From: a virus | Direction: 5' to 3' (one strand) | DNA length: 64,000 bases | IMG/VR virus record: IMGVR_UViG_3300027899_000008 | Part shown: positions 1-64,000 of the stretch, piece after piece | How positions within the stretch are numbered: position 1 is the first letter of the stretch | Layout: each line of letters begins with the position of its first letter | Made by a program: the position numbers and the translations under genes | The notes under the pieces: model-generated | Told to the model about the DNA's origin: nothing | Databases searched by the model: none | The model's input: only the letters and a program-made list of their open reading frames with translations

Positions 1-235
1 GTTGAAGTCTCGTAGGATCCCATCCAAAGGGAACATCGGCGACCACGAACCTCTGTGGGTTATTCTCCGCTGATACCATGAGTTGCACCTCGATGATATC
101 GTCTATGGCTGTAGCTTGTTGTGGTGCTACCAGCGTAAGATTCAATTTAGCAGTTGGATCGTTTTGAGCAGATGCCATGCTAACCATGCATACCAAGAAG
201 ATAAAGAATGATTTAATGTAGTGTTGTAGCTTCAT
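1..235 (-). CDS. Secreted protein with putative cohesin-like Ig domain (runs off window; not in ORF track)
   Basis: Manual translation from ATG at 235: MKLQHYIKSFFIFLVCMVSMASA/QNDPTAKLNLTLVAPQQATAIDDIIEVQLMVSAENNPQRFVVADVPFGWDPTRLQ. Signal peptide with ASA cleavage site; V.L.V...D...WDPT.LQ pattern resembles cohesin domains. Confidence 0.55.
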   Translation of the reverse strand, partial: MKLQHYIKSFFIFLVCMVSMASAQNDPTAKLNLTLVAPQQATAIDDIIEVQLMVSAENNPQRFVVADVPFGWDPTRLQ

Positions 236-620
236 ATAATTTCCTTTTTTCTGATAAGATAGAGAAATCTTTTACTTTTTTGTCGCCAAAATACGCCCAA
301 GCATAACCAGAAGTAACTAACAAATCATTTAAGCAGATATCATCCTTTCCATAGATATCCGCCAACATCCTACCATATTTATCATCCTTTGATGTTTTTA
401 TTCTCATAATATTCTGACTAGCACACCACATGGCAACAAATTCCTTTACTTCTATGCCTAATTTGTGTTCTAGGGCATCTTTGGAATTCGTTTCTGGAGT
501 ATCTATTCTGTTTAGCCTTACTCTTTGTTTAGTGAACATACTAAACCCAAGGTCAAAGACTATATCAAGTGTATCTCCGTCTACAATTCTAGTTATTTCT
601 TTTATGGTATATTCATACAT
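213..620 (-). CDS. Thermonuclease (SNase family)
   Basis: RIVDGDT, RVRLNRIDTPE, DKYGRMLA and LNDLLVTSGYAW motifs. Likely start at 620 (TAATG overlap with upstream stop); ORF track extends to 656. Confidence 0.9.
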   Translation of the reverse strand: MYEYTIKEITRIVDGDTLDIVFDLGFSMFTKQRVRLNRIDTPETNSKDALEHKLGIEVKEFVAMWCASQNIMRIKTSKDDKYGRMLADIYGKDDICLNDLLVTSGYAWAYFGDKKVKDFSILSEKRKLYEATTLH

Positions 621-1699
621 TAATGATGTCTTTCCGAACAAACAAGAGCTCTCCATTGGTCTAATGCCTTATCATTGCTTCTAGACAATAATATCTTATT
701 TAATTTATTAAGTCCAAGTTTAGCAAATTTTCTAGAAATGTTCATAACTTTCATTGCATCGTCTGATGAATTGGAATCAACTTTACTCATTGGGTTTATA
801 AATTTAATTTCATCGGAACCAACTATTGGTATATTCATATGAATGAAATCAGCAGCAACTATATTAAAGGTTTCGCTATATGATACCTGAAGACCCATGT
901 CCATCTGACCTACGATATTAAGAAAATCAACATGGGAATACCAAGGATGTTCTACCAATCTTGCATTGATATTTGATGTGTTGAAAAGATTTCTTATATT
1001 ATTAAGAATACCCATCATGGAACCATTTTTACCATTTTGTGTTTCATGTGGACTAACATTGATATGAACTACGATTGGTCGATCAATGACTGATGCATAT
1101 TGTATAGCCCACAATACCTGTTGAAGATGATTCTTCAATGGTCGCAATGCTCCAAAGATACCAATATGAAATTCTTTTGCGTTCGTTCTATAATTTGGAA
1201 TCTCTATAGATGGAGTTAAATCTGGATTAGGATAATATAGATTTGGAGAATACGATACAAATTTTCCACCAAACATATGCTTTAGATTCTTATAAAACTC
1301 TTCGCTATTTGCGCTAAGATTTATCTTGATTCCTTGTTCTCTGAGTTTCATATATTCGGTCAACCATTCAATAGCAATTGATTCTGTTGCGATGAATGGA
1401 GATTTGGAATGTAAACGAATATGCCATTCCACTTTTGGATGTAATGCTGATAGTATCTTGAATTTCTCTGGAACTACCCACAGAGCTTCGATGTAGACAT
1501 CGGTTGGTTTGAATCTAGCAACTTCACGATCAATGTCATTATTATCAACAACCTCTACTACTTCTGTTTCTATATGTATTTCATTAAGTTTTCTAGCAAC
1601 AAAATCGCAAGAGTTATATAATCCATATGCCTTTGTTATTTGCCCATATGCGTATCTTTGCTTTATTATGAAAAGAATTCTCTTATGGTTTGATGACAT
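620..1699 (-). CDS. Putative GT-B fold glycosyltransferase
   Basis: IGIFGALRPLKNHL and SYSETFNIVAAD...IPIVGS resemble the GT4 C-terminal domain. Confidence 0.55.
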   Translation of the reverse strand: MSSNHKRILFIIKQRYAYGQITKAYGLYNSCDFVARKLNEIHIETEVVEVVDNNDIDREVARFKPTDVYIEALWVVPEKFKILSALHPKVEWHIRLHSKSPFIATESIAIEWLTEYMKLREQGIKINLSANSEEFYKNLKHMFGGKFVSYSPNLYYPNPDLTPSIEIPNYRTNAKEFHIGIFGALRPLKNHLQQVLWAIQYASVIDRPIVVHINVSPHETQNGKNGSMMGILNNIRNLFNTSNINARLVEHPWYSHVDFLNIVGQMDMGLQVSYSETFNIVAADFIHMNIPIVGSDEIKFINPMSKVDSNSSDDAMKVMNISRKFAKLGLNKLNKILLSRSNDKALDQWRALVCSERHH

Positions 1700-1730
1700 T
1701 TATATACCTTTTTAAGTTATATTAGTATGT

Positions 1731-1765
1731 ATAAAGAAACCCCCGAATGATGCCATTCGGGGGTT
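1731..1765 (-). terminator. Rho-independent terminator
   Basis: Perfect 12-bp stem AACCCCCGAATG/CATTCGGGGGTT with a 4-nt loop, followed by TCTTTAT on the minus strand, 30 nt after the OMP stop. Confidence 0.85.
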
Positions 1766-1794
1766 CGTGAAAAGGAAGACTGATTGTCTATGAT

Positions 1795-2592
1795 TTAGAA
1801 CTTAAATCCTAGACCAAATGTAATCACAGAATCAAGAGAATCAAACTGAAGGTCATCAACAACTGAGAATCCAACACCAGCATTGAGTGTTATATTTGAA
1901 GATGCTTCATATTGAATAGATGGACCAACAAGAATCGATTTCTGACCATCAGACCAATATGAATTCACATTTGCACTGACAGAGAAATCAGTTGACGCAT
2001 TGTATTTGATTGCGGTGTTGCCCTCAAAGACATTTGAATCAACAAATCCACCAAGATATGGCATATAGGTGTAATTATCAACAAGATAATACTTTACAGA
2101 TTGAGAAATATCAACCTTGTCCTTGGTGACACCAAAAGATGCACCTCCGAAATACGCAAACTCATCAGACGAATATTCACCACTCAATGGAACCTTGATA
2201 CCACCGATGAAATCAACGGAAATATCATTGAAGATGGTCAGTGCATTCTTATAGGTCAATGCAACATCTACATCTCCAATGCCTGTGCCAGTGGTTCCGA
2301 ATGTTCCATTATTTAATTGCCAAGCTGTTTCTTGTGCTACACTTGGATTGTTGGTTGCATTATATAGAGGAAGAGAAACAGAGGCATCCAACTTGTCTAG
2401 AAGGTTAAAATCTAGAATGGTGGTAACTTCAGTAATGGTGTCATTGGTAAGACTGAAGATTGATGCTTGCTCTGTAAAATTTACCTTAAATTCTTTCTCT
2501 GCAACTGCGGGAACTGGTTCCTGAGCAAATCCAACTGCGTTTACGAAAAGTGCTACGAATACTACTGCTAGTGTCTTGAAAATATTTTTCAT
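1795..2592 (-). CDS. Outer-membrane beta-barrel protein (transporter/porin-like)
   Basis: Signal peptide (..AVGFA/QE), amphipathic strands, TGIGDVDV...GGIKVPL motif, C-terminal FGLGFKF (terminal Phe BAM signal). Confidence 0.75.
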   Translation of the reverse strand: MKNIFKTLAVVFVALFVNAVGFAQEPVPAVAEKEFKVNFTEQASIFSLTNDTITEVTTILDFNLLDKLDASVSLPLYNATNNPSVAQETAWQLNNGTFGTTGTGIGDVDVALTYKNALTIFNDISVDFIGGIKVPLSGEYSSDEFAYFGGASFGVTKDKVDISQSVKYYLVDNYTYMPYLGGFVDSNVFEGNTAIKYNASTDFSVSANVNSYWSDGQKSILVGPSIQYEASSNITLNAGVGFSVVDDLQFDSLDSVITFGLGFKF

Positions 2593-2603
2593 ATATACTC
2601 CTT

Positions 2604-3281
2604 TTAATTTGATATTAAATCTACTACTTCACACCCATTTGCGCTACAAGCGAATTGTTGGGTTCCTGTCGTCTTATCTTCCTTTTCATATTGGGACAAC
2701 ATCGCCCAATTTATATTCTTGGGCATCTTCTCCAATGCCTCAAGATATTGTTCTTTAGTGCAATCTTGATATGGTGCTTGCCGATACGAGTGGTCACTAT
2801 GAGGAAGAAATGAGATACCACTGATTTCGTCAAAATGGGTATATACCCAAGCACCTACCTCCATCCACTCATGTTCCTTGATGGTGATTGTGATTGATGG
2901 TTTATGCTCACACCAATATCGTTGATATGCTAACCACAACTCCAACTGAGCAATTGCCGATACATCATTACGAGTAATAGAACCTTCGGCCTTATGAGGA
3001 AACGAGAATACCATTGTATGTTCTGGCTTCATCACACAAGGTTCTGATGGGAATCCCATATCAATCATCATCTGACATAGTGGATCTTTGCGATCTGCAC
3101 GAATGGTTCGAATATAATATTCGTTATGGCGTGGATGAATTCCTGATGCGGAATCAGTTAATTGTGAAACCGTGTTGTGTGAAATCCAACCATTGGATAG
3201 TTGATATGAATGGGTTCCTTCCACTTCAATATCAACCATAAATTCGGGGGATAGTTGTTTAATTGATTTTATTTTTGTCAT
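2604..3281 (-). CDS. nrdJ: Class II ribonucleotide reductase, C-terminal fragment, fused to the C-part of a split intein
   Basis: MTKIKSI...ISHN then TVSQLTDSASGIHPRH, WCEHKPSITI, YRQAPYQ and a C-terminal ACSANGC redox pair. GAAAGG RBS precedes ATG 3281 (ORF track starts at 3296). Confidence 0.92.
   Translation of the reverse strand: MTKIKSIKQLSPEFMVDIEVEGTHSYQLSNGWISHNTVSQLTDSASGIHPRHNEYYIRTIRADRKDPLCQMMIDMGFPSEPCVMKPEHTMVFSFPHKAEGSITRNDVSAIAQLELWLAYQRYWCEHKPSITITIKEHEWMEVGAWVYTHFDEISGISFLPHSDHSYRQAPYQDCTKEQYLEALEKMPKNINWAMLSQYEKEDKTTGTQQFACSANGCEVVDLISN
3174..3281 (-). mobile_element. Split intein, IntC half (36 aa)
   Basis: MTKIKSIKQLSPEFMVDIEVEGTHSYQLSNGWISHN: block F (VDIEV..THSY) and block G (HN), followed by Thr+1. 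Confidence 0.9.
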
Positions 3282-3897
3282 GTTTACACCTTTCATTGTG
3301 ATATCTTCCTATTGCTCTGGCATTCATTGTTTTTCCACAAATAGAACAAGTAGTTTTTAGTTCTGTTCTGCCTATTCTATAGTTTTTATTTTCTTCAATG
3401 AAATGTTCTATGCTTTTTATTTGTTGTTGTTGTTTTGTATATTTGATATTATCAATATCATTGGTTAACCAAACAAATCCTTTATTTTTTACACCACCTC
3501 GTTTGCCAAATTCAGATTGCCATTTGGATTGGGTGAATGCTCCTCGTTTTCCCCCAAGGGAGGCAAGCTTCAATCTCTCTTCTGGTGTCTGAGAATGAAT
3601 TCCAATTTTATTTTCATATTGACTTTTTCCTCCCGCTTTACCACCTAATTTACATTTTTCTATTCTTAGTTGAGAAGATGTGATTCCAATTTTACTTGCC
3701 ATCAAATCTCTAACATCACCATTTTTTAAATATCTTTCGTGATGTATTCTTTTGTGATCTTCAAATGAAAGTGCTATTAGATTTAAAATATCATCAGTTC
3801 CCCCCTCATATATGGGGATTATATGATGTATTTCATATCCCTTTGGTATTGACCCTTTATTATCTTTATAAAATTGTCTTATCTTCTTCCGATTCAT
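3259..3897 (-). CDS. Free-standing HNH homing endonuclease
   Basis: EIHHIIPIYEGGTDDILNLIALSFEDHKRIH HNH domain; xGGK repeats; C-terminal CSICG..H...C zinc-finger-like tail. Overlaps both nrdJ halves. Confidence 0.9.
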   Translation of the reverse strand: MNRKKIRQFYKDNKGSIPKGYEIHHIIPIYEGGTDDILNLIALSFEDHKRIHHERYLKNGDVRDLMASKIGITSSQLRIEKCKLGGKAGGKSQYENKIGIHSQTPEERLKLASLGGKRGAFTQSKWQSEFGKRGGVKNKGFVWLTNDIDNIKYTKQQQQIKSIEHFIEENKNYRIGRTELKTTCSICGKTMNARAIGRYHNERCKHDKNKIN

Positions 3898-4276
3898 TAA
3901 CTTCCCCTTGGTTTAATACACTACTAGTATATAGTGTTTTCACTTGTTCAAGAGGACTAAAAGAAACAATTTCATCATTTATATTCAATTCGCGCATACA
4001 TTTCCAACCAGTATTGGTTAGTAATTTATGCTCAGAGGAAAACTTATAGACATTACCATTATCGTCTTCAATTTCAAACACAGGAGACATACCCTTAACA
4101 AAAAGATTAGTTATTTTTCGAGAATCATTGTTTTTATCATAGACAAAAATATCTACTGGTGGAGTTACCCACTGACCATCTAATAATGTTTCTGGATTCT
4201 TTCCACACAATTCAAATATTTCAGCAAAGGTCATGTCACCATGAGTTGTTTTAATTTTTGTGTCCAGTGTTCCACA
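3866..4276 (-). mobile_element. Split intein, IntN half (136 aa)
   Basis: Block A CGTLDTKIKT directly after VKPSG; block B FSSEHKLLT; GWKCMRELNINDEI; acidic tail, then stop. Confidence 0.9.
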
Positions 4277-5629
4277 TCCAGATGGTTTTACACAAGTGAT
4301 TGCGGCAGCAGGGTTGATTCCTATCTTTGATGCCCATTTTTTGTTCGTGTCAATCGCAACTTGCTTAAGTTCAGTCAATGTTTCCTTTAGATTAATTATA
4401 TTGCGCATCATGGTGTTATCCATGATACCTGTGAGAGATACACCCAATAGCGATTCCTCTTCGCAGTTTTTCTTCCATTCTGATGAAAGATATGGGAAGT
4501 ATGTGAGGGATGCTTGCCATGTTCCAAGAATGGCAGCAAGACGAGTCTTACGCTTGAGCGTTTCCATTGTATCTTCTGGACGCACTACAACTTCTGTGAG
4601 GTTACAAAATTCACGATCACGAAGAATAATTTCTGAACATGGATTTGTTCCGAATTCATAATTTGGATTTCTACGATCTCCCAATTTGGCAACTGCTTTA
4701 CGACAAGCATCACGATTGAAGATACCGCGTTCTCCACTCTTTGACTTATAGACCGCAACCCACTCATCCATGAATACGCCTATTTCCGGTTTCTCTTTAT
4801 ACGCGACCGAGTTGTTCGCGAGGGCTCTTTGGGGGTTCTCGTTCCACCAAGCACCTGACTTCGCATCTCGCATCCTTTCATCTGTGAGATTGGATAAGCT
4901 AATAAGAGCAGATCGACGGACTCCTCCCACCACAACAATTTCCGCAATCTTGCAGACGAGGTCGTGGCATTCGATAGATGTGAGTTTTCTCCCTGCTGCT
5001 CTTTTAAAAGAGTCAGCTGTGAATTGGAAGAGATCTTCAAGAGGTCTTGGCCCCGAAGCTCTCCCACCAAAGGTTTTAAGTCTCGCCCCAGTAGGTCGAA
5101 CCTTTGATACATCCCATTTTGGAACCTGACCTCCAATGAGTAGGGAGATAAGTTCTTTGTAACTCTTAGCCCAACCAGCTTTGCTATCTTCCACAATGAT
5201 TGTGGTGTCCGTGTTGGAAAAGTTTTCAGCAATTGTAGGAAGTTTCTCAACATATTGTCTCTCCACGCTAAATCCCACACCAGTTCCACACATCAAAATA
5301 TAAAGAATTTCATCAAATGCTCTCACACGACTAACTGCCACATATGAACAATTATATCCTGCGGTATTATCACGCTTGAGAGCATCTCCTGCGGTCATCA
5401 ATGCTCTCATGCTTGGCATTATCTCAAGATTCAGAACAGCAGTCTCAAGTTCATTTCTGAGTTCTGCTGTCAAATTAAATTTCTTATTATCCTTTAAGTG
5501 GGATTCAAAGAAATCAAAGTAACGCTTGACCGTTTCTTCCCAAGTCTCTCGTCGTTTTTCCTTTTCAATCCAACGAGCATATCGGGAAGTGTGTATAAAT
5601 TTTTGATAATCGGATGGCAATTCTTTCAT
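3866..5629 (-). CDS. nrdJ: Class II (adenosylcobalamin) ribonucleotide reductase, N-terminal fragment, fused to IntN
   Basis: SRYARW..RRETWEETV, PSMRALM, YNCSY, GGRASGP, GGVRRSA, GTNPCSEI active site, FCNLTE, TCVKPSG. Confidence 0.95.
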   Translation of the reverse strand: MKELPSDYQKFIHTSRYARWIEKEKRRETWEETVKRYFDFFESHLKDNKKFNLTAELRNELETAVLNLEIMPSMRALMTAGDALKRDNTAGYNCSYVAVSRVRAFDEILYILMCGTGVGFSVERQYVEKLPTIAENFSNTDTTIIVEDSKAGWAKSYKELISLLIGGQVPKWDVSKVRPTGARLKTFGGRASGPRPLEDLFQFTADSFKRAAGRKLTSIECHDLVCKIAEIVVVGGVRRSALISLSNLTDERMRDAKSGAWWNENPQRALANNSVAYKEKPEIGVFMDEWVAVYKSKSGERGIFNRDACRKAVAKLGDRRNPNYEFGTNPCSEIILRDREFCNLTEVVVRPEDTMETLKRKTRLAAILGTWQASLTYFPYLSSEWKKNCEEESLLGVSLTGIMDNTMMRNIINLKETLTELKQVAIDTNKKWASKIGINPAAAITCVKPSGCGTLDTKIKTTHGDMTFAEIFELCGKNPETLLDGQWVTPPVDIFVYDKNNDSRKITNLFVKGMSPVFEIEDDNGNVYKFSSEHKLLTNTGWKCMRELNINDEIVSFSPLEQVKTLYTSSVLNQGEVNESEEDKTIL

Positions 5630-5630
5630 A

Positions 5631-6344
5631 TTACTCCTTAGTTAAAACATACCAAGATTCGGGAAAAAGAGGTTCAATTATCGTATGTAATGCTTTAGCA
5701 TACTCTCTAACTTCCCATTGTGCGTGTGAATCAGATCGTTGACTATAGACCCTTGCATACGCAGCAAGCGATCCAGTCCACCACCATTCGGTATGTGTCC
5801 CCTGCGGCAGAACAAATCTTGCCTGTTCTGGAGCGACACCTTTATCTATAAGAGAATTATAGACTTCCAAACAACGATCAACTGCGTCTTTATATGTTCG
5901 TTCAAATTTGGTTTTAGTCTCCACATCGGTTATAAAATCCTCAGAACCTTGCTTCACACTTCCAATGGATTTACCTCTCCAAAATGGTTGATAAATGTCT
6001 GGAACATATGAAACATATCGTCGTGAAATTTCATTCTCTACAAATCCAACCTTGTGCTTGAAAAGTTGTGTGCGAATTGAAATCGGTGCTTTGATTCGCA
6101 ATGTAATTTGCGGATGTGCGAACGGAGTCCAATGATTGTGTTCTGCTAGATAGCGAATCAATTTGAAATCCTTATCTGATAATTTTTTATCCTTTATATG
6201 GCCAGAAAAATGTTGTTCACCTTCCCATGAACTTTCTTTGTTAAAGGATACTCTTGCTGCATTTACAATGGTAAGATCCGAACCCATATGGTCCACATAT
6301 TCAACAAATCCGGAATCGAGAACATTAACTCTTTGATTGATCAT
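5631..6344 (-). CDS. thyX: FAD-dependent thymidylate synthase
   Basis: GSDLTIVNAARVSF, HWTPFAH, QLFKH..NEISRRY, APEQARFVLPQ, HAQWEVR. Confidence 0.95.
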   Translation of the reverse strand: MINQRVNVLDSGFVEYVDHMGSDLTIVNAARVSFNKESSWEGEQHFSGHIKDKKLSDKDFKLIRYLAEHNHWTPFAHPQITLRIKAPISIRTQLFKHKVGFVENEISRRYVSYVPDIYQPFWRGKSIGSVKQGSEDFITDVETKTKFERTYKDAVDRCLEVYNSLIDKGVAPEQARFVLPQGTHTEWWWTGSLAAYARVYSQRSDSHAQWEVREYAKALHTIIEPLFPESWYVLTKE

Positions 6345-6855
6345 TATTAAACTCCTTTATGATACTGCTATCTTCTCCAAGATATTTTTTCATTTGCTCT
6401 AGTATGAATGCCAGAAACTTCTCTTCATCCTTGGCAAACTTACAAATGCCAACAATATTCATCCAATCATCCTCATCGAATGTATTGTATTGTAATTCTC
6501 TACAATGTTGAATTAAATTCTTGATATAACTTTGAATACCAAGAATATCATCTTTCGATGTGTTTTTATTCTTCATCCACAATATAATTCCTTCTTCCTC
6601 ATGGTCAAAGGTAGAAATGAAGGCATTATATGATGCTTGTATCTTAGTGAGAAGAATATTCAATTCCTTTAAGAATTTCTTATTATCTTCATGCCAATAA
6701 TCAAATGTCAAACCATCGACCTTAGTATAGGTGCGAGCATAATCTATTGCTCTGAAAAACATAGCAGAATCACTTTCGCGAACATATTCCGCAAACTTAA
6801 AATGAAATTCTGCAATGCCAACCAACAGAGTATAATCTTTTTTTGGAATCTTCAT
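6325..6855 (-). CDS. Hypothetical protein
   Basis: 176-aa ORF overlapping both neighbours in the operon. Confidence 0.6.
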   Translation of the reverse strand: MKIPKKDYTLLVGIAEFHFKFAEYVRESDSAMFFRAIDYARTYTKVDGLTFDYWHEDNKKFLKELNILLTKIQASYNAFISTFDHEEEGIILWMKNKNTSKDDILGIQSYIKNLIQHCRELQYNTFDEDDWMNIVGICKFAKDEEKFLAFILEQMKKYLGEDSSIIKEFNNDQSKS

Positions 6856-7841
6856 TTACATTTTCTCCATGTATTATACACTAACATCGCTGATGCGCCT
6901 GTGTATGTGTGCTGACTGATTGTATCACAAACATCGACTCCATTCAAGACCATATCATTTATATCTTTATCTTTGATATGTGATGGAAAAATACAAACCT
7001 TTTCTCCAGAATCAATCAACTCCTTGAGCACCGCAGTTACCGCTGTGCTTCTAGGTTCATTGTCTACAATATAAACAAGATTCTCTGTTGGAAACCTGTT
7101 TCTAATTTCTAGAAAATTTCCTATGCCTAAGCAAGCAATCGCATTGGGTAGAAAGAGGCTGTCGATTGGTCCCTCCACAACAAAGATTGTCTTGCTTCTG
7201 TCGATATCTCCAAGACCATGAATTAACTTAACAGATTCATCTCGTCGAAGAGTAATATACTTTGGTTGTGAATTTCCAAATGCCCTTCCTTGCACACCAA
7301 TTATTTTACCATGCACATCATACATGAATATAAGAATACGCTCATCGTCAAGAATATTATATTTCTCATTTACATTCTTGGCAAATTCAGCAAAATGCTT
7401 CGTATATCCAAAGCATTTCCACTTTTCCTTTGGAATCTTGCGATATTCTAGAAACTTAAATACCTTGTGGTCTGACGGCAGGTCATCCAATGATTCATAC
7501 TTCAATGCGCTGAATATCGTGGTATCAACACTAAAATCTGGTTTCACTTCCTCGATTCGCTTACCACCATCTAGAAATTTCTCAAGGCAATATTCCTTAA
7601 ACAACACTGGAGATACAATCTCCAAAAACTTATAGACATTGTGGGACGCGCCGCAGTTATGACACTTAAAGAAATAAGAATTATCGGATTGAAAGAAATA
7701 CCCTCTTGCTTTGTTTTTATTATTCTCAGAATCTCCACAAATAGGACATCTACAATTCGCAAGATTAATTTTCTTCCATTTGAATTTAGAAAGGGAAGAT
7801 GAAACTAAATTTATATATTTTTGATCGATGTAAGCGGACAT
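6852..7841 (-). CDS. gp61: DNA primase (T4 gp61-like)
   Basis: CPICGDS..KARGYF..CHNCG zinc finger; TOPRIM motifs EGPIDS, DNEPR, KDINDM. Confidence 0.95.
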   Translation of the reverse strand: MSAYIDQKYINLVSSSLSKFKWKKINLANCRCPICGDSENNKNKARGYFFQSDNSYFFKCHNCGASHNVYKFLEIVSPVLFKEYCLEKFLDGGKRIEEVKPDFSVDTTIFSALKYESLDDLPSDHKVFKFLEYRKIPKEKWKCFGYTKHFAEFAKNVNEKYNILDDERILIFMYDVHGKIIGVQGRAFGNSQPKYITLRRDESVKLIHGLGDIDRSKTIFVVEGPIDSLFLPNAIACLGIGNFLEIRNRFPTENLVYIVDNEPRSTAVTAVLKELIDSGEKVCIFPSHIKDKDINDMVLNGVDVCDTISQHTYTGASAMLVYNTWRKCK

Positions 7842-9224
7842 TCAAAACTTCCAAGCATCGGTGTTTGGTTTCGTTCCTTTTGCAAATTGGTCTTTTACAG
7901 AATTATTAGATTGTTTTGGAACAATTGCTACATTATCCTCTTTCTTGATATCAAATATCTTCATCTTTGCTTTATTGATTCCAAGAATAAATTTACGATT
8001 TATGGTGGTATCGTTATATCGATTCTTAAGTTGCTTCACCATGATTTGATTCATCTCCGCCAGTTCATCTGTCGAAATCAAAGCAAACATGAAATCAGCA
8101 GTAGCAGGAAGACCGAAGGATTCCGATGTATCTTCAAGTCCAACATCACTATTAGAGAATCCTGATCGCGTGGTCTGTGTAGCACTAAAGATTGGAACAT
8201 TATATTCCACTGCCAATCCACGAAGTTCTTCCGCAATTGACTTGATGTAAGTATATGAATTAATATTGTTACCACTCTTCAGTCTAGCAGATGCGCAGAT
8301 ATTCAGATAATCAACAATGATGACATCTGGCTTGAACTTACGCTTTAGATGTAATTCATCTAGAAGAAATCTAAAATGATTTACATTTGCTGTTGCTGTT
8401 GGATATTCCTTGATGATGAGTTTACCTCTGACACCAGCACTGAGATTCTGCATCTTCTTCTCATATACGACTTTCGTAAGTTCACGAAGATTATCAAGAG
8501 TTACATCAAGAAGATTGGCATCAATACGCTCTGCGATTCTCTCCTCTGCCATCTCACAGGTGATATACAAAACATTCTGATGTTGCTTGAGACAATTTGC
8601 AGCATGATGGCAAAGGAACAATGATTTACCCACACCAGTTCCTGCCATCACGATGTTCAAGGTCTTCGCAGGAGTTCCACCATTCGTTATTTGATTAAAG
8701 AAATCAAGGTCAAAGGGAATTCTTTTCTCTGTCGTATGGTAGAATTCATATCGTCGCTCGTAATCCTCAATGTAATCATGTCCGATATGAACATCAAATG
8801 ATATTGCCAATGCCTTTGAGAGTATATCAGGAATCGAACCTTGTGATTGCTGTGTCTTTCCATCAATAATCTGAATGGATTCCATGATTGCGTTGTATAC
8901 TGCCTTTTCCTTACAGAAATTTTCAGTTTCAACCATCAACCATTCAGCATCACATTGTTCCTTGTTAGCAGAAATCTCTTCCACTATATTAGAAATGCGT
9001 TTCATCTCTTCTTGAGTGATGCTCTTATTCTTATCAAGAATGATATACAATGCTTCCTTTGTGGGAAGATTATTATACTTGATTATGAAATCGTGAATTG
9101 TTTCATATACAAATCGCAATGACCTATCATGAAAATACTCCCGCTGAATAAAGGGAGTTACTTTTCTTGAATATGTTTCGTTTTTGATGAGGTTGTGTAG
9201 GATAATATTTTCTATATCAGTCAT
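7842..9224 (-). CDS. gp41: Replicative helicase (T4 gp41-like)
   Basis: AGTGVGKS Walker A, DYLNICAS, ATQTTRSG, SESFGLPATAD, KQLKNRY. Confidence 0.96.
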   Translation of the reverse strand: MTDIENIILHNLIKNETYSRKVTPFIQREYFHDRSLRFVYETIHDFIIKYNNLPTKEALYIILDKNKSITQEEMKRISNIVEEISANKEQCDAEWLMVETENFCKEKAVYNAIMESIQIIDGKTQQSQGSIPDILSKALAISFDVHIGHDYIEDYERRYEFYHTTEKRIPFDLDFFNQITNGGTPAKTLNIVMAGTGVGKSLFLCHHAANCLKQHQNVLYITCEMAEERIAERIDANLLDVTLDNLRELTKVVYEKKMQNLSAGVRGKLIIKEYPTATANVNHFRFLLDELHLKRKFKPDVIIVDYLNICASARLKSGNNINSYTYIKSIAEELRGLAVEYNVPIFSATQTTRSGFSNSDVGLEDTSESFGLPATADFMFALISTDELAEMNQIMVKQLKNRYNDTTINRKFILGINKAKMKIFDIKKEDNVAIVPKQSNNSVKDQFAKGTKPNTDAWKF

Positions 9225-9433
9225 TTTTGCTCTAGTTCATCGACTCTATGCTTTAATCGTTTTATCTCGTCTGAACCTTGTTGTAGAATATCTTGTATTT
9301 CTCTCCAAAAGGTAAAAACCTGACACAATGAAGCAGCGTTCATCCGTTCTTCAATAGGTTTATTCTCACATCGTGATATCACAAACGGATTATTAAGTTC
9401 ACTGACAACATCATAGATGGGGTTTTCATCCAT
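9221..9433 (-). CDS. Hypothetical protein
   Basis: 70-aa ORF overlapping the uvsX stop and the gp41 start. Confidence 0.55.
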   Translation of the reverse strand: MDENPIYDVVSELNNPFVISRCENKPIEERMNAASLCQVFTFWREIQDILQQGSDEIKRLKHRVDELEQK

Positions 9434-10469
9434 CAGCGTTCTCTATGGTTTTCTCTCCACCATAACTGAACTGAGTATACACTGCCTTCTCCACTAACGC
9501 AAGAACATCTTTGGTAAAATACTTTTCTGGATTATCATAAATCGTCTTCTCAAACGCTTTGGTTCCATCTGGAAGTTCAATGCGCGTTGAATTCTTTTTG
9601 AATATTCCAGCAGACACCGCAACATCCACAAGACCATAATAAGGGTCAAGTCCCGTTTCGTAATTCAACCGAATATCCACCATGCTATTTTCTTTGGTGA
9701 ATCTACCCTTATAAAGTTTACAATGAATGATATTTCCAACAACCTCACCATCAGAATTCTTATCCTTTCGTTTGGAAAGATAAAGAATAGTTGATGCCGC
9801 ATACTTCAATCCCTGACCACCAGCAAGTTCTGCTGTTGGGAACATTCCCATGGATTGATATGTGTGGTTTGTCATCAGAAGAGGAATCTTCGCTACACCA
9901 AGTTTTACCGTCAAGACTCGAAATGTAGCCTTGATGATTTGTGCGCGGGTCATATCCCTTGTATCTTTTCCATCAGCGGTGTCAGTCATCTCTTTGGATG
10001 TGGACAACATTCCCAACGAATCAAGAACAATGAAGGTTGGTTTCTGTTCGCTTTTGGGAAGAGCGATGTATTTGTCTACAATCGTAATTACTTGATGACG
10101 AAATTCTTCTACCGTTGATACTGGAAATACCGCAATTCGTTTTGGGTCAATTCCACGATTCTTGAACATATCAGAAGTAACTGCTTGTTCAGAATCAAAA
10201 TATAAAACAACAGCATTGGGATTATCCCGTAAAAACTTAGAAGCAATTCCCAAAGCAATATAAGTCTTTCCTGTGGATGTTTCTCCCGCAATCGCTGTAA
10301 TTTTATTATTTGGCATTCCATTATAAATGGATGCTGATAGTAGTCCGTTCAGGATATAACATCCAGTATCAACGAATCCACTCACATCACTTCCATCCAA
10401 TCCATCGGAAACTAGTGATGCGTATTTGTTTCCAGACGATTTCACCATTGACGATAAAAAATCACTCAT
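9426..10469 (-). CDS. uvsX: RecA-like recombinase UvsX
   Basis: GETSTGKT Walker A, FDSE, LDSLGML, DMTRA, YAASTI. Likely start MSDFL at 10469 after GAAAGGA. Confidence 0.95.
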   Translation of the reverse strand: MSDFLSSMVKSSGNKYASLVSDGLDGSDVSGFVDTGCYILNGLLSASIYNGMPNNKITAIAGETSTGKTYIALGIASKFLRDNPNAVVLYFDSEQAVTSDMFKNRGIDPKRIAVFPVSTVEEFRHQVITIVDKYIALPKSEQKPTFIVLDSLGMLSTSKEMTDTADGKDTRDMTRAQIIKATFRVLTVKLGVAKIPLLMTNHTYQSMGMFPTAELAGGQGLKYAASTILYLSKRKDKNSDGEVVGNIIHCKLYKGRFTKENSMVDIRLNYETGLDPYYGLVDVAVSAGIFKKNSTRIELPDGTKAFEKTIYDNPEKYFTKDVLALVEKAVYTQFSYGGEKTIENADG

Positions 10470-10479
10470 AATATTCCTT

Positions 10480-11634
10480 TCAACCAAATAGGTTTTCTAA
10501 TGTATTTGTTTTTTCACTTGTCCAATCTATAGTATCTAGAATCGATGTAAGTGGATCGATAAAAGATTTCTGAAACTGGGTATTATAATCAATATATTCA
10601 TGTAGTTCAAATTCCTTTGGAAGAACATTCACGAAAGATACAATTTGGTCCTGTCCTAGCATTCCACCAAGAGGATTTGGTTTCTTAAGATGAAGAAACT
10701 TAATCTTATCTCCTTCAATAATTTTCTTGTATTTCTTACCTATCTTCAACTGATTAAGATAATAATTATAAATCAACGCTCCCTTTACCGCAATTGGAGT
10801 TGACTTCTTGTAGATATTATCCTTATCCGCATATTTGTTCATTCCGTGAACGCTTCGGGGAAACGCAATCGCTTCTGGAGAAAGTGAATTAAATTCAACC
10901 TTGACTCCTTCAATAAAGGAGTGCATGTCTGCATGAGTGCCATTCATTACGATATGAATGGCATTCTTTAAATGCTTTCTCACAATCTCAGGTGTGGAGG
11001 AACGACTAGTCTCGATTCCCATGATTTTCATCTTGGGTTCATCATAGCGAACACCTTCTGAGTCCCATACATTCAATATGTAACGCTTCTTGGCAGTCCA
11101 CATTCCCTTGTCAGCAATGACTTCACGACCCATTTGCATCTTGTTCTCATATGCGTTCATGGTTTCGGATAGTTCTTGAAACTTCTTCTCAATGAATGGA
11201 ATTAGTATCTCTTCTGCTGACTTGTCGAGAAAGTCTACTATGGTGCTTATCTTTGGTTTTGACACCTTAGTTTCTCCATCAAGCATACTGACTGATGGAT
11301 ATACTTTCTCAACAAGATTATTCAGACAAAGATAAACAGAATCTGTATCAGATGCAATAACATAATCAATATCTGTAGTTTTTAGAATCTTGTTTAGATA
11401 TTTGTTAATTTCTTGAGCAATCCATTGAATGGATAACTGACCCGACAGAGTAATCGCCTCTGCGAGTTCGGTAGAATAATATCGAAAGTATTGATTGCCT
11501 ATAGCACCATAGGCAGAGTTTAGTTGAATCTTGCGAACCAACTGAAAGTTGTGATACTTGGAAATATCCAATTCACACTGCTTACGGAGCAATAACAATT
11601 CCTCCGTAGATAATTTTGTTAAATGTTTAGACAT
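10480..11634 (-). CDS. gp43: Family B DNA polymerase, C-terminal subunit (gp43B)
   Basis: Motif B KIQLNSAYG, motif C DTDS, KKRY, thumb region, clamp-binding tail TLENLFG. Confidence 0.95.
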   Translation of the reverse strand: MSKHLTKLSTEELLLLRKQCELDISKYHNFQLVRKIQLNSAYGAIGNQYFRYYSTELAEAITLSGQLSIQWIAQEINKYLNKILKTTDIDYVIASDTDSVYLCLNNLVEKVYPSVSMLDGETKVSKPKISTIVDFLDKSAEEILIPFIEKKFQELSETMNAYENKMQMGREVIADKGMWTAKKRYILNVWDSEGVRYDEPKMKIMGIETSRSSTPEIVRKHLKNAIHIVMNGTHADMHSFIEGVKVEFNSLSPEAIAFPRSVHGMNKYADKDNIYKKSTPIAVKGALIYNYYLNQLKIGKKYKKIIEGDKIKFLHLKKPNPLGGMLGQDQIVSFVNVLPKEFELHEYIDYNTQFQKSFIDPLTSILDTIDWTSEKTNTLENLFG

Positions 11635-11881
11635 GGGGTTTTATTGTTTGCTTCCATACTCCATCTACAATGAATCCATAAGGTGAAGCTTCATCTTCTG
11701 GAAACTTGGCAACCACATATGGTTTAGTTTTCTTGGTCGTCAGGAGGTCATTCAGTGCCTCGCATTCGGTGACCGCACTAGTCTTCTTTTTGAAGACCAG
11801 AACGCCCCTACGGGGTTCTCCCGAGATGTCTTTCATGTTATCGTCAACAAAGATATTCAGTTTGGTCATAATTCCATACAT
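11627..11881 (-). CDS. Hypothetical protein
   Basis: 84-aa ORF coupled to neighbours; its first codons are duplicated at 12530-12553. Confidence 0.6.
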   Translation of the reverse strand: MYGIMTKLNIFVDDNMKDISGEPRRGVLVFKKKTSAVTECEALNDLLTTKKTKPYVVAKFPEDEASPYGFIVDGVWKQTIKPHV

Positions 11882-11884
11882 TAT
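11861..11884. repeat. 24-bp direct repeat, copy 1 (flanks PEP-CTERM gene)
   Basis: TTTGGTCATAATTCCATACATTAT, identical to 12530-12553. Confidence 0.92.
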
Positions 11885-12519
11885 CGTCGTCTCCGAATCC
11901 CAATCATACCAGCAATCCCGATCAGCGCAAGTGCCGATGGTGCTGGAACGAGCGCGTATTCAATGTTGTCAATGATAATCTGACTTGCGCCATTAGCACC
12001 AACATTAGTAGAATACACCTTGATCTCGGTGATATTGTTCAGAGGACCAGGATATACGGATTGCAGGTTAAGTTTCACCCGCTGTGCAGCAGCAATTTGA
12101 GCAGTGTAAGTGAATACGCCCTCTCCGTATCGGTAGCCTTCAATAATCACAGTCATTGACGACCAAGCGGAAGTCACCTCAAGACTAGACAATCTCCACA
12201 TTTCGTTTCTACTGATTCTGAAATTGTAGGAGGAAGTCGAACCGAACGGAGTAAAGATGGCACGATCACCAATGATGCCCTCATCATATCCACCATATCC
12301 TGGTCCACCGACAAGATCGTAATACCACCACTTGTTTTCGCTAGCAGCATATGAACTGGTGAAGTTGAATCCTTCATAGTTGCTTAGAGGTTCGTAGTAA
12401 AGTCCAAGTGGTGTCGAATAAATATCCGTAAGTGTCGGCGCAGGAAGATTTTCAAAGGTGCAGAGTTCTGCGTGTGCCGAAGTTGCGAGTAGAGTTGTTG
12501 CGATTAGTGTCTTTAACAT
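11881..12519 (-). CDS. Secreted PEP-CTERM-type (PAP variant) exosortase substrate
   Basis: Signal peptide (..SAHA/E); C-terminal VPAPSALALIGIAGMIGIRRRR (motif, TM helix, Arg cluster). Confidence 0.85.
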   Translation of the reverse strand: MLKTLIATTLLATSAHAELCTFENLPAPTLTDIYSTPLGLYYEPLSNYEGFNFTSSYAASENKWWYYDLVGGPGYGGYDEGIIGDRAIFTPFGSTSSYNFRISRNEMWRLSSLEVTSAWSSMTVIIEGYRYGEGVFTYTAQIAAAQRVKLNLQSVYPGPLNNITEIKVYSTNVGANGASQIIIDNIEYALVPAPSALALIGIAGMIGIRRRR

Positions 12520-12529
12520 TTTATTCCTT

Positions 12530-12553
12530 TTTGGTCATAATTCCATACATTAT
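12530..12553. repeat. 24-bp direct repeat, copy 2
   Basis: Identical to 11861-11884; encodes the start of mini-ORF MYGIMTKKE* (12521-12550, minus strand). Confidence 0.92.
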
Positions 12554-12568
12554 TGATATCCTTCAGAA

Positions 12569-12639
12569 CTACCCCGCTTGGATTCGAACCAAGAAAAGAA
12601 GCTCCAAAGGCTTCTGTGATACCATTTCACCACGGGGTA
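12569..12639 (-). tRNA. tRNA-Gln (anticodon UUG)
   Basis: Acceptor stem TACCCCG/CGGGGTA, D arm GTGA-AATGGTA-TCAC, anticodon arm GAAGC-CTTTGGA-GCTTC, T arm CTTGG-TTCGAAT-CCAAG, discriminator G, no encoded CCA. Confidence 0.93.
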
Positions 12640-13179
12640 TTAAAACACATTACTTGCAAGTGCATACATTGCGATACCACTCGCGGTTCCTACATTCAGA
12701 CTTCTGACACTTCCATATTGCTTAATATACAAGATGTGGTCGCAGATGTCAAGAATTTCTGTGGGAATACCAACTTGTTCTTGACCGAATGCTAGAACAT
12801 AATGGGTATTAGAATCCCATTCAAAGGTATCAATCGCCGTAGCACTTGGAACATTATCTATTCCAATCACCTTTAATGTTCCGTAGGTTTGACGAAGAAC
12901 TTTAATTCTATCGTCAAGTTCGGTAAAGGTCTTGGTGTGTAAAAAATTAGTATAATGATGTGTTCCTACAGTGCCACGGCGATCATACTGCTTTGACCCA
13001 TAAAGAATCACCTGCTTCGCAAGAAACGCATTAGCGTTACGAATGACCGTAGCAATATTGAAATCATTATAAAGATTGCTACACACAACGGTAAAATTAT
13101 TCCGTTTGTCTTCAAGGTCAGCAATGATTGCTTCGTGCGACCAGTAGTGAAAGTGGTCAATTATATTCCTTGTCTCCAT
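12640..13179 (-). CDS. SpoU/TrmH-family RNA 2'-O-methyltransferase
   Basis: NIATVIRNANAF, FGQEQVGI and VRSLNVGTASGI SPOUT motifs. Confidence 0.9.
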   Translation of the reverse strand: METRNIIDHFHYWSHEAIIADLEDKRNNFTVVCSNLYNDFNIATVIRNANAFLAKQVILYGSKQYDRRGTVGTHHYTNFLHTKTFTELDDRIKVLRQTYGTLKVIGIDNVPSATAIDTFEWDSNTHYVLAFGQEQVGIPTEILDICDHILYIKQYGSVRSLNVGTASGIAMYALASNVF

Positions 13180-13185
13180 TGGTAT

Positions 13186-13213
13186 ATTATAGCAGAAAAC
13201 TTTACTTTGTCAA
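13186..13213 (-). promoter_or_regulatory. Sigma70-type promoter of the trmH-like gene (predicted leaderless)
   Basis: TTGACA-N16-TATAAT with TGn extension; ATG 6 nt after the -10. The -35 lies in the last codons of gp43A. Confidence 0.8.
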
Positions 13214-14683
13214 TCCCCTACGCTTGAGTTCCGCATTAATTTCCTCTAAATCTTTTTTAGATTCAATCATTTTAGTTTTGAATGTTTTACGCTCTTGATA
13301 CATCGTGTCCATGAGTTCTGGTAAGAATCCACGAATATCCTTACGATAAGTAGTTCCATTGGCAGCAACGGATAGATTCTTCTCCTTGAACTGCTGTATG
13401 AATTTAGCAGCAGGAACATCACCTTTAAGAATAGCATCTGGTGAAATAACACCACGCATGTGATTAGATGTGATTGTCTCTGTGGAAATATTATACTGCA
13501 TTATGAGATGTGGATAAAGCGAATTCAAGTCAAAGGACACAACCCATTTGTGCATTCCAACGAGAGGTTCCTTTACATACGCACCAGCATATTGCTCATC
13601 CTTGAGTCCCTTCTTCTTAGGAGGAATGACAATGTTCTTGTTGCTCAAGTAATTATAGATGATAACATCCCATGTTCGAACCTGTGAGAACACATCCTGA
13701 AAATTCACTCCTGCTGAATACGCAAGTGCTACAGAGAGTTCAATCAGTTTTAGTTTCTCTTCCAATTTCTGAACGAGTTCAACATCTCGAATATTATACT
13801 GAATGAACTTCTGAAAATCCTTCTTGTAAAACTCATTCATACTCTCGTATTCGTCATATGCCAACTTACGCTGACCTAATTCTACATACGCAATATGGTC
13901 AAGTCGATATGATTCCTGATTGACATATGTGAATGCCTTGTAGACTTCAAAGTAATCAAGCATTGCTATGCCAACAATATCATACATCAAGTCTTCTCTA
14001 CCATTACGAGTGACAAACTTCTCCTTGAGAATTCCCCATGGAGAGAGCATCTTGGCAGCCTTGTTGCCAAGAACCTTCTTGACCCGCTTGATGAGATAGG
14101 GAAAGTCAAAGAATCGAATGTTCCACCCACTCACGATGTCGGGATAATTCTTCGCAAAGTATTCAAGAAATTCCTTGAGAAGTTTATCTTCCTCCATGTA
14201 TTCAAATACCTTGATATCCTCATCAGTATTGAATGTTCCAAGACAGAAAGTCGCCTTTCCATGTTTGGTCGATGATATGGTGATTGCGATGATTTCTTCT
14301 TGAGGGTCTTCGATAGAGGGCCATCCTTTTTCCGAAGTAGTCTCAATGTCAATATACATGATATCAATCTGTGAGAAATCATATCCAATATTTGTTCCAT
14401 AATTTTTGTTTATGAACTTATATTCTGCTTGAACATCTCCATGAATCTCAAAATTGGGAACATCAGAATAACTCTTGATGAATTCCTTGTAATCTTGAAA
14501 TGTTCCAAAGAACATCTCAGACATATACTTTCCATCAATAGACTTATGTTTGGTTGGTTTATTTGATGGTAGAAATATCGATGGTTTATACTCACTCCTT
14601 CGGAATGTCTTGGTTCCATCCGAATCTCTTTCAGCAATAAGCATACATTCAAAATTATAGAAAATATTAGTGTAAAATTTCAT
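13202..14683 (-). CDS. gp43: Family B DNA polymerase, N-terminal subunit (gp43A: exonuclease plus palm motif A)
   Basis: ExoI DIET, ExoII NIRFFDFPY, ExoIII YNIRD, motif A SFDLNSLYP; ends after the first fingers helix. Confidence 0.95.
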   Translation of the reverse strand: MKFYTNIFYNFECMLIAERDSDGTKTFRRSEYKPSIFLPSNKPTKHKSIDGKYMSEMFFGTFQDYKEFIKSYSDVPNFEIHGDVQAEYKFINKNYGTNIGYDFSQIDIMYIDIETTSEKGWPSIEDPQEEIIAITISSTKHGKATFCLGTFNTDEDIKVFEYMEEDKLLKEFLEYFAKNYPDIVSGWNIRFFDFPYLIKRVKKVLGNKAAKMLSPWGILKEKFVTRNGREDLMYDIVGIAMLDYFEVYKAFTYVNQESYRLDHIAYVELGQRKLAYDEYESMNEFYKKDFQKFIQYNIRDVELVQKLEEKLKLIELSVALAYSAGVNFQDVFSQVRTWDVIIYNYLSNKNIVIPPKKKGLKDEQYAGAYVKEPLVGMHKWVVSFDLNSLYPHLIMQYNISTETITSNHMRGVISPDAILKGDVPAAKFIQQFKEKNLSVAANGTTYRKDIRGFLPELMDTMYQERKTFKTKMIESKKDLEEINAELKRRGLTK

Positions 14684-15000
14684 TTTGATTTCAAATATGC
14701 TGCGAGAAGAACAGAATAATTAATAAGGTCTTCAAGAGTGTCGTATACGGTTTCATCCTCTACGCTTAATTCCCCTCTACTTGAGAATGATGCTAGTCTA
14801 GACATCTTATCAGTCATGCGAACAAGAAACGCTTGTTCGGTAGAACACACACCAAGTGCTTCCGCACGACGGAAATTAGCAAATGGGTCGTTTCCAACAC
14901 CAGCATAATCAGCATTCTTTTTCTTCATCATAACGAGAGCGGATTCACACATAGTTTCATGTAGTGTAAAAAGTTCTTCACGGGTCATATTATTCTCCAA
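14680..15000 (-). CDS. Nucleotide modification-associated domain (DUF1599/Nmad1-like) protein
   Basis: KKNADYA..DPFANF..RMTDKMSR..DTLEDLINY pattern. Confidence 0.7.
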   Translation of the reverse strand: MENNMTREELFTLHETMCESALVMMKKKNADYAGVGNDPFANFRRAEALGVCSTEQAFLVRMTDKMSRLASFSSRGELSVEDETVYDTLEDLINYSVLLAAYLKSK

Positions 15001-16354
15001 ATAGTCCTTCTAGTGTAGTCGATTTCATTGAAATGTCAAATCCATTCTTTGAAAAACACCAAACATTCTCAATGAATGTTGTAGATAAATGTTGTCTAAG
15101 AGCACCGCTGTCTATATTCTTTGGTCGTTGCTTGATACGCATACCCACTTGACCATCAAATTTTCCACCAAGGGAAACAATATGTTCCACCATCTGGTCG
15201 CAAGCTCTATATCTTTTTGTTTTAATCTGTGGGTCCATTATATTTATCATCATGATTCCATTATCGGTAAGTGATTCGTAACACGCTGTCAACACTGGTT
15301 GAAAGAATCCTGTCCACCACTTATCATATTGCTGATATCGAAACCATGATTGTTTCCAGTCATCTCCACCTTCGTCATATAATTCAGTTGCGAAATATGG
15401 AGGAGAAGTGAAGATACAATCGTATTTGCTTTTCTTGATGATATGTAGAATATCTTCAGCAGGAGCGTTGTATGCTACAACTTCCTTTCCTGATGCTCCA
15501 ATACACTGAAAGGCATCGTAGATATGTCCCTTTACATCAATCTGAAATGTTTTGATTTTTGGTTCACTACCACTTAATGCCTTTTCATATGCGATACATT
15601 GTTCCTTGTATACACGAAACACACTAGGATTTGGGTCAGTGCCAGTATATTTCATAGCAGAAGAGGTATAGAATCCCGCAAGGCGGTCACCCCAACCCAT
15701 GCTGAAATCTAATACAGATTTTAATCCCATCGAATTCGATGGGATTGAGTTTGAAGGAATTCGTGAAAATACGAAGTCGTATATTGTTTTCGCAACATGA
15801 GGTTTGAATTGTGTGGCAACATACGCACCAAGTCTAAAGGAACCACGAATCTTGTTTTGATTGATTCCACGATCCTCCATTCTCCAAAATGTCCAATTCA
15901 TCTTATGAAGAAGGTCTGGAGAATACCAATATTCATTTGGAGAAACAAATCCGTGAGAACCACAATCATATCTGTTTCGTTGCTGAAAGAAATTACTGAT
16001 GTCGTTATGATAATGTCCATAGGATATTACAAACTTACCATATGTGGAATATGGATATTTGTAGTCATTATATTTCTCAACAACCTTACCAGCATCGTTC
16101 ATTATAAACTCAGTAAAACATATCTTTCGCAAATCATTAAATTTATTTTCCATATCTTCCTGTGATATTTTCCTAAATGGAAATATCACAGCGTATCGTG
16201 AGATATATTCTGCGAGTCCGTCTTTAATTTCTTGTTTTGTAAATTTGGAATTTATCTCATCCCAATCATTTCCTCCAACAATTGGTATGCCATCGGCATC
16301 GGCAAACTTATGAAGAAAATTGACCACATCATCTAAAATATTTGGAGTTGACAT
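14990..16354 (-). CDS. DNA amino-methyltransferase (N4-C/N6-A)
   Basis: LDFSMGWGDRL SAM-binding motif and FTSPPYF catalytic motif. Confidence 0.85.
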   Translation of the reverse strand: MSTPNILDDVVNFLHKFADADGIPIVGGNDWDEINSKFTKQEIKDGLAEYISRYAVIFPFRKISQEDMENKFNDLRKICFTEFIMNDAGKVVEKYNDYKYPYSTYGKFVISYGHYHNDISNFFQQRNRYDCGSHGFVSPNEYWYSPDLLHKMNWTFWRMEDRGINQNKIRGSFRLGAYVATQFKPHVAKTIYDFVFSRIPSNSIPSNSMGLKSVLDFSMGWGDRLAGFYTSSAMKYTGTDPNPSVFRVYKEQCIAYEKALSGSEPKIKTFQIDVKGHIYDAFQCIGASGKEVVAYNAPAEDILHIIKKSKYDCIFTSPPYFATELYDEGGDDWKQSWFRYQQYDKWWTGFFQPVLTACYESLTDNGIMMINIMDPQIKTKRYRACDQMVEHIVSLGGKFDGQVGMRIKQRPKNIDSGALRQHLSTTFIENVWCFSKNGFDISMKSTTLEGLFGE

Positions 16355-16869
16355 TATGTTCCTGTGGAACCAAATCCACCATTTCTATTGCTCTTTGATA
16401 TTGGTTTATCTTGTATATATTGTAATATTGCTCTATTATTGAATACCATCTCTGCTTGGGTTATTCTATCTCCATTGTATATTCTTATCTTTTTCATTGA
16501 ATTATTATAGATTGGAATAAAGACCTCTTCGATGTAATCAGCGTCTATTATACCAACAGAATTTATCAAATTCAAGCCCTGTTTTGTAGAAAGACCAGAA
16601 CGAGCATATAATCTTACAGAACAACTAATCGGAATATCAAATATTAATCCAGTTGGAATTAATACTCTCCATTCACTAGGAATTTCAATAAAATTCCTAC
16701 CATCGGAATTCTGAACAACTACCATGCCTATAGCATCATTCGATTTACTGAATCCCTTTATATTTGTTTGATATGAAAGATATGCTGATATATCAAAACA
16801 TGCCGCATGATTTGACCCATATGTTGGATTTGGAACATCTTCGTTTGTTTTATAGATGCGTAGTTCCAT
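16354..16869 (-). CDS. dut: Trimeric dUTPase
   Basis: AACFDI, ARSGLS, GIIDADY, GDRITQ, RNGGFGSTG. Confidence 0.95.
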   Translation of the reverse strand: MELRIYKTNEDVPNPTYGSNHAACFDISAYLSYQTNIKGFSKSNDAIGMVVVQNSDGRNFIEIPSEWRVLIPTGLIFDIPISCSVRLYARSGLSTKQGLNLINSVGIIDADYIEEVFIPIYNNSMKKIRIYNGDRITQAEMVFNNRAILQYIQDKPISKSNRNGGFGSTGT

Positions 16870-16876
16870 ATTAGTC

Positions 16877-17668
16877 TTAAAGTCTTACAATTTGTATTCT
16901 TGTTGCTTTATTGAAATTTGTTGTAAATGTTCCGAGATTGACACTTGCTGTATCTGTAATTGATGTGGCGACAGGACTTCTACATTGAATTGTGAAATAT
17001 TCATCAGCCGCTAAAGCAATGATAGCTGAACCATTTTGGGTTCCAGTTATTGCTCCAGCATCAGTATTAAGTGCTGGTTGAATTAGAAGAGAAGTGAAAC
17101 CATACACATTATTTAATGGAGCATCATTTGAGAGGAATGCTTTTTGAATCCATACACTTTTAGCAGGATTAACGTTTAAGCCTACAGGTCCACTAGGCAC
17201 AACCCAAGTAATCTGATATGTTACCAATAAATACATTATATTGCCAGAATTATTAGTAAATCTACCATTAGTAGTATAGGTTAGATGTGTGTCTGAAATT
17301 GTTTGTAATTCACTATTTGCAAATGTCAGACCGATAGGGATATTAGCAGCTACAGATAAAGTAGCATCAGAATATCTAGATATTATTCCACTAGGAGATG
17401 CTGACACCGAAAGATCATCAACATATGTCTTCAATGCTTTTTGTGTTGGTATTTTGGCATCGGATGGAGTAGTAAATGCGGAATCAATTGTTACTTCACA
17501 TCCAAATGTTATCGCTTGTCCAAATGTATTTCCGATATAAAATCCATAACTTCCTGATCCTGTTAGATTCGCACCAAGTTCGCCAGCAGTCAATCCTGAT
17601 CCAGTACTGACAGAATAATTTCCAGGTTTTGCATTTCCTTGTTTGATTCGTAATATTGGTTTTGCCAT
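16877..17668 (-). CDS. Putative virion fibre/decoration protein (paralog 1)
   Basis: IKQG..LTAGELG N-terminal module, KIPTQKALKTY, C-terminal beta-sandwich ending ATRIQIVRL. Confidence 0.65.
   Translation of the reverse strand: MAKPILRIKQGNAKPGNYSVSTGSGLTAGELGANLTGSGSYGFYIGNTFGQAITFGCEVTIDSAFTTPSDAKIPTQKALKTYVDDLSVSASPSGIISRYSDATLSVAANIPIGLTFANSELQTISDTHLTYTTNGRFTNNSGNIMYLLVTYQITWVVPSGPVGLNVNPAKSVWIQKAFLSNDAPLNNVYGFTSLLIQPALNTDAGAITGTQNGSAIIALAADEYFTIQCRSPVATSITDTASVNLGTFTTNFNKATRIQIVRL
17433..17521. repeat. 89-bp block identical to 18291-18379
   Basis: Direct comparison; encodes GQAITFGCEVTIDSAFTTPSDAKIPTQKAL in both paralogs. Confidence 0.85.
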
Positions 17669-17692
17669 GTTATGTTGCCGATTCTGATAATT

Positions 17693-18547
17693 TTACACTT
17701 TTACAATTTGAATTCTTGTTGCTCTATTGAAATTAGGTATTAATTGTCCAATACCTGTACCAATAGTTGCTGTATTTGTAGTAGTACTAGTAGCAACTCC
17801 ATGATTCTTACATTGAATTGTGAAGTATTCATCAGCCGCTAAAGCAATGGTAGCTGAACCATTTTGTGTTCCAGTTATTGCTCCAATAGTAGTAGAAGCG
17901 ATTGGTGGACATAGAAGAGAAGTGAACCCATAGATATTATCTGCTGTAACAGAACCACTAAATGCTTTTTGAATCCATGCACTTCTTACTATTTCCCTGC
18001 TATTATAAGATCGATTGCTATTAACTCCAGTCCAAGTAATTTGATAACATATCAATAAATTTATTGTACTTGTAGTGTTATTGGTAAATCTACCATTATT
18101 AGTACCAGTACTAGTATAGGTTAGGTCGGCAACGCCAGCGTTAACGGCAAATGTTGATGCAAATTCATCAGATGCAAATAGTTGAGTTGCAATTGCATTA
18201 CTACCTACAGATAAAGTAGTATCAGAATATTTAGACATTATTCTAACGGGAGCGCCAGCGTTTCCAGCTACCGCAGCAATATATGTATTTAATGCTTTTT
18301 GTGTTGGTATTTTGGCATCGGATGGAGTAGTAAATGCGGAATCAATTGTTACTTCACATCCAAATGTTATCGCTTGTCCTAAATTATTTCCAATATAAAA
18401 TCCATAACTTCCTGCTGCTAGATTTGCACCAAGTTCACCAGCAGTTAATCCACTGGTAGCAGTAACTATTCCATTGGTTAGGGTTTGAGTATAAGGTCCA
18501 GGCTTACCACTAATTCCTGTTTTTATTTTTAGTATTGGTTTTGCCAT
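17693..18547 (-). CDS. Putative virion fibre/decoration protein (paralog 2)
   Basis: Tandem paralog of 16877-17668 with identical blocks. Confidence 0.65.
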   Translation of the reverse strand: MAKPILKIKTGISGKPGPYTQTLTNGIVTATSGLTAGELGANLAAGSYGFYIGNNLGQAITFGCEVTIDSAFTTPSDAKIPTQKALNTYIAAVAGNAGAPVRIMSKYSDTTLSVGSNAIATQLFASDEFASTFAVNAGVADLTYTSTGTNNGRFTNNTTSTINLLICYQITWTGVNSNRSYNSREIVRSAWIQKAFSGSVTADNIYGFTSLLCPPIASTTIGAITGTQNGSATIALAADEYFTIQCKNHGVATSTTTNTATIGTGIGQLIPNFNRATRIQIVKV

Positions 18548-18553
18548 GTTAAT

Positions 18554-19393
18554 TTACGTTTCTGATATTTTTACAATTTGAATGCGAATACCCTTTGCAG
18601 CTCCAATTTCTGGATCGTTCACAATATTATTCTGTCCACCTGTTCCAATATCTAACGATAAATCATTCGACCGAATTTGATATACTAACTGCAATTCCCA
18701 TTGATTTACACCACTCACATACTTCGGTAGTCTAACACAAGCATTTCCAGAAATCAAGGTAGGAAGAGATGAAAAAGATGCAGTTCCAATCACTGGAAGC
18801 ACTACCTGCATTCCATAGTATGTAACATTTGCTGTATTTATAGTATCTATGACCCTAAGTCCAGCAAGTCTCCAATATCCAATATTTCTTCCTTCTGGAT
18901 CAATTGCATTACTATCTACTGCCGAAATCTGAAGACTATAAGTTACATTTAAAATCATTTCCGTCTTTGTGGTTTGATAAAATCCAGTAGGATTACCAAG
19001 ATTTGGATCATCTATCTGAAGATTCATATTTGTGGATTTAACTATCACAGCACTACTGAGGTCAATATTCTGTAATGTTGAACTTTGATTTGCTGGATTT
19101 GCAAAAATGGTAGCAAATAAAGTGTCCTTTGGTGCTTGAGGTCCAGCTACAAGTTTTGATGTTATATATTCCTTTGCTGCTTTCTCTGTGGCAATCTTAT
19201 TATCGCTAGTATTTGTTCCACCAAGAGTTATAGCAGTATCGACTTCTGCACCAATAATAACAGCAGATCCTGATGCTATTCCAATATAGAGTCTATTTGT
19301 TGCCAAATCAACACCCAACTCACCAGCAGTGAGTTGGGTGGTTGGGGGGATAATACCTCTTTTTATCTTTACAATTGGTTTTGGTCTTGCCAT
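18554..19393 (-). CDS. Putative virion fibre/decoration protein (paralog 3)
   Basis: IKRG..LTAGELG, DNKIATEKAAKEY, IRIQIVKI. Confidence 0.65.
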   Translation of the reverse strand: MARPKPIVKIKRGIIPPTTQLTAGELGVDLATNRLYIGIASGSAVIIGAEVDTAITLGGTNTSDNKIATEKAAKEYITSKLVAGPQAPKDTLFATIFANPANQSSTLQNIDLSSAVIVKSTNMNLQIDDPNLGNPTGFYQTTKTEMILNVTYSLQISAVDSNAIDPEGRNIGYWRLAGLRVIDTINTANVTYYGMQVVLPVIGTASFSSLPTLISGNACVRLPKYVSGVNQWELQLVYQIRSNDLSLDIGTGGQNNIVNDPEIGAAKGIRIQIVKISET

Positions 19394-19410
19394 AATATAG
19401 AAGTTTCAAA

Positions 19411-22400
19411 TTAATAGGTTCCGCAATCGATTATTGTGCCATCTGCAAGTGTCTTATTATATATTGTCTGTTGTGCTAACTCATTACCGCCAGCATAATT
19501 GCTATCTGCCGCTGGACTTCTACCAACATCCACAAGTTGAGTATAATTATTAGTTGCAGGGGTGCGAATACTAATATTTCTGATAGCAGAACCATCGCCT
19601 GTTCCTTGGTATCGAATTTTCAGAGCATTGGCGGCAGACTCACTAGAACCCGAATCAAACTCAATTGACCTATTGAATGTAATACCGACACCATCAACTA
19701 CACCCAATTGTACTTTTGCAGAGTTTGCAAGAGTAATATTTGCTTTATTTGCTGAACTTGTCGTCGGACCAGTGATCGCAGCAAAACCTTTAAGGTCTAT
19801 TCCAGTGGTATTGCTGCTTGGATTGTTAGTGATTGCCGCTTTTAGCGAAATTACAGCATTCGCATCGGCAGTGATACCAACATTGTTAATTTCACTGAAT
19901 CTTGCTGGACCTAATCTTCCTGAATTTATAATAGTGTGTTCGAAGATGCCTTGGCTGGTGGCAACCGTCGTTGCCTCGATAATATATTTAAATACTCCAT
20001 CATCTTGATCTATACCAATAAAATTTGTTACAGGTCGCACAGCGATTAACTGTGTGGGGACGCCACCAACACCCATTGCTCCATATGGAGTAGGATTAAA
20101 GGAGAATAGAAGAAGACCTCTATCTCCATATTTATTAATAGTAGTACTTGAATTAACCGAGTTCATCTGATCAGAATATCCAGTAGATGCAGAAATTCCA
20201 CCAATTCTGAGCAATGGACTTTCGGTAGAAAGGTCCGCTACATTGAAGAATGCTGTTCCACCATGAACATAAATGGATCCATTTACAACAAGATCGCCAG
20301 TAAGTCCAAGATTTCCACCATTGAATACACTTGTAGTATTATTTCCAGCAGCATACAAACAACCAGTGGTAGCATCGATGAGTTCACCAGTTAACCAAAT
20401 ATCTTTCTGAACAAATATAGAGTCTCTAGCAACAATATCAGCATGAAATACTGCTGTACCTTTTAAATTCTCTCTGTTCCCAAGGTCTTTCGTATAATTA
20501 TACGGCAAATGATCCAACGTACATAGAGGAAGGCTTGGAGGATACTGATTACACTGCCCACCTGGACATCCGTCTGGGTAAGCGGTAAAATCATAAACTT
20601 CATTAATATATCCAGACATAGTTTCTGGATTTGGGAATCCTAGAAGTCGTATTTCTGCATGTAGCCCTGCCATACTCGGATCAAAACCAGTTGACCTATC
20701 CAGAGTTCCTTCTCTTGCACGAAGAATCAATATTCTTCCGGGTGTCGTATTCGATCCATCAAACTGAGTATAATTATCTGGCGCAAATGAACCTTCTCTC
20801 CAACCAGAATCGATACCATGACCTGCAGCTGTAAAGGTTCCAGTGAATCCACCTTCAACTACATCGGTAATCAATTTGCTATATTCGGTAGGAGTATCTA
20901 AATAATCTATATCAGGTGAGGCTTGAGGAATTCCACTTTCTCTAATAGTGGCAATCTCAAGTATTTGGTATCCGATTCCTAAATCAACAGGATTTGTTAC
21001 AGCTGGAATTTTTACTTGACTAGCCAATCCAATATAAAGGTCACCATTCTTAGTAGATACACCGGTGTTTTGCTTAGTAATTAATCCATCTTGTCCTATA
21101 ACATTTATATTTCCAGTAACTCCAGATGCACTATTTGCTACAGGAGGTGTAGCAGTATTATATGTTCCATGGATAGATGAAACTGCACCACCACCACCAC
21201 CAGCAGTTGAATTAATGGTAAGAACATTATCCTCTCCAGTTCTTGTTAATTCTATATTGGTTCCAGCACGAATTTCCAAGTTTCCAGAATATCCAGTTGC
21301 GCCGAGTAGTGTGGAATTACTATTATATGCACTTATTCTGTTGACACCAGCATTCCATATCAACATAGTGTCATTACCACTCATAATACCCATGGAAATA
21401 CCAATACCACGACCTGGAACAACATTTAAGTTAGCAATCGCATTTGCAGCAGTAAGTATTGTTGAATTTGCTCCTTTTACTCCTCCAAGATAAATTCCAC
21501 CATTATTTGCGTATGGCGTTGATGAGACAGGAGTTACTACAAAAGACTTATATTGCATACCAATATACTCATAAGTTATAGTATTATTATTTTTAGTTTG
21601 TGCTACACTGAGTTGCGGGATGGGCGGAGATCCGTATCCAGGACCAACGGCGAGCAGTACTGCGCCAGATAATCCAGACTGACCAGTAGCAGATAAACTT
21701 GTAATACCTCTATTGATTGTTTTTAGACGATTATTATTATCATCATATACATAATCTATTCCGTAATTATTTGGTCCATAAAAATTTGTGATTCCAGGAT
21801 ATGCAGCATCTTGGACTGCTTGTGCAAAATTTAATGGCAGCCCGTTGTTAAAATCTAGAGCTTTGGTTGTATAGCTGGTAATATGACCATATACATTAAA
21901 TCCAAGATCAAGCAATTGTGGTGTATTATTAAGATATGCCACATGATTAGAAGCTGCAACACCAGAATTAGCGTGTGATAACTGAATACCTGTAGTACCC
22001 GGAGTATCAACAATACTCGTCGTAATTACACCATCAACGCTAACTGCTGACCTAAGCAATACACCAATATCTGCTGAGAATCCATCAAGACTATGTATTG
22101 GAGAGAAGGTATTAATAGTTCCAGTAAATCCACCAATGGAGGTAACACCATAATTCTGTATTAGAAGACTACCAGCTGCATTAGATGAACGCAAGGCAAT
22201 ACCAGCACCACCAATAAATGTTATTCCATCAATCGCAGATTTAGCTTTGACTGCATCACCAAATGCATTTCCAATAATATTAAATCCAGTGAATCCTTTA
22301 ATAACTCCAGTATTACTAATAGTTACATCATACTGAGTGCTACCAGCATCTTGATCTGAAGTAATACCAATACCTGGACCAGCGCGAAAGGTAGCACCCA

Positions 22401-22755
22401 AAACTTGATTCATTTTTGTCAGATTAACCCAATCGCGAACTGCTCTAGTAGTAGGAACGGTAAAATCACTATATCCTACAAAATCATTAAGACCACCACC
22501 AGAACCCATATTAGGATCATTCGATATCTGCATTCCAATTGGAATTATATTAAGAGTAGTAGCTCCAGGTACAATGCCTCCGAATGAGTTAACTCCATCA
22601 TAACCAGTATATCCACCACACGCACCAATATACAGAATATTACCTGTCTTGTTAAAGGCAAATTCTCCAGCAGTTATGCCAGCTGTGCCAGCTGGGTTAG
22701 ATGGGGTAGGTACACCCGAACCTCTTTTGATCTTAATAATTGGATTATTTGCCAT
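19411..22755 (-). CDS. Long tail fibre-like protein (1114 aa)
   Basis: IKIKRG..AGEFA N-terminal module, repeated AG.GI...N.GV.S fibre motifs, GDRGLLL module, C-terminal DCGTY. Confidence 0.7.
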   Translation of the reverse strand: MANNPIIKIKRGSGVPTPSNPAGTAGITAGEFAFNKTGNILYIGACGGYTGYDGVNSFGGIVPGATTLNIIPIGMQISNDPNMGSGGGLNDFVGYSDFTVPTTRAVRDWVNLTKMNQVLGATFRAGPGIGITSDQDAGSTQYDVTISNTGVIKGFTGFNIIGNAFGDAVKAKSAIDGITFIGGAGIALRSSNAAGSLLIQNYGVTSIGGFTGTINTFSPIHSLDGFSADIGVLLRSAVSVDGVITTSIVDTPGTTGIQLSHANSGVAASNHVAYLNNTPQLLDLGFNVYGHITSYTTKALDFNNGLPLNFAQAVQDAAYPGITNFYGPNNYGIDYVYDDNNNRLKTINRGITSLSATGQSGLSGAVLLAVGPGYGSPPIPQLSVAQTKNNNTITYEYIGMQYKSFVVTPVSSTPYANNGGIYLGGVKGANSTILTAANAIANLNVVPGRGIGISMGIMSGNDTMLIWNAGVNRISAYNSNSTLLGATGYSGNLEIRAGTNIELTRTGEDNVLTINSTAGGGGGAVSSIHGTYNTATPPVANSASGVTGNINVIGQDGLITKQNTGVSTKNGDLYIGLASQVKIPAVTNPVDLGIGYQILEIATIRESGIPQASPDIDYLDTPTEYSKLITDVVEGGFTGTFTAAGHGIDSGWREGSFAPDNYTQFDGSNTTPGRILILRAREGTLDRSTGFDPSMAGLHAEIRLLGFPNPETMSGYINEVYDFTAYPDGCPGGQCNQYPPSLPLCTLDHLPYNYTKDLGNRENLKGTAVFHADIVARDSIFVQKDIWLTGELIDATTGCLYAAGNNTTSVFNGGNLGLTGDLVVNGSIYVHGGTAFFNVADLSTESPLLRIGGISASTGYSDQMNSVNSSTTINKYGDRGLLLFSFNPTPYGAMGVGGVPTQLIAVRPVTNFIGIDQDDGVFKYIIEATTVATSQGIFEHTIINSGRLGPARFSEINNVGITADANAVISLKAAITNNPSSNTTGIDLKGFAAITGPTTSSANKANITLANSAKVQLGVVDGVGITFNRSIEFDSGSSESAANALKIRYQGTGDGSAIRNISIRTPATNNYTQLVDVGRSPAADSNYAGGNELAQQTIYNKTLADGTIIDCGTY

Positions 22756-23426
22756 TAATATGCTCCCGCATCAAGTGCGATATCTGTTATATTTTCTAAT
22801 TCTGCATTCAAGGTAGAACCCCTAAATGCTGTCTTTGTTATAATTTCCCCATCGACTAAAAGATTACCTTTTATATTTAGGTTTCCAGTTAGTTGAACAT
22901 CAGTCCCAACACCCCCCATAGTTATACCATTTCCAAACATTAAAATAGGGGTTTGAATGTAATTTTGAATAATTACGATTGGAGTTAACCCAATCTTTAC
23001 ATCTCCAGTGGATCCAGTAACTGATATTTCATTCGTAGTTCCAACCAAGGAACCAAGTCCAAGACTTTTCCAATCAGTACCATTATAATAATAAAGTTTA
23101 TCATCGGCATCGTTATATACGATTCCACCTTGATTACTTTTTGGATTACTCACATCCACATAAAGAGCAAAAGCACTAGTCGTTCTTATCACTATATCAT
23201 TGTTGGAAAGACCAATTATTGTTCCAAAGTCTCCATGTAGTGATGCTGCATTTCTTATTATATATTTGGAACCTGGAGTCAAATCGGGACTCAGTGAGTT
23301 ATTTTCCTGTATTCCCTTGATTCTATAATCAATATTTGAGGTATCCATCAGATAGAAAAACGCTGTGCTTGTGACATTTGCAGCACGATTCTTCTGTGCG
23401 ATATTGGAAATCAGTTCAATTGGCAT
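22755..23426 (-). CDS. Putative virion structural protein
   Basis: YNDADDKLYYYNGTDW and GTTNEISVT..VKIGL fibre motifs; C-terminal DAGAY. Confidence 0.55.
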   Translation of the reverse strand: MPIELISNIAQKNRAANVTSTAFFYLMDTSNIDYRIKGIQENNSLSPDLTPGSKYIIRNAASLHGDFGTIIGLSNNDIVIRTTSAFALYVDVSNPKSNQGGIVYNDADDKLYYYNGTDWKSLGLGSLVGTTNEISVTGSTGDVKIGLTPIVIIQNYIQTPILMFGNGITMGGVGTDVQLTGNLNIKGNLLVDGEIITKTAFRGSTLNAELENITDIALDAGAY

Positions 23427-24497
23427 TTATGTCACCGAAATACTTACTATACCTAAATTACCCTGTTCGCTTCTCCACACAAAATAGAATTCGCTGTAAC
23501 CATTAGCATTGGTATACTCAATACTTGTTGGTTGTTCTTGAAATCCACCTTCAATATTTGTTGCGTTATCTCTGAAAATAGCAGTTCCAAATCTTGCTGG
23601 ATATGCATAGTAAAGATAATACGGATTTGCATTATCCTGCTGTATAGTTGTATTTATCGTAAAAGTTCTAGAACCATTCAGAACAGGAGTCAATGTTGAT
23701 GGTAAAGTGGTGATGGATGTTTGCTGAGATTGTCCATAGAAGATATGATTATAAAAATAAAGATTATAGTCTTTGGTCTTATATACTTCAGCACCATCGG
23801 TATTCGTTCCAGTTATTCCTATCTGTATAGTATAAAAATCGCTATTGGGTAGATTTACATTATTTACATATGTCAATGATTTATACTTTAAAGTATGGGT
23901 TCCATTAAAATTAAATGTTTTAAATTCAGGTAACGTTATCACATCAGGAAATCCTGTATAATTGACAACATTTGTATTACTAATTTTTATAGTTCCCGCA
24001 CTCGCTGCTTGGTTATATGTCATAGTCGCAATATAACCAATTAATAGAAAATCATTACTTGGATCCCCCGCAAGTTGAGGACTCAATCCTGATATATCAT
24101 ATGACAGAATGTCGAATTGAAATTCTGATTTACGAAACACATCGTAGTTCTTGATGTAGTCGAAGGACACACTTCCGTCTTCTTGAAGAAATGCTACCTT
24201 TCTGGCAGGACCAGTATCACCACTAAATATGGTTGGAGCAATATGTTGTGATGGAGTATATGGTGTACCAATATCTGGTTCATCCAATCTTATCGATACT
24301 TCAACGATTCCATCTGGACCAGAAACCGTGATACCGATTCCACCAGTGATTCCCATAACATAATTGCCAGTGAATCCAGCACCATTGGCGCCACAAATTC
24401 CAGACGAAGACCACGCATAACCATTCCACCGCCAACGAATTCCGTTGAAGATATAAAGCTGATTCAATGATGGTCCAGTTGGAAAATTTAATGGCAT
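23427..24497 (-). CDS. Putative virion structural protein (MPLNFP family)
   Basis: MPLNFP..W.WNGYAW head module; YLYYAYPARFG C-terminal domain; TATAAATA late promoter upstream. Confidence 0.6.
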   Translation of the reverse strand: MPLNFPTGPSLNQLYIFNGIRWRWNGYAWSSSGICGANGAGFTGNYVMGITGGIGITVSGPDGIVEVSIRLDEPDIGTPYTPSQHIAPTIFSGDTGPARKVAFLQEDGSVSFDYIKNYDVFRKSEFQFDILSYDISGLSPQLAGDPSNDFLLIGYIATMTYNQAASAGTIKISNTNVVNYTGFPDVITLPEFKTFNFNGTHTLKYKSLTYVNNVNLPNSDFYTIQIGITGTNTDGAEVYKTKDYNLYFYNHIFYGQSQQTSITTLPSTLTPVLNGSRTFTINTTIQQDNANPYYLYYAYPARFGTAIFRDNATNIEGGFQEQPTSIEYTNANGYSEFYFVWRSEQGNLGIVSISVT

Positions 24498-24504
24498 ATC
24501 ATTG

Positions 24505-24512
24505 TATTTATA
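24505..24512 (-). promoter_or_regulatory. T4-type late promoter
   Basis: TATAAATA just upstream of ATG 24497; gp55 is encoded in the window. Confidence 0.75.
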
Positions 24513-24521
24513 CCATTGGCA

Positions 24522-24701
24522 TTAATCATTATTATCATTCAAATCTAATATTTCATTTTTTCTTTGCTCACTAATGATATTAAGATAAACCAAATAATTC
24601 ATTCCCTGTAATGTCATGGGATGGATATTTTCTATTTGGTGTGCGGATTGACATAATTGTAAAAAATCTGCCAAACTAGTATGCGAGATATTTAGTTGAA
24701 A
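24522..24701 (-). pseudogene. 5'-truncated remnant of a small tail-associated gene
   Basis: 59-codon open frame with no ATG at its 5' end: ..LADFLQLCQSAHQIENIHPMTLQGMNYLVYLNIISEQRKNEIL.., resembling C-termini of small phage tail proteins. Confidence 0.45.
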
Positions 24702-25013
24702 TCAGACATCTTCTGCGTCAAGGAATATTGGATTATATCCCTTTACATAAAGGTATGCTTCATGAATGATGTCTATTCCCTGAGGCTGCATAACAATAGC
24801 AGAAAAGTATTGTAATGCCAACTCTCCTGATGCATTAGTAATCCTGCTTAGTAATGGTTTTTTACCACTCTCTCGGGCTTCTGCTGAAATATATCCAACC
24901 ATGATGATTTCAATGTTATTGGTGATCCAATTGGAATTTATCTCGGATATCTTCCAATATTCCGCATAGACTCCAGTATCATCTTCTGTATAGATTTTCT
25001 TTAATAGTGCCAT
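24702..25013 (-). CDS. Small tail-associated protein (paralog of 33337-33639)
   Basis: Shared MAL..TG...YWKI..GY.S..AR...K.PL..AYL..K pattern. Confidence 0.6.
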   Translation of the reverse strand: MALLKKIYTEDDTGVYAEYWKISEINSNWITNNIEIIMVGYISAEARESGKKPLLSRITNASGELALQYFSAIVMQPQGIDIIHEAYLYVKGYNPIFLDAEDV

Positions 25014-25028
25014 TGTTGTTTCCTTGTA

Positions 25029-27893
25029 TCACCAGAACTTAAGAGTGCGCCACATTTCCTGACCAGTATGTCTCATCATATAGATGTATTGCAATCCATC
25101 AGCCGTCTTGATCAGTTCCATTCTTTGCCCTATTATCGCAGTACTATGAGCATACGGACAAATTCCACAGGGATTGATCTTGAAGGTATTCATGTTCAGT
25201 TCATAGATTCTTCCCGTAGCATCCTTTGTCATGATGATATCATCTAATCCATCGTAGGTATACATGGAACCTGTGGTAAAGGTTTCGCTGTTTACTGCAA
25301 AGAATGGAGAAATATCCCATGTATTTGAAGGAATATCATATATGTCATGTATGTTGGATGCTCCTCCACGGGGAGAGAACATCCATCTTCCCTTGCGGTT
25401 TGTGTCAGTAAGCCCATACAGCCACATAAAGGCAGTTCCTGTGCTTCTTGCAGGAGCCTCGTATATTACATACATCGTAGTTGTATCGGTTGTTACTGTG
25501 GAAGCCAAGGTAATGACGGTAGCAGTATTGGAAACAACCAAGATGTCATTTCCTATACCAGTTCCCGCTAGAATTCGGAATCTTTTTCCTGCCAATATAT
25601 TCGTTGTCCAGTTCTTGTTGGCATCGGTAACTGTAGTAGACGCTCCACCAGTAGTAACCACTCCAAAAGAATCCATTATTTCATATTTGGATGTTGCGTC
25701 TGGAGTAGCATTAGCCCATGATGCAACGGTAAGAGAGGTTGCAGAATTACCAGTTATTACTGATTCATTGCCAACACCAGTTCCAGACATCACCCGCACA
25801 CGACAATTTGTCCACTGACCATTGTTCCAATTCTTAGTTGAATCCACCAAGGTTGTTGCAGTTCCTGATGTAGCCCAACCTGCCCTGCCTTTGGTTGCTA
25901 TTCTATTGGTTTGCATTGCTCCAAATCCGCTTGGTTCTGCAATCGTGTACCGAGATGTTCCGTTTGTTGGCGTTGTTATAGCAGTCACCGCACCAACAGT
26001 CAGAGTTGTTGCTGTGTTGGCACTGATTCTACGAGTTTGAGTTGTTGGAGCAGTTCCTGCAATATGAATATGGCATAGTTTTCCGACATGCTCGTTGGTT
26101 ATCCATGCTTTTGCTGAGTCTACCAAAACCGTTGTTGATTGAGAACTTGCTGCGGTTGGCGAGGATGTTGATCCAGTGGCATTGATAGAGAATGTCGTGG
26201 TGGAACCATATCCGATTGGAGTATGATTTGTATTGAACCATGTGTCGGTAGCACAACCTGCTATGGTAAGGATATCACCAGTCTTGAAGTCATGAATCAT
26301 TGCAGTGGTCACCAATGCGGTTGTTCCTGCCGTTGTATTGACAACAAGTGTTGCGCCACCAGAACCACCTGTAGTAGCAATGCCTGTAGTAGTGCTATAT
26401 CCAGAACCGCTGGCTGCAAGTTCTAGTGAAGTCACAGATCCAGATGAATTCACACCAGTAACCCATGCTTGACCAGCAGTTCCAACAGATATTGTCACCA
26501 AGTCACCAACAACATATCCCAATCCTCCGTTGTTGATGGCAAGTGCAGTCAGTCCTGTTGTTACACGAACAATAGAGGTTATTGCAAATCCAGGATGCGG
26601 TGCTTCATATCCTGCGCCCGAGGCAGGGGTTGCTGACATATTACGGGCTATTCCCATATCAGAGGTATGAGAAGTTGACCATATATCTCCTTCCACGGAA
26701 TACTTCATAATTGAACTATTGGCATTTCCAATAAACCAAATGGCATCAGTATCTCCATATATGGCATACTGCGAAGTTGAATCAGGAGTAACTCCCCAAT
26801 TTCTTTCTGTATAGAATGTAGTAGCCGTATGCCCAACTATTCTACGCTTTTGTCCAATTCCAGTTCCAGAAGTTATGCGAATCTGATGATTCGCATATCT
26901 ATCCAATTCATATGTTGCTCCACTATCCACCAGTGTACGGGATGTTGCTGATGATGCCGTCAGACCAGAAACAAATGCTGTACCAATCTCTCCAATTCTC
27001 TCCAATGCGATATCAGTACTAACTGTGGAAGTAACCAAACCACCCATATTAGTCTTGGTCATCCAAGTATCGGTTAGAATATCATAGAATTGAAAAGCAA
27101 TGTTTGGGGAGGTTGCACTTGCTACCCATAGTCCTCCACCAAGCACTTGATATTCAGAAGTAACATCGGGTGTTACCGTCCATGTTGGCACGGTAAGAAC
27201 ACAAGATTCAATGACATAGTGGGATTGAGATCCCGCAGTGGTTACTGGTATTGCATAAGGACTACTTGCACTCCATGCCTGATTCTCGAATGGATTAATA
27301 GGTTGATAATTCGGATCACTAAATGTAAGTGTAGTCGTATCGTTGTATGCAATCCTACGAACCTGACCCACACCAGCACCCATTACGATTCTACAGGAAT
27401 AATTATCCCATTGATTCACTCTCCACTTCTTTGTGGAATCACTCAATGATAAAGCACCAGATACCGCAGTAACAACACCAAAATCTGCGATGACTGCATC
27501 TGCTACAGAACTAATGGTTCTTTCTTGCCCTGCACCAGTTCCTGCTATGATACGAATAGTCTGTCCAACCATTCCTGCACGACTTAGTCCTCCAATGGTG
27601 ATCGTCGTAGATGTTCCAGCAAGAGCATCCCCACGGAATCCACCCAATGTGCGGGTGTACTTCATTGTTGCTGGAGAGGTCACTGCTGCGGGAGCAGTAG
27701 CCAATTGTTGCCACGAATCAGCATGGGTATCATAAGAATATAATGCAGTACTATTAAGATAGTACATAAATCTACCTGTGGCATCATCTCCTGCGGCAAG
27801 TAAAGAACCAGCAGCAGTCGCTACTGGAGCAAAACGCATCCATTCAAATACTGGTTGATCAACTTGTGTTTTTAATAGATTAGTTACTGCCAT
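25029..27893 (-). CDS. Large receptor-binding/structural protein with Kelch-like blades and internal repeats
   Basis: Several D..K.W..N.....RI..GTG.GQ.R.I..N..T repeats; YD..tdtW blade motifs. Confidence 0.6.
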   Translation of the reverse strand: MAVTNLLKTQVDQPVFEWMRFAPVATAAGSLLAAGDDATGRFMYYLNSTALYSYDTHADSWQQLATAPAAVTSPATMKYTRTLGGFRGDALAGTSTTITIGGLSRAGMVGQTIRIIAGTGAGQERTISSVADAVIADFGVVTAVSGALSLSDSTKKWRVNQWDNYSCRIVMGAGVGQVRRIAYNDTTTLTFSDPNYQPINPFENQAWSASSPYAIPVTTAGSQSHYVIESCVLTVPTWTVTPDVTSEYQVLGGGLWVASATSPNIAFQFYDILTDTWMTKTNMGGLVTSTVSTDIALERIGEIGTAFVSGLTASSATSRTLVDSGATYELDRYANHQIRITSGTGIGQKRRIVGHTATTFYTERNWGVTPDSTSQYAIYGDTDAIWFIGNANSSIMKYSVEGDIWSTSHTSDMGIARNMSATPASGAGYEAPHPGFAITSIVRVTTGLTALAINNGGLGYVVGDLVTISVGTAGQAWVTGVNSSGSVTSLELAASGSGYSTTTGIATTGGSGGATLVVNTTAGTTALVTTAMIHDFKTGDILTIAGCATDTWFNTNHTPIGYGSTTTFSINATGSTSSPTAASSQSTTVLVDSAKAWITNEHVGKLCHIHIAGTAPTTQTRRISANTATTLTVGAVTAITTPTNGTSRYTIAEPSGFGAMQTNRIATKGRAGWATSGTATTLVDSTKNWNNGQWTNCRVRVMSGTGVGNESVITGNSATSLTVASWANATPDATSKYEIMDSFGVVTTGGASTTVTDANKNWTTNILAGKRFRILAGTGIGNDILVVSNTATVITLASTVTTDTTTMYVIYEAPARSTGTAFMWLYGLTDTNRKGRWMFSPRGGASNIHDIYDIPSNTWDISPFFAVNSETFTTGSMYTYDGLDDIIMTKDATGRIYELNMNTFKINPCGICPYAHSTAIIGQRMELIKTADGLQYIYMMRHTGQEMWRTLKFW

Positions 27894-27902
27894 GATATTT
27901 CC

Positions 27903-28532
27903 TTAGGAGAATGTTAATTTTGACCTGATTGCGGATGCATAGCAAGCCTGTGCATCATTGGCTACACGCCACAACTGGTGAACTGGACCTTCCATAATAT
28001 TACCAACAACCTGATTTGTTAAAGAATATGGATTTGCCGATGAAACAGCAACTAATTGAGCAGATCCCGATGAAATATTCACATTTGCCGTTGCCGTCAC
28101 TGTTCCAGAAACGGGGATAGTTGCATTTACTTCGGTTGATGCCGCAGCATTATTTGTTCCAATTGCTTCAATCGTAACTCGTTGTCGCAACTTGCTGTCT
28201 ACAACAGCATTGCTTTCCAACAACTTGTTCATTCTTCGGAGTAGATCGTGTAGACTCTCCTCATAGGAGGGAAGATCCACATAAATCTGCAACCGATCGG
28301 TTGATGCCATTGCAGAAGTATTGTAGTCTAGTGTAAGAATATTATTATTAAAACTGACAGCACCTGTCGTTGGATCTGCAAAATTGTAAATAATGGTGTT
28401 GGCAGTGGTGTTGGTTATCAGAAGAAAATTCTGAAGTGAGACAGCCTGAGCAAGACCACTCAATGTAATGGTGTTTGATGCTGGGGTGAAAGTGTAACTT
28501 CCTACTGCGTCTGTTCCTAGTAATTTCTTCAT
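27903..28532 (-). CDS. Putative virion structural protein
   Basis: YTFTP..LLITNTTANTIIYNFADP..LTLDYNTSAMASTDRLQIY, typical of phage fibre-associated proteins; TATAAATA at 28542-28549. Confidence 0.6.
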   Translation of the reverse strand: MKKLLGTDAVGSYTFTPASNTITLSGLAQAVSLQNFLLITNTTANTIIYNFADPTTGAVSFNNNILTLDYNTSAMASTDRLQIYVDLPSYEESLHDLLRRMNKLLESNAVVDSKLRQRVTIEAIGTNNAAASTEVNATIPVSGTVTATANVNISSGSAQLVAVSSANPYSLTNQVVGNIMEGPVHQLWRVANDAQACYASAIRSKLTFS

Positions 28533-28544
28533 TGTTACCTCTAT

Positions 28545-28814
28545 TTATAATGCTGTTGCCATTGCAATTACGAATGCATTTGTTGCTCCACCACCTGCGG
28601 GACCAGTAGCACCAACAGATCCTGTTGCTCCATTGGTTCCATTTGTACCTGTTGCTCCTGTGGCTCCTGTAGCACCTGTTGCTCCCGCAGACCCATTGAT
28701 TCCCACCTGTGCTGATGACAATGCATTCCAAACAGTTCCATCCCATTGCCATGAGTTAGAACCACTGGTGTAGATTTGGTTGAGTGAAGGTGTATCGGGA
28801 AAATTAAGCGGCAT
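28545..28814 (-). CDS. Short collagen-like protein (MPLNFP family)
   Basis: MPLNFP head, short G-X-T tract, C-terminal AFVIAMATAL; CATAAATA at 28821-28828. Confidence 0.7.
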   Translation of the reverse strand: MPLNFPDTPSLNQIYTSGSNSWQWDGTVWNALSSAQVGINGSAGATGATGATGATGTNGTNGATGSVGATGPAGGGATNAFVIAMATAL

Positions 28815-28911
28815 TATTGTTATTTATGTTAAAATTATAGAGCAACTGTTGCAACAAAAGTATCAAGAACGATTTCGAGGTTGTAAAGTTCTGCGTATTT
28901 CATATATTAAG

Positions 28912-29379
28912 TTAAGACCCGCTTACAGCAATAGTGAATGTATCCAGAACAGCATTTGAGTCAGTTACATTGGTAACCGTAACAGTTGCTGATAAAGGAG
29001 ATCCGATCCAACTCGAACCATAATAGGATGTAAAATCTACATATTGATCCGTGGTAACTGTGAATGTTCCATTGGTATTTATCAATGTAAAACTGGGAAG
29101 GTCGCTGTAATCTGTTCCCGTGGAATCAGAACCACCACTCCCTGATTTTCGATAGTATAAAAACAACTCATTTGATCTCAAAGGCGTGTATGCCACACGC
29201 AAAGTAATTGTTTGATTGATTGCTGTTATTAGTCTTGAAGTAATGCCGATACTACCCGACATGTCGTGATAAGTAACATCTGCCCAATTCACAGCGGCAG
29301 GAGTTACATCCGAAGCAGCAGCAGCAGAAGAGTTTTTGATGAACGACACTGAAGCAAAAGATGAACTTGGAATAATCAT
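28912..29379 (-). CDS. Putative structural Ig-like protein
   Basis: 155-aa Ser/Thr-rich beta protein coupled (ATGA) to the upstream fibre gene. Confidence 0.55.
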   Translation of the reverse strand: MIIPSSSFASVSFIKNSSAAAASDVTPAAVNWADVTYHDMSGSIGITSRLITAINQTITLRVAYTPLRSNELFLYYRKSGSGGSDSTGTDYSDLPSFTLINTNGTFTVTTDQYVDFTSYYGSSWIGSPLSATVTVTNVTDSNAVLDTFTIAVSGS

Positions 29380-30332
29380 CCTGTCAATCCTCCTGCAAGA
29401 ATAAATGTATTTGTCGTATAGGAAATAATATTTGCTGCCGAATATCTATTTCCTATATTCAATTTTCCTTCGGCACTATTTATTGTAGTGCCAGATCCAG
29501 TGAATCCAACCTGACCAGCACCTAGTTGTATTACCGTTGTATTATAACCGATAGGCAATCCAGATGGAATAGTCACTGTTGTCGAGGAACCATTATTCAT
29601 GGTAATGATCTTGCCGTTGTCATTGGATAATAACGAATATGTGGTTCCCGTTTGAGCATTGATTGCACCAGATGAAATTCTATACCCACCATCAGATATG
29701 AGTGTTTCAGTAAATGTAGCACCAACGGCAGTTAATGCTCCAGTAATGGTTGTATTTCCATTTATAGTAGCACTTGAAGCAGATATACCCGATCTAAAAT
29801 TAGCAATTCCATTTACATCAAGTGTATATTGGGGAGCAGTCAGTCCAACTCCAAGTTTTACAAATGTACCAGTAAGTCCAAATTCCATCAATCCCATTGA
29901 CGATGTATAGGTTACTCCAACCAATCCGTTTGATGAGACTGGTTCGATCCATTGCGAACTTGTTCCATCATTTACATAGACATATTCCTTGCCTGTATCG
30001 GAATCTATCCAACGATCACCGATTGCTGGAGAACCTGGTGCAGATGATGCATAAGTGAATCCAGATCCACCACCGCCACCCGATGAAGAGATGGTGAATG
30101 TATTTCCACTCTGAGTGATCGTGATGTTGGATCCAGCAGTAATGCCAACAGCACCAGTTGCTCCATTGACTGAAGTTACAAGTGCATTTGGGTCAATAAG
30201 AGTGACAACGCCGCCAACGGCATTTCCAACAAATAGTTTTCTATCGGTTACATTTACCGCTAGTTCACCCGCAGAAAGACCAGCAGGAACAGATGCTGCT
30301 GTAAAAGAATTCTTTACTAAAACTTTTGCCAT
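29376..30332 (-). CDS. Tail fibre-like protein
   Basis: LSAGELAVN N-terminal module, VTSVNGATG, GDRWIDS..QWIE module, NAQTGTTYSLL..VIQLGAGQV..LAGGL C-terminal domain. Confidence 0.7.
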   Translation of the reverse strand: MAKVLVKNSFTAASVPAGLSAGELAVNVTDRKLFVGNAVGGVVTLIDPNALVTSVNGATGAVGITAGSNITITQSGNTFTISSSGGGGGSGFTYASSAPGSPAIGDRWIDSDTGKEYVYVNDGTSSQWIEPVSSNGLVGVTYTSSMGLMEFGLTGTFVKLGVGLTAPQYTLDVNGIANFRSGISASSATINGNTTITGALTAVGATFTETLISDGGYRISSGAINAQTGTTYSLLSNDNGKIITMNNGSSTTVTIPSGLPIGYNTTVIQLGAGQVGFTGSGTTINSAEGKLNIGNRYSAANIISYTTNTFILAGGLTG

Positions 30333-30335
30333 ATG

Positions 30336-30860
30336 TTACGCCGCTACTTTTTGTTTTTTAACTTTACTTTCAGTAATAGTTTTCTTCAATTCGGAATTTT
30401 CAAATTCAAGAGCAGAACATTTAATATTTAGTTCTTTACTTTCAGCAATAGTGTTCTTTAATTCCGAATTCTCAACTTCAAGAGCAGAAAACCTATTCCG
30501 TAGAATATCATATTCTCCAATAGCATTATTCTTCATCGACTCTTCTCGTACAAATCTATCATTCAGATTGGACATATTCTGTTGCAGTTGATTTAACTGA
30601 TTTACAGCATCGTTTCTGGCAGATGTATACTCGCCAATAGATTTATTGATATTCTCTATATTGAGTTTGAGGTTCTCTATTTGATTGACAAGACCTTCTA
30701 CTTTTTCATTTTCTTGATTTGCAAAAGCCTCAAAGTCCTTTACCTTGTTTTGCTCAATCAATAACTTCGCCTCAAATACAAGGTTTAGACTCAATAAGTC
30801 TTTACACTTCTTCTCTAAGAATGGCAACACGACCTTATCATTATAATTCACTTCTTCCAT
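30336..30860 (-). CDS. Coiled-coil protein
   Basis: Heptad-rich; internal duplication SALEVENSELKNTIAESK / SALEFENSELKKTITESK. Confidence 0.6.
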   Translation of the reverse strand: MEEVNYNDKVVLPFLEKKCKDLLSLNLVFEAKLLIEQNKVKDFEAFANQENEKVEGLVNQIENLKLNIENINKSIGEYTSARNDAVNQLNQLQQNMSNLNDRFVREESMKNNAIGEYDILRNRFSALEVENSELKNTIAESKELNIKCSALEFENSELKKTITESKVKKQKVAA

Positions 30861-30881
30861 TATATACCTCCATAGTATTTA

Positions 30882-32996
30882 TTAGTATGTTCCACCATCA
30901 ACAACAGCAGTGCTGGTTGATCCGAATAGATTGTTCACCGTGACTTTTCTGTTTGTGCCGTTTGCGCCGTTATCCACGATCAAGAGGTCGGTTCCCGCGA
31001 TACTTGTAGTTACCGTTCCACCATCTATATCCAATGCAGATAGAGAAACTTTATTCGCAGTAGATATGGTAGCAAGTTTAGTATCTACTATACCAGCAGA
31101 TGCATTAATATCTGCATCAAGAATGGATCCTGCCGCAATAGTAGCAGTGATATTTATATCAGCAGAACCATTGAAGTTTGCCGATCCAAATATATCACCA
31201 GTAAGACCTATCGCACGAGTAGTCGTTAGTGTAGCAGCACTACCCGAAACATTTCCCGTCAAGGATGCGGTTATTGTTCCTGCTGTGAAATTACCAGAAG
31301 CATCTCTAGCAACAATCTGAGATGCTGTATTTGCAGAGGTTGCACCAGATGTTATGATATATTGTGTGCCTTCTCCTGCTGCACCACTTATAGTAAGACC
31401 TATACCAGCAACACTAACATCTTGAGCATAATTTCCTGTGGTATCAGTTCCGAGTGCTACTGAATTAGCAGCAATCGTTGTGGTGATGCTTACATCTGCG
31501 GTTCCATCAAAACTAACAGTACCTGTAACCTCACCTGAAAGAGCAATATTCCTTGGGGTTAAGCGACCCGCTGCGTATGCAGTAAATCCTGCGGCATTTG
31601 GGTCTTGCCAAGTGTGCGCACCTAGAGCATTTCCCTTGAGAATATATCCTGTCGTGGGTTCACCACTGACGGTAACAATGGTTCCACCATAATCTCTAAA
31701 TGTATGAGTCTGAGCTCCTGCTGCACTGCCAACAACCGTATCTGTAACCGCACCATTTTGTAATACTAAACTTGCAACATGAAGATTTCCATAGGAAACT
31801 CCTGTGACAACTTCACTAGTAACCGTTGAATTCTTCTGAAATACGAATTCAGCAGCACTTGCATCCCAACCAAAGAATCCTGTGCGACCAGCAGTATCAT
31901 AATAATTAAATACAATACCACGATCTTTTCCTGCATCGGATGCTGTAATTGGTAGACCACCAGAGGTTCCAAGGACAATCAGAGGATCGTCTATGGTCAT
32001 CGTATTGCTATTGACGGTGGTGCTAGTTCCGTTGATTGTCAGATTGCCAGTAACAACCAAATTACCACCAATCGTGCCATCATTAGTGGTTGTGATTGAG
32101 GTGAAACTTGGAGTAGCAGTTACCGCAATAGTAACTGCTCCTGTAGCACCAGAAACTGTTATTTGGTTTCCTGCAATCGCAGATTGAACACCAGTATTCG
32201 TAAAGGTAACAGCTCCCGTAGACGCTGATACAGAAATTCCTGTTCCTGCAACCGCTGATGTAACCGCACTATTGAGAAGTGTTCCTGTAGTAGCTGGCAG
32301 AGTATGAACTAAATTTCCAGTCTGTGTAGCCTGGGGTTTAATATCATTGTTATATGCAGTGACATCTCCATCATATCCCTTTAGTCTGAGAGTACCATTG
32401 ACAGCACCTAACGTACTTGGAGTAATGCTGAATAATGCTGTTGCATTCTGAACGGTTGTAGTAGTTGAATTGAGATAAGTATTGGTTCCCGATAAAGTAA
32501 TATCTCCAATATTAGCATTGAAGGCTGCTACACCAGCAACATTTAAAGTAGAAGCAGTAATACCTGCATTCATCACTTGTTTGACGCTATAGGTATTGCC
32601 TTCGTTTATACGAGCAACATTGGTCACCGCACCAGTAACACCATTTAGGGATTGAACGCCTGTGTTCGTTAGGGTTATTCCACCACTGGCAGCAGCAACG
32701 GAGATACCAGAACCACCATAAATACTAACCGCACCAGTAAGACCATTGACGGAAGATACGGAACCTCCTGCGATATTATTATCAATATAGGTCTTTACTG
32801 CTTTTTGGGTTGGAATCTTATTATCACTAGTACCTAAAGTAACGGTGGTGTCAATTTCTGCACCAACTCGCAATGATGTTCCATCATTCTTTGCGACATA
32901 TAATGAATTTAACCCATCAACAAATGCTGGTTCGCCGAAGGTAAGACCTGTGGGTGCTGTGCCTGATGTAGATCGTTTAATGCGAATTGTTGACAT
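30882..32996 (-). CDS. Tail fibre-like protein (704 aa)
   Basis: IRIKRS..LTFGEPA N-terminal module, DNKIPTQKAVK, IDDPLI..DRGIVFNY, R.IALSG.VTG..FDG repeats, C-terminal DGGTY. Confidence 0.75.
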   Translation of the reverse strand: MSTIRIKRSTSGTAPTGLTFGEPAFVDGLNSLYVAKNDGTSLRVGAEIDTTVTLGTSDNKIPTQKAVKTYIDNNIAGGSVSSVNGLTGAVSIYGGSGISVAAASGGITLTNTGVQSLNGVTGAVTNVARINEGNTYSVKQVMNAGITASTLNVAGVAAFNANIGDITLSGTNTYLNSTTTTVQNATALFSITPSTLGAVNGTLRLKGYDGDVTAYNNDIKPQATQTGNLVHTLPATTGTLLNSAVTSAVAGTGISVSASTGAVTFTNTGVQSAIAGNQITVSGATGAVTIAVTATPSFTSITTTNDGTIGGNLVVTGNLTINGTSTTVNSNTMTIDDPLIVLGTSGGLPITASDAGKDRGIVFNYYDTAGRTGFFGWDASAAEFVFQKNSTVTSEVVTGVSYGNLHVASLVLQNGAVTDTVVGSAAGAQTHTFRDYGGTIVTVSGEPTTGYILKGNALGAHTWQDPNAAGFTAYAAGRLTPRNIALSGEVTGTVSFDGTADVSITTTIAANSVALGTDTTGNYAQDVSVAGIGLTISGAAGEGTQYIITSGATSANTASQIVARDASGNFTAGTITASLTGNVSGSAATLTTTRAIGLTGDIFGSANFNGSADINITATIAAGSILDADINASAGIVDTKLATISTANKVSLSALDIDGGTVTTSIAGTDLLIVDNGANGTNRKVTVNNLFGSTSTAVVDGGTY

Positions 32997-32997
32997 A

Positions 32998-33318
32998 TTA
33001 GAAAGTCCCTCCGTCTATGTATATGGAACCGAACATTTGAATATCTCCTCCAACATTTAAATTTTCAGAAATTGTTACATTGTTGGGAAGACCAATAACA
33101 ATATTGGGACATATACTTGTTACTTCTATTTCTCCCGTTGTTCCTGTGATTCCGAGTATTCCAGTACAACCATTCAATGAAGTTACATTACCTGTAGAAC
33201 CAACAATAAAATTGGTACTACCCAATGAAGACCAATACGATCCACTCCATATCCACGATTTGGTATCGTAGGAGTAGATTTCATTTGTAGCAGGACTATT
33301 TGGAAAATTAATTGGCAT
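32998..33318 (-). CDS. Small structural protein (MPINFP family; short paralog of 38298-39269)
   Basis: MPINFP head, VTSLNGCTG..ICPN..GLP, C-terminal DGGTF; GATAAATA at 33323-33330. Confidence 0.6.
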   Translation of the reverse strand: MPINFPNSPATNEIYSYDTKSWIWSGSYWSSLGSTNFIVGSTGNVTSLNGCTGILGITGTTGEIEVTSICPNIVIGLPNNVTISENLNVGGDIQMFGSIYIDGGTF

Positions 33319-33336
33319 TTAGTATTTATCTGCAAA

Positions 33337-33639
33337 TTAAATATCAGTTGCCCCAACAAACTCTCCATCAGCAATTGATTTGGCAAACAGATAGGCAGAT
33401 TTTACCTCGTTCATTCCCGCAGCATCAATGATAGCAGGAGCAAACCATGTATCAAAATCAACCACGGGAATGGTTCGTTCATCAAGAGGAATCTTGTTGT
33501 CTATTCTTGCTTGTTCAGAAACATATCCATCCAAAAGAACTGTACCTGTCTTGGCAGTATGATTCAGAGTCAGAGTACGAATCTTCCAATATTGCGAATA
33601 GGTTCCTGTTGGATGTTGAATAATTTGTTGTAGTGCCAT
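33337..33639 (-). CDS. Small tail-associated protein (paralog of 24702-25013)
   Basis: Same motif pattern as 24702-25013. Confidence 0.6.
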   Translation of the reverse strand: MALQQIIQHPTGTYSQYWKIRTLTLNHTAKTGTVLLDGYVSEQARIDNKIPLDERTIPVVDFDTWFAPAIIDAAGMNEVKSAYLFAKSIADGEFVGATDI

Positions 33640-33959
33640 TAGGTTGACTCCAATACTGATACGATGATATCAAGTCCCGCAGTCAATCCTGCTGTAACTT
33701 TGAGTGTGTCTCCTGTTACGAGTGGAATTGGTGCATCAAGTGCTTGGTAGGTTGCTTGAATTGGAACTGCTGCTGCACGAACAATGTAATATCCTGTTGC
33801 TCCCTTGAACAACTGAACAGATACACTATTGGCTAATGTGGTGTTGCTGTTGGCAACATGAATAGCATTCACTATTGCAGTTCCTGTGATTCCTGCATAG
33901 ATTACGGTGGCTGCTGTGACACCGACTGAAGTTGCGTAATTTTTGTATGTGTCTGGCAT
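33639..33959 (-). CDS. Small virion Ig-like adaptor protein
   Basis: IHVAN..VSVQL..L.TGDTLKV..VSVLE pattern; CATAAATA at 33975-33982. Confidence 0.6.
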   Translation of the reverse strand: MPDTYKNYATSVGVTAATVIYAGITGTAIVNAIHVANSNTTLANSVSVQLFKGATGYYIVRAAAVPIQATYQALDAPIPLVTGDTLKVTAGLTAGLDIIVSVLEST

Positions 33960-33983
33960 TAGTATTTCCTTTAATATTTATGC

Positions 33984-34859
33984 TTATGGTGCGGAGGATT
34001 TGTACGGGTGATCGTTGGGAAGATTTGCTTGCAGTCCCCATTTGTGTGCAAGATAACCTTCTGTTCTTTGACGAGTATCTGTTGATACAGTTCCGTCAAT
34101 TACAATCAATTCATATAGATCCATGTTTCCCGCTTCCGTATTTATTGTATTTGCACCCACAGTCCAAACAGATTCCGTGTTTGCCCCAGTATAAACAGAT
34201 ACTAAGTGTGCAACAGTATTCTTTGTTGTTCCATTCGTATAACCAACAACAGAACCACCTGTTCTTATACAAGATATAAACAAATTTGCATTTTGGGTGT
34301 AATTATCAGAGTCTAAGTCAATGGCTCCATTGTTCCATAAACCCCAAGGAGCAAGATATGCAGCAATAGATTGACTTCCAAACAACAATTCAAAGTTTCC
34401 CGCGCTATAGTTTGCTAAAATTGTTCCGTAACCACTTGCTAATTTTGGTTTGTATGCAGCAAAAATACCAAAGTTTGAATTTCCGCTTGTAATCACAGTT
34501 GTGCTTGAAATATCTAGGTTGTCATTTGAACCATCAAATGAGATGATACCATAGCCATTTTGACTATTTGAAGTGTATGTTGGTTGTTGTAGTGCTGTTC
34601 CTTGAGTAGCATTTCTACCGTTTCCGCTCTTGTCGTTCCATTGAGAAACGGTAGTGCTATTAAGAGTGATTGTTGATGCATCTCCTGCATCCAACCAAAG
34701 GGATGTTGTGATTTGTGCAGGTGTCCATGCACCACCAACAGCAACAAACACTCCCAAATCTCTCTCTATGAAATGCTTCAGACTAGGAATGGTTCCTGCC
34801 GCTGTACGGCGTTGATCTGTGGTTCCACAGTATCCTGAATTGAGTCGCCATCTTCTCAT
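33984..34859 (-). CDS. LamG/ConA-like lectin-domain virion protein
   Basis: [34 protein letters not shown]; start at 34859 by ATGA overlap. Confidence 0.75.
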
Positions 34860-37792
34860 GATAAGAACCACCCTCTCTTGAAATCTACAATTGATTCAAC
34901 TGCACCTGTTGCTCCGTTGATGGAGACGACATAATCACCAACTGGTCCTGTTGCTCCTGTGACACCTTGAGAACCTGTAGCACCTGTTACTCCTGTGTTA
35001 CCTTGAGATCCAGTTGGACCTGTAACACCTTGAATGCCTTGAGAACCTGTGGCTCCTGTTGCACCATTTATTCCATTAGCACTAGTTGCCCCCATTGCTC
35101 CAGCATTCAACTCCACCCATATTACCCCCGAATCATCTGTAATAGCAGTATACAATCCACCGTTTGTTGTATTAAACCACATATCTCCTTTGATAGGCGT
35201 AGACGGAGCAGTTATTCCTTCAGAAAAATTAGCACCAACAATAAGTACTACATCTCCAGTTAATCCATTGACTGAAGTTACTGCTGTTATGTTACCTGTT
35301 AGACCATTTATACTCTTAACCACATTTTTGGTGATTTGGTCTTCTACATTGGTAACGGTAGAACTATATTGCCCACCATTAGAGGTATCGTAAAATGTGA
35401 ATTTTAAGGATGCTCCTAGTGTAGATGGAACATCTGTTGGTATTGAAGCTGGTCTGAGTGTATTAAGAAAATTACCAACAGTAATCAATTCATGTACTGA
35501 GTTTGGTTTTCTCTCTACCAGTATCTTATCACTTTCAGATACACTCGTAGTGGTTCCTAATGTTATTCCAGTATATCCAGCAGAGGAATAATCAATTCTA
35601 AATGTATGAGTTATTCCACTCAACGCATAAGATATTCCTGGTCCTCCATACAGATTCTGTATACCAGTTGCACCTCTGTCTCCAGTTGGTCCAGTATTTC
35701 CTGTTGGACCTATTGGACCTGGAACGAAAGAGTCAGCACCAGTTGCTCCAGTTGCACCTGTAGGACCTTGTGGTCCAGCGGAACCTACACCAATGGTAGT
35801 CTTTACATAAGAAACATCTTGTCCCTCATATGAGGTAACAACATCAAAACTCGTAGAACCGCTTACTCTAGCAGCATAAACTTTAAAAACTAATCTATCT
35901 GTTGTTAAAAACGAGAAAGCAGAAGCATATACAACAGTCCATCTAATTTCTGCTTTGGTTTCATTAGAAAAGTTTTCAGAATACCCACTTCGTAGTAAGG
36001 TTTCTGTTCCTGCAAGATCCCTTTTCCACAATTCAAAATTTAATCTTGCAACACCATTATTAGCAGTTTGATATGCATGAATGAGTCTCTCTGCAATGCC
36101 TGTAGGAAGAGATCCTACTCCTGGTTCGCCCACATCAGTTATGAAGGATGCAATAAAAACATCACTAGTGCCAGTGACACTAGTAGTAATACTTGTAATT
36201 GCATTAGGTGATGGAGATGTAACTGCTTTTTTGTATCCTACAACATCAGCAGTTACTCCTGCCCAAAGATAATAGATTCTACCAGCATTTCCACCTGCGA
36301 TTCCTTGAGGACCTGTAGCACCTGTTGCTCCAGTATTACCCTGAATTCCTTGAGAACCAGTAGCACCTGTTGGTCCTATTGGACCTGGAACAAACGAGTC
36401 AGCACCAGTTGCGCCAGTGGAACCAGTATTACCTTGAGAACCAGTAGCACCTGTTGGTCCTATTGGACCTGGAACAAACGAGTCAGCACCTGTTGCACCT
36501 GTGTTACCTTGAATACCTTGAGAACCAGTAGCACCTGTTGCTCCAGTATTACCCTGAATTCCTTGAGAACCAGTAGCACCTGTTGGTCCTATTGGACCTG
36601 GAACAAACGAGTCAGCACCTGTGTTACCTTGAATACCTTGAGAACCAGTAGCACCTGTGTTTCCTGTTGCACCTTGAGAACCAGTAGCACCTGTTGGTCC
36701 TATTGGACCTGGAACAAACGAGTCAGCACCTGTTGCACCTGTGTTACCTTGAATACCTTGAGAACCAGTAGCACCTGTGTTTCCTGTTGCACCTTGAGAA
36801 CCAGTTGCACCAGTTGCTCCTGTATATCCTGTTGCTCCAGTATTACCCTGAATTCCTTGAGAACCAGTTGCACCAGTTGCTCCTGTATATCCTGTTGCTC
36901 CAGTATTACCCTGAATTCCTTGAGAACCAGTAGCACCTGTTGGTCCTATTGGACCTGGAACAAACGAGTCAGCACCAGTTGCGCCAGTGGAACCAGTATT
37001 ACCTTGAGAACCAGTAGCACCCGTAACACCTTGAATGCCTTGATATCCTGTTGCGCCAGTATTACCCTGAATTCCTTGAGAACCAGTAGCACCTGTTGAA
37101 CCTATTGGTCCTTGAACGAAAGAGTCAGCACCTGTTGCGCCTGTGTTACCTTGAATACCTTGAGAACCAGTAGCACCTGTTGAACCTATTGGTCCTTGAA
37201 CGAAAGAGTCAGCACCTGTTGCGCCTGTGTTACCTTGAATACCTTGAGAACCAGTAGCACCTGTTGGACCTATTGGTCCTTGAATGAAAGAGTCAGCACC
37301 AGTTGCGCCAGTGGAACCTCTAGGTCCAGTAGCACCTGTTGAACCTATTGGTCCTTGAACAAAAGAGTCAGCACCTGTTGCGCCTGTGTTACCTTGAATA
37401 CCTTGGGAACCAGTAGCACCTGTTACACCGATTGGTCCTTGAACGAAAGAGTCAGCACCAGTTGGTCCTGTTGGTCCAGTGAAACCTCTAGGTCCAGTGG
37501 AACCTGTTGGTCCTGTTGGTCCCCGAACTGAGGAATCTGCACCTGTTGGACCAGCTGGACCTATAATTCCCTGTGGTCCTTGACCACCCATAGAAGTAAC
37601 ATATAATATAGTGGAAGATGTTACCTTTTCAACAAGAGTATTTGTTGTTGTATTTGGAATTATATTAATATCAAATTCATCTTGATTAGCAACAATAATG
37701 TTAGAAACATTCGCTTGATTTATAGCGATAGAAGAGTTAGTTCCACCAAATGTGGTAATAACCAATACAGCTAAATCGTTTGGCGTTTCCAT
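34856..37792 (-). CDS. Collagen-like fibre protein (978 aa)
   Basis: Long G-X-Y tract rich in GAT/GPT/GNT/GSQ/GIQ with periodic GADSFVP interruptions; globular insert; C-terminal fibre modules. Confidence 0.9.
36290..37590. repeat. Collagen-coding tandem repeat array (approximate bounds)
   Basis: Near-identical nucleotide units such as gaaccagtagcacctgttggtcctattggacctggaacaaacgagtcagcacc. Confidence 0.85.
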
Positions 37793-37798
37793 ATAATA

Positions 37799-38236
37799 TT
37801 ATGTTCTTGTTATTTCGCGAGAAATTTCAAAAGAGCCTTCAATGAGTCTCAGCACTTCGTTGGTAGCAATATTTTTAAGTTCAAGATCGTAGAAATGCTT
37901 ACCCGTTGGAGTATTTTTCATTGTGACATAATCCACTCTCAATAATATTCCACCAGTATATCCTGTAGCGCCAGATGGAGATGTATTAAAACTAATACCA
38001 CCTACACCATTGACTCCATTGATACCAGGAATAAAATCACCTGTCAGACCACCACCAGTTACTCCGTTTTTGGTCAGATACAATATCGTGGAAGTATCCT
38101 TTGAGGATTTGCGAACTTGCATTTCTCCACCAAAGTTTGATAAATCTATACCAGTTGCACCCTTGTATTTGTAATCCAGATGTAATTTGAAAGTTGTTCC
38201 TTGTTCGGCATAAATATCGTATCTTGCTGCTGGCAT
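37799..38236 (-). CDS. Virion fibre-anchoring Ig-like protein
   Basis: YDIYAEQGTTF..IDLS....MQVR..YDLEL..RLIEG.F....EIT pattern; CATAAATA at 38260-38267. Confidence 0.65.
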   Translation of the reverse strand: MPAARYDIYAEQGTTFKLHLDYKYKGATGIDLSNFGGEMQVRKSSKDTSTILYLTKNGVTGGGLTGDFIPGINGVNGVGGISFNTSPSGATGYTGGILLRVDYVTMKNTPTGKHFYDLELKNIATNEVLRLIEGSFEISREITRT

Positions 38237-38297
38237 TTATATCTCCTATTTTTCTATTGTATTTATGATAAAGAAAAAAATTATATAAATGTCAGAG

Positions 38298-39269
38298 TTA
38301 AAATACTCCCCCATCTATATTTCCATAATAATTACCACCAACATTTAAATTTCCAGTTATAGTTACATTGTCAGGAAGTCCCAATGTTAGGTTTGGACAA
38401 ATCTTTGTGATTTCTATTTCGCCACTGGTTCCTGTAATTCCAATAGCACCTGTACAACCATTTATGCTGGTTACTTTTAGTGGGTCCACCAACTGAGTCG
38501 GTAGATCAACCATCAACCATTTCTGCGCGGCATGATTGAATCTTATTACCTTACCATCGCCACCAGGACCATATTCTGATTCGGTGTCTATATTGACATC
38601 AAATAGTTCGTAAAGAGATTGAGGGCCTGTTGGTCCAGTTGGTCCAGTTGGTCCTAATGGTCCCACATATCCAGTTGGTCCCATTGGACCAATTAAATCA
38701 GATCCACCACCAAAGGAAACCCATTGACCAGTTTGTCCAATAGGGTCGTGGTCGTTGACAAATGTAAAAAGGAAAGCATTAGAGCTATCAACCCATCTAT
38801 GACCCACTCTTGGATTACTAGGTGCTGTCAATCCAAATGTGAATTCTGGATCAGTGGTATTCTGACATACCATCTTCCAGGCATATCCATTGTATAACCA
38901 AATTCGCGAATCATACTCGTAGGTGTCTCCAATACATTCGGTATTTGGAAAATCTATGCCAGTGAGTCCAGAACTACCACCACCATATGTGGGACACCCA
39001 TATCCTATCTCTATCCAATGACTCGTCTGATTAACATCCTGAATGTATGTGTATTCTACAGCATCATTCAGATGAAACCATTTATCACCAGTATCTGCTC
39101 CTGTTGGAGCAGTGATACCAATGATATATTTTACATTACCAGTTAATGTGACATTGACGGATCCAGATGCGCCTAGAAAACGCCATCCTAATCCGTCAAA
39201 TGCCCATAATCTATTTTCCGAAGAATAAGTATCACCAGATTGAGGTTGCGGGGAAACTGGAAATCCCAT
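38298..39269 (-). CDS. Modular structural protein with short collagen tract
   Basis: Two FP..W...G..W modules, two G.RW/KW modules, GPT repeats, C-terminal DGGVF. Confidence 0.65.
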   Translation of the reverse strand: MGFPVSPQPQSGDTYSSENRLWAFDGLGWRFLGASGSVNVTLTGNVKYIIGITAPTGADTGDKWFHLNDAVEYTYIQDVNQTSHWIEIGYGCPTYGGGSSGLTGIDFPNTECIGDTYEYDSRIWLYNGYAWKMVCQNTTDPEFTFGLTAPSNPRVGHRWVDSSNAFLFTFVNDHDPIGQTGQWVSFGGGSDLIGPMGPTGYVGPLGPTGPTGPTGPQSLYELFDVNIDTESEYGPGGDGKVIRFNHAAQKWLMVDLPTQLVDPLKVTSINGCTGAIGITGTSGEIEITKICPNLTLGLPDNVTITGNLNVGGNYYGNIDGGVF

Positions 39270-39301
39270 TAAACATCATATCCTATCAGTAAACAAGGAA
39301 T

Positions 39302-40528
39302 TTAGCGACTAGCCTTTTCCTTCTTCTTATATTTATGATTTTTAATTACAGGATTTTGATTGGGAATATTTTGCGTAAAGGTTTGTTGCGGATACTGAGA
39401 TTTCATGTTTTCAGAAATTGTTTCCATTATCTTGCGATATTGATTGAAATTTTCCTGAACTCTAGGAATTTCCGTTGGAGGAATCTTTCCTTCATCAAGA
39501 AGACGCTTACAAGCAAGATATCCAAGTTCTGGTTTTCCAGCATAGAATGCGCTTGCTCCGACTTCATCTAGACATGCGTAATCATAAATCGCATTGGCAA
39601 CAAAGAGAATGTCATCCTTTGGAATAGGAATCTCAGCAGCTGCTCTAGCAAATATGAATGCTGCTGCTGGCATGTTGAATTTAGTTCTGAGCACCTGAGC
39701 AATGTGATACAGGGGTTCAGCACGAATTGGTCTAGAGTTATATGCGTCGATGAAGGATGCCTGTACCTCAGGCCACGGACGATCCAGCATTGCTCTAGCG
39801 ATTGCTATTCGATACAACGAATAATATATCTCTTCTGCCCATCCGCCCATCTTAGCTCTCTTCAGATAAGAGTCAATCGCCTTTTCCCACTGCTGTGAGT
39901 CAAAGTAGGATTGTGCTAGATAAAATTGATATCGTGTGTTTTCTGGTTCATCAATCAATGCTGCTTCAAGCATTTCAGCATCTTTGGTATATTTTTCAAC
40001 AGGAGTGATTCCAAGATTCCTATTACCAAGAGTTCTCGCATTTAGAAAATAATCACCCTCAATCTTCATCATTACTGGTTGTGTCTTGATAAGAGATGCT
40101 GGAAATTCATGAAGAACTCCACGATACTCCCATTGAGAATCAATCTTAAAGATTTGTGTTCTCCACCAAGAAAACTCTGGTCTTCCCATACGAATAATGT
40201 ATGCGTCTGCTTCCATGACCGCAGGAAACTTGAAATTTCCCTCAATCTTGTCATCAGCGTCAATCACCCATGCGTAGTCTGCCTTGCCATCACAATGACG
40301 AAGAGCAACGGATCGGTTGTGTCCAAATCCCTTCCATTCATCTTGATGAAGTTCTCCAGGAATTCCCTTCTCAGCAAAGAACTTGGTGATTAGTTCCTGA
40401 GTTCCATCAGTGGAACCTGTGTCAGAGATGACCCAGTAGTCGATAAGTGGGGCAACAGATTCAAGACACTCATGAATGATATGAGTCTCATTTTTAACGA
40501 TCATACACAATGTAATTTTTGGTTTCAT
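39302..40528 (-). CDS. GT2 glycosyltransferase with TPR-like C-terminus
   Basis: LCMIVKNE, DTGSTDGT, FGHNRS, IDADD, GVLHE, RYQFYLAQSY. Confidence 0.9.
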   Translation of the reverse strand: MKPKITLCMIVKNETHIIHECLESVAPLIDYWVISDTGSTDGTQELITKFFAEKGIPGELHQDEWKGFGHNRSVALRHCDGKADYAWVIDADDKIEGNFKFPAVMEADAYIIRMGRPEFSWWRTQIFKIDSQWEYRGVLHEFPASLIKTQPVMMKIEGDYFLNARTLGNRNLGITPVEKYTKDAEMLEAALIDEPENTRYQFYLAQSYFDSQQWEKAIDSYLKRAKMGGWAEEIYYSLYRIAIARAMLDRPWPEVQASFIDAYNSRPIRAEPLYHIAQVLRTKFNMPAAAFIFARAAAEIPIPKDDILFVANAIYDYACLDEVGASAFYAGKPELGYLACKRLLDEGKIPPTEIPRVQENFNQYRKIMETISENMKSQYPQQTFTQNIPNQNPVIKNHKYKKKEKASR

Positions 40529-40533
40529 ATTAT
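40449..40533. repeat. 85-bp direct repeat, copy 1 (5' end of GT2 gene)
   Basis: 81/85 identical to 41073-41157. Confidence 0.9.
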
Positions 40534-41048
40534 TTTATCCAATACCACACATGATTTTTTGTTTCTTTTATTGTTTTACCAACACTAAAAGCAAATTCAT
40601 TTACAGCACGATTCACACCTTCTATACCAGTATAATCATGACCAGAAAAAATGCCACCACTTTTTATCTTTGAATAATAATTTTTACAATCTTTCAATAC
40701 CTGTTCATAAGTATGTAGTCCATCTATAAACATGAAATCATATTCATCATTAGCAAAATCCATACATGCATCATCTGAAGTTTTGTTAATTAAATTGAAT
40801 CGCGATCCAAACTCTTTCATTCGTTCAATGACCATTTGTTTTTGATTTAAGTTAAATGAAACATGATGTCCGTGCCAATCTGTATATTGCATATACGGGT
40901 CAACTGAATTTATAATAATATCTTCTTTGGTTTTTAACAAAAAAAAAGTAGTATCACCATCAAGACATCCAATTTCTATTCCTCTTGGATTATTTTTGTC
41001 TTTAAGCAATTCACCTAAACCATATCCAGGAACATGTTCAAAATTCAT
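40530..41048 (-). CDS. Class I SAM methyltransferase (Methyltransf_24-like)
   Basis: IEIGC..G, FIDGLHTYE, GGIFSGHDY. Confidence 0.85.
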   Translation of the reverse strand: MNFEHVPGYGLGELLKDKNNPRGIEIGCLDGDTTFFLLKTKEDIIINSVDPYMQYTDWHGHHVSFNLNQKQMVIERMKEFGSRFNLINKTSDDACMDFANDEYDFMFIDGLHTYEQVLKDCKNYYSKIKSGGIFSGHDYTGIEGVNRAVNEFAFSVGKTIKETKNHVWYWIK

Positions 41049-41152
41049 TTAATCAACCTTTCTACTAACAGGGGGGCAACGGATTCGAGACACTCATGAA
41101 TAATATGAGTCTCATTTTTAACAATCATACACAATGTAATTTTTGGTTTCAT
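41045..41152 (-). pseudogene. Truncated duplicate of the GT2 gene 5' end (35-aa mini-ORF)
   Basis: MKPKITLCMIVKNETHIIHECLESVAPL then LVERLIK*; its TGA overlaps the ATG of 40530-41048. Confidence 0.85.
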
Positions 41153-41164
41153 ATTATATACCTT

Positions 41165-42046
41165 CTACTTACTATTATGTATATTGAATGTGTCAATGAT
41201 CTGATCAACGCGATTACCAACTAAATGATATTTTGTTATCTTGTTGTATATGTTAGTTGCAAGATGATTTCTATAGTCATGATCATTATACAATCTTAGC
41301 ATTTTTTCATATGCTTCTTGTCCCGTGCTAAAGTAGCATATATCTTCGTCTTCAATAAACAAATCATATATTCCAGTTTCCGCAGAAATACGATTTGTTA
41401 TTATAGCATTACCACACCCACCAGATTCAAATATTCTGCGTGTTATCTCATCGAATCTAGCAAACTGATATGTAAATGTTCCAGAATTATAATAATCAGT
41501 ATTATCAATATTCCATACATGTTTATTTATAAATTTATCTTTAAATATATTTGAAAATTCTTGTATAAGTGGTCTATATCCCAAACACGATGTGACACAT
41601 ATATTTTGTCTATTTACATTTTCTTTTTTATAAAATATAGAATCATCACACCAATGAGTCATCCAATTGGAAGGAAGTCCTTGTTGTTTATATTGTGTAT
41701 GACATCGTATATCTGAAGTAAAAAATTCATCAACATATCGTATACGAACTTGATTATCAACTTGTGTTTGTGGTTCATCTCCTACTTCTAATAGAATTTT
41801 TGTTTTAGTTTTTGATTTTAATTTTTTAAGTTGTTCATCAAATGAAGTTGATGGTCCACACCATAAAAATAAAATAAAATCATAGTTATTAGATTCATCT
41901 ATTAATTTTTCTAAATTTACATTTTTTGGATCTTTGACCCCATAAAATGTAACATCGTGTCCTTTTTTAATAAATGAATTTTGAAGACCCAACGAAGAGT
42001 TCCAACCAGAAGATTCGCTATCTTGATATGATATTGCTATTTTCAT
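41165..42046 (-). CDS. Glycosyltransferase (CgeB/YkvP-like GT-B)
   Basis: DEITRRIFE..G, LF..DEDI.Y, H....R...I C-terminal motifs. Confidence 0.75.
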   Translation of the reverse strand: MKIAISYQDSESSGWNSSLGLQNSFIKKGHDVTFYGVKDPKNVNLEKLIDESNNYDFILFLWCGPSTSFDEQLKKLKSKTKTKILLEVGDEPQTQVDNQVRIRYVDEFFTSDIRCHTQYKQQGLPSNWMTHWCDDSIFYKKENVNRQNICVTSCLGYRPLIQEFSNIFKDKFINKHVWNIDNTDYYNSGTFTYQFARFDEITRRIFESGGCGNAIITNRISAETGIYDLFIEDEDICYFSTGQEAYEKMLRLYNDHDYRNHLATNIYNKITKYHLVGNRVDQIIDTFNIHNSK

Positions 42047-42603
42047 TTGTTAACTTCATGAATCCAACATGCTGGATCTTTGACCTTTATATTAGTTAAA
42101 AATCTTTCATTCACTGCGCGAGTAACACCAGGCCAACCGCCATAATCATGTCCTGCTATTATTCCTTTATTTTTTATTTTAGGATACCATGCTTCTATAT
42201 CTGCCTTGACTGCATCATAGGAGTGATCCGCATCAATAAATACAACATCTAAACTATTATCTTCGAATAATTTAGATGCTTTAATAGAATTTTGACGAAT
42301 TGGTCTTATAACATTCAATAATGTTTTAATATTATTTAAAAATAATTCATATAATACATCTTCAATAATAATTTGATCTGACCTGTGTTCATCAGATCCC
42401 TTCCAAGTATCAACACAATACAATTTAATATTTTTGGTTGAATTAAGAATTTCTACAGCAAGATAAGAAGCACTTTTTCCCTTCCATGATCCAACTTCAA
42501 CAATTGTTGATCCATCGTTTAGACGATCAACAAATGATTTATATAATTCTTCATAACCAAACCAATTTTCTCCAAATTGTTCTTCTTGATATATGTGTTT
42601 CAT
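42043..42603 (-). CDS. Class I SAM methyltransferase (Methyltransf_24-like)
   Basis: VEVGSWKGKS, CVDTW, FIDADHSYD, GIIAGHDY. Confidence 0.88.
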   Translation of the reverse strand: MKHIYQEEQFGENWFGYEELYKSFVDRLNDGSTIVEVGSWKGKSASYLAVEILNSTKNIKLYCVDTWKGSDEHRSDQIIIEDVLYELFLNNIKTLLNVIRPIRQNSIKASKLFEDNSLDVVFIDADHSYDAVKADIEAWYPKIKNKGIIAGHDYGGWPGVTRAVNERFLTNIKVKDPACWIHEVNK

Positions 42604-43499
42604 AATGATTTTAATTTCTCCTTTATCCAATTTACAATATCAATCTGAGGATTCCAATTTAATATATTTTGTGATCGTGTTATATTTGCTAATGTAGTTT
42701 TTGCTTCGCCTATTCTATATGGAATAAAAACAATATTATTGGATATCAGTTTTGCTATATCTAAAATTTTATAATTCTTACCATTTCCAATATTAAAAAC
42801 TTGTGCATTTAAATTTTCTACAGAATTCATAGCACATATATTAGCATCAACTACATCATACACATGAATAAAATCTCTTTCGTTCATCCCATCTCCAACA
42901 ACCGTTAATGCTTGATTGGTTTTATGTTGATTTATAAAAATTCCAACTACTAGAGAATAAGGTCCAGAAACTGGACTTCTTTCTCCATACACATTGAAAT
43001 ATCTAAAAATACAAGCATCTAATCCATGCAATTTATTATAACACCTAATCATCTCTTCTCCAGCAAATTTAGTTGCTGAATATGGATTTAGACAATCAAT
43101 CTTTTCATCTTCATTAGTTGGTAATGAACAGGTCAATCCATAAACAGCAGATGTTCCAGAATAAATTACTCTTTTAATTTTATATTTTAAACTACATTGT
43201 AGTATATTAGTTGTTCCTATCACATTGACATTTACTGCATGTAATGGATTTTCGATTGCTGGTTGAATTCTAGATTCTGCCGCTAAATGAAAAACATAAT
43301 CAATATTATTAAAGATAGGTTCAATTTCTGCTAAATTACAAATATCAATATTGTGATAAATTGCATTTTTATTGTAATAAAAAATATCATTATTTGCACT
43401 TAGATTGTCTATAACTTGTACATGGTGACCCAGTGTTACTAGTTTGTCAACTAAATGACTTCCAATAAATCCACAACCACCAGTTACTATAATATTCAT
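42600..43499 (-). CDS. NAD-dependent NDP-sugar epimerase/dehydratase
   Basis: TGGCGFIG, FHLAA, YSATK, RYFNVYG, RDFIHV. Confidence 0.93.
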   Translation of the reverse strand: MNIIVTGGCGFIGSHLVDKLVTLGHHVQVIDNLSANNDIFYYNKNAIYHNIDICNLAEIEPIFNNIDYVFHLAAESRIQPAIENPLHAVNVNVIGTTNILQCSLKYKIKRVIYSGTSAVYGLTCSLPTNEDEKIDCLNPYSATKFAGEEMIRCYNKLHGLDACIFRYFNVYGERSPVSGPYSLVVGIFINQHKTNQALTVVGDGMNERDFIHVYDVVDANICAMNSVENLNAQVFNIGNGKNYKILDIAKLISNNIVFIPYRIGEAKTTLANITRSQNILNWNPQIDIVNWIKEKLKSL

Positions 43500-44488
43500 A
43501 GTTTATTTTCCAAAAAGTTACCAATCACCCTAGAACCAGTGTAGTCTATAGAATATGGTAATCTCCACATTCCTAAATTTTTCATAAATTTTTCTAACTT
43601 ATCGTGGTGTTGATTCACATATAGCATCAAAAAACCACCCCCACCAGCCCCTATAATCTTACCACCCAAAACATTATAGTTAGTTTTAACTTCTTCGTAA
43701 ATTTCATCTACAAAATTTAGACTAATTTTATTAGATAATTGTTTTTTTAGTTTCCAATAATCATCTAATAAAATTCCATACTCATCATAATTTTTATTTT
43801 GAAGTATATCTATTGTCTTGTAACCATATTCTTTAATTGTATTCAAAAGATATTCTGTGTTTCCAATCATTTTCTGCTGATATTGAAGAATATCAGATGC
43901 ATTTCTTTTTACATTTAAAGAATACACATGAACATTTCTAAGGAAATCACTCATATCGTTACAATTTATATTTAGATTTGTAGTTGTGACTTTTCCATCT
44001 TTAGCAATATTGAAAATCCTAACACCGCCATAAGAAGCAATATATTGATCTTGTTTTCCTACTGGTTCCTTTAATACATCAATCTCTATATGACATGCTT
44101 CATCTGCTACTACTTCTGATTCAATATTGATTCTTTTATATTCTCTAATTGATTTTAACAAACCAACTAAAAATGTACCAGAAGAACCAAGACCAGAATT
44201 GGCAGAAAGATCAGCGCAACTTGTTATTTCTATACCATTCTTAATATTATGAAATAACAATGCTTCTCTAGCACGACTATGTTTCAGCATATTTGCATTA
44301 GTCACACTTTCAATTTCAGAATATTTTAATTTACACAAATTATCAAAATAGTCTGGTTTAAGTGTAATATACATGTACTTATCAATAGCCATTGATATTA
44401 CTAAACCACCATTGAGTGAATAATATGATGGAATATCTGTTCCACCACCACCCAATGTAAATCTAAATGGTGTTCTTGTTATAATCAT
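43496..44488 (-). CDS. hddA: D-glycero-alpha-D-manno-heptose-7-phosphate kinase (GHMP family)
   Basis: RTPFRFTLGGGGTD, GLGSSG, GKQDQY, GAGGGGF. Confidence 0.85.
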   Translation of the reverse strand: MIITRTPFRFTLGGGGTDIPSYYSLNGGLVISMAIDKYMYITLKPDYFDNLCKLKYSEIESVTNANMLKHSRAREALLFHNIKNGIEITSCADLSANSGLGSSGTFLVGLLKSIREYKRINIESEVVADEACHIEIDVLKEPVGKQDQYIASYGGVRIFNIAKDGKVTTTNLNINCNDMSDFLRNVHVYSLNVKRNASDILQYQQKMIGNTEYLLNTIKEYGYKTIDILQNKNYDEYGILLDDYWKLKKQLSNKISLNFVDEIYEEVKTNYNVLGGKIIGAGGGGFLMLYVNQHHDKLEKFMKNLGMWRLPYSIDYTGSRVIGNFLENKL

Positions 44489-45180
44489 ATAATGTAGTTT
44501 GATTTCTTGGCATCATTATAAAACATTTTAACAGTATCTAAAGAATAATCGTTTAAATTTTTACCATTTAGTGATAATTTATTGATTAAATCTGGAGTTA
44601 CTGTGATGATATGGCAACCTAGTTTATCTGCTTCATATATGTTAAAGACTTCTCTTGGACTTGCCCAAAGAATTTTAACATTAGAAGGTGATATCTTCAA
44701 TGCATATTTAACTATAGGTTTTGGATCTATACCCGTATCTGCAATTCTTCCAGCAAATATAGAAAGGATTACTTGAGTTGGTGAATCCAAATATGATTGT
44801 AACTCTTTAATTTGTTTTTTCGTAAAAACAGCAGTAATATTAACCTTTATACCCATATTCAATAATTTTTTAATTAGATGTTTTGTTGATTTTCCATCTG
44901 TATTTGTTACAGGTATCTTGACATAGATGTTAGTTCCATATGATGCTATTATTATTGCTTGTTTTTCCATCTCTTCAAGATCATCAGCAAACACTTCAAA
45001 AGAAATTGGCAAATCTTTTATTGTGCTTGTTATATCTTTCATAAATTCAATATAATTTACAACACCAGATTTGCGCATTAGTGTCGGATTTGTAGTAAAT
45101 CCAGAAACAAGTTTGTTGGATTCATATGCACTTATCATTTCAGTTTTATCTGATCCGTCCGAGTAAATTTCAATTTTCAT
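44485..45180 (-). CDS. tal: Transaldolase
   Basis: GFTTNPTL, ISFEV, YVKIP (Schiff-base Lys), SIFAGRIAD, LWASPRE. Confidence 0.92.
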   Translation of the reverse strand: MKIEIYSDGSDKTEMISAYESNKLVSGFTTNPTLMRKSGVVNYIEFMKDITSTIKDLPISFEVFADDLEEMEKQAIIIASYGTNIYVKIPVTNTDGKSTKHLIKKLLNMGIKVNITAVFTKKQIKELQSYLDSPTQVILSIFAGRIADTGIDPKPIVKYALKISPSNVKILWASPREVFNIYEADKLGCHIITVTPDLINKLSLNGKNLNDYSLDTVKMFYNDAKKSNYII

Positions 45181-45755
45181 GTTTTATCCTTTAGATAAGT
45201 AACCACAAGATGCCAAATGATTCCTTGCCATTCTTCAGCGTGTGGTGTTATTGTATCATCATTCAGCACAGGAATCAATACACAAACATCAGATTTTTGC
45301 TTAGAATAACCACCATTTCTACTAACAATAGATAATACTTTGGCATTCACTTCTTTTGCCAAATCTATAGATTTTACTATGTTTTGTGATGTTTTTTCGC
45401 TTCCTCCACCCACAGAAAAAATTATAATAGCGTCATTTTTTGAAAGTTTAGATACCTTTAACCAATTAGAATAAGAAGTATCCCAACCATCATCATTTAC
45501 TCTTGCAGTTAATTCTGAAATATTATCAGATACAGAATAACTTTCTATATTCAGAATTTTTCTAAAATCATTGACGGCATGTGATGCATTTCCAGCACTA
45601 CCACCAACACCAATAAAAAACAATCTTCCATTGTTAGTTTTTACATTTTTAATTTCAGCGATAAACGATGCTATCTCCTTTAGAGACACTTTATCACATA
45701 TCATTTTTACATCATTTAAATATGATGCTATAAAAATTTCACTCATATATTTCAT
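45177..45755 (-). CDS. gmhA: Sedoheptulose-7-phosphate isomerase (SIS domain)
   Basis: GVGGSAGNASHAVND, TARVNDDG, PHAEEWQ; start at 45755 by ATGA overlap. Confidence 0.85.
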   Translation of the reverse strand: MKYMSEIFIASYLNDVKMICDKVSLKEIASFIAEIKNVKTNNGRLFFIGVGGSAGNASHAVNDFRKILNIESYSVSDNISELTARVNDDGWDTSYSNWLKVSKLSKNDAIIIFSVGGGSEKTSQNIVKSIDLAKEVNAKVLSIVSRNGGYSKQKSDVCVLIPVLNDDTITPHAEEWQGIIWHLVVTYLKDKT

Positions 45756-46447
45756 TCCTCTATAATAAAACATGCTTGTGAATATGTCGATGGTTGATAA
45801 ACAATACAATTATAATTAAATTTAGTATCTAATAAGAATTCTGCAAATGCTTTGATTTCATGTTTTCTATAATCTGTATAATCATTTATTTCATCAAACA
45901 TAATCATAGTATTTGGAGTTATTCTCGATGAAAGTAAATCGAATACAGTTTTAGTCGAACTATAGATATCTGCATCTAAATGGATAAAATCAACTTCACC
46001 AGGATGTGTTTCTAAAAATGGAGCAATAGATGCATCAAAATAACCTTTAATTAATTTAATATTAGGATTCCATGGTTTTATATTAATAGTTGGAGATGGA
46101 TCATGATGTGTTCCCTGATGTGGTCCAAATATTGCACCCATAGGAATCTCGCCATTTAAATTGAAAGCATTCTTCAAATTATCAGAATCCCATTGTTCTG
46201 GTAATCCTTCAAAGCAATCAAATCCATAAAATTGTTCAGTTGGTTTTAATTCTGCAAAATGTTGCAAACTCCTTCCACGATATACACCAAATTCCATCCA
46301 CAACCCACCAGTTTTTCTGGTATGTTTCATACATTCAATTCGGTATGAAATACTAAAGTCGTAAGTTTGCTTGTGTTTTATCTTGCAGTCATGCAAAGAT
46401 ACCATAATTTCATTTATTTTGTTTTCTATAATTTGATTTGTATTCAT
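45752..46447 (-). CDS. Class I methyltransferase (TylF-like)
   Basis: EFGVYRG, GFDCFEGLP, KGYF, HLDADIYSS, FDE. Confidence 0.85.
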   Translation of the reverse strand: MNTNQIIENKINEIMVSLHDCKIKHKQTYDFSISYRIECMKHTRKTGGLWMEFGVYRGRSLQHFAELKPTEQFYGFDCFEGLPEQWDSDNLKNAFNLNGEIPMGAIFGPHQGTHHDPSPTINIKPWNPNIKLIKGYFDASIAPFLETHPGEVDFIHLDADIYSSTKTVFDLLSSRITPNTMIMFDEINDYTDYRKHEIKAFAEFLLDTKFNYNCIVYQPSTYSQACFIIEE

Positions 46448-47145
46448 ATTTTACACCTTTTTCTTAAATCACTGGATGACCAGTTATGATTCCTATCGTG
46501 ATAATAAATTTGTCTGCAATATTCTTCTCCAGTTATTGGATTTCCCTTGGCATCAGATCCAAGTATTCGAATATCTGGAGTTATACATGCAAGAAGAGCA
46601 CTTAACTCTTCTTCTGTTTTATATATAACAACTTCATCAACATACTTGTTACTTTCTAACTGAATTCTTCTCTCGTTTATAGATTGAATTGGTTTGTTTT
46701 TAAATTTTCTATCTATTGATGGATCTTCATGAAGAGCTGCTATTAGATAGTCGCATACAGATTTTGCATCTTTTAAATACAAACAATGGCCAGCATGTAG
46801 AAGATCAAAACTACTAGCGACAAATCCAACAATAATTATTTTGTTTTCGTGTCTCCATGTCTTTGTTGTGATTGCCTTATCATCGACAAAGACATCATAT
46901 GATGGTTTTCCCTTATCAATCAAATAATGGTATTTAACATTCCATTGTTTTAATTGTTTAACATTCAATTCATGATAATCTATACCAGAACTGGATCCTC
47001 TTGCTGTGAATATTGTAATTTCATGTCCTTGATGGTATAACAAATTTACTTCATCAATCATCTTGATATAAGGAATCGCTTCTTCATATTTACGAGATTT
47101 TGGAGTAAGGCAAAGAGTTTCATCTAAATCGAAACAATATTTCAT
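46444..47145 (-). CDS. Fused HAD phosphatase and HxGH nucleotidyltransferase (TagD/HldE-like)
   Basis: N-terminal FDLDETLC..TARG..KP.YD..VDDK; C-terminal FDLLHAGH..ER..VDEV..SSS. Confidence 0.85.
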   Translation of the reverse strand: MKYCFDLDETLCLTPKSRKYEEAIPYIKMIDEVNLLYHQGHEITIFTARGSSSGIDYHELNVKQLKQWNVKYHYLIDKGKPSYDVFVDDKAITTKTWRHENKIIIVGFVASSFDLLHAGHCLYLKDAKSVCDYLIAALHEDPSIDRKFKNKPIQSINERRIQLESNKYVDEVVIYKTEEELSALLACITPDIRILGSDAKGNPITGEEYCRQIYYHDRNHNWSSSDLRKRCKI

Positions 47146-47158
47146 GTATATACTTTCA

Positions 47159-48235
47159 TTATAGTATTTCTGAATATAAAGTCAACAACTTTGATTCTAT
47201 TGTTTTATAATAATAATTATTATTATACTTTTCTAAAGTCTTATTATGTTTTTCATAGTAATGATTCGAATCATCTCTCAATCGTTTCAATTCATCAATA
47301 TAATCACTTAAGGAATAGGCAATCAAACCACAATCAGATATCTGCTCAACATGACCCATATTTAAACCTGGATGACTAACAATAGGAATACCATGATACA
47401 TTGCTTCTATAATAGAAGCGGAGCAAACTTCTCCGTCAGATCTTCCATGTGTGTATACATCTATTCCATCTAAAAATTCATGAATAGTATCAACATTTGA
47501 ACTAAAATCTAAAAATACAATATTTTTCAATTTCAATTCAAGTGCTTGTTGGCGATGTATATCTGATCCACCCAACATAACAAAATAAGTATTATTTGTT
47601 TCTACATGGGAATATGCAAGTAGTGGAATGGGAGAAAAAATACCAGGATCATTTCTTTGATGCATCCCATAAACAAATGCATCATCTGGTATGTTAAATT
47701 TTTCCCTTAATTTTTTTGAATAAACATCTGGAACATACACAATACTAGGAATAATTATTATTTTTGAAGAATCTCCACCAGCAGCAATCCATTTATCTGC
47801 TTGCCACTTACAAAGCAATATTGATCTATCCACTATGCTTATATGATCCGACATATTTCCGTGAATGCTGTCTATTAATTTTGGTCCTATTATATCGGTG
47901 AATGGAAATTCTGGAAAACCAAATCTAGCAGTTTGCACAGCATCGTATTGTCTTGGATCAAATACATCCCATATATTAGAACCGATCCAGTTTTTCCTAT
48001 ACTCATCATATGCATCAACATGAATAGGAATGGTCCTAATACCATAAGATTCTACTACCTTTTTTCTTTCTTCTGAATTTTCTGGATGTTTCCAGTCTGT
48101 TCCTATCCTTGGAGCATTATTAGTATAGTAATAATCAACATCATATTTTGTCTTCAAAATACATGCCAACGTTTGGAGGTATTTTTCAGTTCCTCCAGAT
48201 CCAAGTCCCGCAAATTTAATACAAGCAATTTTCAT
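47159..48235 (-). CDS. GT4-family glycosyltransferase
   Basis: GGTEK; DVYTHGRSDGEVCSASIIEAMYHGIPIV. Confidence 0.85.
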   Translation of the reverse strand: MKIACIKFAGLGSGGTEKYLQTLACILKTKYDVDYYYTNNAPRIGTDWKHPENSEERKKVVESYGIRTIPIHVDAYDEYRKNWIGSNIWDVFDPRQYDAVQTARFGFPEFPFTDIIGPKLIDSIHGNMSDHISIVDRSILLCKWQADKWIAAGGDSSKIIIIPSIVYVPDVYSKKLREKFNIPDDAFVYGMHQRNDPGIFSPIPLLAYSHVETNNTYFVMLGGSDIHRQQALELKLKNIVFLDFSSNVDTIHEFLDGIDVYTHGRSDGEVCSASIIEAMYHGIPIVSHPGLNMGHVEQISDCGLIAYSLSDYIDELKRLRDDSNHYYEKHNKTLEKYNNNYYYKTIESKLLTLYSEIL

Positions 48236-48866
48236 TTTTAAATAAATCATCATTATTACTAATTTTATCGTAGTAAATATAACCTTTAGACTTCATAAAC
48301 GAATGGATAATCTCTTGATATAATGGTCGAGATGAAGTTTCTATTAAAATATAATTTATATTGAATTCATTAAAATTAAAATTTTTAAGTGCTTCGAATT
48401 CATATCCTTCCAAATCTAAAGATAAAAAATCCACATGTATAATATTATTTTCTTTTAATATTGAATTTAAAGTTTTTGCTGAAACTGAAATTTGCTCTCT
48501 AGTTTTTATTTTTTGTATTATTTCGTTTTTAACTATTTCGTCATAGTAATCTAACTCAAGCAATGATGATGAACAAGCCATTAGACTTTCCCCACCACAA
48601 TCTTCGTTAAAATTCCCTGTCATGCAATTAATTGTTTCGTCGGGAGAAATTGCACAAGAATGAAAAATATTTAATGAACTTCTATGTTTTTTACAAAGTT
48701 CCATTTTTTTTATATTTGGTTCTATCAAAATACCTTTCCATCCTAGATTTTTTTCAAGATATAAAGTATTGGATTGCCTTATTCCATCATTAGCACCAGC
48801 TTCAATATAGAATCCGTTTTTAAAATTTAATTCAGAATGTATTAAATCAGGTAAGAGTTCACCCAT
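48216..48866 (-). CDS. FkbM-family methyltransferase
   Basis: YIEAGANDG..SNT..LE..GWKGILIEP, SLDLEGYE. Confidence 0.9.
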   Translation of the reverse strand: MGELLPDLIHSELNFKNGFYIEAGANDGIRQSNTLYLEKNLGWKGILIEPNIKKMELCKKHRSSLNIFHSCAISPDETINCMTGNFNEDCGGESLMACSSSLLELDYYDEIVKNEIIQKIKTREQISVSAKTLNSILKENNIIHVDFLSLDLEGYEFEALKNFNFNEFNINYILIETSSRPLYQEIIHSFMKSKGYIYYDKISNNDDLFKNENCLY

Positions 48867-49572
48867 TAGATTGCCTCAATGTACTTTTAAATTTTCCATG
48901 TTCAGATCCCTGCTTAACTAAAGAAGGTTCCCACCAATAAACTTTATGATTATGTTTAAAATGTTGGTGACCAAGTTCCCAATCTGAAATTAGATTAAAA
49001 GGAAACCATGTTGATGCTAAATCGACAATAGTTTTCTTTTTGAAAACAATCGAATCTGCACACCTCGATGCTGGATGTGATTTCAAATATGCAATTTGAT
49101 TTACATTGATATCTGATGGTTTTAAATTTGCACCACTCCCAAAATAAATAGCATCCCAATCGTTTGGGGTCTGCAAAAGATAGTCATAAAAACGAGTATC
49201 AAATTCATCACAAAGAATAACATCATCTTCAAAAAGTATAAACATTTCAGCATCAATTTTACTCAATTGCTGAAATACTTTTCCAAATTTTATAGTCAAT
49301 GATATTTCTGCGGGATTGCATTTTTTGGGATGATACCCTAATGCTGCTGTTCCCCAAAGACCTACCTTTTCTGACCATTCATTTGGATCTTCCATTCCAG
49401 ATATATAATGACACTTAACAAAGTGATCTGTTAATTCATTTGCATCATAATCTTCATAAAATGAATAATTAGAAAACCCAAATTTATTCAGCTGATCTAA
49501 CATATTTTGTTTGCGATCAGTAAGTCTTTTACAATGTAAAATAATGGTTTGAATATCAATACCCATAATCAT
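48859..49572 (-). CDS. GT25-family glycosyltransferase
   Basis: DRKQNM, EISL, LFEDDVIL, WDAIYFG, QGS...ST. Confidence 0.8.
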   Translation of the reverse strand: MIMGIDIQTIILHCKRLTDRKQNMLDQLNKFGFSNYSFYEDYDANELTDHFVKCHYISGMEDPNEWSEKVGLWGTAALGYHPKKCNPAEISLTIKFGKVFQQLSKIDAEMFILFEDDVILCDEFDTRFYDYLLQTPNDWDAIYFGSGANLKPSDINVNQIAYLKSHPASRCADSIVFKKKTIVDLASTWFPFNLISDWELGHQHFKHNHKVYWWEPSLVKQGSEHGKFKSTLRQSNG

Positions 49573-50254
49573 CCTCTATTTGCAATTTTCCTGCATGTTC
49601 ACTTCTACAATCATACCTTCTATTTATAGAAGCAAGATCACCCCTCAAAACACACTCTGCTGTATCCTTGAAAAGTTCTACATTCTGCTTGAATCTTGTT
49701 TGAAACAAGTGATATATCTTATCATCAAAAATTGTACCAATTCCATAATATCCATATCCCGAGAGTCTCCATATTCCTCCAGCAGGAACGGATTGAAATG
49801 ATATAGGAAAGTTCATCTTCAATCGTAATTCGGCATCTACTGCTGCTCTTGTAAATTCTTGAGCAATATCAGATCGTATATTATTTACTGCACTTGGTTT
49901 TCCTATGCGTTCATAATATGGCTTACTAATCACTAAAAAAGAAGGAGCACAAAATAAATCATGTTTTGCTTTTATACAATTAGTAACCTGTGCGTTTCCA
50001 ACCATATACCCATTTGCACAATATTGTATTGCTTCATCTATTGCCTCTCGTTTAAGAGGTATGCAATCAGAATCCAGGAATACAAACACATCAGCATCTA
50101 TATTATTCATAACATGATCTATCCAAAGACCATGATTTATATTTTGCTGAGTGTAATTAACATCTAGATCAAAATGGGTCATTACCTTTTTGTGACATTC
50201 AATTACATTATGATCTGTATTATCCCAATATAAAGTGTTTACCGATACTTTCAC
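49556..50254 (-). CDS. Putative GT-A glycosyltransferase
   Basis: FLDSDCIP DxD motif; position inside the glycan island. Confidence 0.6.
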   Translation of the reverse strand: MKVSVNTLYWDNTDHNVIECHKKVMTHFDLDVNYTQQNINHGLWIDHVMNNIDADVFVFLDSDCIPLKREAIDEAIQYCANGYMVGNAQVTNCIKAKHDLFCAPSFLVISKPYYERIGKPSAVNNIRSDIAQEFTRAAVDAELRLKMNFPISFQSVPAGGIWRLSGYGYYGIGTIFDDKIYHLFQTRFKQNVELFKDTAECVLRGDLASINRRYDCRSEHAGKLQIEDDYGY

Positions 50255-51093
50255 TTTACTCTCTTTATGATATTATTATAGACCCCATCAAGTGAGAAAT
50301 ATTCTTCATACACTTCCTTAAGTCGAGTTCTCATAGTTTCAACTTGTTCATCAGAAAATCCTGCCAAGACTTCGGGGATATATGGAATCTGATCTTCCTC
50401 AATCAATACTGAGAACTCTTCCCAATTCAACTCATCTTCCCATGGGAGATAATAATCATTTGTGATTATGACTGGAATTGTCTGCAACTGCATTGCTTCG
50501 TATAGTCTGAAACTATTCAACCCATATCCTCTCGGACACAACGCAAACTTGCTATTCGCTGTAACATTGACAAATGTCTCAAACTCAGAATTATTGATAT
50601 TTGGAAGAGACTCTCTCATATACATTGCAATATTCGTAGATGACTTACACGCTTCAAACATCTTCATACGGATGGGATGGGTGTTTGAACCAACAAACGA
50701 CGCTAGCAATTTCCTAGGCATGTTCTCTACCAATTGGATTGGCAACTTGGAACATACTAGAGGAATAGGTATGATGTTACTACCTTTCGCATTTCCACCT
50801 GCCGAAAAGCAAAGTGTATCTGGAGGAAGACCATGTGCTGGAGCATCGTCATGTTGACTGATTGTAAAATATTTTCCAGTGCTTGGAATAGTATTGAGAT
50901 ATGGTTGTAATTCACTGGTCTTATTATCACAATACAAAGTAGTCCAACTGACAGCAATGTAATCTCTACTTACCTCTGGATTTTCTTTAACAAATTTATT
51001 ATAGAAGTAATCCTCAAGATAATCACCTTGATGATAAGGTGGATAAACTGGATATTGGGGTGCTGGTCGGAATTGGTCTTCTGTATAAATCAT
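50251..51093 (-). CDS. Exostosin-like (GT47) glycosyltransferase
   Basis: ASFVGS..HPIR, SKFALCPRGYG..SFRLYEAM..IPVII..LPW. Confidence 0.85.
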   Translation of the reverse strand: MIYTEDQFRPAPQYPVYPPYHQGDYLEDYFYNKFVKENPEVSRDYIAVSWTTLYCDNKTSELQPYLNTIPSTGKYFTISQHDDAPAHGLPPDTLCFSAGGNAKGSNIIPIPLVCSKLPIQLVENMPRKLLASFVGSNTHPIRMKMFEACKSSTNIAMYMRESLPNINNSEFETFVNVTANSKFALCPRGYGLNSFRLYEAMQLQTIPVIITNDYYLPWEDELNWEEFSVLIEEDQIPYIPEVLAGFSDEQVETMRTRLKEVYEEYFSLDGVYNNIIKRVK

Positions 51094-51878
51094 AGTTTTG
51101 ATTCAATTTCATTAATAATGGAATATAATATTAAGTGTTCTGTGCTTATTGGTTCCAGCGTTTTATTAATAGGATTATATCTGATATGACCAAATGGTGC
51201 AGAATAAAATAAATAATCCGTAAGTTCAACTTTGTGGTTTATATCAGATTTAATAACAAACGCATGGGGAAACGGCAATCTATTATCAGGATTTAAATTT
51301 AATGAATTACTAGAACCTTCTCTCAAATCACTTTTATGATTATGATGAATTTTGATTGATTTGCATGGATTTTTCACCTTATATCCAGTGGTGATTAAAT
51401 CATAGGCAAATTTTCCGTCACATCCAATTTTGCCAAAAAAAGAATAATTAAAATTATTGATTATAGTTTTAAAATTTCCCTTATATAACCAACAATCCTG
51501 AGAAGTTCCAAATAAACATTTTGGATTGTGTAGTAGTCCATCATCTTCATATCTTGTTATTGTATAGATTTCATCATCTGCTATATCGTCTGCTAACTTT
51601 AATGTTTCATCGAATAAAATATCACTATTTGCTATAACATTGATGCTGTTAGAATCTGTGCGATTTTCTATAAATCGCAGAAAATCACTTAACATATCTA
51701 GATTTAATTCATATTTTACAATATCAGACTTAACAATGTTTGGCATATCATCACCAACAAATATATAAATTTCATCAAATAATTTTGATGTTATATTTGT
51801 ATTGATCGTAGTTATTATCTCATCATTTCTAACATCGTTTGGCGATTTCCAATATGAAATAAACAATTTATATTTCAT
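51090..51878 (-). CDS. Putative glycosyltransferase-like protein
   Basis: IANSDILFD, SQDCW, GCD..AY..NPC..I...H.H; position inside the glycan island. Confidence 0.55.
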   Translation of the reverse strand: MKYKLFISYWKSPNDVRNDEIITTINTNITSKLFDEIYIFVGDDMPNIVKSDIVKYELNLDMLSDFLRFIENRTDSNSINVIANSDILFDETLKLADDIADDEIYTITRYEDDGLLHNPKCLFGTSQDCWLYKGNFKTIINNFNYSFFGKIGCDGKFAYDLITTGYKVKNPCKSIKIHHNHKSDLREGSSNSLNLNPDNRLPFPHAFVIKSDINHKVELTDYLFYSAPFGHIRYNPINKTLEPISTEHLILYSIINEIESKL

Positions 51879-52543
51879 ATAAACCACATTCCTTCTTCTT
51901 TGAATTTATTCATCTTAGTTTCAATTCCAACCATATGATTGTTATGAACCATAATTGCCTTGTCCTTTATTCCTTTGGTATAATACAGATGCCCATTTGG
52001 AAAATACTCTATAGGTAATAATGCCACAATGGTTGAGTATTCTGTCAGAGCAATTTGATTGATGAGAATTTGGTCATCTTCTGTTTCATTCAATCCACAC
52101 TGCTCAATCATCTTGGAGCACTCTTCAGTGTTGTTGAATACCATAAGACCAGAGCAAATCATACTACCTGGAACATCAGTCTGAAACAAAACATATTTAG
52201 AATTAGCATTAAAGAAATCGATTGGATTCTGACAAAACACGATATCAGTATCAACCCAACAAAGTCTCTTGTGATTTCTGTATGTCTCGGATATCAACTT
52301 CCACTTTGACTTCACAATCTGCCTAAAGTTACTACTCTTGTCAAAAGACCATTCCTGATATTCAGTATATTTCTGATTTTTATATAGAAATGCTGTTGGA
52401 TATTGCTTCATCTGTTCATACGCAGTAGCATCCAAACAAGCAATGATGAAGTTCTCTGAACCAATGCCCACATTCTCTGCGGACTTCAACATGTTCTTAC
52501 ATATCTCTACGCAACCACTATTCAGTTGTGTTAAAAATTTCAT
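51875..52543 (-). CDS. Nucleotide-diphospho-sugar transferase (GT77-like)
   Basis: ACLD, WVDTDIVF..NP, CSGLM, DDQ, FPNG, HNN..K..K..GMW. Confidence 0.8.
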   Translation of the reverse strand: MKFLTQLNSGCVEICKNMLKSAENVGIGSENFIIACLDATAYEQMKQYPTAFLYKNQKYTEYQEWSFDKSSNFRQIVKSKWKLISETYRNHKRLCWVDTDIVFCQNPIDFFNANSKYVLFQTDVPGSMICSGLMVFNNTEECSKMIEQCGLNETEDDQILINQIALTEYSTIVALLPIEYFPNGHLYYTKGIKDKAIMVHNNHMVGIETKMNKFKEEGMWFI

Positions 52544-53205
52544 AAATTCCTCGCTAGATTATAATCTATACTTTCCTGTGGCAATCCCATCTCGCGAAGC
52601 GATTGTTCCTTGGATTCGTTGTCTGAAATTCCCATGGTAATCATTGGATTCATTCCTTGTGGAATATGAGTTCCAGGCCATATGGCATAATTGATTGGAA
52701 GAGCAGCGATCTTTAGTTTTGGAAGATAGATGGGAAGAACAAATGCCATCAATATTTCATGGTCGAATACTTTTCGTTGAGTAGTTGATTTTATATTTTC
52801 CTCACATGAGGTAATCCAAAAATTCAAGAACTCAATCACCAGTTCATTGTAGGAGACATATATGGGAGATGCTTTTGGAATTGATAAATTTAAATTGGAA
52901 ATAATTGCTTGATAGGCAAATCCAATATCGCAATTTCCTTCCATCTCATCAAACACCTTCAATTCATCATGAAGTATAGAATCAACATCCATCCACACGA
53001 ATGGTTTCTTCTTTTCCATTAATACATCAAGAATGAACTTTGGTTTTGCTAGACAATTTAATCTATATTCGCCAAGAGATGGCAATTCCCGTATATCATG
53101 AGGCATATTATATTCATTACAATTTATACGCAATCGTCGTGCGTGATCGCTATAATATGTTTTATCGCCAATGTCACAATAAAAAGATACAATTTCAGTT
53201 TTCAT
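52540..53205 (-). CDS. Putative GT-A glycosyltransferase
   Basis: KPKFI..WMDVDS DxD motif; LPINY. Confidence 0.65.
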   Translation of the reverse strand: MKTEIVSFYCDIGDKTYYSDHARRLRINCNEYNMPHDIRELPSLGEYRLNCLAKPKFILDVLMEKKKPFVWMDVDSILHDELKVFDEMEGNCDIGFAYQAIISNLNLSIPKASPIYVSYNELVIEFLNFWITSCEENIKSTTQRKVFDHEILMAFVLPIYLPKLKIAALPINYAIWPGTHIPQGMNPMITMGISDNESKEQSLREMGLPQESIDYNLARNL

Positions 53206-53206
53206 A

Positions 53207-54052
53207 TTAAAGTTGCTTTATTTTAGAATAAAGATAATCGTCTGCCATTTGTAAATCAATACATGTTTGATAATTTTTCAATGCTGATTCAATCTTGGAT
53301 TCAAACAATTCTTTGGTCAAGATTGTAACATCAAAATTAGGTGAAAGCAATACAAATCCATTGATATCAAAAATATCACCAATATCAGGAGCACCCCAAT
53401 AGATTGGAATGGTTCCAACCATAAAGCAATCAGTTAATTTTTCTGTGTAGTATGTGGTATAGCTATCATTCTCAACTACAAAGGAGAACATGTAATCCTT
53501 GAGTCCTGGTGTCTTATCCCAAGCGTCAATGCCAGAAATTCTTGGAGAGTCATTTACCCCACCATAAATGTCAATGACATCCTTGAATGTTGTAGCAATC
53601 GCATTTCTCAGTTTGTGTCCATATGCGTAATTCTTAGAAGAAGCAATTATAGAACACTGCTTAGTCTTCTCAATGGACATATCTTCCGATAGGGGCTTAA
53701 TCCATGGGAGATTACTACCAGCATATGCAAATTGTATCTTTGGGTGAATGGAGAGCAATTCTCTTTCGGAGGTGAACACAGCATCGTAGTGTTCACAAAT
53801 TTTCTCCAGATTATTCATCCATGTATCGCGAGGAACATGCATGGTGTGAAAAATGGTCCTAGATTCGCAAACCCATGCGACCTTTACCTCACCTTCCTTT
53901 TTCACATATTCAATACCAGACATAATAGCACCATCAATGAATACCTTGATGGGACAATCTTCCAATGTCCATTGAAATCTTTTTGGTTTTAAATCAGAAC
54001 AAGATGAATGTTCTATAACAAACGGCGCACCAATTGCTTGCACTTTTTCCAT
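53207..54052 (-). CDS. GT10 (fucosyltransferase-like) glycosyltransferase
   Basis: YMFSFVVEN..YYTEKLTDCF..GTIPIYWGAP. Confidence 0.85.
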   Translation of the reverse strand: MEKVQAIGAPFVIEHSSCSDLKPKRFQWTLEDCPIKVFIDGAIMSGIEYVKKEGEVKVAWVCESRTIFHTMHVPRDTWMNNLEKICEHYDAVFTSERELLSIHPKIQFAYAGSNLPWIKPLSEDMSIEKTKQCSIIASSKNYAYGHKLRNAIATTFKDVIDIYGGVNDSPRISGIDAWDKTPGLKDYMFSFVVENDSYTTYYTEKLTDCFMVGTIPIYWGAPDIGDIFDINGFVLLSPNFDVTILTKELFESKIESALKNYQTCIDLQMADDYLYSKIKQL

Positions 54053-54073
54053 AATATAGACCTTTCTTTGGTA

Positions 54074-54484
54074 TCACTTACCTATATGGTATTTAGGTAT
54101 CAGTTCCCAGTTGTGTTTCTCTTTATGGGCAATTATCTTTAATCTTGCCAAAGAAAGTTGAGGTTCTGCGTATCTAACAGGATCGACCGCTGTCGCTAGT
54201 CCCCATTCAACCAAGAGTTTAACGATGGTGTTTCGTCGTGCGATGTCGTCAACTGATATATCGCTTTCGAGATTATCAAGAATAAACATCTCCTTAAAAT
54301 GCATAATCGCATAGCGACCTCGCTTATGCAGTATATGACAACTTTGGTATAGTTTGTTCTCTTTCTTTGAAGAGACACCTAATCGGGTTAGGGTTTCCTT
54401 TACCTTAAGGAAATCCTCCTCTGATTTTAATTTAATTTCCACGCCCAATCCCTCAAAAATATCTTCAAGCATGATATACTCCAT
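54074..54484 (-). CDS. regA: Translational repressor RegA
   Basis: DFLKVKETLTRLGV..LYQSCHILHKRGRY.IMHFKE..RRNTI; TATAAATA at 54498-54505. Confidence 0.96.
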   Translation of the reverse strand: MEYIMLEDIFEGLGVEIKLKSEEDFLKVKETLTRLGVSSKKENKLYQSCHILHKRGRYAIMHFKEMFILDNLESDISVDDIARRNTIVKLLVEWGLATAVDPVRYAEPQLSLARLKIIAHKEKHNWELIPKYHIGK

Positions 54485-54508
54485 GTTACTTAGAAGATAT
54501 TTATAGTT

Positions 54509-54880
54509 TCACCTTTTTTGCCCCCCTTTTTGAGTGAGTTCACGCAATTTGTCCATGGGAAGCAGGTCGATCACCTCGCGAGCTCGAGCGTCAGAATACC
54601 CATATACCTCTTTGATAGTATCCAAATCTGCGTGTTGTTCAGGCTTTATCCATTTGGAAAACCTCTTACGCTTGGTTATTGAATAGACATAATAGTCATA
54701 TTGTAATTTTTTGTCTAGACAGGTCAACTGATTCATACGATTGGCATAGAAAATGGTATCAGTAAAGTAAGAAAAACACTTGTTGATGACAAAGGGAACA
54801 TAATCCTTCTCTAGACGGGGGTCTTTGGATAGGAGATTTTCCTTGGTCTGATTGATTGAGTTTAGGATATCGGAAAGCAT
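54509..54880 (-). CDS. gp62: Clamp loader small subunit
   Basis: LNSINQTK, YVPFVINK, KRKRFSKW; position between gp44 and regA. Confidence 0.92.
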   Translation of the reverse strand: MLSDILNSINQTKENLLSKDPRLEKDYVPFVINKCFSYFTDTIFYANRMNQLTCLDKKLQYDYYVYSITKRKRFSKWIKPEQHADLDTIKEVYGYSDARAREVIDLLPMDKLRELTQKGGQKR

Positions 54881-54881
54881 A

Positions 54882-55829
54882 TTATTTAAAAGCACAGGAC
54901 ATCATGAGTTGAACAAGACACGCTACAAGATTAATCTCTTGGTCAGCAACGAACGCAGAGCGATACTGCGCTTCTCCAATGATGAGAATTGCCTCTGGAA
55001 TGGTCTGATTCTCCAAACAATCCCCAAGAGCATCGTAGATTTTCCTATAGATTTCCTGTGGGGATGTCTCAGCATTTAACGCTGCCCAACGACGGACCAC
55101 GGCAAAGTCCTTATTACGCAATGCTGTCATGAGATTCTTAATCTCAATCTCTGACAAACTCGATAGAATGCCCACATCAATCGTTCCAGATACTCCATAT
55201 CGCTGTAGTTCATTTAGAATTCTACGCATATCGGGAAAGTGCTTGAGAATCAATTGACCAAGAACCTTCTTATCTGCCTTGACTCCTTCCTGCGCAAGAA
55301 TATAGGAACACCTTTCCATCATCTTTGCGGCAATGGTTGGTTTTTCGGAGGCAGTAAGACTGAAGTCAATACAAGTGCAACGAGAGTGAATTGGCTCAAT
55401 AATTCTTGATTTATAGTTACATGTAAGGATAAACCTGCAATTATTTGCAAACTCTTCGATAGCACCTCGCAGAGCAGGTTGAATGCTATTGGCATTGGAA
55501 TAATCAAACTCATCTAGAATAACCACCTTCTTGGTGTCGCCGATCAAAGATACGGTGCTAGCAAACTGACGAATCTTTGTTCGCAGTGTGTCAATGTTTC
55601 CTTCTTCAGAGCAATTAATGATAATCCAATCACACCCCATTTCATTACAGAGTGCTTTGGCAACCGTGGTCTTACCAACACCAGCAGTACCAGAGAAGAG
55701 TAAATTCTGTGGTTCTCCTTTAGCAACCATGTCGCTGAAGGTTGACTTCAGCGACATGGGGAGAACACACTCATCGATGGTTGCGGGACGATACTTTTCT
55801 ACCCACAGGAAATTTTCAGGTTTCATCAT
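54882..55829 (-). CDS. gp44: Clamp loader large subunit
   Basis: LWVEKYRP, GTAGVGKT, LDEFD, HSRC, PDMRR. Confidence 0.96.
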   Translation of the reverse strand: MMKPENFLWVEKYRPATIDECVLPMSLKSTFSDMVAKGEPQNLLFSGTAGVGKTTVAKALCNEMGCDWIIINCSEEGNIDTLRTKIRQFASTVSLIGDTKKVVILDEFDYSNANSIQPALRGAIEEFANNCRFILTCNYKSRIIEPIHSRCTCIDFSLTASEKPTIAAKMMERCSYILAQEGVKADKKVLGQLILKHFPDMRRILNELQRYGVSGTIDVGILSSLSEIEIKNLMTALRNKDFAVVRRWAALNAETSPQEIYRKIYDALGDCLENQTIPEAILIIGEAQYRSAFVADQEINLVACLVQLMMSCAFK

Positions 55830-56512
55830 TTAGATCCATACTTAGAGGTGTTAGCTTCCATGGCAAACCAATAAGTCAGCGAAATAGTCTTATGTACAAA
55901 TTCGCCAACAACATTTTTCGCGAAATTAATCTTGTAATCTCCAGGAAGAATCTTGATATTCTCCATTTTGAAATTGAACAAAAACTCAGTTCCATTGTAT
56001 TTCTCCTCAACTACCACTTTATAGGTATTGGTTGTTGGATCGCCAAGATCCGACACCATTGCTACAATCTGTCCATTGTCAGTGGTAAAGGACAAATCGG
56101 AAAGTTGCATTACCGACGCTGCTTTTTGTAATTCTGAAAATTGCTTATCAGTCATTGTGATGCTGACATTCACTTCTGGCATGATGACATCCTTGGTGGG
56201 AACCGAAAGAAGTCTTGGTTCAGAATAATAGTAATTCACTACTGAATTGCCACCATTCTTAATCTTCATGCTTTTTTGACCAAAATCAAAACTAGGAGTG
56301 GAGAATAAACTGATAACTCCAAGAAATTTATTCAAATCCCAAATTCCAAATTCGACATCAAATTTCTCATCTACCTTGGCAATTGCCATTCCATTTTTGG
56401 AAGGTGTGATGGTCTTGATAATATCACCTGGTTTAATCAGGAGATTTGAATTTAGACTGGAAAAGTTTTTAAGAATTGATAATGTATTTTTCGAAAAGGT
56501 CACAGGTTTCAT
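55826..56512 (-). CDS. gp45: Sliding clamp
   Basis: TLSILKNFSSLN, FGIWDLNKFL, ENIKILPGDY, YWFAME. Confidence 0.95.
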   Translation of the reverse strand: MKPVTFSKNTLSILKNFSSLNSNLLIKPGDIIKTITPSKNGMAIAKVDEKFDVEFGIWDLNKFLGVISLFSTPSFDFGQKSMKIKNGGNSVVNYYYSEPRLLSVPTKDVIMPEVNVSITMTDKQFSELQKAASVMQLSDLSFTTDNGQIVAMVSDLGDPTTNTYKVVVEEKYNGTEFLFNFKMENIKILPGDYKINFAKNVVGEFVHKTISLTYWFAMEANTSKYGSK

Positions 56513-56522
56513 ATTTTATCTT

Positions 56523-56702
56523 TCATTCAAAAGTTTCATCAGAGATTTCATATCTGTCGTCACTATTTCTATTGATATATTCTCGTAGAGTTTGTTTATT
56601 TTTATTCCGTTGGGAAATATTTTCCTGTTTTTCAACGGACTTTAGTTTAAATTCCTTACGCTTCTTTAACTTATCGCGATCTCTGTCATAATCCTTATTC
56701 AT
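56523..56702 (-). CDS. Small basic hypothetical protein
   Basis: AGGAGA RBS and a promoter upstream of ATG 56702; lies just before gp45. Confidence 0.55.
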   Translation of the reverse strand: MNKDYDRDRDKLKKRKEFKLKSVEKQENISQRNKNKQTLREYINRNSDDRYEISDETFE

Positions 56703-56717
56703 GTTTTCTCCTGTAGC

Positions 56718-56745
56718 ATTATACCACAATTATTTTATAATTCAA
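56718..56745 (-). promoter_or_regulatory. Sigma70-type promoter upstream of the gp45 operon
   Basis: TTGAAT-N16-TATAAT with TGTGg extended -10. Confidence 0.7.
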
Positions 56746-57058
56746 CCCAAATCATATCAGTTTCTTGTTTAATTAAAGTATATAATACAGACACATCTGG
56801 TCTATACCAACGATCTCCTTCAGTAGCCGTACCTGGTAGAACATCTTGTATATAGAAGTTTCCACCACCCGCACCTAGTGCTTTCCATGTAGATGTTGCT
56901 GTGCTTGTAGTTGGAACAATAGAGGAAGTAGAAGTTAAGGCAACATATTTTGCTCCTTTATACTCTACTACATCTCCAATGCGATACAAATATGGTTTCC
57001 CATCTGCATCATATTGTCTAAACTTACCTCTAAAATTTAGATTGTCTGCATTGTTCAT
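56735..57058 (-). CDS. Small protein with CBM5/12-like and fibre-type GDRW modules
   Basis: YRIGDVVEYKGAKY; EGDRWY..IWVEL; GATAAATA at 57065-57072. Confidence 0.55.
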   Translation of the reverse strand: MNNADNLNFRGKFRQYDADGKPYLYRIGDVVEYKGAKYVALTSTSSIVPTTSTATSTWKALGAGGGNFYIQDVLPGTATEGDRWYRPDVSVLYTLIKQETDMIWVEL

Positions 57059-57059
57059 A

Positions 57060-58790
57060 TCAGTTATTTATCATTCTACTGAAATTATTCTTCTTTTCAA
57101 ACAAGATTATATTAGAAAATTTATCAACAAGTTGGTCTGCTTTGTGACTAATTACATATACATTTGCCCTATCCGACACTATCTTTAGCAACTTCATCAA
57201 TTCATCCATTCCCATTCCATCCAAGGAAGAATCAAATACCTCATCCAAAATGAGAAGATTACAACTAACGCTATTCTTCATTCTTGCTATTTCTCTCCAT
57301 GCGAGAAGCAGTGCTAAATCTATGCGCATTTTCTCACCCTCGCTGAAGTTCATATAGGAGAATTCATCGCGGTGACGAGATTTAATCTGTTCATTGAATT
57401 CCTCATCCATATGAAATTGAACATAGAAATCCATAGATGCTAGAAACTTATTGATGAACTTATTCATGTATGGGAGATAATGCTTGATTATCTTAGTTTT
57501 AACCCCACCATCTCTCAGAAGTTCATTTGTAAGTTCATGATACATCAGGTCTTCTGATTCAGTTTCCTTTTGAAGAACAATAATGGAAAAGGATTCTTCG
57601 AATACCTTCAGTTTTTCCTTTTCCTCTACAATGCCATCCTTAATTGATGACTTCTGCATAGTGCCACGAATGCGTTCAATTTCTTTCTGATATGCTTCGA
57701 TTTCCTTGTTGAAGGAATTTACTTCATGAATCGTATTGATTATATCCTGAATTTGACTTTCAAGTCTAGTGACATCATCCTGAAGACTATTACTATGGTC
57801 TTTGGTCTTAATAATATCATCTTCTATATTAGAAATCTCGTAATTATTCATAAGCACCTTTTCCTTCTTGACTTTATCCTCAATTGGTTGAGTGCAAGTT
57901 GGACAGGTGCAATTTTCCTTAAAGAAGTGTATTTCCTTCTGCTTTTGTTCTTTTGAATTATTAAGTGTGGCGATATGTGTGCGGCAATCCTGAATTCTGT
58001 TGGTTTTGTCCTTTAGAATTTTCTTTCCACCATTCATATCTTCTTGTAGTTTTCCAACCGAAAGATTTTTGGATACTAAATCAAATTGAATTGTTTGAAT
58101 CTTTCTCTCTAGTTCAGTAATTCTTTCATTCTTCACATCATCATCTTCGTTGTTCTTTTTCTCAAGAGTAGAAATATAACTTCTCTGAACTTGAATCTTG
58201 TTCTTTTCAATTTCAATCTTTGTATTCAGTTCTCTAATTCCTTCCTTCAACGAAAAAATCTTACCCTTAAGAACAACATTCATTGTGCTGAAGATATCAA
58301 TGTCAAGAATATTTTCAATTACACTTCTGCGGTCAACAGCACTCAACTGCATGAATGGAACAAACGACGAACTACCAAGAATCACCACTTGAGTGAATGT
58401 CTTGTAATTCATCTTTAAAATCTGTGTCTCTAGCAATTCCTGATAATCAAGACTCTTCGCATCTTGATTGATTAATTCAGTATTCTTATAAATTTCAAAC
58501 AACCGAGGATTGATTCCTCTCTTGATTAAAAATTTATCAACACCCTTGGTGAATTCAACCTCTACTAAACAATTCTTAGTATTAATCGAATTAGGCAATT
58601 GTGGAATATTAATCTTCCGAAATGGTTTTCCGAACAAAGCAAATGTTATAGAATCGAGAAAGGCAAAAGATTTTCCACTTCCATTATTACCACAAATAAG
58701 AGTTGTGTTGTTTACATCAAGAATAATTTCTGTTAATGTATTTCCAAACGAACCAAAATTCTTGAATCTTACTTTCTCAAAACGAATCAT
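57060..58790 (-). CDS. gp46: Rad50/SbcC-like recombination ATPase
   Basis: GNNGSGKS, CPTC zinc hook, FSEGEK, LILDE, ISH. Confidence 0.96.
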   Translation of the reverse strand: MIRFEKVRFKNFGSFGNTLTEIILDVNNTTLICGNNGSGKSFAFLDSITFALFGKPFRKINIPQLPNSINTKNCLVEVEFTKGVDKFLIKRGINPRLFEIYKNTELINQDAKSLDYQELLETQILKMNYKTFTQVVILGSSSFVPFMQLSAVDRRSVIENILDIDIFSTMNVVLKGKIFSLKEGIRELNTKIEIEKNKIQVQRSYISTLEKKNNEDDDVKNERITELERKIQTIQFDLVSKNLSVGKLQEDMNGGKKILKDKTNRIQDCRTHIATLNNSKEQKQKEIHFFKENCTCPTCTQPIEDKVKKEKVLMNNYEISNIEDDIIKTKDHSNSLQDDVTRLESQIQDIINTIHEVNSFNKEIEAYQKEIERIRGTMQKSSIKDGIVEEKEKLKVFEESFSIIVLQKETESEDLMYHELTNELLRDGGVKTKIIKHYLPYMNKFINKFLASMDFYVQFHMDEEFNEQIKSRHRDEFSYMNFSEGEKMRIDLALLLAWREIARMKNSVSCNLLILDEVFDSSLDGMGMDELMKLLKIVSDRANVYVISHKADQLVDKFSNIILFEKKNNFSRMINN

Positions 58791-59518
58791 TCAATAATGC
58801 TTTCTGGTACAATCATTGACCTAAACTGAAGAGAATCTATTGAATTTTTGCCACATGTAGTACATGGAGTTTTTGTCATAGCCTGAGTGAATGCTGCTGG
58901 CATTCCCTCTGGAATATCAGACCTAGGATGTAACTTAGATATATCTTGAAATCTCTTTGCCATTTCTTTTCCATAATACCAAGTGATTTCTTCATCTTTG
59001 CGAATTGTTCGCAAAGCAATCATCTTGACTCGTTTGAATGGTTTTTCAAGTTGAATATATGCGTTTGGAGTATTGGAATGATTATATACCAAACCATTTC
59101 CTGTTGGCATATACATGGTATTTCCATTCATATTACAGATATCACAATCGCAATCCCAAACCCATGCGTATCTATTCAACACCCAATCCTTACAGGACTT
59201 AGTTGTCGTGTCAAGAATAATAGTTTTCATTTCCTCAATACATTCTCCGGAAACAAAATCTTTAGCAGCAAATACTCCATGCTCATGAATGTTTGATTTA
59301 CTCACATAACACTTGGGTGGCGCATATAATGCGGTATGAGAATATACGGATTTGCCATCTTCTGTATCTAATCGCATTCCAATATAATTGGAGTGTGAAG
59401 TACGAATCGGTAATCCCCGTTCATCAATTTTTAGTTTTTGATTATCCTCTGAGTTTTTATCCATTGTAAATTTAACTTGTTCTTCGTTTTCGATTTCAAT
59501 TTGTTCATTATTATTCAT
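58787..59518 (-). CDS. SET-domain protein-lysine methyltransferase
   Basis: HGVFAAKD..GE, YNHS..PNA, ALRTIRKDEEITWYYG. Confidence 0.85.
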   Translation of the reverse strand: MNNNEQIEIENEEQVKFTMDKNSEDNQKLKIDERGLPIRTSHSNYIGMRLDTEDGKSVYSHTALYAPPKCYVSKSNIHEHGVFAAKDFVSGECIEEMKTIILDTTTKSCKDWVLNRYAWVWDCDCDICNMNGNTMYMPTGNGLVYNHSNTPNAYIQLEKPFKRVKMIALRTIRKDEEITWYYGKEMAKRFQDISKLHPRSDIPEGMPAAFTQAMTKTPCTTCGKNSIDSLQFRSMIVPESIIE

Positions 59519-60576
59519 AGTTTTAAACTTTCCATATACAAGTCTTTGATAATGTTTTTAAGTTTTAATTTATCAATATCTCGTTCAATCGCATCAATCT
59601 CGCGATTGATGATGCTCATTGTATCTTCGCCTTCGTCAAAGTCAACCCCTTCACTAGGAGTTAACACCGACATATCATCCACAATAGATATGTCTTGAAC
59701 TTGTTTACCCCACAATGCGTCTAATAATTTATCAAACATATTTTGTTTCGTTTTCATTCGCACAAAAATACGAACAAATCCACCCTTGAGGTCTGATTTG
59801 GAAACAAAATTAGCAATGTTCTTGATGCCTTGTTCTGTGGAATCATCATAGGTAAAGGTATGAAATATATCATTTTCGTTTTGAATAAATTCAAGTTCCA
59901 TTGTCGATGTGTCGAGAACATGAAATCCCTTTTTGGAATTCACATCTCCAAAATTCATCTGATATTGACTTCCAAGATAAAATATATTACCTTCGTTTTG
60001 CTTTATGTGGAAGTGACCAGAAAGAACCATTTCAAATTTATTGAATTGCTTGGATGTAAGACCATGGGTGTGCTTCACTCCACTCATTACTTGAAATCCA
60101 GCAATCTCTAAATGACCACAAAGAACCCTACACGATGAGTTCTCTATGAATTTCAATGTATGTTCTAGGTTATCGGGAGTAATCCAAGGAATGATTGATA
60201 AACATAGGTTATCAAATTTCATTTCAGTTGGTTTTTCGACCAATACAAAATTACTATAGTTGGCAAATAATTCCTTAATCGAATTAATTTCATTTGTATT
60301 TCTATAGTATGTGTCATGGTTTCCAAGCGTGACATACATCAGAATATTATGTTGTTGTAAAGGTTCAACAAATTGTTTGCGAACAGAAGCAAGAGTATTG
60401 AAATTTACATACTTCCGTCGGTCAAAGAAATCGCCAAGATGAATGATGGTGTCTATTTTATTTTCTAGTAGATATGGTATGAATGTATGCTGTAGATAAT
60501 TAAGAATATGCTGTAAGAATAAAGGTGAATCATTTCTTACACCGAAATGCGTATCATTCACAATGGCAATTTTCAC
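59515..60576 (-). CDS. gp47: Mre11/SbcD-like recombination nuclease
   Basis: DTHFG, GDFFDRR, GNHD, GHLE, SGHFH. Confidence 0.96.
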   Translation of the reverse strand: MKIAIVNDTHFGVRNDSPLFLQHILNYLQHTFIPYLLENKIDTIIHLGDFFDRRKYVNFNTLASVRKQFVEPLQQHNILMYVTLGNHDTYYRNTNEINSIKELFANYSNFVLVEKPTEMKFDNLCLSIIPWITPDNLEHTLKFIENSSCRVLCGHLEIAGFQVMSGVKHTHGLTSKQFNKFEMVLSGHFHIKQNEGNIFYLGSQYQMNFGDVNSKKGFHVLDTSTMELEFIQNENDIFHTFTYDDSTEQGIKNIANFVSKSDLKGGFVRIFVRMKTKQNMFDKLLDALWGKQVQDISIVDDMSVLTPSEGVDFDEGEDTMSIINREIDAIERDIDKLKLKNIIKDLYMESLKL

Positions 60577-61142
60577 TTCTTCTTCCTTTTCTTTTTAATT
60601 TTCTTCTCGGGTTCCATGTTTTTAACATCGGTTTCGCTCAGAGAGAAGTGTTTGGATAAAAAATCAGAATATGATGTAACATCTGGTTGTGATTTTAACC
60701 AATTGACTATTTTACCATCAAAATCATTCATCTGTAAGCATTTATATTTAACATATGCTTGTTTCTTTTCTTTTTCTATTCTTCTCAAGAACGCATAATA
60801 AATTATCTGAGTAAAATAAGAAAATGGATTTGATGATTTATCTGGATCAAAATTGTGAGCATATAATACGCAATTTTCTATTCCATCTCCAACCATATCT
60901 TCCCTAAATGGGTAGTTTATAAAGTTGGGACGATGAGACAGATGTTCTGCGATTTTTATAAAACATTCAGCAATATAATCGGTAAGAGGTGGTTTTTTCT
61001 CTTCTCCAGATTCTTCATATTCTTTTAAAGTTTTCTTCCACTCTTCCATTGATTTACAAAATCTTTTATTGTCAATATAGTGCTTTGCAGTATTGACTTC
61101 TTTTTCAATTATTGAATCTTTATCGTCTGGAGTGTTTTTCAT
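60573..61142 (-). CDS. gp55: Late-transcription sigma factor
   Basis: HYIDNK, IAE.LS.RPNFINY..REDM..DGIENC, NPFSYFTQI.YYAFLRRI.KEKKQ; likely start 61142. Confidence 0.95.
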   Translation of the reverse strand: MKNTPDDKDSIIEKEVNTAKHYIDNKRFCKSMEEWKKTLKEYEESGEEKKPPLTDYIAECFIKIAEHLSHRPNFINYPFREDMVGDGIENCVLYAHNFDPDKSSNPFSYFTQIIYYAFLRRIEKEKKQAYVKYKCLQMNDFDGKIVNWLKSQPDVTSYSDFLSKHFSLSETDVKNMEPEKKIKKKRKKK

Positions 61143-61149
61143 ATACTTG

Positions 61150-61177
61150 ATTATATCATATCTAAAAAATTTGTCAA
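61150..61177 (-). promoter_or_regulatory. Sigma70-type promoter of gp55 (predicted leaderless)
   Basis: TTGACA-N16-TATAAT with TGn extension; ATG 7 nt after the -10. Confidence 0.8.
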
Positions 61178-61216
61178 GCATTTATACAATTTTTATAAAA
61201 AATGACTGCTGTACCC

Positions 61217-61246
61217 TTGACAAGAGTTGGAACATGCGAGTATAAT
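61217..61246 (+). promoter_or_regulatory. Consensus sigma70 promoter on the + strand (antisense/divergent)
   Basis: TTGACA-N18-TATAAT; no credible sense ORF downstream. Confidence 0.6.
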
Positions 61247-61285
61247 CTCTGTGTGGGATTGAGAAGAAAAGAAGTGTTAAAGAAC

Positions 61286-62023
61286 TTACTTATACTCTTC
61301 TGAGCTAGGGTCAGGATTCCAATCACTATACTTGGAACCAAAATCCTTACGATCCTTCTCATCTCCAGTAAACCGATTCTTTCGCTTTACTTCCTTAATC
61401 ATTCTTAAAATATCTTTTGGATCAAGAAGTCCAGCAGTTATTAGATTCATAATTGCTTCGGATGGAAGCATCATACTTACATATATGCCATGACGATCCA
61501 TTTCTCTTGGATTCATTTCAGGAGATGGCATTTCATTATTATGTGATTTTCTTCTTCGTGGTCTTGGACGAGCAGACTCATAAGGATCAGATTCCTTTTC
61601 AGTCTCATCTGAAATACCACCATGTAATAATGAATTAAGAAAATCTTGAAATATATTCTCAGAACCAGTCGGGGCTTCTGAATTCGAAGCAGGTTCTTCA
61701 AAGGATGAATCGTCCCCATCCATCGAAACAACCTTTTCCTCTAATGTCTTTTCTGTTTCTATTTGAAGATGATATAATTTTTCTGTGTCTTTCTTTGGAT
61801 CACATTGAGTTACAATATGATTTTTAGGAATTTCCATGGTTTTATTTTCAGTGTGAATCAACCAATCACGCAATACCGTCATGTCATATGTGCCATTATG
61901 GTCTGCCATAGTGGAAGTGCGAAACACAAAAGGATTAGACACTATGAATTTAGTTTTAAATTCATCGATAATTTGACCTATAACTTCTTCACCGCTTCGA
62001 AGTTTGAATATTTTTAAATTCAT
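61286..62023 (-). CDS. Conserved T4-like hypothetical protein (Sm-like N-terminus)
   Basis: KIFKLRSGEEVIG..NP..W..I....IV pattern; position between uvsW and gp55. Confidence 0.65.
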   Translation of the reverse strand: MNLKIFKLRSGEEVIGQIIDEFKTKFIVSNPFVFRTSTMADHNGTYDMTVLRDWLIHTENKTMEIPKNHIVTQCDPKKDTEKLYHLQIETEKTLEEKVVSMDGDDSSFEEPASNSEAPTGSENIFQDFLNSLLHGGISDETEKESDPYESARPRPRRRKSHNNEMPSPEMNPREMDRHGIYVSMMLPSEAIMNLITAGLLDPKDILRMIKEVKRKNRFTGDEKDRKDFGSKYSDWNPDPSSEEYK

Positions 62024-63477
62024 TTAGTTTCTCCTAAATTTATTCGAATCTTGTCAAATTGGAAACTCTCATTAGTATATATGGTAGTTCGTTCATCTAG
62101 ATGTCTGAGAGCATGATTGCGATAACTCTTCCAACTCAGGTCATCGCCAATGTCATATATCGTCACTTTGCTCTTGGTATCTGATTTTCTCAAACCCCTT
62201 CCGATGGATTGTAATACTCGAATTACTGATTTAGATGGAGAAGCGAAAATAATGGCATTGATATTCTTAATATTGATACCAGTGCTACATGTGCCAAATG
62301 ATGCGACAAGAACGCTGTTATTGCTCTTATCAATGATTTTTCTTATTTGTTCTCTCTCTTCGATTTCTGTTTTACCACAGATAAGATACGACTGCTTTTT
62401 ATTAGTTTTTGAAATCTTCTGATATAAAGGTATTCCATGCTTTTCCACAAAGTTAAACAGAACAAGCACATTACCAGGAATACTAGTTGCGAGGTCTGTA
62501 ATAAATTTATTTCGTGTATCGTTGAGAACCAACCATTCAATTTCGTCAATGTATTTTGCACGCTTGATCTCCTGTACAGCTGTATTGGAATATCTAAGAA
62601 TCAAACACTCTATATTTAATTGAGCTAGAACCTCTTTATCTATAAGTTCTTTGGTGGATGTCACTTGATGAACTGCTCCAAATAATCCCTCAAGCACCAA
62701 TTTATGGACTTGTGTGCCATCAAGAGTTCCTGTAGTGCCAATTTTATACTCACAAGTTTTTAGTTTATGCATAATTTTAGTCAGTGATTTTGCTTTGAAC
62801 AGATGAGATTCATCACCAATGATGGCATCATATTCTGAGAAAAACTCTTCTGGTTGGTCATGTAGACTTTGCCATGTTGAAATTACCACTCTTGCGGTTG
62901 TTTGTTTTTCCTGTCCACCATATATCAAATGAATGCCCTTTGAAATTTCAGATGTATTAGCATAATCCTCAAAATCAGATTTTAATTGAGTCACAAGTCC
63001 TGTAGTTGGCACAACGATTAAAATCTTCTTCTTGGTTCGCTTCAGCAATTCTAAAATTATAAAATAAATGATAAGACTTTTACCAGAACCCGTTGGAGAT
63101 ATCAACATACATCTTTTGTTACTCAAAGCATGATGGACTGATTCTTTTTGATAATCATGAGGTTCAATTTGCTTTCCACCAGAGAATACTTTAGGAAATG
63201 TAATTTCACTGGTGTCTTCCAACAACGATGATTCATATTCCACCTTATATGCTCTATCCTTGGCAAACTGAAGAACATATGGAAGAAGTCCTTTGTATAT
63301 TCTCTGAGTTAGAAGATTATATAATCGAATCTTACCATCCCATTTCTTCTTGCGAAATGCTGGATTATATTCAGAATTAGGAACTTTGAAGGTGAAAAAC
63401 ATGCTCAATTCTTTTGAGATGGATTGTTCACAATCTATTTCGATGTGAACAGAATCTATGTTTTTGATTTTTATCAT
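62020..63477 (-). CDS. uvsW: SF2 helicase UvsW
   Basis: WDGKIRL, SPTGSGKS, DESH, TGT, QSIGRGLR. Confidence 0.96.
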   Translation of the reverse strand: MIKIKNIDSVHIEIDCEQSISKELSMFFTFKVPNSEYNPAFRKKKWDGKIRLYNLLTQRIYKGLLPYVLQFAKDRAYKVEYESSLLEDTSEITFPKVFSGGKQIEPHDYQKESVHHALSNKRCMLISPTGSGKSLIIYFIILELLKRTKKKILIVVPTTGLVTQLKSDFEDYANTSEISKGIHLIYGGQEKQTTARVVISTWQSLHDQPEEFFSEYDAIIGDESHLFKAKSLTKIMHKLKTCEYKIGTTGTLDGTQVHKLVLEGLFGAVHQVTSTKELIDKEVLAQLNIECLILRYSNTAVQEIKRAKYIDEIEWLVLNDTRNKFITDLATSIPGNVLVLFNFVEKHGIPLYQKISKTNKKQSYLICGKTEIEEREQIRKIIDKSNNSVLVASFGTCSTGINIKNINAIIFASPSKSVIRVLQSIGRGLRKSDTKSKVTIYDIGDDLSWKSYRNHALRHLDERTTIYTNESFQFDKIRINLGETK

Positions 63478-63908
63478 GATCCTTGAGTGAATCTAATCCA
63501 GTCAATAGTTGACCGAATATTCCAAATTTTATTCGCAATGATTTTCACTACACTCTCAAGATATGATACTTTTTCTTTTTGTACGAATATCTTATTTCCT
63601 AGAGTGATAACATCGATGTCGCTTTCGATAAATCGATCCAAATCTTGTTTTAATATGGATAAATCAAAAGGTTCCCATGCTCTTTTAGTTAGTTCTTCTT
63701 TGGACATTTTACCAGCATAATACAACCACTTATCTCGTTTGAGAATCTTTAATTTGGAATCCAAGGTTTCATAAATTATCTTCTCATCCATGAGAATACA
63801 GAGATATTTGTTATGTAATTGAGGAATACGACTAGATTCATCGTCTAGATGATTGGTGTCAATGATAACATCCAATTCCGCTTGTATTTTAATGTCAGTT
63901 AGAGTCAT
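63474..63908 (-). CDS. uvsY: Recombination mediator UvsY
   Basis: LDDES.RIP.LH.KY, KW.YY.GK, I...IDW.RF..G. Confidence 0.92.
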   Translation of the reverse strand: MTLTDIKIQAELDVIIDTNHLDDESSRIPQLHNKYLCILMDEKIIYETLDSKLKILKRDKWLYYAGKMSKEELTKRAWEPFDLSILKQDLDRFIESDIDVITLGNKIFVQKEKVSYLESVVKIIANKIWNIRSTIDWIRFTQGS

Positions 63909-63914
63909 AATATA

Positions 63915-63942
63915 ATAATACCTTAAATTAAGGATTTGTCAA
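63915..63942 (-). promoter_or_regulatory. Sigma70-type promoter of uvsY (predicted leaderless)
   Basis: TTGACA-N16-TATTAT; ATG 6 nt after the -10; palindrome CCTTAA-A-TTAAGG in the spacer. Confidence 0.7.
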
Positions 63943-64000
63943 TACATTGATTTCATAATGGGTATAAGAGAATGTACATGTCGCGACTACTGCGTCAGTA

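Follow-up and report, generated by a model that had tools for sequence, protein, structure and literature searches.

The window analysed here is a 64-kb stretch (64,000 nucleotides) of a metagenome contig (MEGAHIT k141, 146,851 bp) from a T4-like freshwater phage. Collagen-like and paralogue repeats aside, it contains only two high-identity direct repeats, each present exactly twice, unrelated in sequence to one another, and each enclosing a single minus-strand gene. At locus 1, the two copies are 24 nt long and 100% identical (11861-11884 and 12530-12553, spacing 669), while those of locus 2 are 88 nt long and 94% identical (40446-40533 and 41070-41157, spacing 624). By our own arithmetic, an exact 24-mer pair is expected by chance ~1e-5 times in 64 kb. 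We call the enclosed genes Y1 and Y2, and the genes whose starts are duplicated X1 and X2. The recombination genes UvsX (9426-10487), UvsY (63474-63908), gp46-like (57060-58790) and gp47-like (59515-60576), which the initial annotation had named, are present, and UvsW is likewise encoded in the window. When 70 of the 73 minus-strand ORFs were scanned with Pfam, UvsX/RecA was the only recombinase to emerge, with neither an integrase nor a transposase, in agreement with that annotation. The only HNH gene of the window encodes a free-standing endonuclease (3259-3897).

Locus 1 lies within a split gp43 DNA polymerase gene (10480..14683, minus strand, as are all features of both loci), between its N-terminal half (13202-14683) and its C-terminal half (10480-11634). 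The insert between the halves consists of a SpoU gene (12640-13179), a tRNA and locus 1, and its contents vary among relatives. The tRNA, tRNA-Gln(UUG) (12569..12639), ends 15 nt upstream of the repeat, which includes no tRNA sequence. The upstream copy of the repeat, ATAATGTATGGAATTATGACCAAA (12530..12553), comprises the end of the native X1 leader and X1 codons 1-7. These codons are fused to foreign sequence in a mini-ORF, MYGIMTKKE* (12521..12550), which is preceded by a ribosome-binding site (AAGGA-N8-ATG) and stops one spacer base ahead of the Y1 ATG. Y1 (11881..12519) encodes a 212-aa secreted protein that carries a PEP-CTERM sorting domain (TIGR02595, 18 bits against a cut-off of 16; the Pfam match is weak), and its GC content is 46%, versus 36-39% in the flanks. 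In the downstream copy (11861..11884), the Y1 stop (TAA) overlaps the X1 ATG as TAATG, and X1 (11627..11881) follows as an intact gene of 84 aa that is conserved ahead of the C-terminal half of gp43.

At locus 2, the left neighbour is a GT1-like glycosyltransferase gene (41165..42046), whose last codons and stop extend into what is intergenic DNA in the relative L113 (see below). The upstream copy of the repeat (41070..41157), consisting of the native X2 leader (from -5) and X2 codons 1-28, stands behind the native X2 ribosome-binding region (GAAGG). Here the mini-ORF has 35 aa (41045..41152), namely X2 codons 1-28 and then LVERLIK*, with a TGA that overlaps the Y2 ATG; it has been called as a gene on 2 contigs. 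Its foreign part is the junction segment CCTGTTAGTAGAAAGGTTGATTAA (41049..41072), which corresponds to the final 24 nt of an epimerase gene found ahead of Y2 in donor-type relatives, and which shares a 3-nt microhomology, CCT (41072-41070), with X2. Y2 (40530..41048) encodes a class I SAM methyltransferase (Methyltransf_24) of 172 aa, and has a GC content of 29%, as in the surrounding glycan island. Its stop (TAA) lies within the X2 leader, ATAATATG, in the downstream copy of the repeat (40446..40533), and the order ends with TAA-T-ATG and X2 (39302..40528), an intact 408-aa GT2 + TPR glycosyltransferase gene that forms the conserved right-hand anchor of this variable island. The minus-strand sequence thus agrees with the single layout that the initial annotation described for both loci: a ribosome-binding site, a mini-ORF from the duplicated gene start, a coupled Y gene with its stop in the repeat, and an intact X gene. 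On the coding strand, ATAAT does form the start of each repeat.

Close relatives carry one of two arrangements at locus 2, either GT1...leader-X2 or epimerase-Y2-X2. In L113, whose X2 has 96.5% DNA identity to that of the window, an FkbM-type methyltransferase gene is followed by the leader and X2, with neither Y2 nor the duplication, and this X2 leader is the left flank of the upstream copy in the window. L194-L199 have the epimerase-Y2-X2 arrangement with a junction, TGGATAAAATAATATG, identical to that of the window, and the same tight Y2/X2 junction is present throughout L194-L202, again without the duplication. The 3′ end of the epimerase gene in L194-L199 (...ATGCCTGTTAATAGAAAGGTTGATTAA|ATG) differs from the junction segment of the window by 1 mismatch and shares the CCT. 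Across all three arrangements, X2 is 96-98% identical. In the window, a 3-nt microhomology connects codon 28 of X2 from the leader-X2 type with the epimerase gene of the epimerase-Y2-X2 type, of which the final 24 nt are retained. With both parental arrangements and the exact junction in hand, locus 2 can be reconstructed to the nucleotide, and the arrangement occurs on 3 contigs of 50-200 kb. Furthermore, all five mismatches between the 88-nt copies are synonymous, third-position changes. Since the chance of such a 5/5 outcome would be 0.004-0.012 if one copy had drifted neutrally, the two copies are alleles of functional X2 genes.

At locus 1, the presence and absence of the cassette form a true polymorphism, with empty sites in two lineages, as is evident from comparing L001 with the window and L005 with L006. 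L001, whose flanks are 98-100% identical to the window, lacks exactly the cassette, and its empty site matches the left flank of the upstream copy except at two adjacent bases (ATATCAATAATG versus ATACTAATAATG). L005, which is ~97% identical to the cassette-bearing L006, also lacks the cassette, and retains the last 15 nt of Y1 (TCGGAGACGACGATAA) before X1. The initial annotation had suggested single-gene insertions at gene starts, which the loci bear out, and these two contigs, together with L113 for locus 2, supply the empty forms. The filled structure is present on at least 8 contigs from different samples, and its upstream junction, CCAAA|AAGGAATAAAATG, is common to the window, L006, L204 and L206-L211. 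The cassette has also spread horizontally. It is 96-99% identical (96.4-98.6%) across lineages whose SpoU, X1 and C-terminal gp43 sequences are 81-88% identical, and lineage-specific differences begin at most 6 nt from the repeat on both sides, so that the transferred segment is bounded on both sides by a repeat of 24-36 nt in three flank lineages. The cassette has moved between diverged lineages and both of its boundaries fall inside the repeat, as would fit homologous recombination via the duplicated start of X1. Y1 DNA is, moreover, 97% identical to a copy in an unrelated phage contig, L212. The gp43 insert of some relatives contains HNH and GIY-YIG genes, and double-strand breaks there may contribute to mobility.

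With regard to the parents of locus 1, the recipient type is represented by L001 and L005, but on the donor side there is only the distant L102, which has the same tight Y1/X1 junction, CGACGATAATGTAYGG, with an X1 that is just 50% identical and with any duplication out of view. No relative turned up that combines a near-identical Y1 (MLK start, AAGGAATAAA leader) with the donor arrangement and lacks the duplication, so the exact locus 1 donor was not recovered. Locus 1 is therefore reconstructed by analogy, whereas both parents and a microhomology junction exist for locus 2.

Taken together, these observations make it probable that both loci are scars of recombination that went out of register (by microhomology or illegitimately), and that took place between co-circulating variants within a single T4-like freshwater phage population. 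On this view, one of the parents would have carried Y directly upstream of X, with a tight stop/start junction and the Y stop in the X leader, while the other would have had no Y at that place. Recombination would have joined the Y-less parent, within the early codons of X (at codon 7 in locus 1 and codon 28 in locus 2), to the Y carrier just upstream of the ribosome-binding site of Y. The product would then have the translation start of X itself, a stump of X as a mini-ORF ending at the start of Y, and downstream of this Y and an intact X with the native junction of the donor. The resulting direct repeat would make the insertion reversible, as homologous recombination by UvsX/UvsY/gp46/47 could either delete Y or move the repeat-Y-repeat unit into another X-bearing genome. 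We infer that the joining occurred between co-infecting genomes, and the recombination intermediate and the locus 1 donor arrangement are presumptive in the same way. The initial annotation had held ordinary illegitimate recombination in reserve, and this fallback is the better account of the origin; at locus 2, a single misaligned crossover is sufficient, and each of the two variants involved is present in the population. Microhomologies of 6-10 bp are known to support ready recombination in T4 (PMC9391042). Against this explanation stand the missing locus 1 donor and the position of the donor breakpoint, which is very near the Y start, 24 nt upstream at locus 2 and at most 16 nt at locus 1; if breakpoints were random, longer remnants of the donor's upstream gene would be commoner. 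With two cases, selection or later trimming is indistinguishable from a boundary-directed process.

The strongest competitor, which we consider unlikely although well ahead of the others, is the route proposed in the initial annotation. In that proposal, Y and one copy of the X start circularise between the repeats, and the mini-circle integrates by a single UvsX-mediated crossover into the X start of another genome; cassettes would spread mainly in this way, and might also have originated so. In coliphages RB49 and phi1, inverse PCR revealed that one or two ORFs can circularise between the repeats that flank them (PMC2839356), empty sites exist, and the recombination genes are encoded in the window. 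The bounding of the locus 1 segment by the repeat on both sides in three flank lineages would follow automatically from a single circle crossover, and since both transfer crossovers fall within ~30 nt, a circular intermediate fits the transfer somewhat better. However, copy-choice or a homologous double exchange within the repeat would lead to an identical product, and assembled contigs cannot reveal circles. As an origin, this route needs two events, an illegitimate circularisation and an integration, as opposed to the one misaligned crossover at locus 2, and a single gene preceded by a duplicated gene start was not clearly seen again in ~2 Mb of related phage DNA. Slightly less probable still is the extended proposal that, once a scar exists, Y and the first codons of X act as a self-addressed module, leaving as a small circle or copy and entering any co-infecting X-bearing phage by means of general recombination enzymes only.

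Purely intragenomic events, such as a target-site-like duplication upon insertion, or a tandem duplication and partial deletion with later drift of the copies, are very improbable. The final structure does look as if a long target had been duplicated upon insertion, the two copies at locus 1 are identical, and the L006 structure could be produced by tandem duplication plus internal deletion. However, the purely synonymous mismatches in the 88-nt repeat, the inheritance of the Y2|X2 junction from genomes with a complete epimerase gene upstream, and the decoupling of Y1 alleles from their flanks all argue against such events.

Slightly less credible again is a dedicated site-specific cassette system, whether of the integron type or an integrative element, with its target either in the neighbouring tRNA or in a core at gene starts that contains ATAAT. 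The ATAAT at the start of both repeats, the stops of both inserted genes inside the repeat, and the position of locus 1 only 15 nt from a tRNA could suggest such a system, and the initial annotation had put forward an integron-like way of adding or dropping genes as a possible general mechanism, with ATAAT as a boundary to be tested. This generalisation was not supported. In the L006/L204 lineage, the locus 1 repeat is 36 nt long and starts with TCGGAG, 12 nt further upstream than ATAAT. At locus 2, ATAATATG is the native X2 leader, which already holds the Y2 stop in epimerase-Y2-X2 relatives that have no duplication. ATAAT is, moreover, near the start of 8 of the 73 window genes, and TAATG overlaps occur at 12 of the 73. 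Single-strand DNA folds of all four repeat copies were no more stable than shuffled controls (z -1.2 to +0.4), and a search for promoter-terminator motifs in or near the repeats gave only weak 9/12 promoter-like matches at background frequency and no terminator-like site. The lengths of the repeats also vary (20, 24, 36 and 88 nt). Because the boundary, motif, hairpin and integrase tests contradict it, we rejected this explanation, including its specific forms. An integron or attC cassette is opposed by the lack of an IntI among the 70 window ORFs and of hairpin-like repeat folds, and a tRNA-targeting integrative element by the tRNA 3′ end being outside the repeat, by the absence of an integrase match, and by L006, where a tRNA-Leu lies between the tRNA-Gln and the repeat, so that a different tRNA precedes it. 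As to homing-endonuclease mobility, no endonuclease gene lies within or beside the mobile segments: Y1 is a PEP-CTERM protein, Y2 is a methyltransferase, and the sole HNH gene of the window is at 3259-3897. Finally, boundary duplications in related DNA include gene 3′ ends around inserts (20 nt in L212; ~260 nt in G001, 84378-84689), which shows that the process is not specific to gene starts, and which out-of-register crossing-over predicts.

Chimeric assembly of two strains could be imagined for a MEGAHIT metagenome contig, as strain variants do co-occur, but it can be dismissed almost entirely, since de Bruijn assemblers connect sequences in register wherever k-mers are shared and could not create a 3-nt microhomology junction, the 24- and 88-nt repeats fall below k = 141 in length, and each locus recurs on several contigs, for locus 1 from separate samples.

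The two loci do not represent a dedicated integron-like system, and no new kind of mobile element is revealed; the scars are ordinary, and make the cassettes reversible. Nonetheless, the two loci provide an unusually complete natural record of accessory-gene gain in a T4-like phage. At locus 2, both parents and the crossover nucleotide are identified, and at locus 1 there are filled alleles in three flank lineages, empty ones in two of these, an older deletion scar, and a cassette moving between lineages. Short duplications from misaligned recombination are thus more than debris, as they render a new gene reversible and portable, which is of use in reading hyperplastic regions in phage metagenomes and in interpreting strain-level differences in gene content. 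If the self-addressed module proposed above is real and frequent in T4-like phages, duplicated gene starts and ends would amount to an integrase-free, homology-addressed cassette system, which could account for genes like Y1 at 97% identity in unrelated phages. Both the secreted PEP-CTERM protein Y1 and the glycan-island methyltransferase Y2 concern the cell or virion surface, in keeping with functions of this kind being replaced rapidly.

The closest known system is that of the PeSL cassettes and mini-circles of T4-type phages, in which one or two ORFs are inserted or deleted in hyperplastic regions between short flanking repeats whose ends coincide with the Shine-Dalgarno sequence and start codon of the gene that follows (Arbiol et al. 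2010, PMC2839356; Comeau et al. 2014, PMC4122927). Both PeSLs and the present loci involve direct-repeat-flanked ORF indels in T4-type genomes, with deletion and possible re-insertion by homologous recombination and no dedicated recombinase. However, PeSLs are a family of shared promoter and stem-loop terminator motifs that recur at many gene boundaries, whereas each repeat described here is a locus-specific copy of the coding 5′ end of one gene, made by the insertion event and lacking a promoter-terminator structure. PeSL circles, furthermore, have been detected by inverse PCR, while our loci are known from assembled sequence. The microhomology duplications and deletions of T4 (Srikant, Guegler and Laub 2022, PMC9391042, which cites earlier T4 work) are similarly out of register at very short homology and keep one microhomology copy, as with CCT at locus 2. 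Those events are intragenomic amplifications under laboratory selection, however, in contrast to the present exchange between natural variants of different gene content, which adds a gene and leaves a short duplication.

An internal-protein capsid-targeting signal (CTS) has been described for T-even phages (PMC3012670). In CTS gene arrays, unrelated genes likewise share an identical start of ~30 nt, and in G001 (1-8000), seven genes start with MKSFKQYITE and are identical there over 30-40 nt, which shows that single genes between identical gene starts do occur in this phage group. Each CTS copy is the functional N-terminus of a full gene, though, whereas the upstream copies in the window are dead stumps (ORFs of 9 and 35 aa). 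According to the older literature, CTS repeats mediate shuffling. Models of phage mosaicism invoke homology-facilitated illegitimate recombination, or illegitimate recombination plus selection. As in these models, a shared gene (X) anchors the exchange at one end, homology is lacking at the other, and survivors keep all genes and their expression; unlike locus 1, the models do not predict a scar that serves as a recombination handle between lineages. Integron cassettes, lastly, resemble the present loci in that single genes without promoters enter at a fixed place, rely on upstream signals for expression and leave their neighbours intact. In place of IntI, attC hairpins and attI, however, the loci described here have variable repeats, and their address is ordinary homology to the neighbouring gene.

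The window is T4-like myovirus DNA in which the minus strand alone is coding, with genes for a split gp43, UvsX, UvsY, UvsW, gp41, gp44/45/62-like and gp46/47-like proteins, RegA and collagen-like fibres, and with a low-GC glycan-gene island of 12 kb. The sequences nearest to it come from freshwater metagenomes. Among published phage genomes (INPHARED) there is no close relative, and the best of the distant matches reaches 66% DNA identity and is confined to the polymerase. The gp46-like and gp47-like recombination nuclease genes have a SET-domain protein gene (58787-59518) between them. A B12-dependent ribonucleotide reductase (2604-5629) is in two pieces, with a free-standing HNH endonuclease gene (3259-3897) between them; the larger piece has a weak intein-domain match.

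A direct-repeat scan confirmed two repeats described in the initial annotation, namely a 24-nt repeat at 11861-11884 and 12530-12553 (locus 1) and an 88-nt repeat, 94% identical, at 40446-40533 and 41070-41157 (locus 2). Collagen and paralogue repeats aside, the window has no other direct repeats of high identity. The layout proposed for them, in which an RBS and a stump of gene X precede an inserted gene Y, with a stop codon inside the repeat and then an intact X, is exact at both loci. At locus 1, the X1 RBS and a 9-aa X1 stump are followed by Y1 (11881-12519), which encodes a PEP-CTERM protein and runs through a TAATG overlap into X1 (11627-11881). At locus 2, the X2 RBS is followed by a 35-aa X2 stump, whose TGA overlaps the ATG of Y2 (40530-41048; Methyltransf_24), and Y2 is followed through TAA-T-ATG by X2 (39302-40528), which encodes GT2 and TPR domains.

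The related loci indicate how the second of these structures could have formed. X2 is the conserved last gene of the glycan-gene island, its upstream neighbour varies by lineage, and its ATG is normally preceded by a TATAAATA-like box and an AAAGGA RBS. Three arrangements occur upstream of X2 among phages in which this gene is 96-98% identical. In the A-type (metagenome locus L113) the order is GT1, an FkbM-type methyltransferase, leader and X2. In the B-type (L194-L199) it is epimerase, Y2 and X2; the epimerase gene ends in ATGCCTGTTAATAGAAAGGTTGATTAA directly before the Y2 ATG, and the Y2 stop already lies within ATAATATG. The window type, represented by three long contigs, has GT1, the leader, X2 codons 1-28 ending in GCCCCCCT joined to GTTAGTAGAAAGGTTGATTAA, Y2 and X2. 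By this comparison, locus 2 is a structure in which a shared CCT joins an A-type left side to the final 24 nt of a B-type epimerase gene, and one misaligned crossover between the two types would give it whole. The stop inside the repeat and the ATAAT boundary, which had been listed as part of the insertion layout, are at locus 2 features of the donor Y2-X2 junction that were inherited, not products of insertion. Nor does ATAAT hold up as a boundary signal in general, since lineages differ in their boundary and gene starts often carry the motif (ATAAT close to the start in 8 of 73 genes, and a TAATG overlap in 12 of 73). The five mismatches between the copies of the 88-nt repeat all fall at third codon positions and are synonymous (P about 0.004-0.012 if one copy had drifted), a pattern that fits two alleles of a working X2 gene. 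At the six variable sites in this repeat, comparison with A- and B-type relatives shows alleles reshuffled within the population, which assign the event neither to a circle nor to linear exchange. A duplicated X2 start was found in none of 80 IMG/VR relatives, and an exact search of IMG/VR did not find the locus 2 junction tail. Relative to L113 (3300-4000), the window at 41165-41200 is without the 205-aa FkbM-type methyltransferase gene, and the last codons and stop of GT1 come from DNA that is intergenic in L113; the end of GT1 is another non-homologous junction in the glycan island.

Locus 1 sits in the gap of the split gp43, after a SpoU methylase gene and tRNA-Gln. The polymerase gene is divided in two in the window (10480-14683) and also in L002, L006, L008-L011 and L093-L102, and the gap is a hyperplastic region with different content in every lineage (SpoU, 1-3 tRNAs, HNH and GIY-YIG endonuclease genes, metallophosphatase, PEP-CTERM genes and many small ORFs). 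Just upstream of SpoU, and still within the end of the N-terminal gp43 gene, is a perfect sigma-70-type promoter (TTGACA, 16 nt, TG-TATAAT; 13186-13213). In many small ORFs of the gap (L093 4128-4835; L203 163-2440; L096-L100) a coiled-coil ERDEARR motif recurs together with GWDC(F/Y/H)K(E/D) at the C-terminus; a loose GGAG-N-CAC-ATGA pattern is common to their junctions, and in L093 a 48-nt repeat occurs at the ends of two successive genes. The C-terminal gp43 half of L102 (1506-2671) is 98% identical to the window over its first 46 residues and 78% over the remainder, which looks like a gene-conversion tract; a GIY-YIG endonuclease gene adjoins it.

Sites with and without Y1 occur in more than one lineage. 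L001, whose flanks match the window at 98-100% identity, carries SpoU, tRNA-Gln, X1 and one copy of the 24-mer without Y1, and L206-L211 (flanks 93-98% identical) have the same structure as the window. A second lineage (SpoU 87%, X1 83% and gp43C 81% identical) includes filled sites (L006, L204, L205) and empty ones (L002, L004, L005, L007). Across the window, L206-L211 and the second lineage the cassette is 96.4-98.6% identical. The internal junction, CCAAA followed by AAGGAATAAAATG, is identical across the cassette-bearing lineages, and lineage-specific differences start immediately outside the repeat on both sides. L006 and L204 have flanks 98-99% identical and Y1 97.5% identical, and for L206 and L006 these values are 80-88% and 98.6%. 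Y1 alleles are thus decoupled from their flanks. From these comparisons, the locus 1 junction had a single origin, after which the unit was repeatedly exchanged and lost through the repeat.

Older events also seem to be recorded here. The second-lineage repeat is 36 nt long and starts TCGGAG. In the empty sites of this lineage (L005 5983-6003; L002, L004, L007), the last 15 nt of Y1, TCGGAGACGACGATAA, which encode its last codons (RRRR-stop), stand directly before the X1 ATG and appear to be the footprint of an older loss of Y1 by non-homologous deletion. L203 carries Y1's own tail, CGGAGACGACG, in a quite different context. In L102, whose X1 is only 50% identical, Y1 runs directly into X1 via CGACGATAATGTAC, so the tight Y1-X1 junction is old. 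No locus 1 donor was found in which Y1 has its leader AAGGAATAAAATGTTA and lacks an X1 stump upstream, and an exact-sequence search of IMG/VR found the locus 1 junction in the L006 contig only.

We consider it probable that both loci arose when variants with X in common but different DNA upstream of it recombined out of register. Selection would then retain those products in which every gene and its translation signals are intact, and the repeat would thereafter let Y be lost or gained by homologous recombination. In T4, recombination occurs readily at microhomologies of 6-10 bp (PMC9391042). On the donor side, the breakpoint is within 24 nt of the Y ATG at locus 2 and no more than 16 nt from it at locus 1, which counts against a purely random choice of breakpoints, although with two cases this could reflect chance, selection or trimming. 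The main rival, that small circles carry the spread and perhaps also account for the origin, seems to us rather doubtful. The exact repeat-to-repeat limits of transfer at locus 1 speak somewhat for it, and small circles have been demonstrated for PeSL-flanked ORFs in RB49 and phi1 (PMC2839356), but a double exchange or copy-choice within the repeat would leave the same product. A dedicated integron-like or tRNA-linked system is unlikely: as the initial annotation had stated, the window shows no integrase or transposase, in Pfam scans of 70 of its 73 minus-strand ORFs. Neither hairpin, promoter nor terminator was found in the repeats, so attC-type hairpins and PeSL-type motifs were rejected; tRNA-linked integration and a homing endonuclease as the mover were rejected as well. 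Also unlikely are a purely intragenomic duplication, against which the B-type arrangement at locus 2 argues, and an assembly artefact, since the locus 1 structure recurs on at least 8 contigs from separate samples.

A general mechanism acting at gene starts, as first proposed, was not borne out by repeat scans of related DNA. These scans looked for direct repeats with a minimum of 18-20 nt and 90% identity, separated by 60-4000 nt. They covered related loci totalling 1.18 Mb, another 0.54 Mb of loci, and 652 kb comprising the window and five whole related contigs (759 ORFs); genes were called throughout simply as longest ORFs, and within-gene and paralogue repeats were removed. The loci were sampled around locus 1 and locus 2 genes and so form a biased genome sample, which the whole contigs correct in part. 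No further clear case of a stump of X, one gene and an intact X emerged from these three sets.

Other boundary duplications did emerge. In contig G001 (IMGVR_UViG_3300027754_005993; 82000-85300), a duplicate of about 260 nt of an epimerase 3' end (a 103-codon ORF ending YNYWKVK) flanks a two-gene insert and is the same kind of scar at a gene end. In its sister contig G002 (IMGVR_UViG_3300037493_003077), one Methyltransf_24-like gene stands between two exact copies of a 20-nt direct repeat (46989-47008 and 47521-47540; CAATTATTGGAGAATAAAAT on the coding strand), which encodes, in two reading frames, the C-terminus of two different genes. It may be a further single-gene boundary duplication; G001 has a more complex history. 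Y1 itself recurs, 97% DNA-identical over 620 nt, in an unrelated phage type with PolA and a T7-type primase-helicase (L212 315-1040; contig of 70,949 bp), flanked there by an exact 20-nt repeat, ATGAAGAGGAGACACTATGA, that comprises the last codons of the upstream gene and an ATGA overlap. At 93-97% amino-acid identity it is present in two or more other contexts (L203, L213-L215). Seven consecutive, otherwise unrelated genes in G001 (1-8000) share their first 30-40 nt (MKSFKQ(Y/F)ITE), as do genes in L218 and L005; these starts resemble the T4 internal-protein capsid-targeting sequence, and the genes are probably an internal-protein array. In contig G003 (IMGVR_UViG_3300023174_000064; 140900-145250), GGTACAATACACACATGA, a -10-like box with a start codon, occurs 4-5 times between small genes and looks like a PeSL-type repeated unit of promoter and gene start. 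Together, these repeats show that boundary duplications are common in these phages, but that they arise at one edge or the other of the shared gene.

The known system that works most like these loci is the PeSL cassette. The PeSL repeat is a shared regulatory motif, whereas the window repeats are locus-specific coding stumps, and circles have been shown for PeSL-flanked ORFs, whereas for the window cassettes they are hypothetical. The two loci are a well-documented new instance of the gene flux that recombination is known to drive in hyperplastic regions of T4-type phages, and not a new kind of element.

Follow-up and report, generated by a model that had tools for sequence, protein, structure and literature searches.

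Stepwise glycosylation of proteins in the bacterial cytoplasm is known from the serine-rich-repeat adhesins, in which a priming glycosyltransferase (GtfA/B) acts first and variable soluble glycosyltransferases (GTs) then extend the glycan on the protein before export, while the heptosylation of autotransporters by TibC/AAH provides a precedent for heptose on protein Ser/Thr. The capsid glycans of chlorovirus PBCV-1 and the fibril glycans of Mimivirus represent virus-encoded virion glycosylation. Mycobacteriophage capsid and tail-tube O-glycans are likewise reported to be made by virus-encoded enzymes (Freeman 2023). SgtA of C. difficile comprises a GT-A domain and four TPRs, is encoded immediately upstream of bclA3, and in vitro transfers beta-O-GlcNAc onto Thr of peptides from the collagen repeats of BclA3, a collagen-like glycoprotein of the exosporium (PMC7157674). 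The 'Host recognition cluster' of pelagimyophages and cyanomyophages, located in the structural module between VrlC and gp14, has been read as modifying the host O-chain (PMC7029224), and the 'LPS genes' of P-SSM2 and S-SCSM2R form a comparable cluster (PMC12801897).

The window analysed here, a stretch of 64,000 nucleotides, comes from an uncultured T4-like lake phage in which a 13-kb block of sugar genes leads to a GT2-TPR enzyme and then to Thr-rich collagen fibre genes. Like the pelagimyophage and cyanomyophage clusters, this is a hypervariable region of an aquatic T4-like phage in which tail-fibre genes stand together with many GTs and deoxy- or heptose-sugar genes, but its place is between regA and gp43, and its anchor is an SgtA-type enzyme beside collagen fibres. 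The virion-glycosylating viruses use soluble GTs and sugar-nucleotide genes to modify structural proteins within the cell, and the phage resembles them in these gene classes, in sugar methylation and in having lineage-specific gene clusters. It differs from them in its enzyme families and in its acceptor, proposed here to be the collagen-like fibres of a T4-like phage. Unlike GtfA/B- or TibC/AAH-based systems, the locus has no GT9/BAHT-type or GtfA/B-type enzyme in Pfam searches.

Gene content of the glycan island

Every gene of the glycan island and of the fibre island that follows lies on the minus strand. The glycan island (54052-41165), sited between regA and gp43, has a GC content of 0.25-0.38 versus approximately 0.40 in the flanks, and its genes, oriented as GT2-TPR is, are tightly packed or overlapping in an operon-like manner. 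The GT2-TPR gene (39302-40528) and 21 fibre-island ORFs (39269-16877) come next. From left anchor to GT2-TPR, the features are:

53207..54052, minus strand, GT10-like glycosyltransferase (Pfam Glyco_transf_10, 26.5 bits against a cut-off of 23.9)
52540..53205, minus strand, p221, probable GT-A type transferase (atlas score 0.98, Nucleotid_trans / GT34-type clusters; a lead only)
51875..52543, minus strand, Nucleotid_trans (GT77-type) glycosyltransferase (Pfam PF03407, E 2.1e-14)
51090..51887, minus strand, p265, putative viral glycosyltransferase (atlas score 0.99; a lead only)
50251..51093, minus strand, GT47 (exostosin-type) glycosyltransferase (Pfam PF03016, E 7.5e-26)
49556..50254, minus strand, p232, no assignment
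48859..49572, minus strand, GT25-like glycosyltransferase, weak (Pfam GT25, 21.5 bits, under the cut-off of 24)
48216..48866, minus strand, FkbM-type methyltransferase (Pfam PF05050, E 3.6e-22)
47159..48253, minus strand, GT4 (GT-B) glycosyltransferase (Pfam Glycos_transf_1, 29.3 bits against a cut-off of 26.4)
42600..47145, minus strand, heptose-nucleotide operon of six genes (Pfam and NCBIfam), namely the following six
46444-47145, minus strand, fusion of HAD (HAD-IIIA) and RfaE-II-like nucleotidyltransferase (NCBIfam rfaE_dom_II, 7.6e-21)
45752-46447, minus strand, TylF/Methyltransf_24 (Pfam)
45177-45809, minus strand, GmhA-like SIS protein (NCBIfam gmhA, 2.1e-13)
44485-45180, minus strand, transaldolase (NCBIfam transald_staph, 2.5e-92, over the equivalog cut-off)
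43496-44488, minus strand, HddA-like GHMP kinase (NCBIfam HddA, 9.3e-33)
42600-43499, minus strand, SDR epimerase/dehydratase (Pfam)
42043-42630, minus strand, Methyltransf_24 (Pfam E 3e-22)
41165-42046, minus strand, Glyco_trans_1_2, CgeB-like GT (Pfam E 9.8e-16)
40530-41048, minus strand, Methyltransf_24 cassette (Pfam E 7.7e-17; region 40447..41157 with flanking duplication)
39302..40528, minus strand, GT2-TPR protein glycosyltransferase of the SgtA / GmaR / SunS type (Pfam GT2 E 3.5e-12, and TPR)

Counting GT2-TPR, six GTs exceed their Pfam cut-offs, one falls below and two are language-model leads, giving a total of seven to nine; the 'about 10' of an earlier note on this DNA was therefore slightly generous, though its observation as a whole is confirmed. 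Neither lead is matched by profiles: p221 has no match in Pfam, NCBIfam, PHROG or PDB, and p265, without any match in profile searches, falls in viral atlas clusters whose name, 'putative glycosyltransferase', was assigned automatically. The GT25-like protein also matches the PHROG 2835 glucosyltransferase (E 1.4e-5). No library searched has a match for p232, which has homologues at 66-76% identity in two related islands. The four methyltransferases of the earlier note were recovered, each over its Pfam cut-off (three Methyltransf_24, at 40530, 42043 and 45752, and the FkbM protein at 48216), and so were its heptose genes, of which only the transaldolase passes the equivalog cut-off, the GmhA-like, HddA-like, HAD/nucleotidyltransferase and SDR assignments being best matches below it. 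The same heptose set, at 63-70% identity, is found at a related locus (L066).

GT2-TPR resembles protein and peptide glycosyltransferases

A PDB sequence search with GT2-TPR retrieves GmaR, the Listeria flagellin O-GlcNAc transferase (2.4e-10), and SunS (1e-6), the alignment entering the first TPR, and the SunS family is its sole GT match among 18,950 NCBIfam models. The nucleotide-binding DTGSTD motif and the DADD (DxD) motif are invariant across 34 homologues. In a Foldseek search with its AF2 model (pLDDT 90.6), the top six hits are SunS/ThuS (PDB 7msn, 7msk), aligned over the full length (E 5e-16 to 1e-13) at only 14-18% identity, and the runners-up are TarS and RmlT at 3e-7. The closest solved relatives (GmaR, SunS and ThuS) are all protein or peptide GTs with the same two-domain layout, and SgtA has the same architecture, in agreement with the earlier note's remark that GT2-TPR enzymes include protein O-glycosyltransferases. 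SunS/ThuS and GmaR act on the Cys of a small bacteriocin or on flagellin, respectively, unlike the acceptor proposed here, and the phage locus, in contrast to those of SunS/ThuS, lacks genes for a peptide exporter and for a small Cys-rich peptide.

SgtA and the phage enzyme share the order of GT-A domain and TPRs and a gene that adjoins that of a Thr-rich collagen-like surface protein. The likeness is one of architecture and gene order: SgtA, of 358 aa against 408 aa for the phage enzyme, is a bacterial spore protein and has no large sugar island attached.

GT2-TPR homologues are linked to collagen genes

Among 120 bacterial loci retrieved solely by a (GPT)5 DNA pattern, 24 carry a homologue of the phage GT2-TPR, usually as the adjacent gene and in 20 cases no more than about 800 bp from the repeat. 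In three bacterial genomes (8.9, 7.3 and 3.8 Mb), the collagen-linked homologue is the only copy. Within the phage family, a run of 8 or more collagen triplets lies downstream of GT2-TPR at 42 of 52 loci, at a median distance of 1.0 kb and with a median Thr share at Y of 41%. By sequence and by analogy with SgtA, GT2-TPR probably glycosylates the collagen-like fibres of the phage.

A Thr-rich fibre island adjoins the glycan island

The earlier note's roughly 20 fibre-type genes correspond to 21 Thr/Gly-rich ORFs, in which Thr makes up 12.6% versus 5-6% elsewhere in the window and several of which match tail-fibre or virion-structural PHROGs. Some of the small ORFs, a few of 100-174 aa, do not clearly look like fibre genes.

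38298..39269, minus strand, 323-aa fibre protein, fib323 (two fibre N-terminal motifs, GPT-type collagen run)
37799..38236, minus strand, p145, Ig-like collar/adaptor resembling p132 of phage T5 and carrying a flexible Gly/Thr loop (predicted fold)
34856..37792, minus strand, 978-aa collagen-like fibre protein (Pfam Collagen 2.3e-59)
16877..34871, minus strand, further 18 fibre-island ORFs (composition, paralogy, PHROG tail-fibre / virion-structural matches)

The collagen runs of fib323, which has tail-fibre PHROG matches, span residues 194-217 and 271-285. The 978-aa protein, with Thr at Y in 88 of its 159 GXY triplets, is proposed as the main acceptor. The p145 model (AF2 pLDDT 81.7) has T5/DT57C tail-tip chains as its best Foldseek match (approximately 140 aa, E 1e-6, TM 0.6); in its low-confidence loop, G63 never varies and T65 hardly does. 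Of 74 loci, 33 have the p145 gene directly after GT2-TPR and 53 have it no more than 10 kb away. Six of the further 18 ORFs (fib263, fib284, fib279, fib1114, fib318 and fib704) share a 'KIKRG..TAGEL' type N-terminus, fib356, coll89 and fibN106 share with fib323 the N-terminus 'MPLNFP..W.W.G..W', and the remainder comprises p954/p209, p295, p223 and small ORFs. The late-promoter-like sequence NATAAATA precedes eight fibre-island genes (six among the further 18), including fib323, where it sits 68 nt upstream, as well as regA, which stands at the head of the glycan island.

The island has conserved ends and a variable middle

In all 35 close relatives with at least 5 kb downstream of regA, GT10 and p221 come directly after it, and in related loci the island always ends at GT2-TPR. 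Between these ends the regA-gp43 region is highly plastic: its 642 island ORFs fall into 258 gene clusters. An 88-nt stretch of the GT2-TPR 5' end is directly duplicated on the two sides of the Methyltransf_24 cassette (41157-41070 and 40534-40447, 5 mismatches), a scar which, as read from the sequence, shows that cassettes land there. By this comparison, the island consists of conserved ends (GT10-p221 at left, the GT2-TPR 5' end at right) and a variable middle.

All four combinations of presence and absence of the glycan and fibre islands occur among relatives, including regA-GT2TPR-dUTPase with neither and a glycan island with p145 only; GT2-TPR stands without any island in L067-L079, and fibre islands occur without a glycan island in L028-L035. 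Neither island thus requires the other, and an insertion hotspot may be all that they have in common; GT2-TPR is a core gene.

Discussion

From the gene content, homologies and comparative linkage above we infer an acceptor, sugars, coupling of the island to GT2-TPR and timing that would together make up a phage-encoded cytoplasmic virion-glycosylation system. The TPR domain of GT2-TPR, the proposed priming enzyme, would bind the collagen-like fibre proteins, and the enzyme would place the first sugar on Thr at the Y position of Gly-X-Thr triplets, as SgtA does on BclA3, where a priming sugar on collagen-repeat Thr is added in the cytoplasm and then extended by other enzymes. The low-GC island would provide unusual activated sugars, through a transaldolase-fed NDP-heptose route and four sugar-type methyltransferases, and its soluble GTs (part of a set of seven to nine) would extend the glycan directly on protein, with no lipid carrier, flippase or polymerase. 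The glycosylated fibres would then be attached to the particle, probably via the T5 p132-like collar protein p145. That the whole island builds on the GT2-TPR glycan is a tentative proposal: comparison bears out the earlier note's virion-glycosylation reading for GT2-TPR on collagen fibres, but does not carry the whole island to the same acceptor.

Function may instead be split, GT2-TPR adding a single sugar or short glycan to the collagen fibres and the 13-kb island forming an accessory module of its own, whose target might be a host surface polymer or whose product might be a soluble glycoconjugate. The island-free and fibre-only loci, the plasticity of the region and the insertion scar are consistent with such a division, which we nevertheless consider unlikely given that the island always ends at GT2-TPR, has its own conserved left anchor, consists of tightly packed genes co-oriented with GT2-TPR, and lacks export and lipid-carrier genes in all of its roughly 60 versions. 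It is similarly improbable that the whole set, GT2-TPR included, changes the O-antigen, capsule or S-layer glycan during infection, which would block superinfection or keep progeny from sticking to debris. This is the literature reading for pelagimyophages, cyanophages and jumbo phages and the usual one for 'LPS genes' of aquatic T4-like phages, although the publications cited for it contain no experimental evidence of surface remodelling by such clusters; GT25, GT4, GT10, SDRs, DegT, FkbM and heptose genes are families of O-antigen and capsule loci, and PEP-CTERM and OM-type proteins are encoded elsewhere in the window. Against it, the characterised relatives of GT2-TPR all act on proteins or peptides, the enzyme is linked to collagen genes, and no initiating phosphoglycosyl transferase, flippase, polymerase, ligase or ABC exporter was found in the window, related islands or two near-complete relatives. 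Here the earlier note, which saw no export or lipid-carrier machinery, held up: none of the 71 window ORFs, the GTs among them, has two or more TM-like segments in a hydropathy scan, and polytopic membrane ORFs are absent from about 60 related islands (the upstream islands of 80 loci) and from two relatives 80-85% complete. Peripheral GTs that use undecaprenyl-linked sugars likewise have no TM segments; soluble GTs could act on host undecaprenyl-linked intermediates, and the host could supply flippase and ligase.

DNA as the acceptor is very improbable. Island enzymes, especially the heptose set and the neighbouring GT4, would in that case glycosylate hydroxymethylated bases, in line with the heptosyl-5hmC reported on phage DNA via a HAD/kinase, a cytidylyltransferase-like enzyme and a GT-B enzyme, with the position of the island in the replication module near dUTPase, DNA methylase and DUF1599, and with a Tunturi_5 homologue that also lies beside nucleotide-metabolism genes. 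However, ThyX is encoded in the window while ThyA-type hydroxymethylases and TET/JBP enzymes are absent from it, PF00303 is missing from five relatives 60-85% complete, no T4 alpha/beta-GT family was matched in a Pfam profile search of the island, and nine GTs with four sugar methyltransferases are more than any known DNA glycan would call for. Absence of a hydroxymethyl-pyrimidine route for DNA glycosylation is supported across these sequences.

Returning to virion glycosylation, the sugar block ends in a GT of the collagen-Thr type beside the phage's own collagen fibres, and the phage therefore probably sugar-coats its own particle. With conserved ends around a variable middle, whole glycan types would be exchangeable by recombination.

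Genomic setting of the sugar and fibre genes

The window comes from the genome of a T4-like phage that is only distantly related to T4. Its genes, which run on the minus strand throughout, include the T4-like core set of RegA, gp62, gp44, gp45, gp46/47, UvsW, UvsY and a UvsX-like RecA, together with a primase-helicase, ThyX and a split gp43 polymerase that shares at most about 47% identity with cyanophage polymerases. A megablast search with 25 kb of the window against 50,697 phage records returned no match, indicating that the phage has no close cultured relative. The gene of a SET-domain protein (58787-59518; Pfam E 7e-12) separates the gp47-like from the gp46-like recombination nuclease gene. 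In the T4 gene order, gene 43 comes after regA; in the window, about 37 kb is inserted between the two, and the features of this insertion that are discussed below are as follows.

54052-41165, minus strand: glycan island, a block of sugar genes
52540-53205, minus strand: p221, glycan-island ORF
51090-51887, minus strand: p265, glycan-island ORF
49556-50254, minus strand: p232, glycan-island ORF
39302-40528, minus strand: GT2-TPR, a 408-aa glycosyltransferase (GT) gene
39269-16877, minus strand: fibre island
37799-38236, minus strand: p145, two genes past GT2-TPR
34856-37792, minus strand: 978-aa collagen-like fibre protein

GT2-TPR resembles glycosyltransferases that act on proteins and peptides

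GT2-TPR belongs to a large family: IMG/VR contains no fewer than 161 relatives, and metagenomes yield over 6,000 protein clusters. An N-terminal GT2 (GT-A) domain is present (Pfam PF00535, E 3.5e-12), and its catalytic nucleotide-binding and DxD motifs (DTGSTD and DADD) do not vary among 34 homologues. The C-terminal repeats match TPR_16 below the cut-off (E 2.5e-5); the AF2 model (pLDDT 90.6) has ten helices at residues 176-386, and its Foldseek matches also include consensus TPR proteins and the TPR domain of OGT. GmaR is the flagellin O-GlcNAc transferase of Listeria, and SunS and ThuS are glycocin S-glycosyltransferases. All three are matched by sequence among PDB entries (GmaR at 2.4e-10, SunS at 1e-6), the SunS alignment extending into the first TPR, and the SunS family TIGR04195 is the sole GT match among NCBIfam models, at 1.2e-9 and far below its equivalog cut-off. 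In the structural comparison, SunS and ThuS occupy Foldseek ranks 1-6 over the full length of the model (E 5e-16 to 1e-13), followed by wall-teichoic-acid GTs only at 3e-7. The closest characterised relatives of GT2-TPR thus act on proteins or peptides. A glycocin-type bacteriocin system was considered and rejected, as neither a small Cys-rich peptide gene nor an exporter lies beside GT2-TPR.

As judged from its published description, SgtA of C. difficile has a like architecture, a GT-A domain followed by four TPRs, and its gene is directly followed by bclA3, which encodes a collagen-like exosporium protein (PMC7157674). Purified SgtA adds beta-O-GlcNAc to Thr in peptides of the BclA3 collagen repeats, and other enzymes lengthen the BclA3 glycan (PMC7157674).

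GT2-TPR genes are associated with collagen-like genes in phages and bacteria

Collagen runs lie 0.1-1.5 kb downstream of GT2-TPR in the window. Among the 52 loci of the phage family with at least 3 kb of sequence downstream of the gene, it is followed in 42 by a collagen run of eight or more triplets; the median distance in phage loci is 1.0 kb, and the median share of Thr at position Y is 41%. For bacteria, we assembled a test set of 120 loci of up to 8 kb each (L256-L375) with a DNA pattern for (Gly-Pro-Thr)5 as the sole criterion; C. difficile was not among the pattern matches listed. The profile of the phage GT2-TPR family detects a homologue in 24 of these 120 loci, and in 20 of the 24 the homologue is the direct neighbour, at a distance of about 800 bp or less from the repeat. 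The proteins from five actinomycete loci, three or more of which belong to Streptomyces, reach 36-39% identity to the phage enzyme over 350 residues, and those from the remaining loci, mostly of Bacilli and Clostridia, reach 23-27% over about 300 residues. Neighbouring ORFs in the bacterial loci include 13 Pfam Collagen proteins, and two ORFs have a BclA C-terminal domain. Three genomes, of 8.9, 7.3 and 3.8 Mb, contain the homologue as a single copy that adjoins a collagen gene; the chance of one copy landing in a stretch of that size is about one in a thousand. The recurrence across these loci seems to reflect a general pairing of the SgtA/BclA3 type in bacteria. Mainly because of the association with (Gly-Pro-Thr)5 repeats in bacteria and with collagen runs in phages, we consider it likely, on comparative grounds, that GT2-TPR glycosylates the collagen-like fibres of the phage.

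Bacterial loci with a GT2-TPR gene beside a collagen-like gene come from Streptomyces, Bacillus, Virgibacillus and many Clostridia (e.g., L257, L267, L271, L332 and L335). Mycobacterium and other Actinomycetota often encode cellular homologues with 40-46% identity (L177-L254), in some cases several per genome; further ones come from Planctomycetia and Burkholderiales MAGs. A census of the neighbours of 78 cellular homologues, in high-GC DNA where ORF calling is unreliable, found no conserved neighbour. The Tunturiibacter phage Tunturi_5, an unrelated 309-kb acidobacterial phage, encodes a 36%-identical GT2-TPR (L255, PP885688.1 37023-38126), flanked, much as in the window, by a nucleotide-metabolism block (thymidylate synthase, dCMP deaminase and dUTPase) on one side and a tail-fibre block on the other.

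The fibre island encodes Thr-rich collagen-like proteins

The 21 ORFs of the fibre island have a distinctive composition, with 12.6% Thr, 12.4% Gly and 12% charged residues, versus 5-6% Thr and 24-26% charged residues in the remainder of the window. Their N-termini include two recurrent families, and several of the proteins match tail-fibre or virion-structural PHROGs. The 978-aa protein matches Pfam Collagen in nine stretches (2.3e-59). Its Gly-X-Y triplets number 159, in fifteen runs of at least four, and Thr occupies position Y in 88; it thus has the long uninterrupted Gly-X-Y runs of collagen triple-helix proteins. Outside the long collagen runs, the motif G-x-[ST]-G is enriched (46 occurrences versus 16 expected), and short collagen-like stretches can account for this; we do not count it as a sequon.

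Two small ORFs, one of 89 aa previously taken for a collagen protein (28545-28814) and one of 106 aa (32998-33318), consist of the fibre N-terminal motif and a short tail only. Either could be what is left of the 5' end of a longer fibre gene and not a complete fibre, and the 134-aa ORF at 28348-28752, which overlaps the 89-aa gene, is probably spurious.

The AF2 model of p145, a 145-aa protein (pLDDT 81.7), finds its best Foldseek matches in chains of about 140 aa from the T5 and DT57C tail-tip structures (8hqz_Q/T and 7qg9_L/J; E 1e-6 to 1e-5, TM 0.60-0.64), which we take from their length to be the Ig-like collar protein p132; p145 also matches PHROG 3304 (1.8e-4). The predicted Ig-like fold and the length of p145 agree with a collar protein of the T5 p132 type, and p132 anchors side fibres. 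A Gly/Thr loop of low model confidence carries an invariant G63 and a nearly invariant T65. A complex prediction for GT2-TPR and p145, run from separate alignments and without controls, scored 0.01 and carries no weight either way.

The relaxed, late-promoter-like motif NATAAATA has 21 copies on the coding strand of the whole window versus 7 on the opposite strand. About two copies would be expected in the 80 nt before start codons, and eleven are found there. Of these, eight precede fibre-island genes, one precedes regA, at the start of the glycan island, and one lies within the glycan island. Examples are the following.

24505-24512: copy of NATAAATA
28542-28549: copy of NATAAATA
54498-54505: copy of NATAAATA

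The strict motif TATAAATA shows no overall enrichment (7 copies versus 7.8 expected), and all seven copies are on the coding strand. From its placement, NATAAATA is probably the late promoter of this phage, which fits late expression of the fibres and says little about the glycan island.

Content of the glycan island

The glycan island has a GC content of 0.25-0.38, versus about 0.40 in its flanks, and its genes overlap or abut. GTs of the GT10, Nucleotid_trans (GT77-type), GT47, GT4 and Glyco_trans_1_2 (CgeB-like) families score above Pfam cut-offs, as do three methyltransferases of the Methyltransf_24/TylF type and one of the FkbM type. A GT25 match falls below the Pfam cut-off, and a PHROG glucosyltransferase family supports the GT25-like call. 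No profile matches p221 or p265, which resemble GT-A or viral GT clusters of a protein atlas and serve as leads only, and p232 received no assignment from profile, PDB or PHROG comparison. Comparison with PDB sequences by phmmer likewise yielded no meaningful match for p221, p265 or the GT25-like protein. The gene content bears out the earlier note's description of a glycan island beside a fibre island, including its four methyltransferases; its inventory of about ten GTs holds in kind, and the count from Pfam, PHROG and the atlas, GT2-TPR included, is seven to nine and not a firm ten. A scan of the island for sigma-70 promoters and terminators gave nothing above the shuffled background.

Five adjacent genes plausibly form an NDP-heptose route, judging by their similarities. 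They encode a transaldolase, a GmhA-like isomerase, an HddA-like GHMP kinase, a fusion of HAD-IIIA and RfaE-domain-II-like nucleotidyltransferase parts, and an SDR. The transaldolase exceeds its NCBIfam equivalog cut-off, the best NCBIfam matches to gmhA, HddA, rfaE domain II and HAD-IIIA are all far below theirs, and the HAD part of the fusion is a short, weak match (6e-5). The transaldolase gene (44485-45180) lies within this putative heptose operon, with the GmhA-like gene on one side and the HddA-like gene on the other, and the order is identical in the related locus L066. Transaldolases of this kind are usually counted among phage metabolic genes, and their product is sedoheptulose-7-phosphate. 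The position inside the operon and the shared order suggest that this one feeds sedoheptulose-7-phosphate to sugar-nucleotide synthesis and not to general pentose-phosphate flux.

The relatives share an order of regA, GT10-p221, a variable middle, GT2-TPR (in some preceded by an SDR), p145 and collagen with variable fibres, and dUTPase-DUF1599-gp43. GT10-p221 follows regA as a left anchor in all 35 close relatives, GT2-TPR forms the right anchor, and the 642 ORFs of the variable middle fall into 258 clusters, rich in SDR epimerases/dehydratases, GDP-mannose dehydratases, FkbM and C-methyltransferases, DegT aminotransferases, nucleotidyltransferases, TPP enzymes and GTs of families 2, 10 and 25. 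In the window, an 88-nt direct duplication of the GT2-TPR start (41157-41070 and 40534-40447, with 5 mismatches) brackets a low-GC methyltransferase gene (40530-41048), and its upstream copy is a short remnant ORF. This duplication, exactly at the right anchor, looks like the scar of a cassette insertion or island exchange. Conserved ends, a variable middle and the scar together fit a single locus that swaps its content between the ends.

Candidate acceptors of the glycans

We favour cytoplasmic glycosylation of the virion, a reading to which we give not quite an even chance, in which GT2-TPR would place a priming sugar on Thr of the collagen-like fibres and the glycan island would supply sugars and the GTs that lengthen the fibre glycan. 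The earlier note had proposed that the phage builds glycans on its own fibres rather than remodelling host LPS; the analysis supports this in part, as homology and genomic association favour an action of GT2-TPR on the collagen-like proteins, and the two islands vary independently. All four combinations occur among relatives: neither island (regA-GT2TPR-dUTPase), fibres only, a glycan island with p145 only, and both. GT2-TPR is therefore a core gene beside which the islands come and go, which argues against strict functional coupling and leaves room for GT2-TPR and the glycan island to serve separate roles, in our estimate an unlikely arrangement. Five 'minimal' relatives lacking both islands gave no match for Gly-X-Thr runs, in records only 4-25% complete, from which little can be read.

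Remodelling of the host envelope by the sugar genes would suit their resemblance to O-antigen and capsule loci, namely low GC, NDP-sugar synthesis genes clustered with several GTs, and high variability. As the earlier note had observed, no flippase, polymerase, ligase or lipid-carrier transferase of such a pathway is visible. By a hydropathy scan, none of the 71 ORFs of the window has more than one membrane-spanning-like segment. The upstream islands of 80 related loci contain just two marginal ORFs with two segments, and relatives of 154 kb (85% complete) and 146 kb (80%) contain no polytopic ORF, the candidates there being antisense artefacts; multi-segment ORFs downstream of the GT in related loci were out-of-frame reads of collagen genes. 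The window and these relatives thus lack an initiating polyprenyl-phosphate sugar transferase, a flippase or ABC exporter, a polymerase and a ligase, all of which a host could supply, and we judge envelope remodelling improbable. Phage DNA is known to carry heptose and other sugars, and DNA glycosylation requires a hydroxymethylated base. A Pfam scan of all ORFs of the window found no ThyA-type dCMP/dUMP hydroxymethylase or TET/JBP enzyme, only ThyX and an N6/N4 methylase, and PF00303 is absent from five related records, so that DNA as the acceptor seems to us very hard to sustain. The absence of export genes and of a route to hydroxymethylated bases is thus shown only for the window and for relatives. 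Explanations other than these are, taken together, quite unlikely.

Implications for aquatic T4-like phages

Pelagimyophages and cyanomyophages carry a hypervariable 'host recognition cluster', in which tail fibres lie among many GTs and heptose/deoxy-sugar genes, and which has been interpreted as modifying the host O-chain against co-infection (PMC7029224); comparable readings have been given for jumbo cyanophages (PMC7824862) and for S-SCSM2R and P-SSM2 (PMC12801897). We propose, tentatively and with somewhat more doubt than confidence, that the hypervariable 'LPS-type' islands of aquatic T4-like phages are swappable virion-glycan cassettes and not host-surface modifiers. An SgtA-like enzyme would prime Thr on collagen-like fibres, and recombination between the conserved ends would change the glycan coat, so that the phage would in effect have serotypes, which co-evolve with receptor recognition, grazing or defence. 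The proposed system combines known kinds, the SgtA/BclA3 pair and phage virion glycosylation; the latter, by phage GTs, is established for mycobacteriophages. In the literature searched, of which coverage was incomplete, we found no proposal of an SgtA-type enzyme acting with collagen fibres in T4-like phages.

To our knowledge, the large sugar-gene sets of many abundant aquatic T4-like phages have been annotated for twenty years as host LPS modification without evidence. If the proposal is true, a widespread class of phage 'LPS genes' would be reinterpreted, and virion glycosylation would be a widespread trait of environmental phages, beyond mycobacteriophages and giant viruses. It would account for sugar genes travelling with fibre genes in hypervariable regions, add glycan type as a new layer on host range and particle stability, and offer a simple model of protein O-glycosylation without lipid carriers. 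The rule that GT2-TPR accompanies collagen, seen in 24 of the 120 bacterial loci, also predicts that a large number of uncharacterised collagen-like surface proteins carry glycans.
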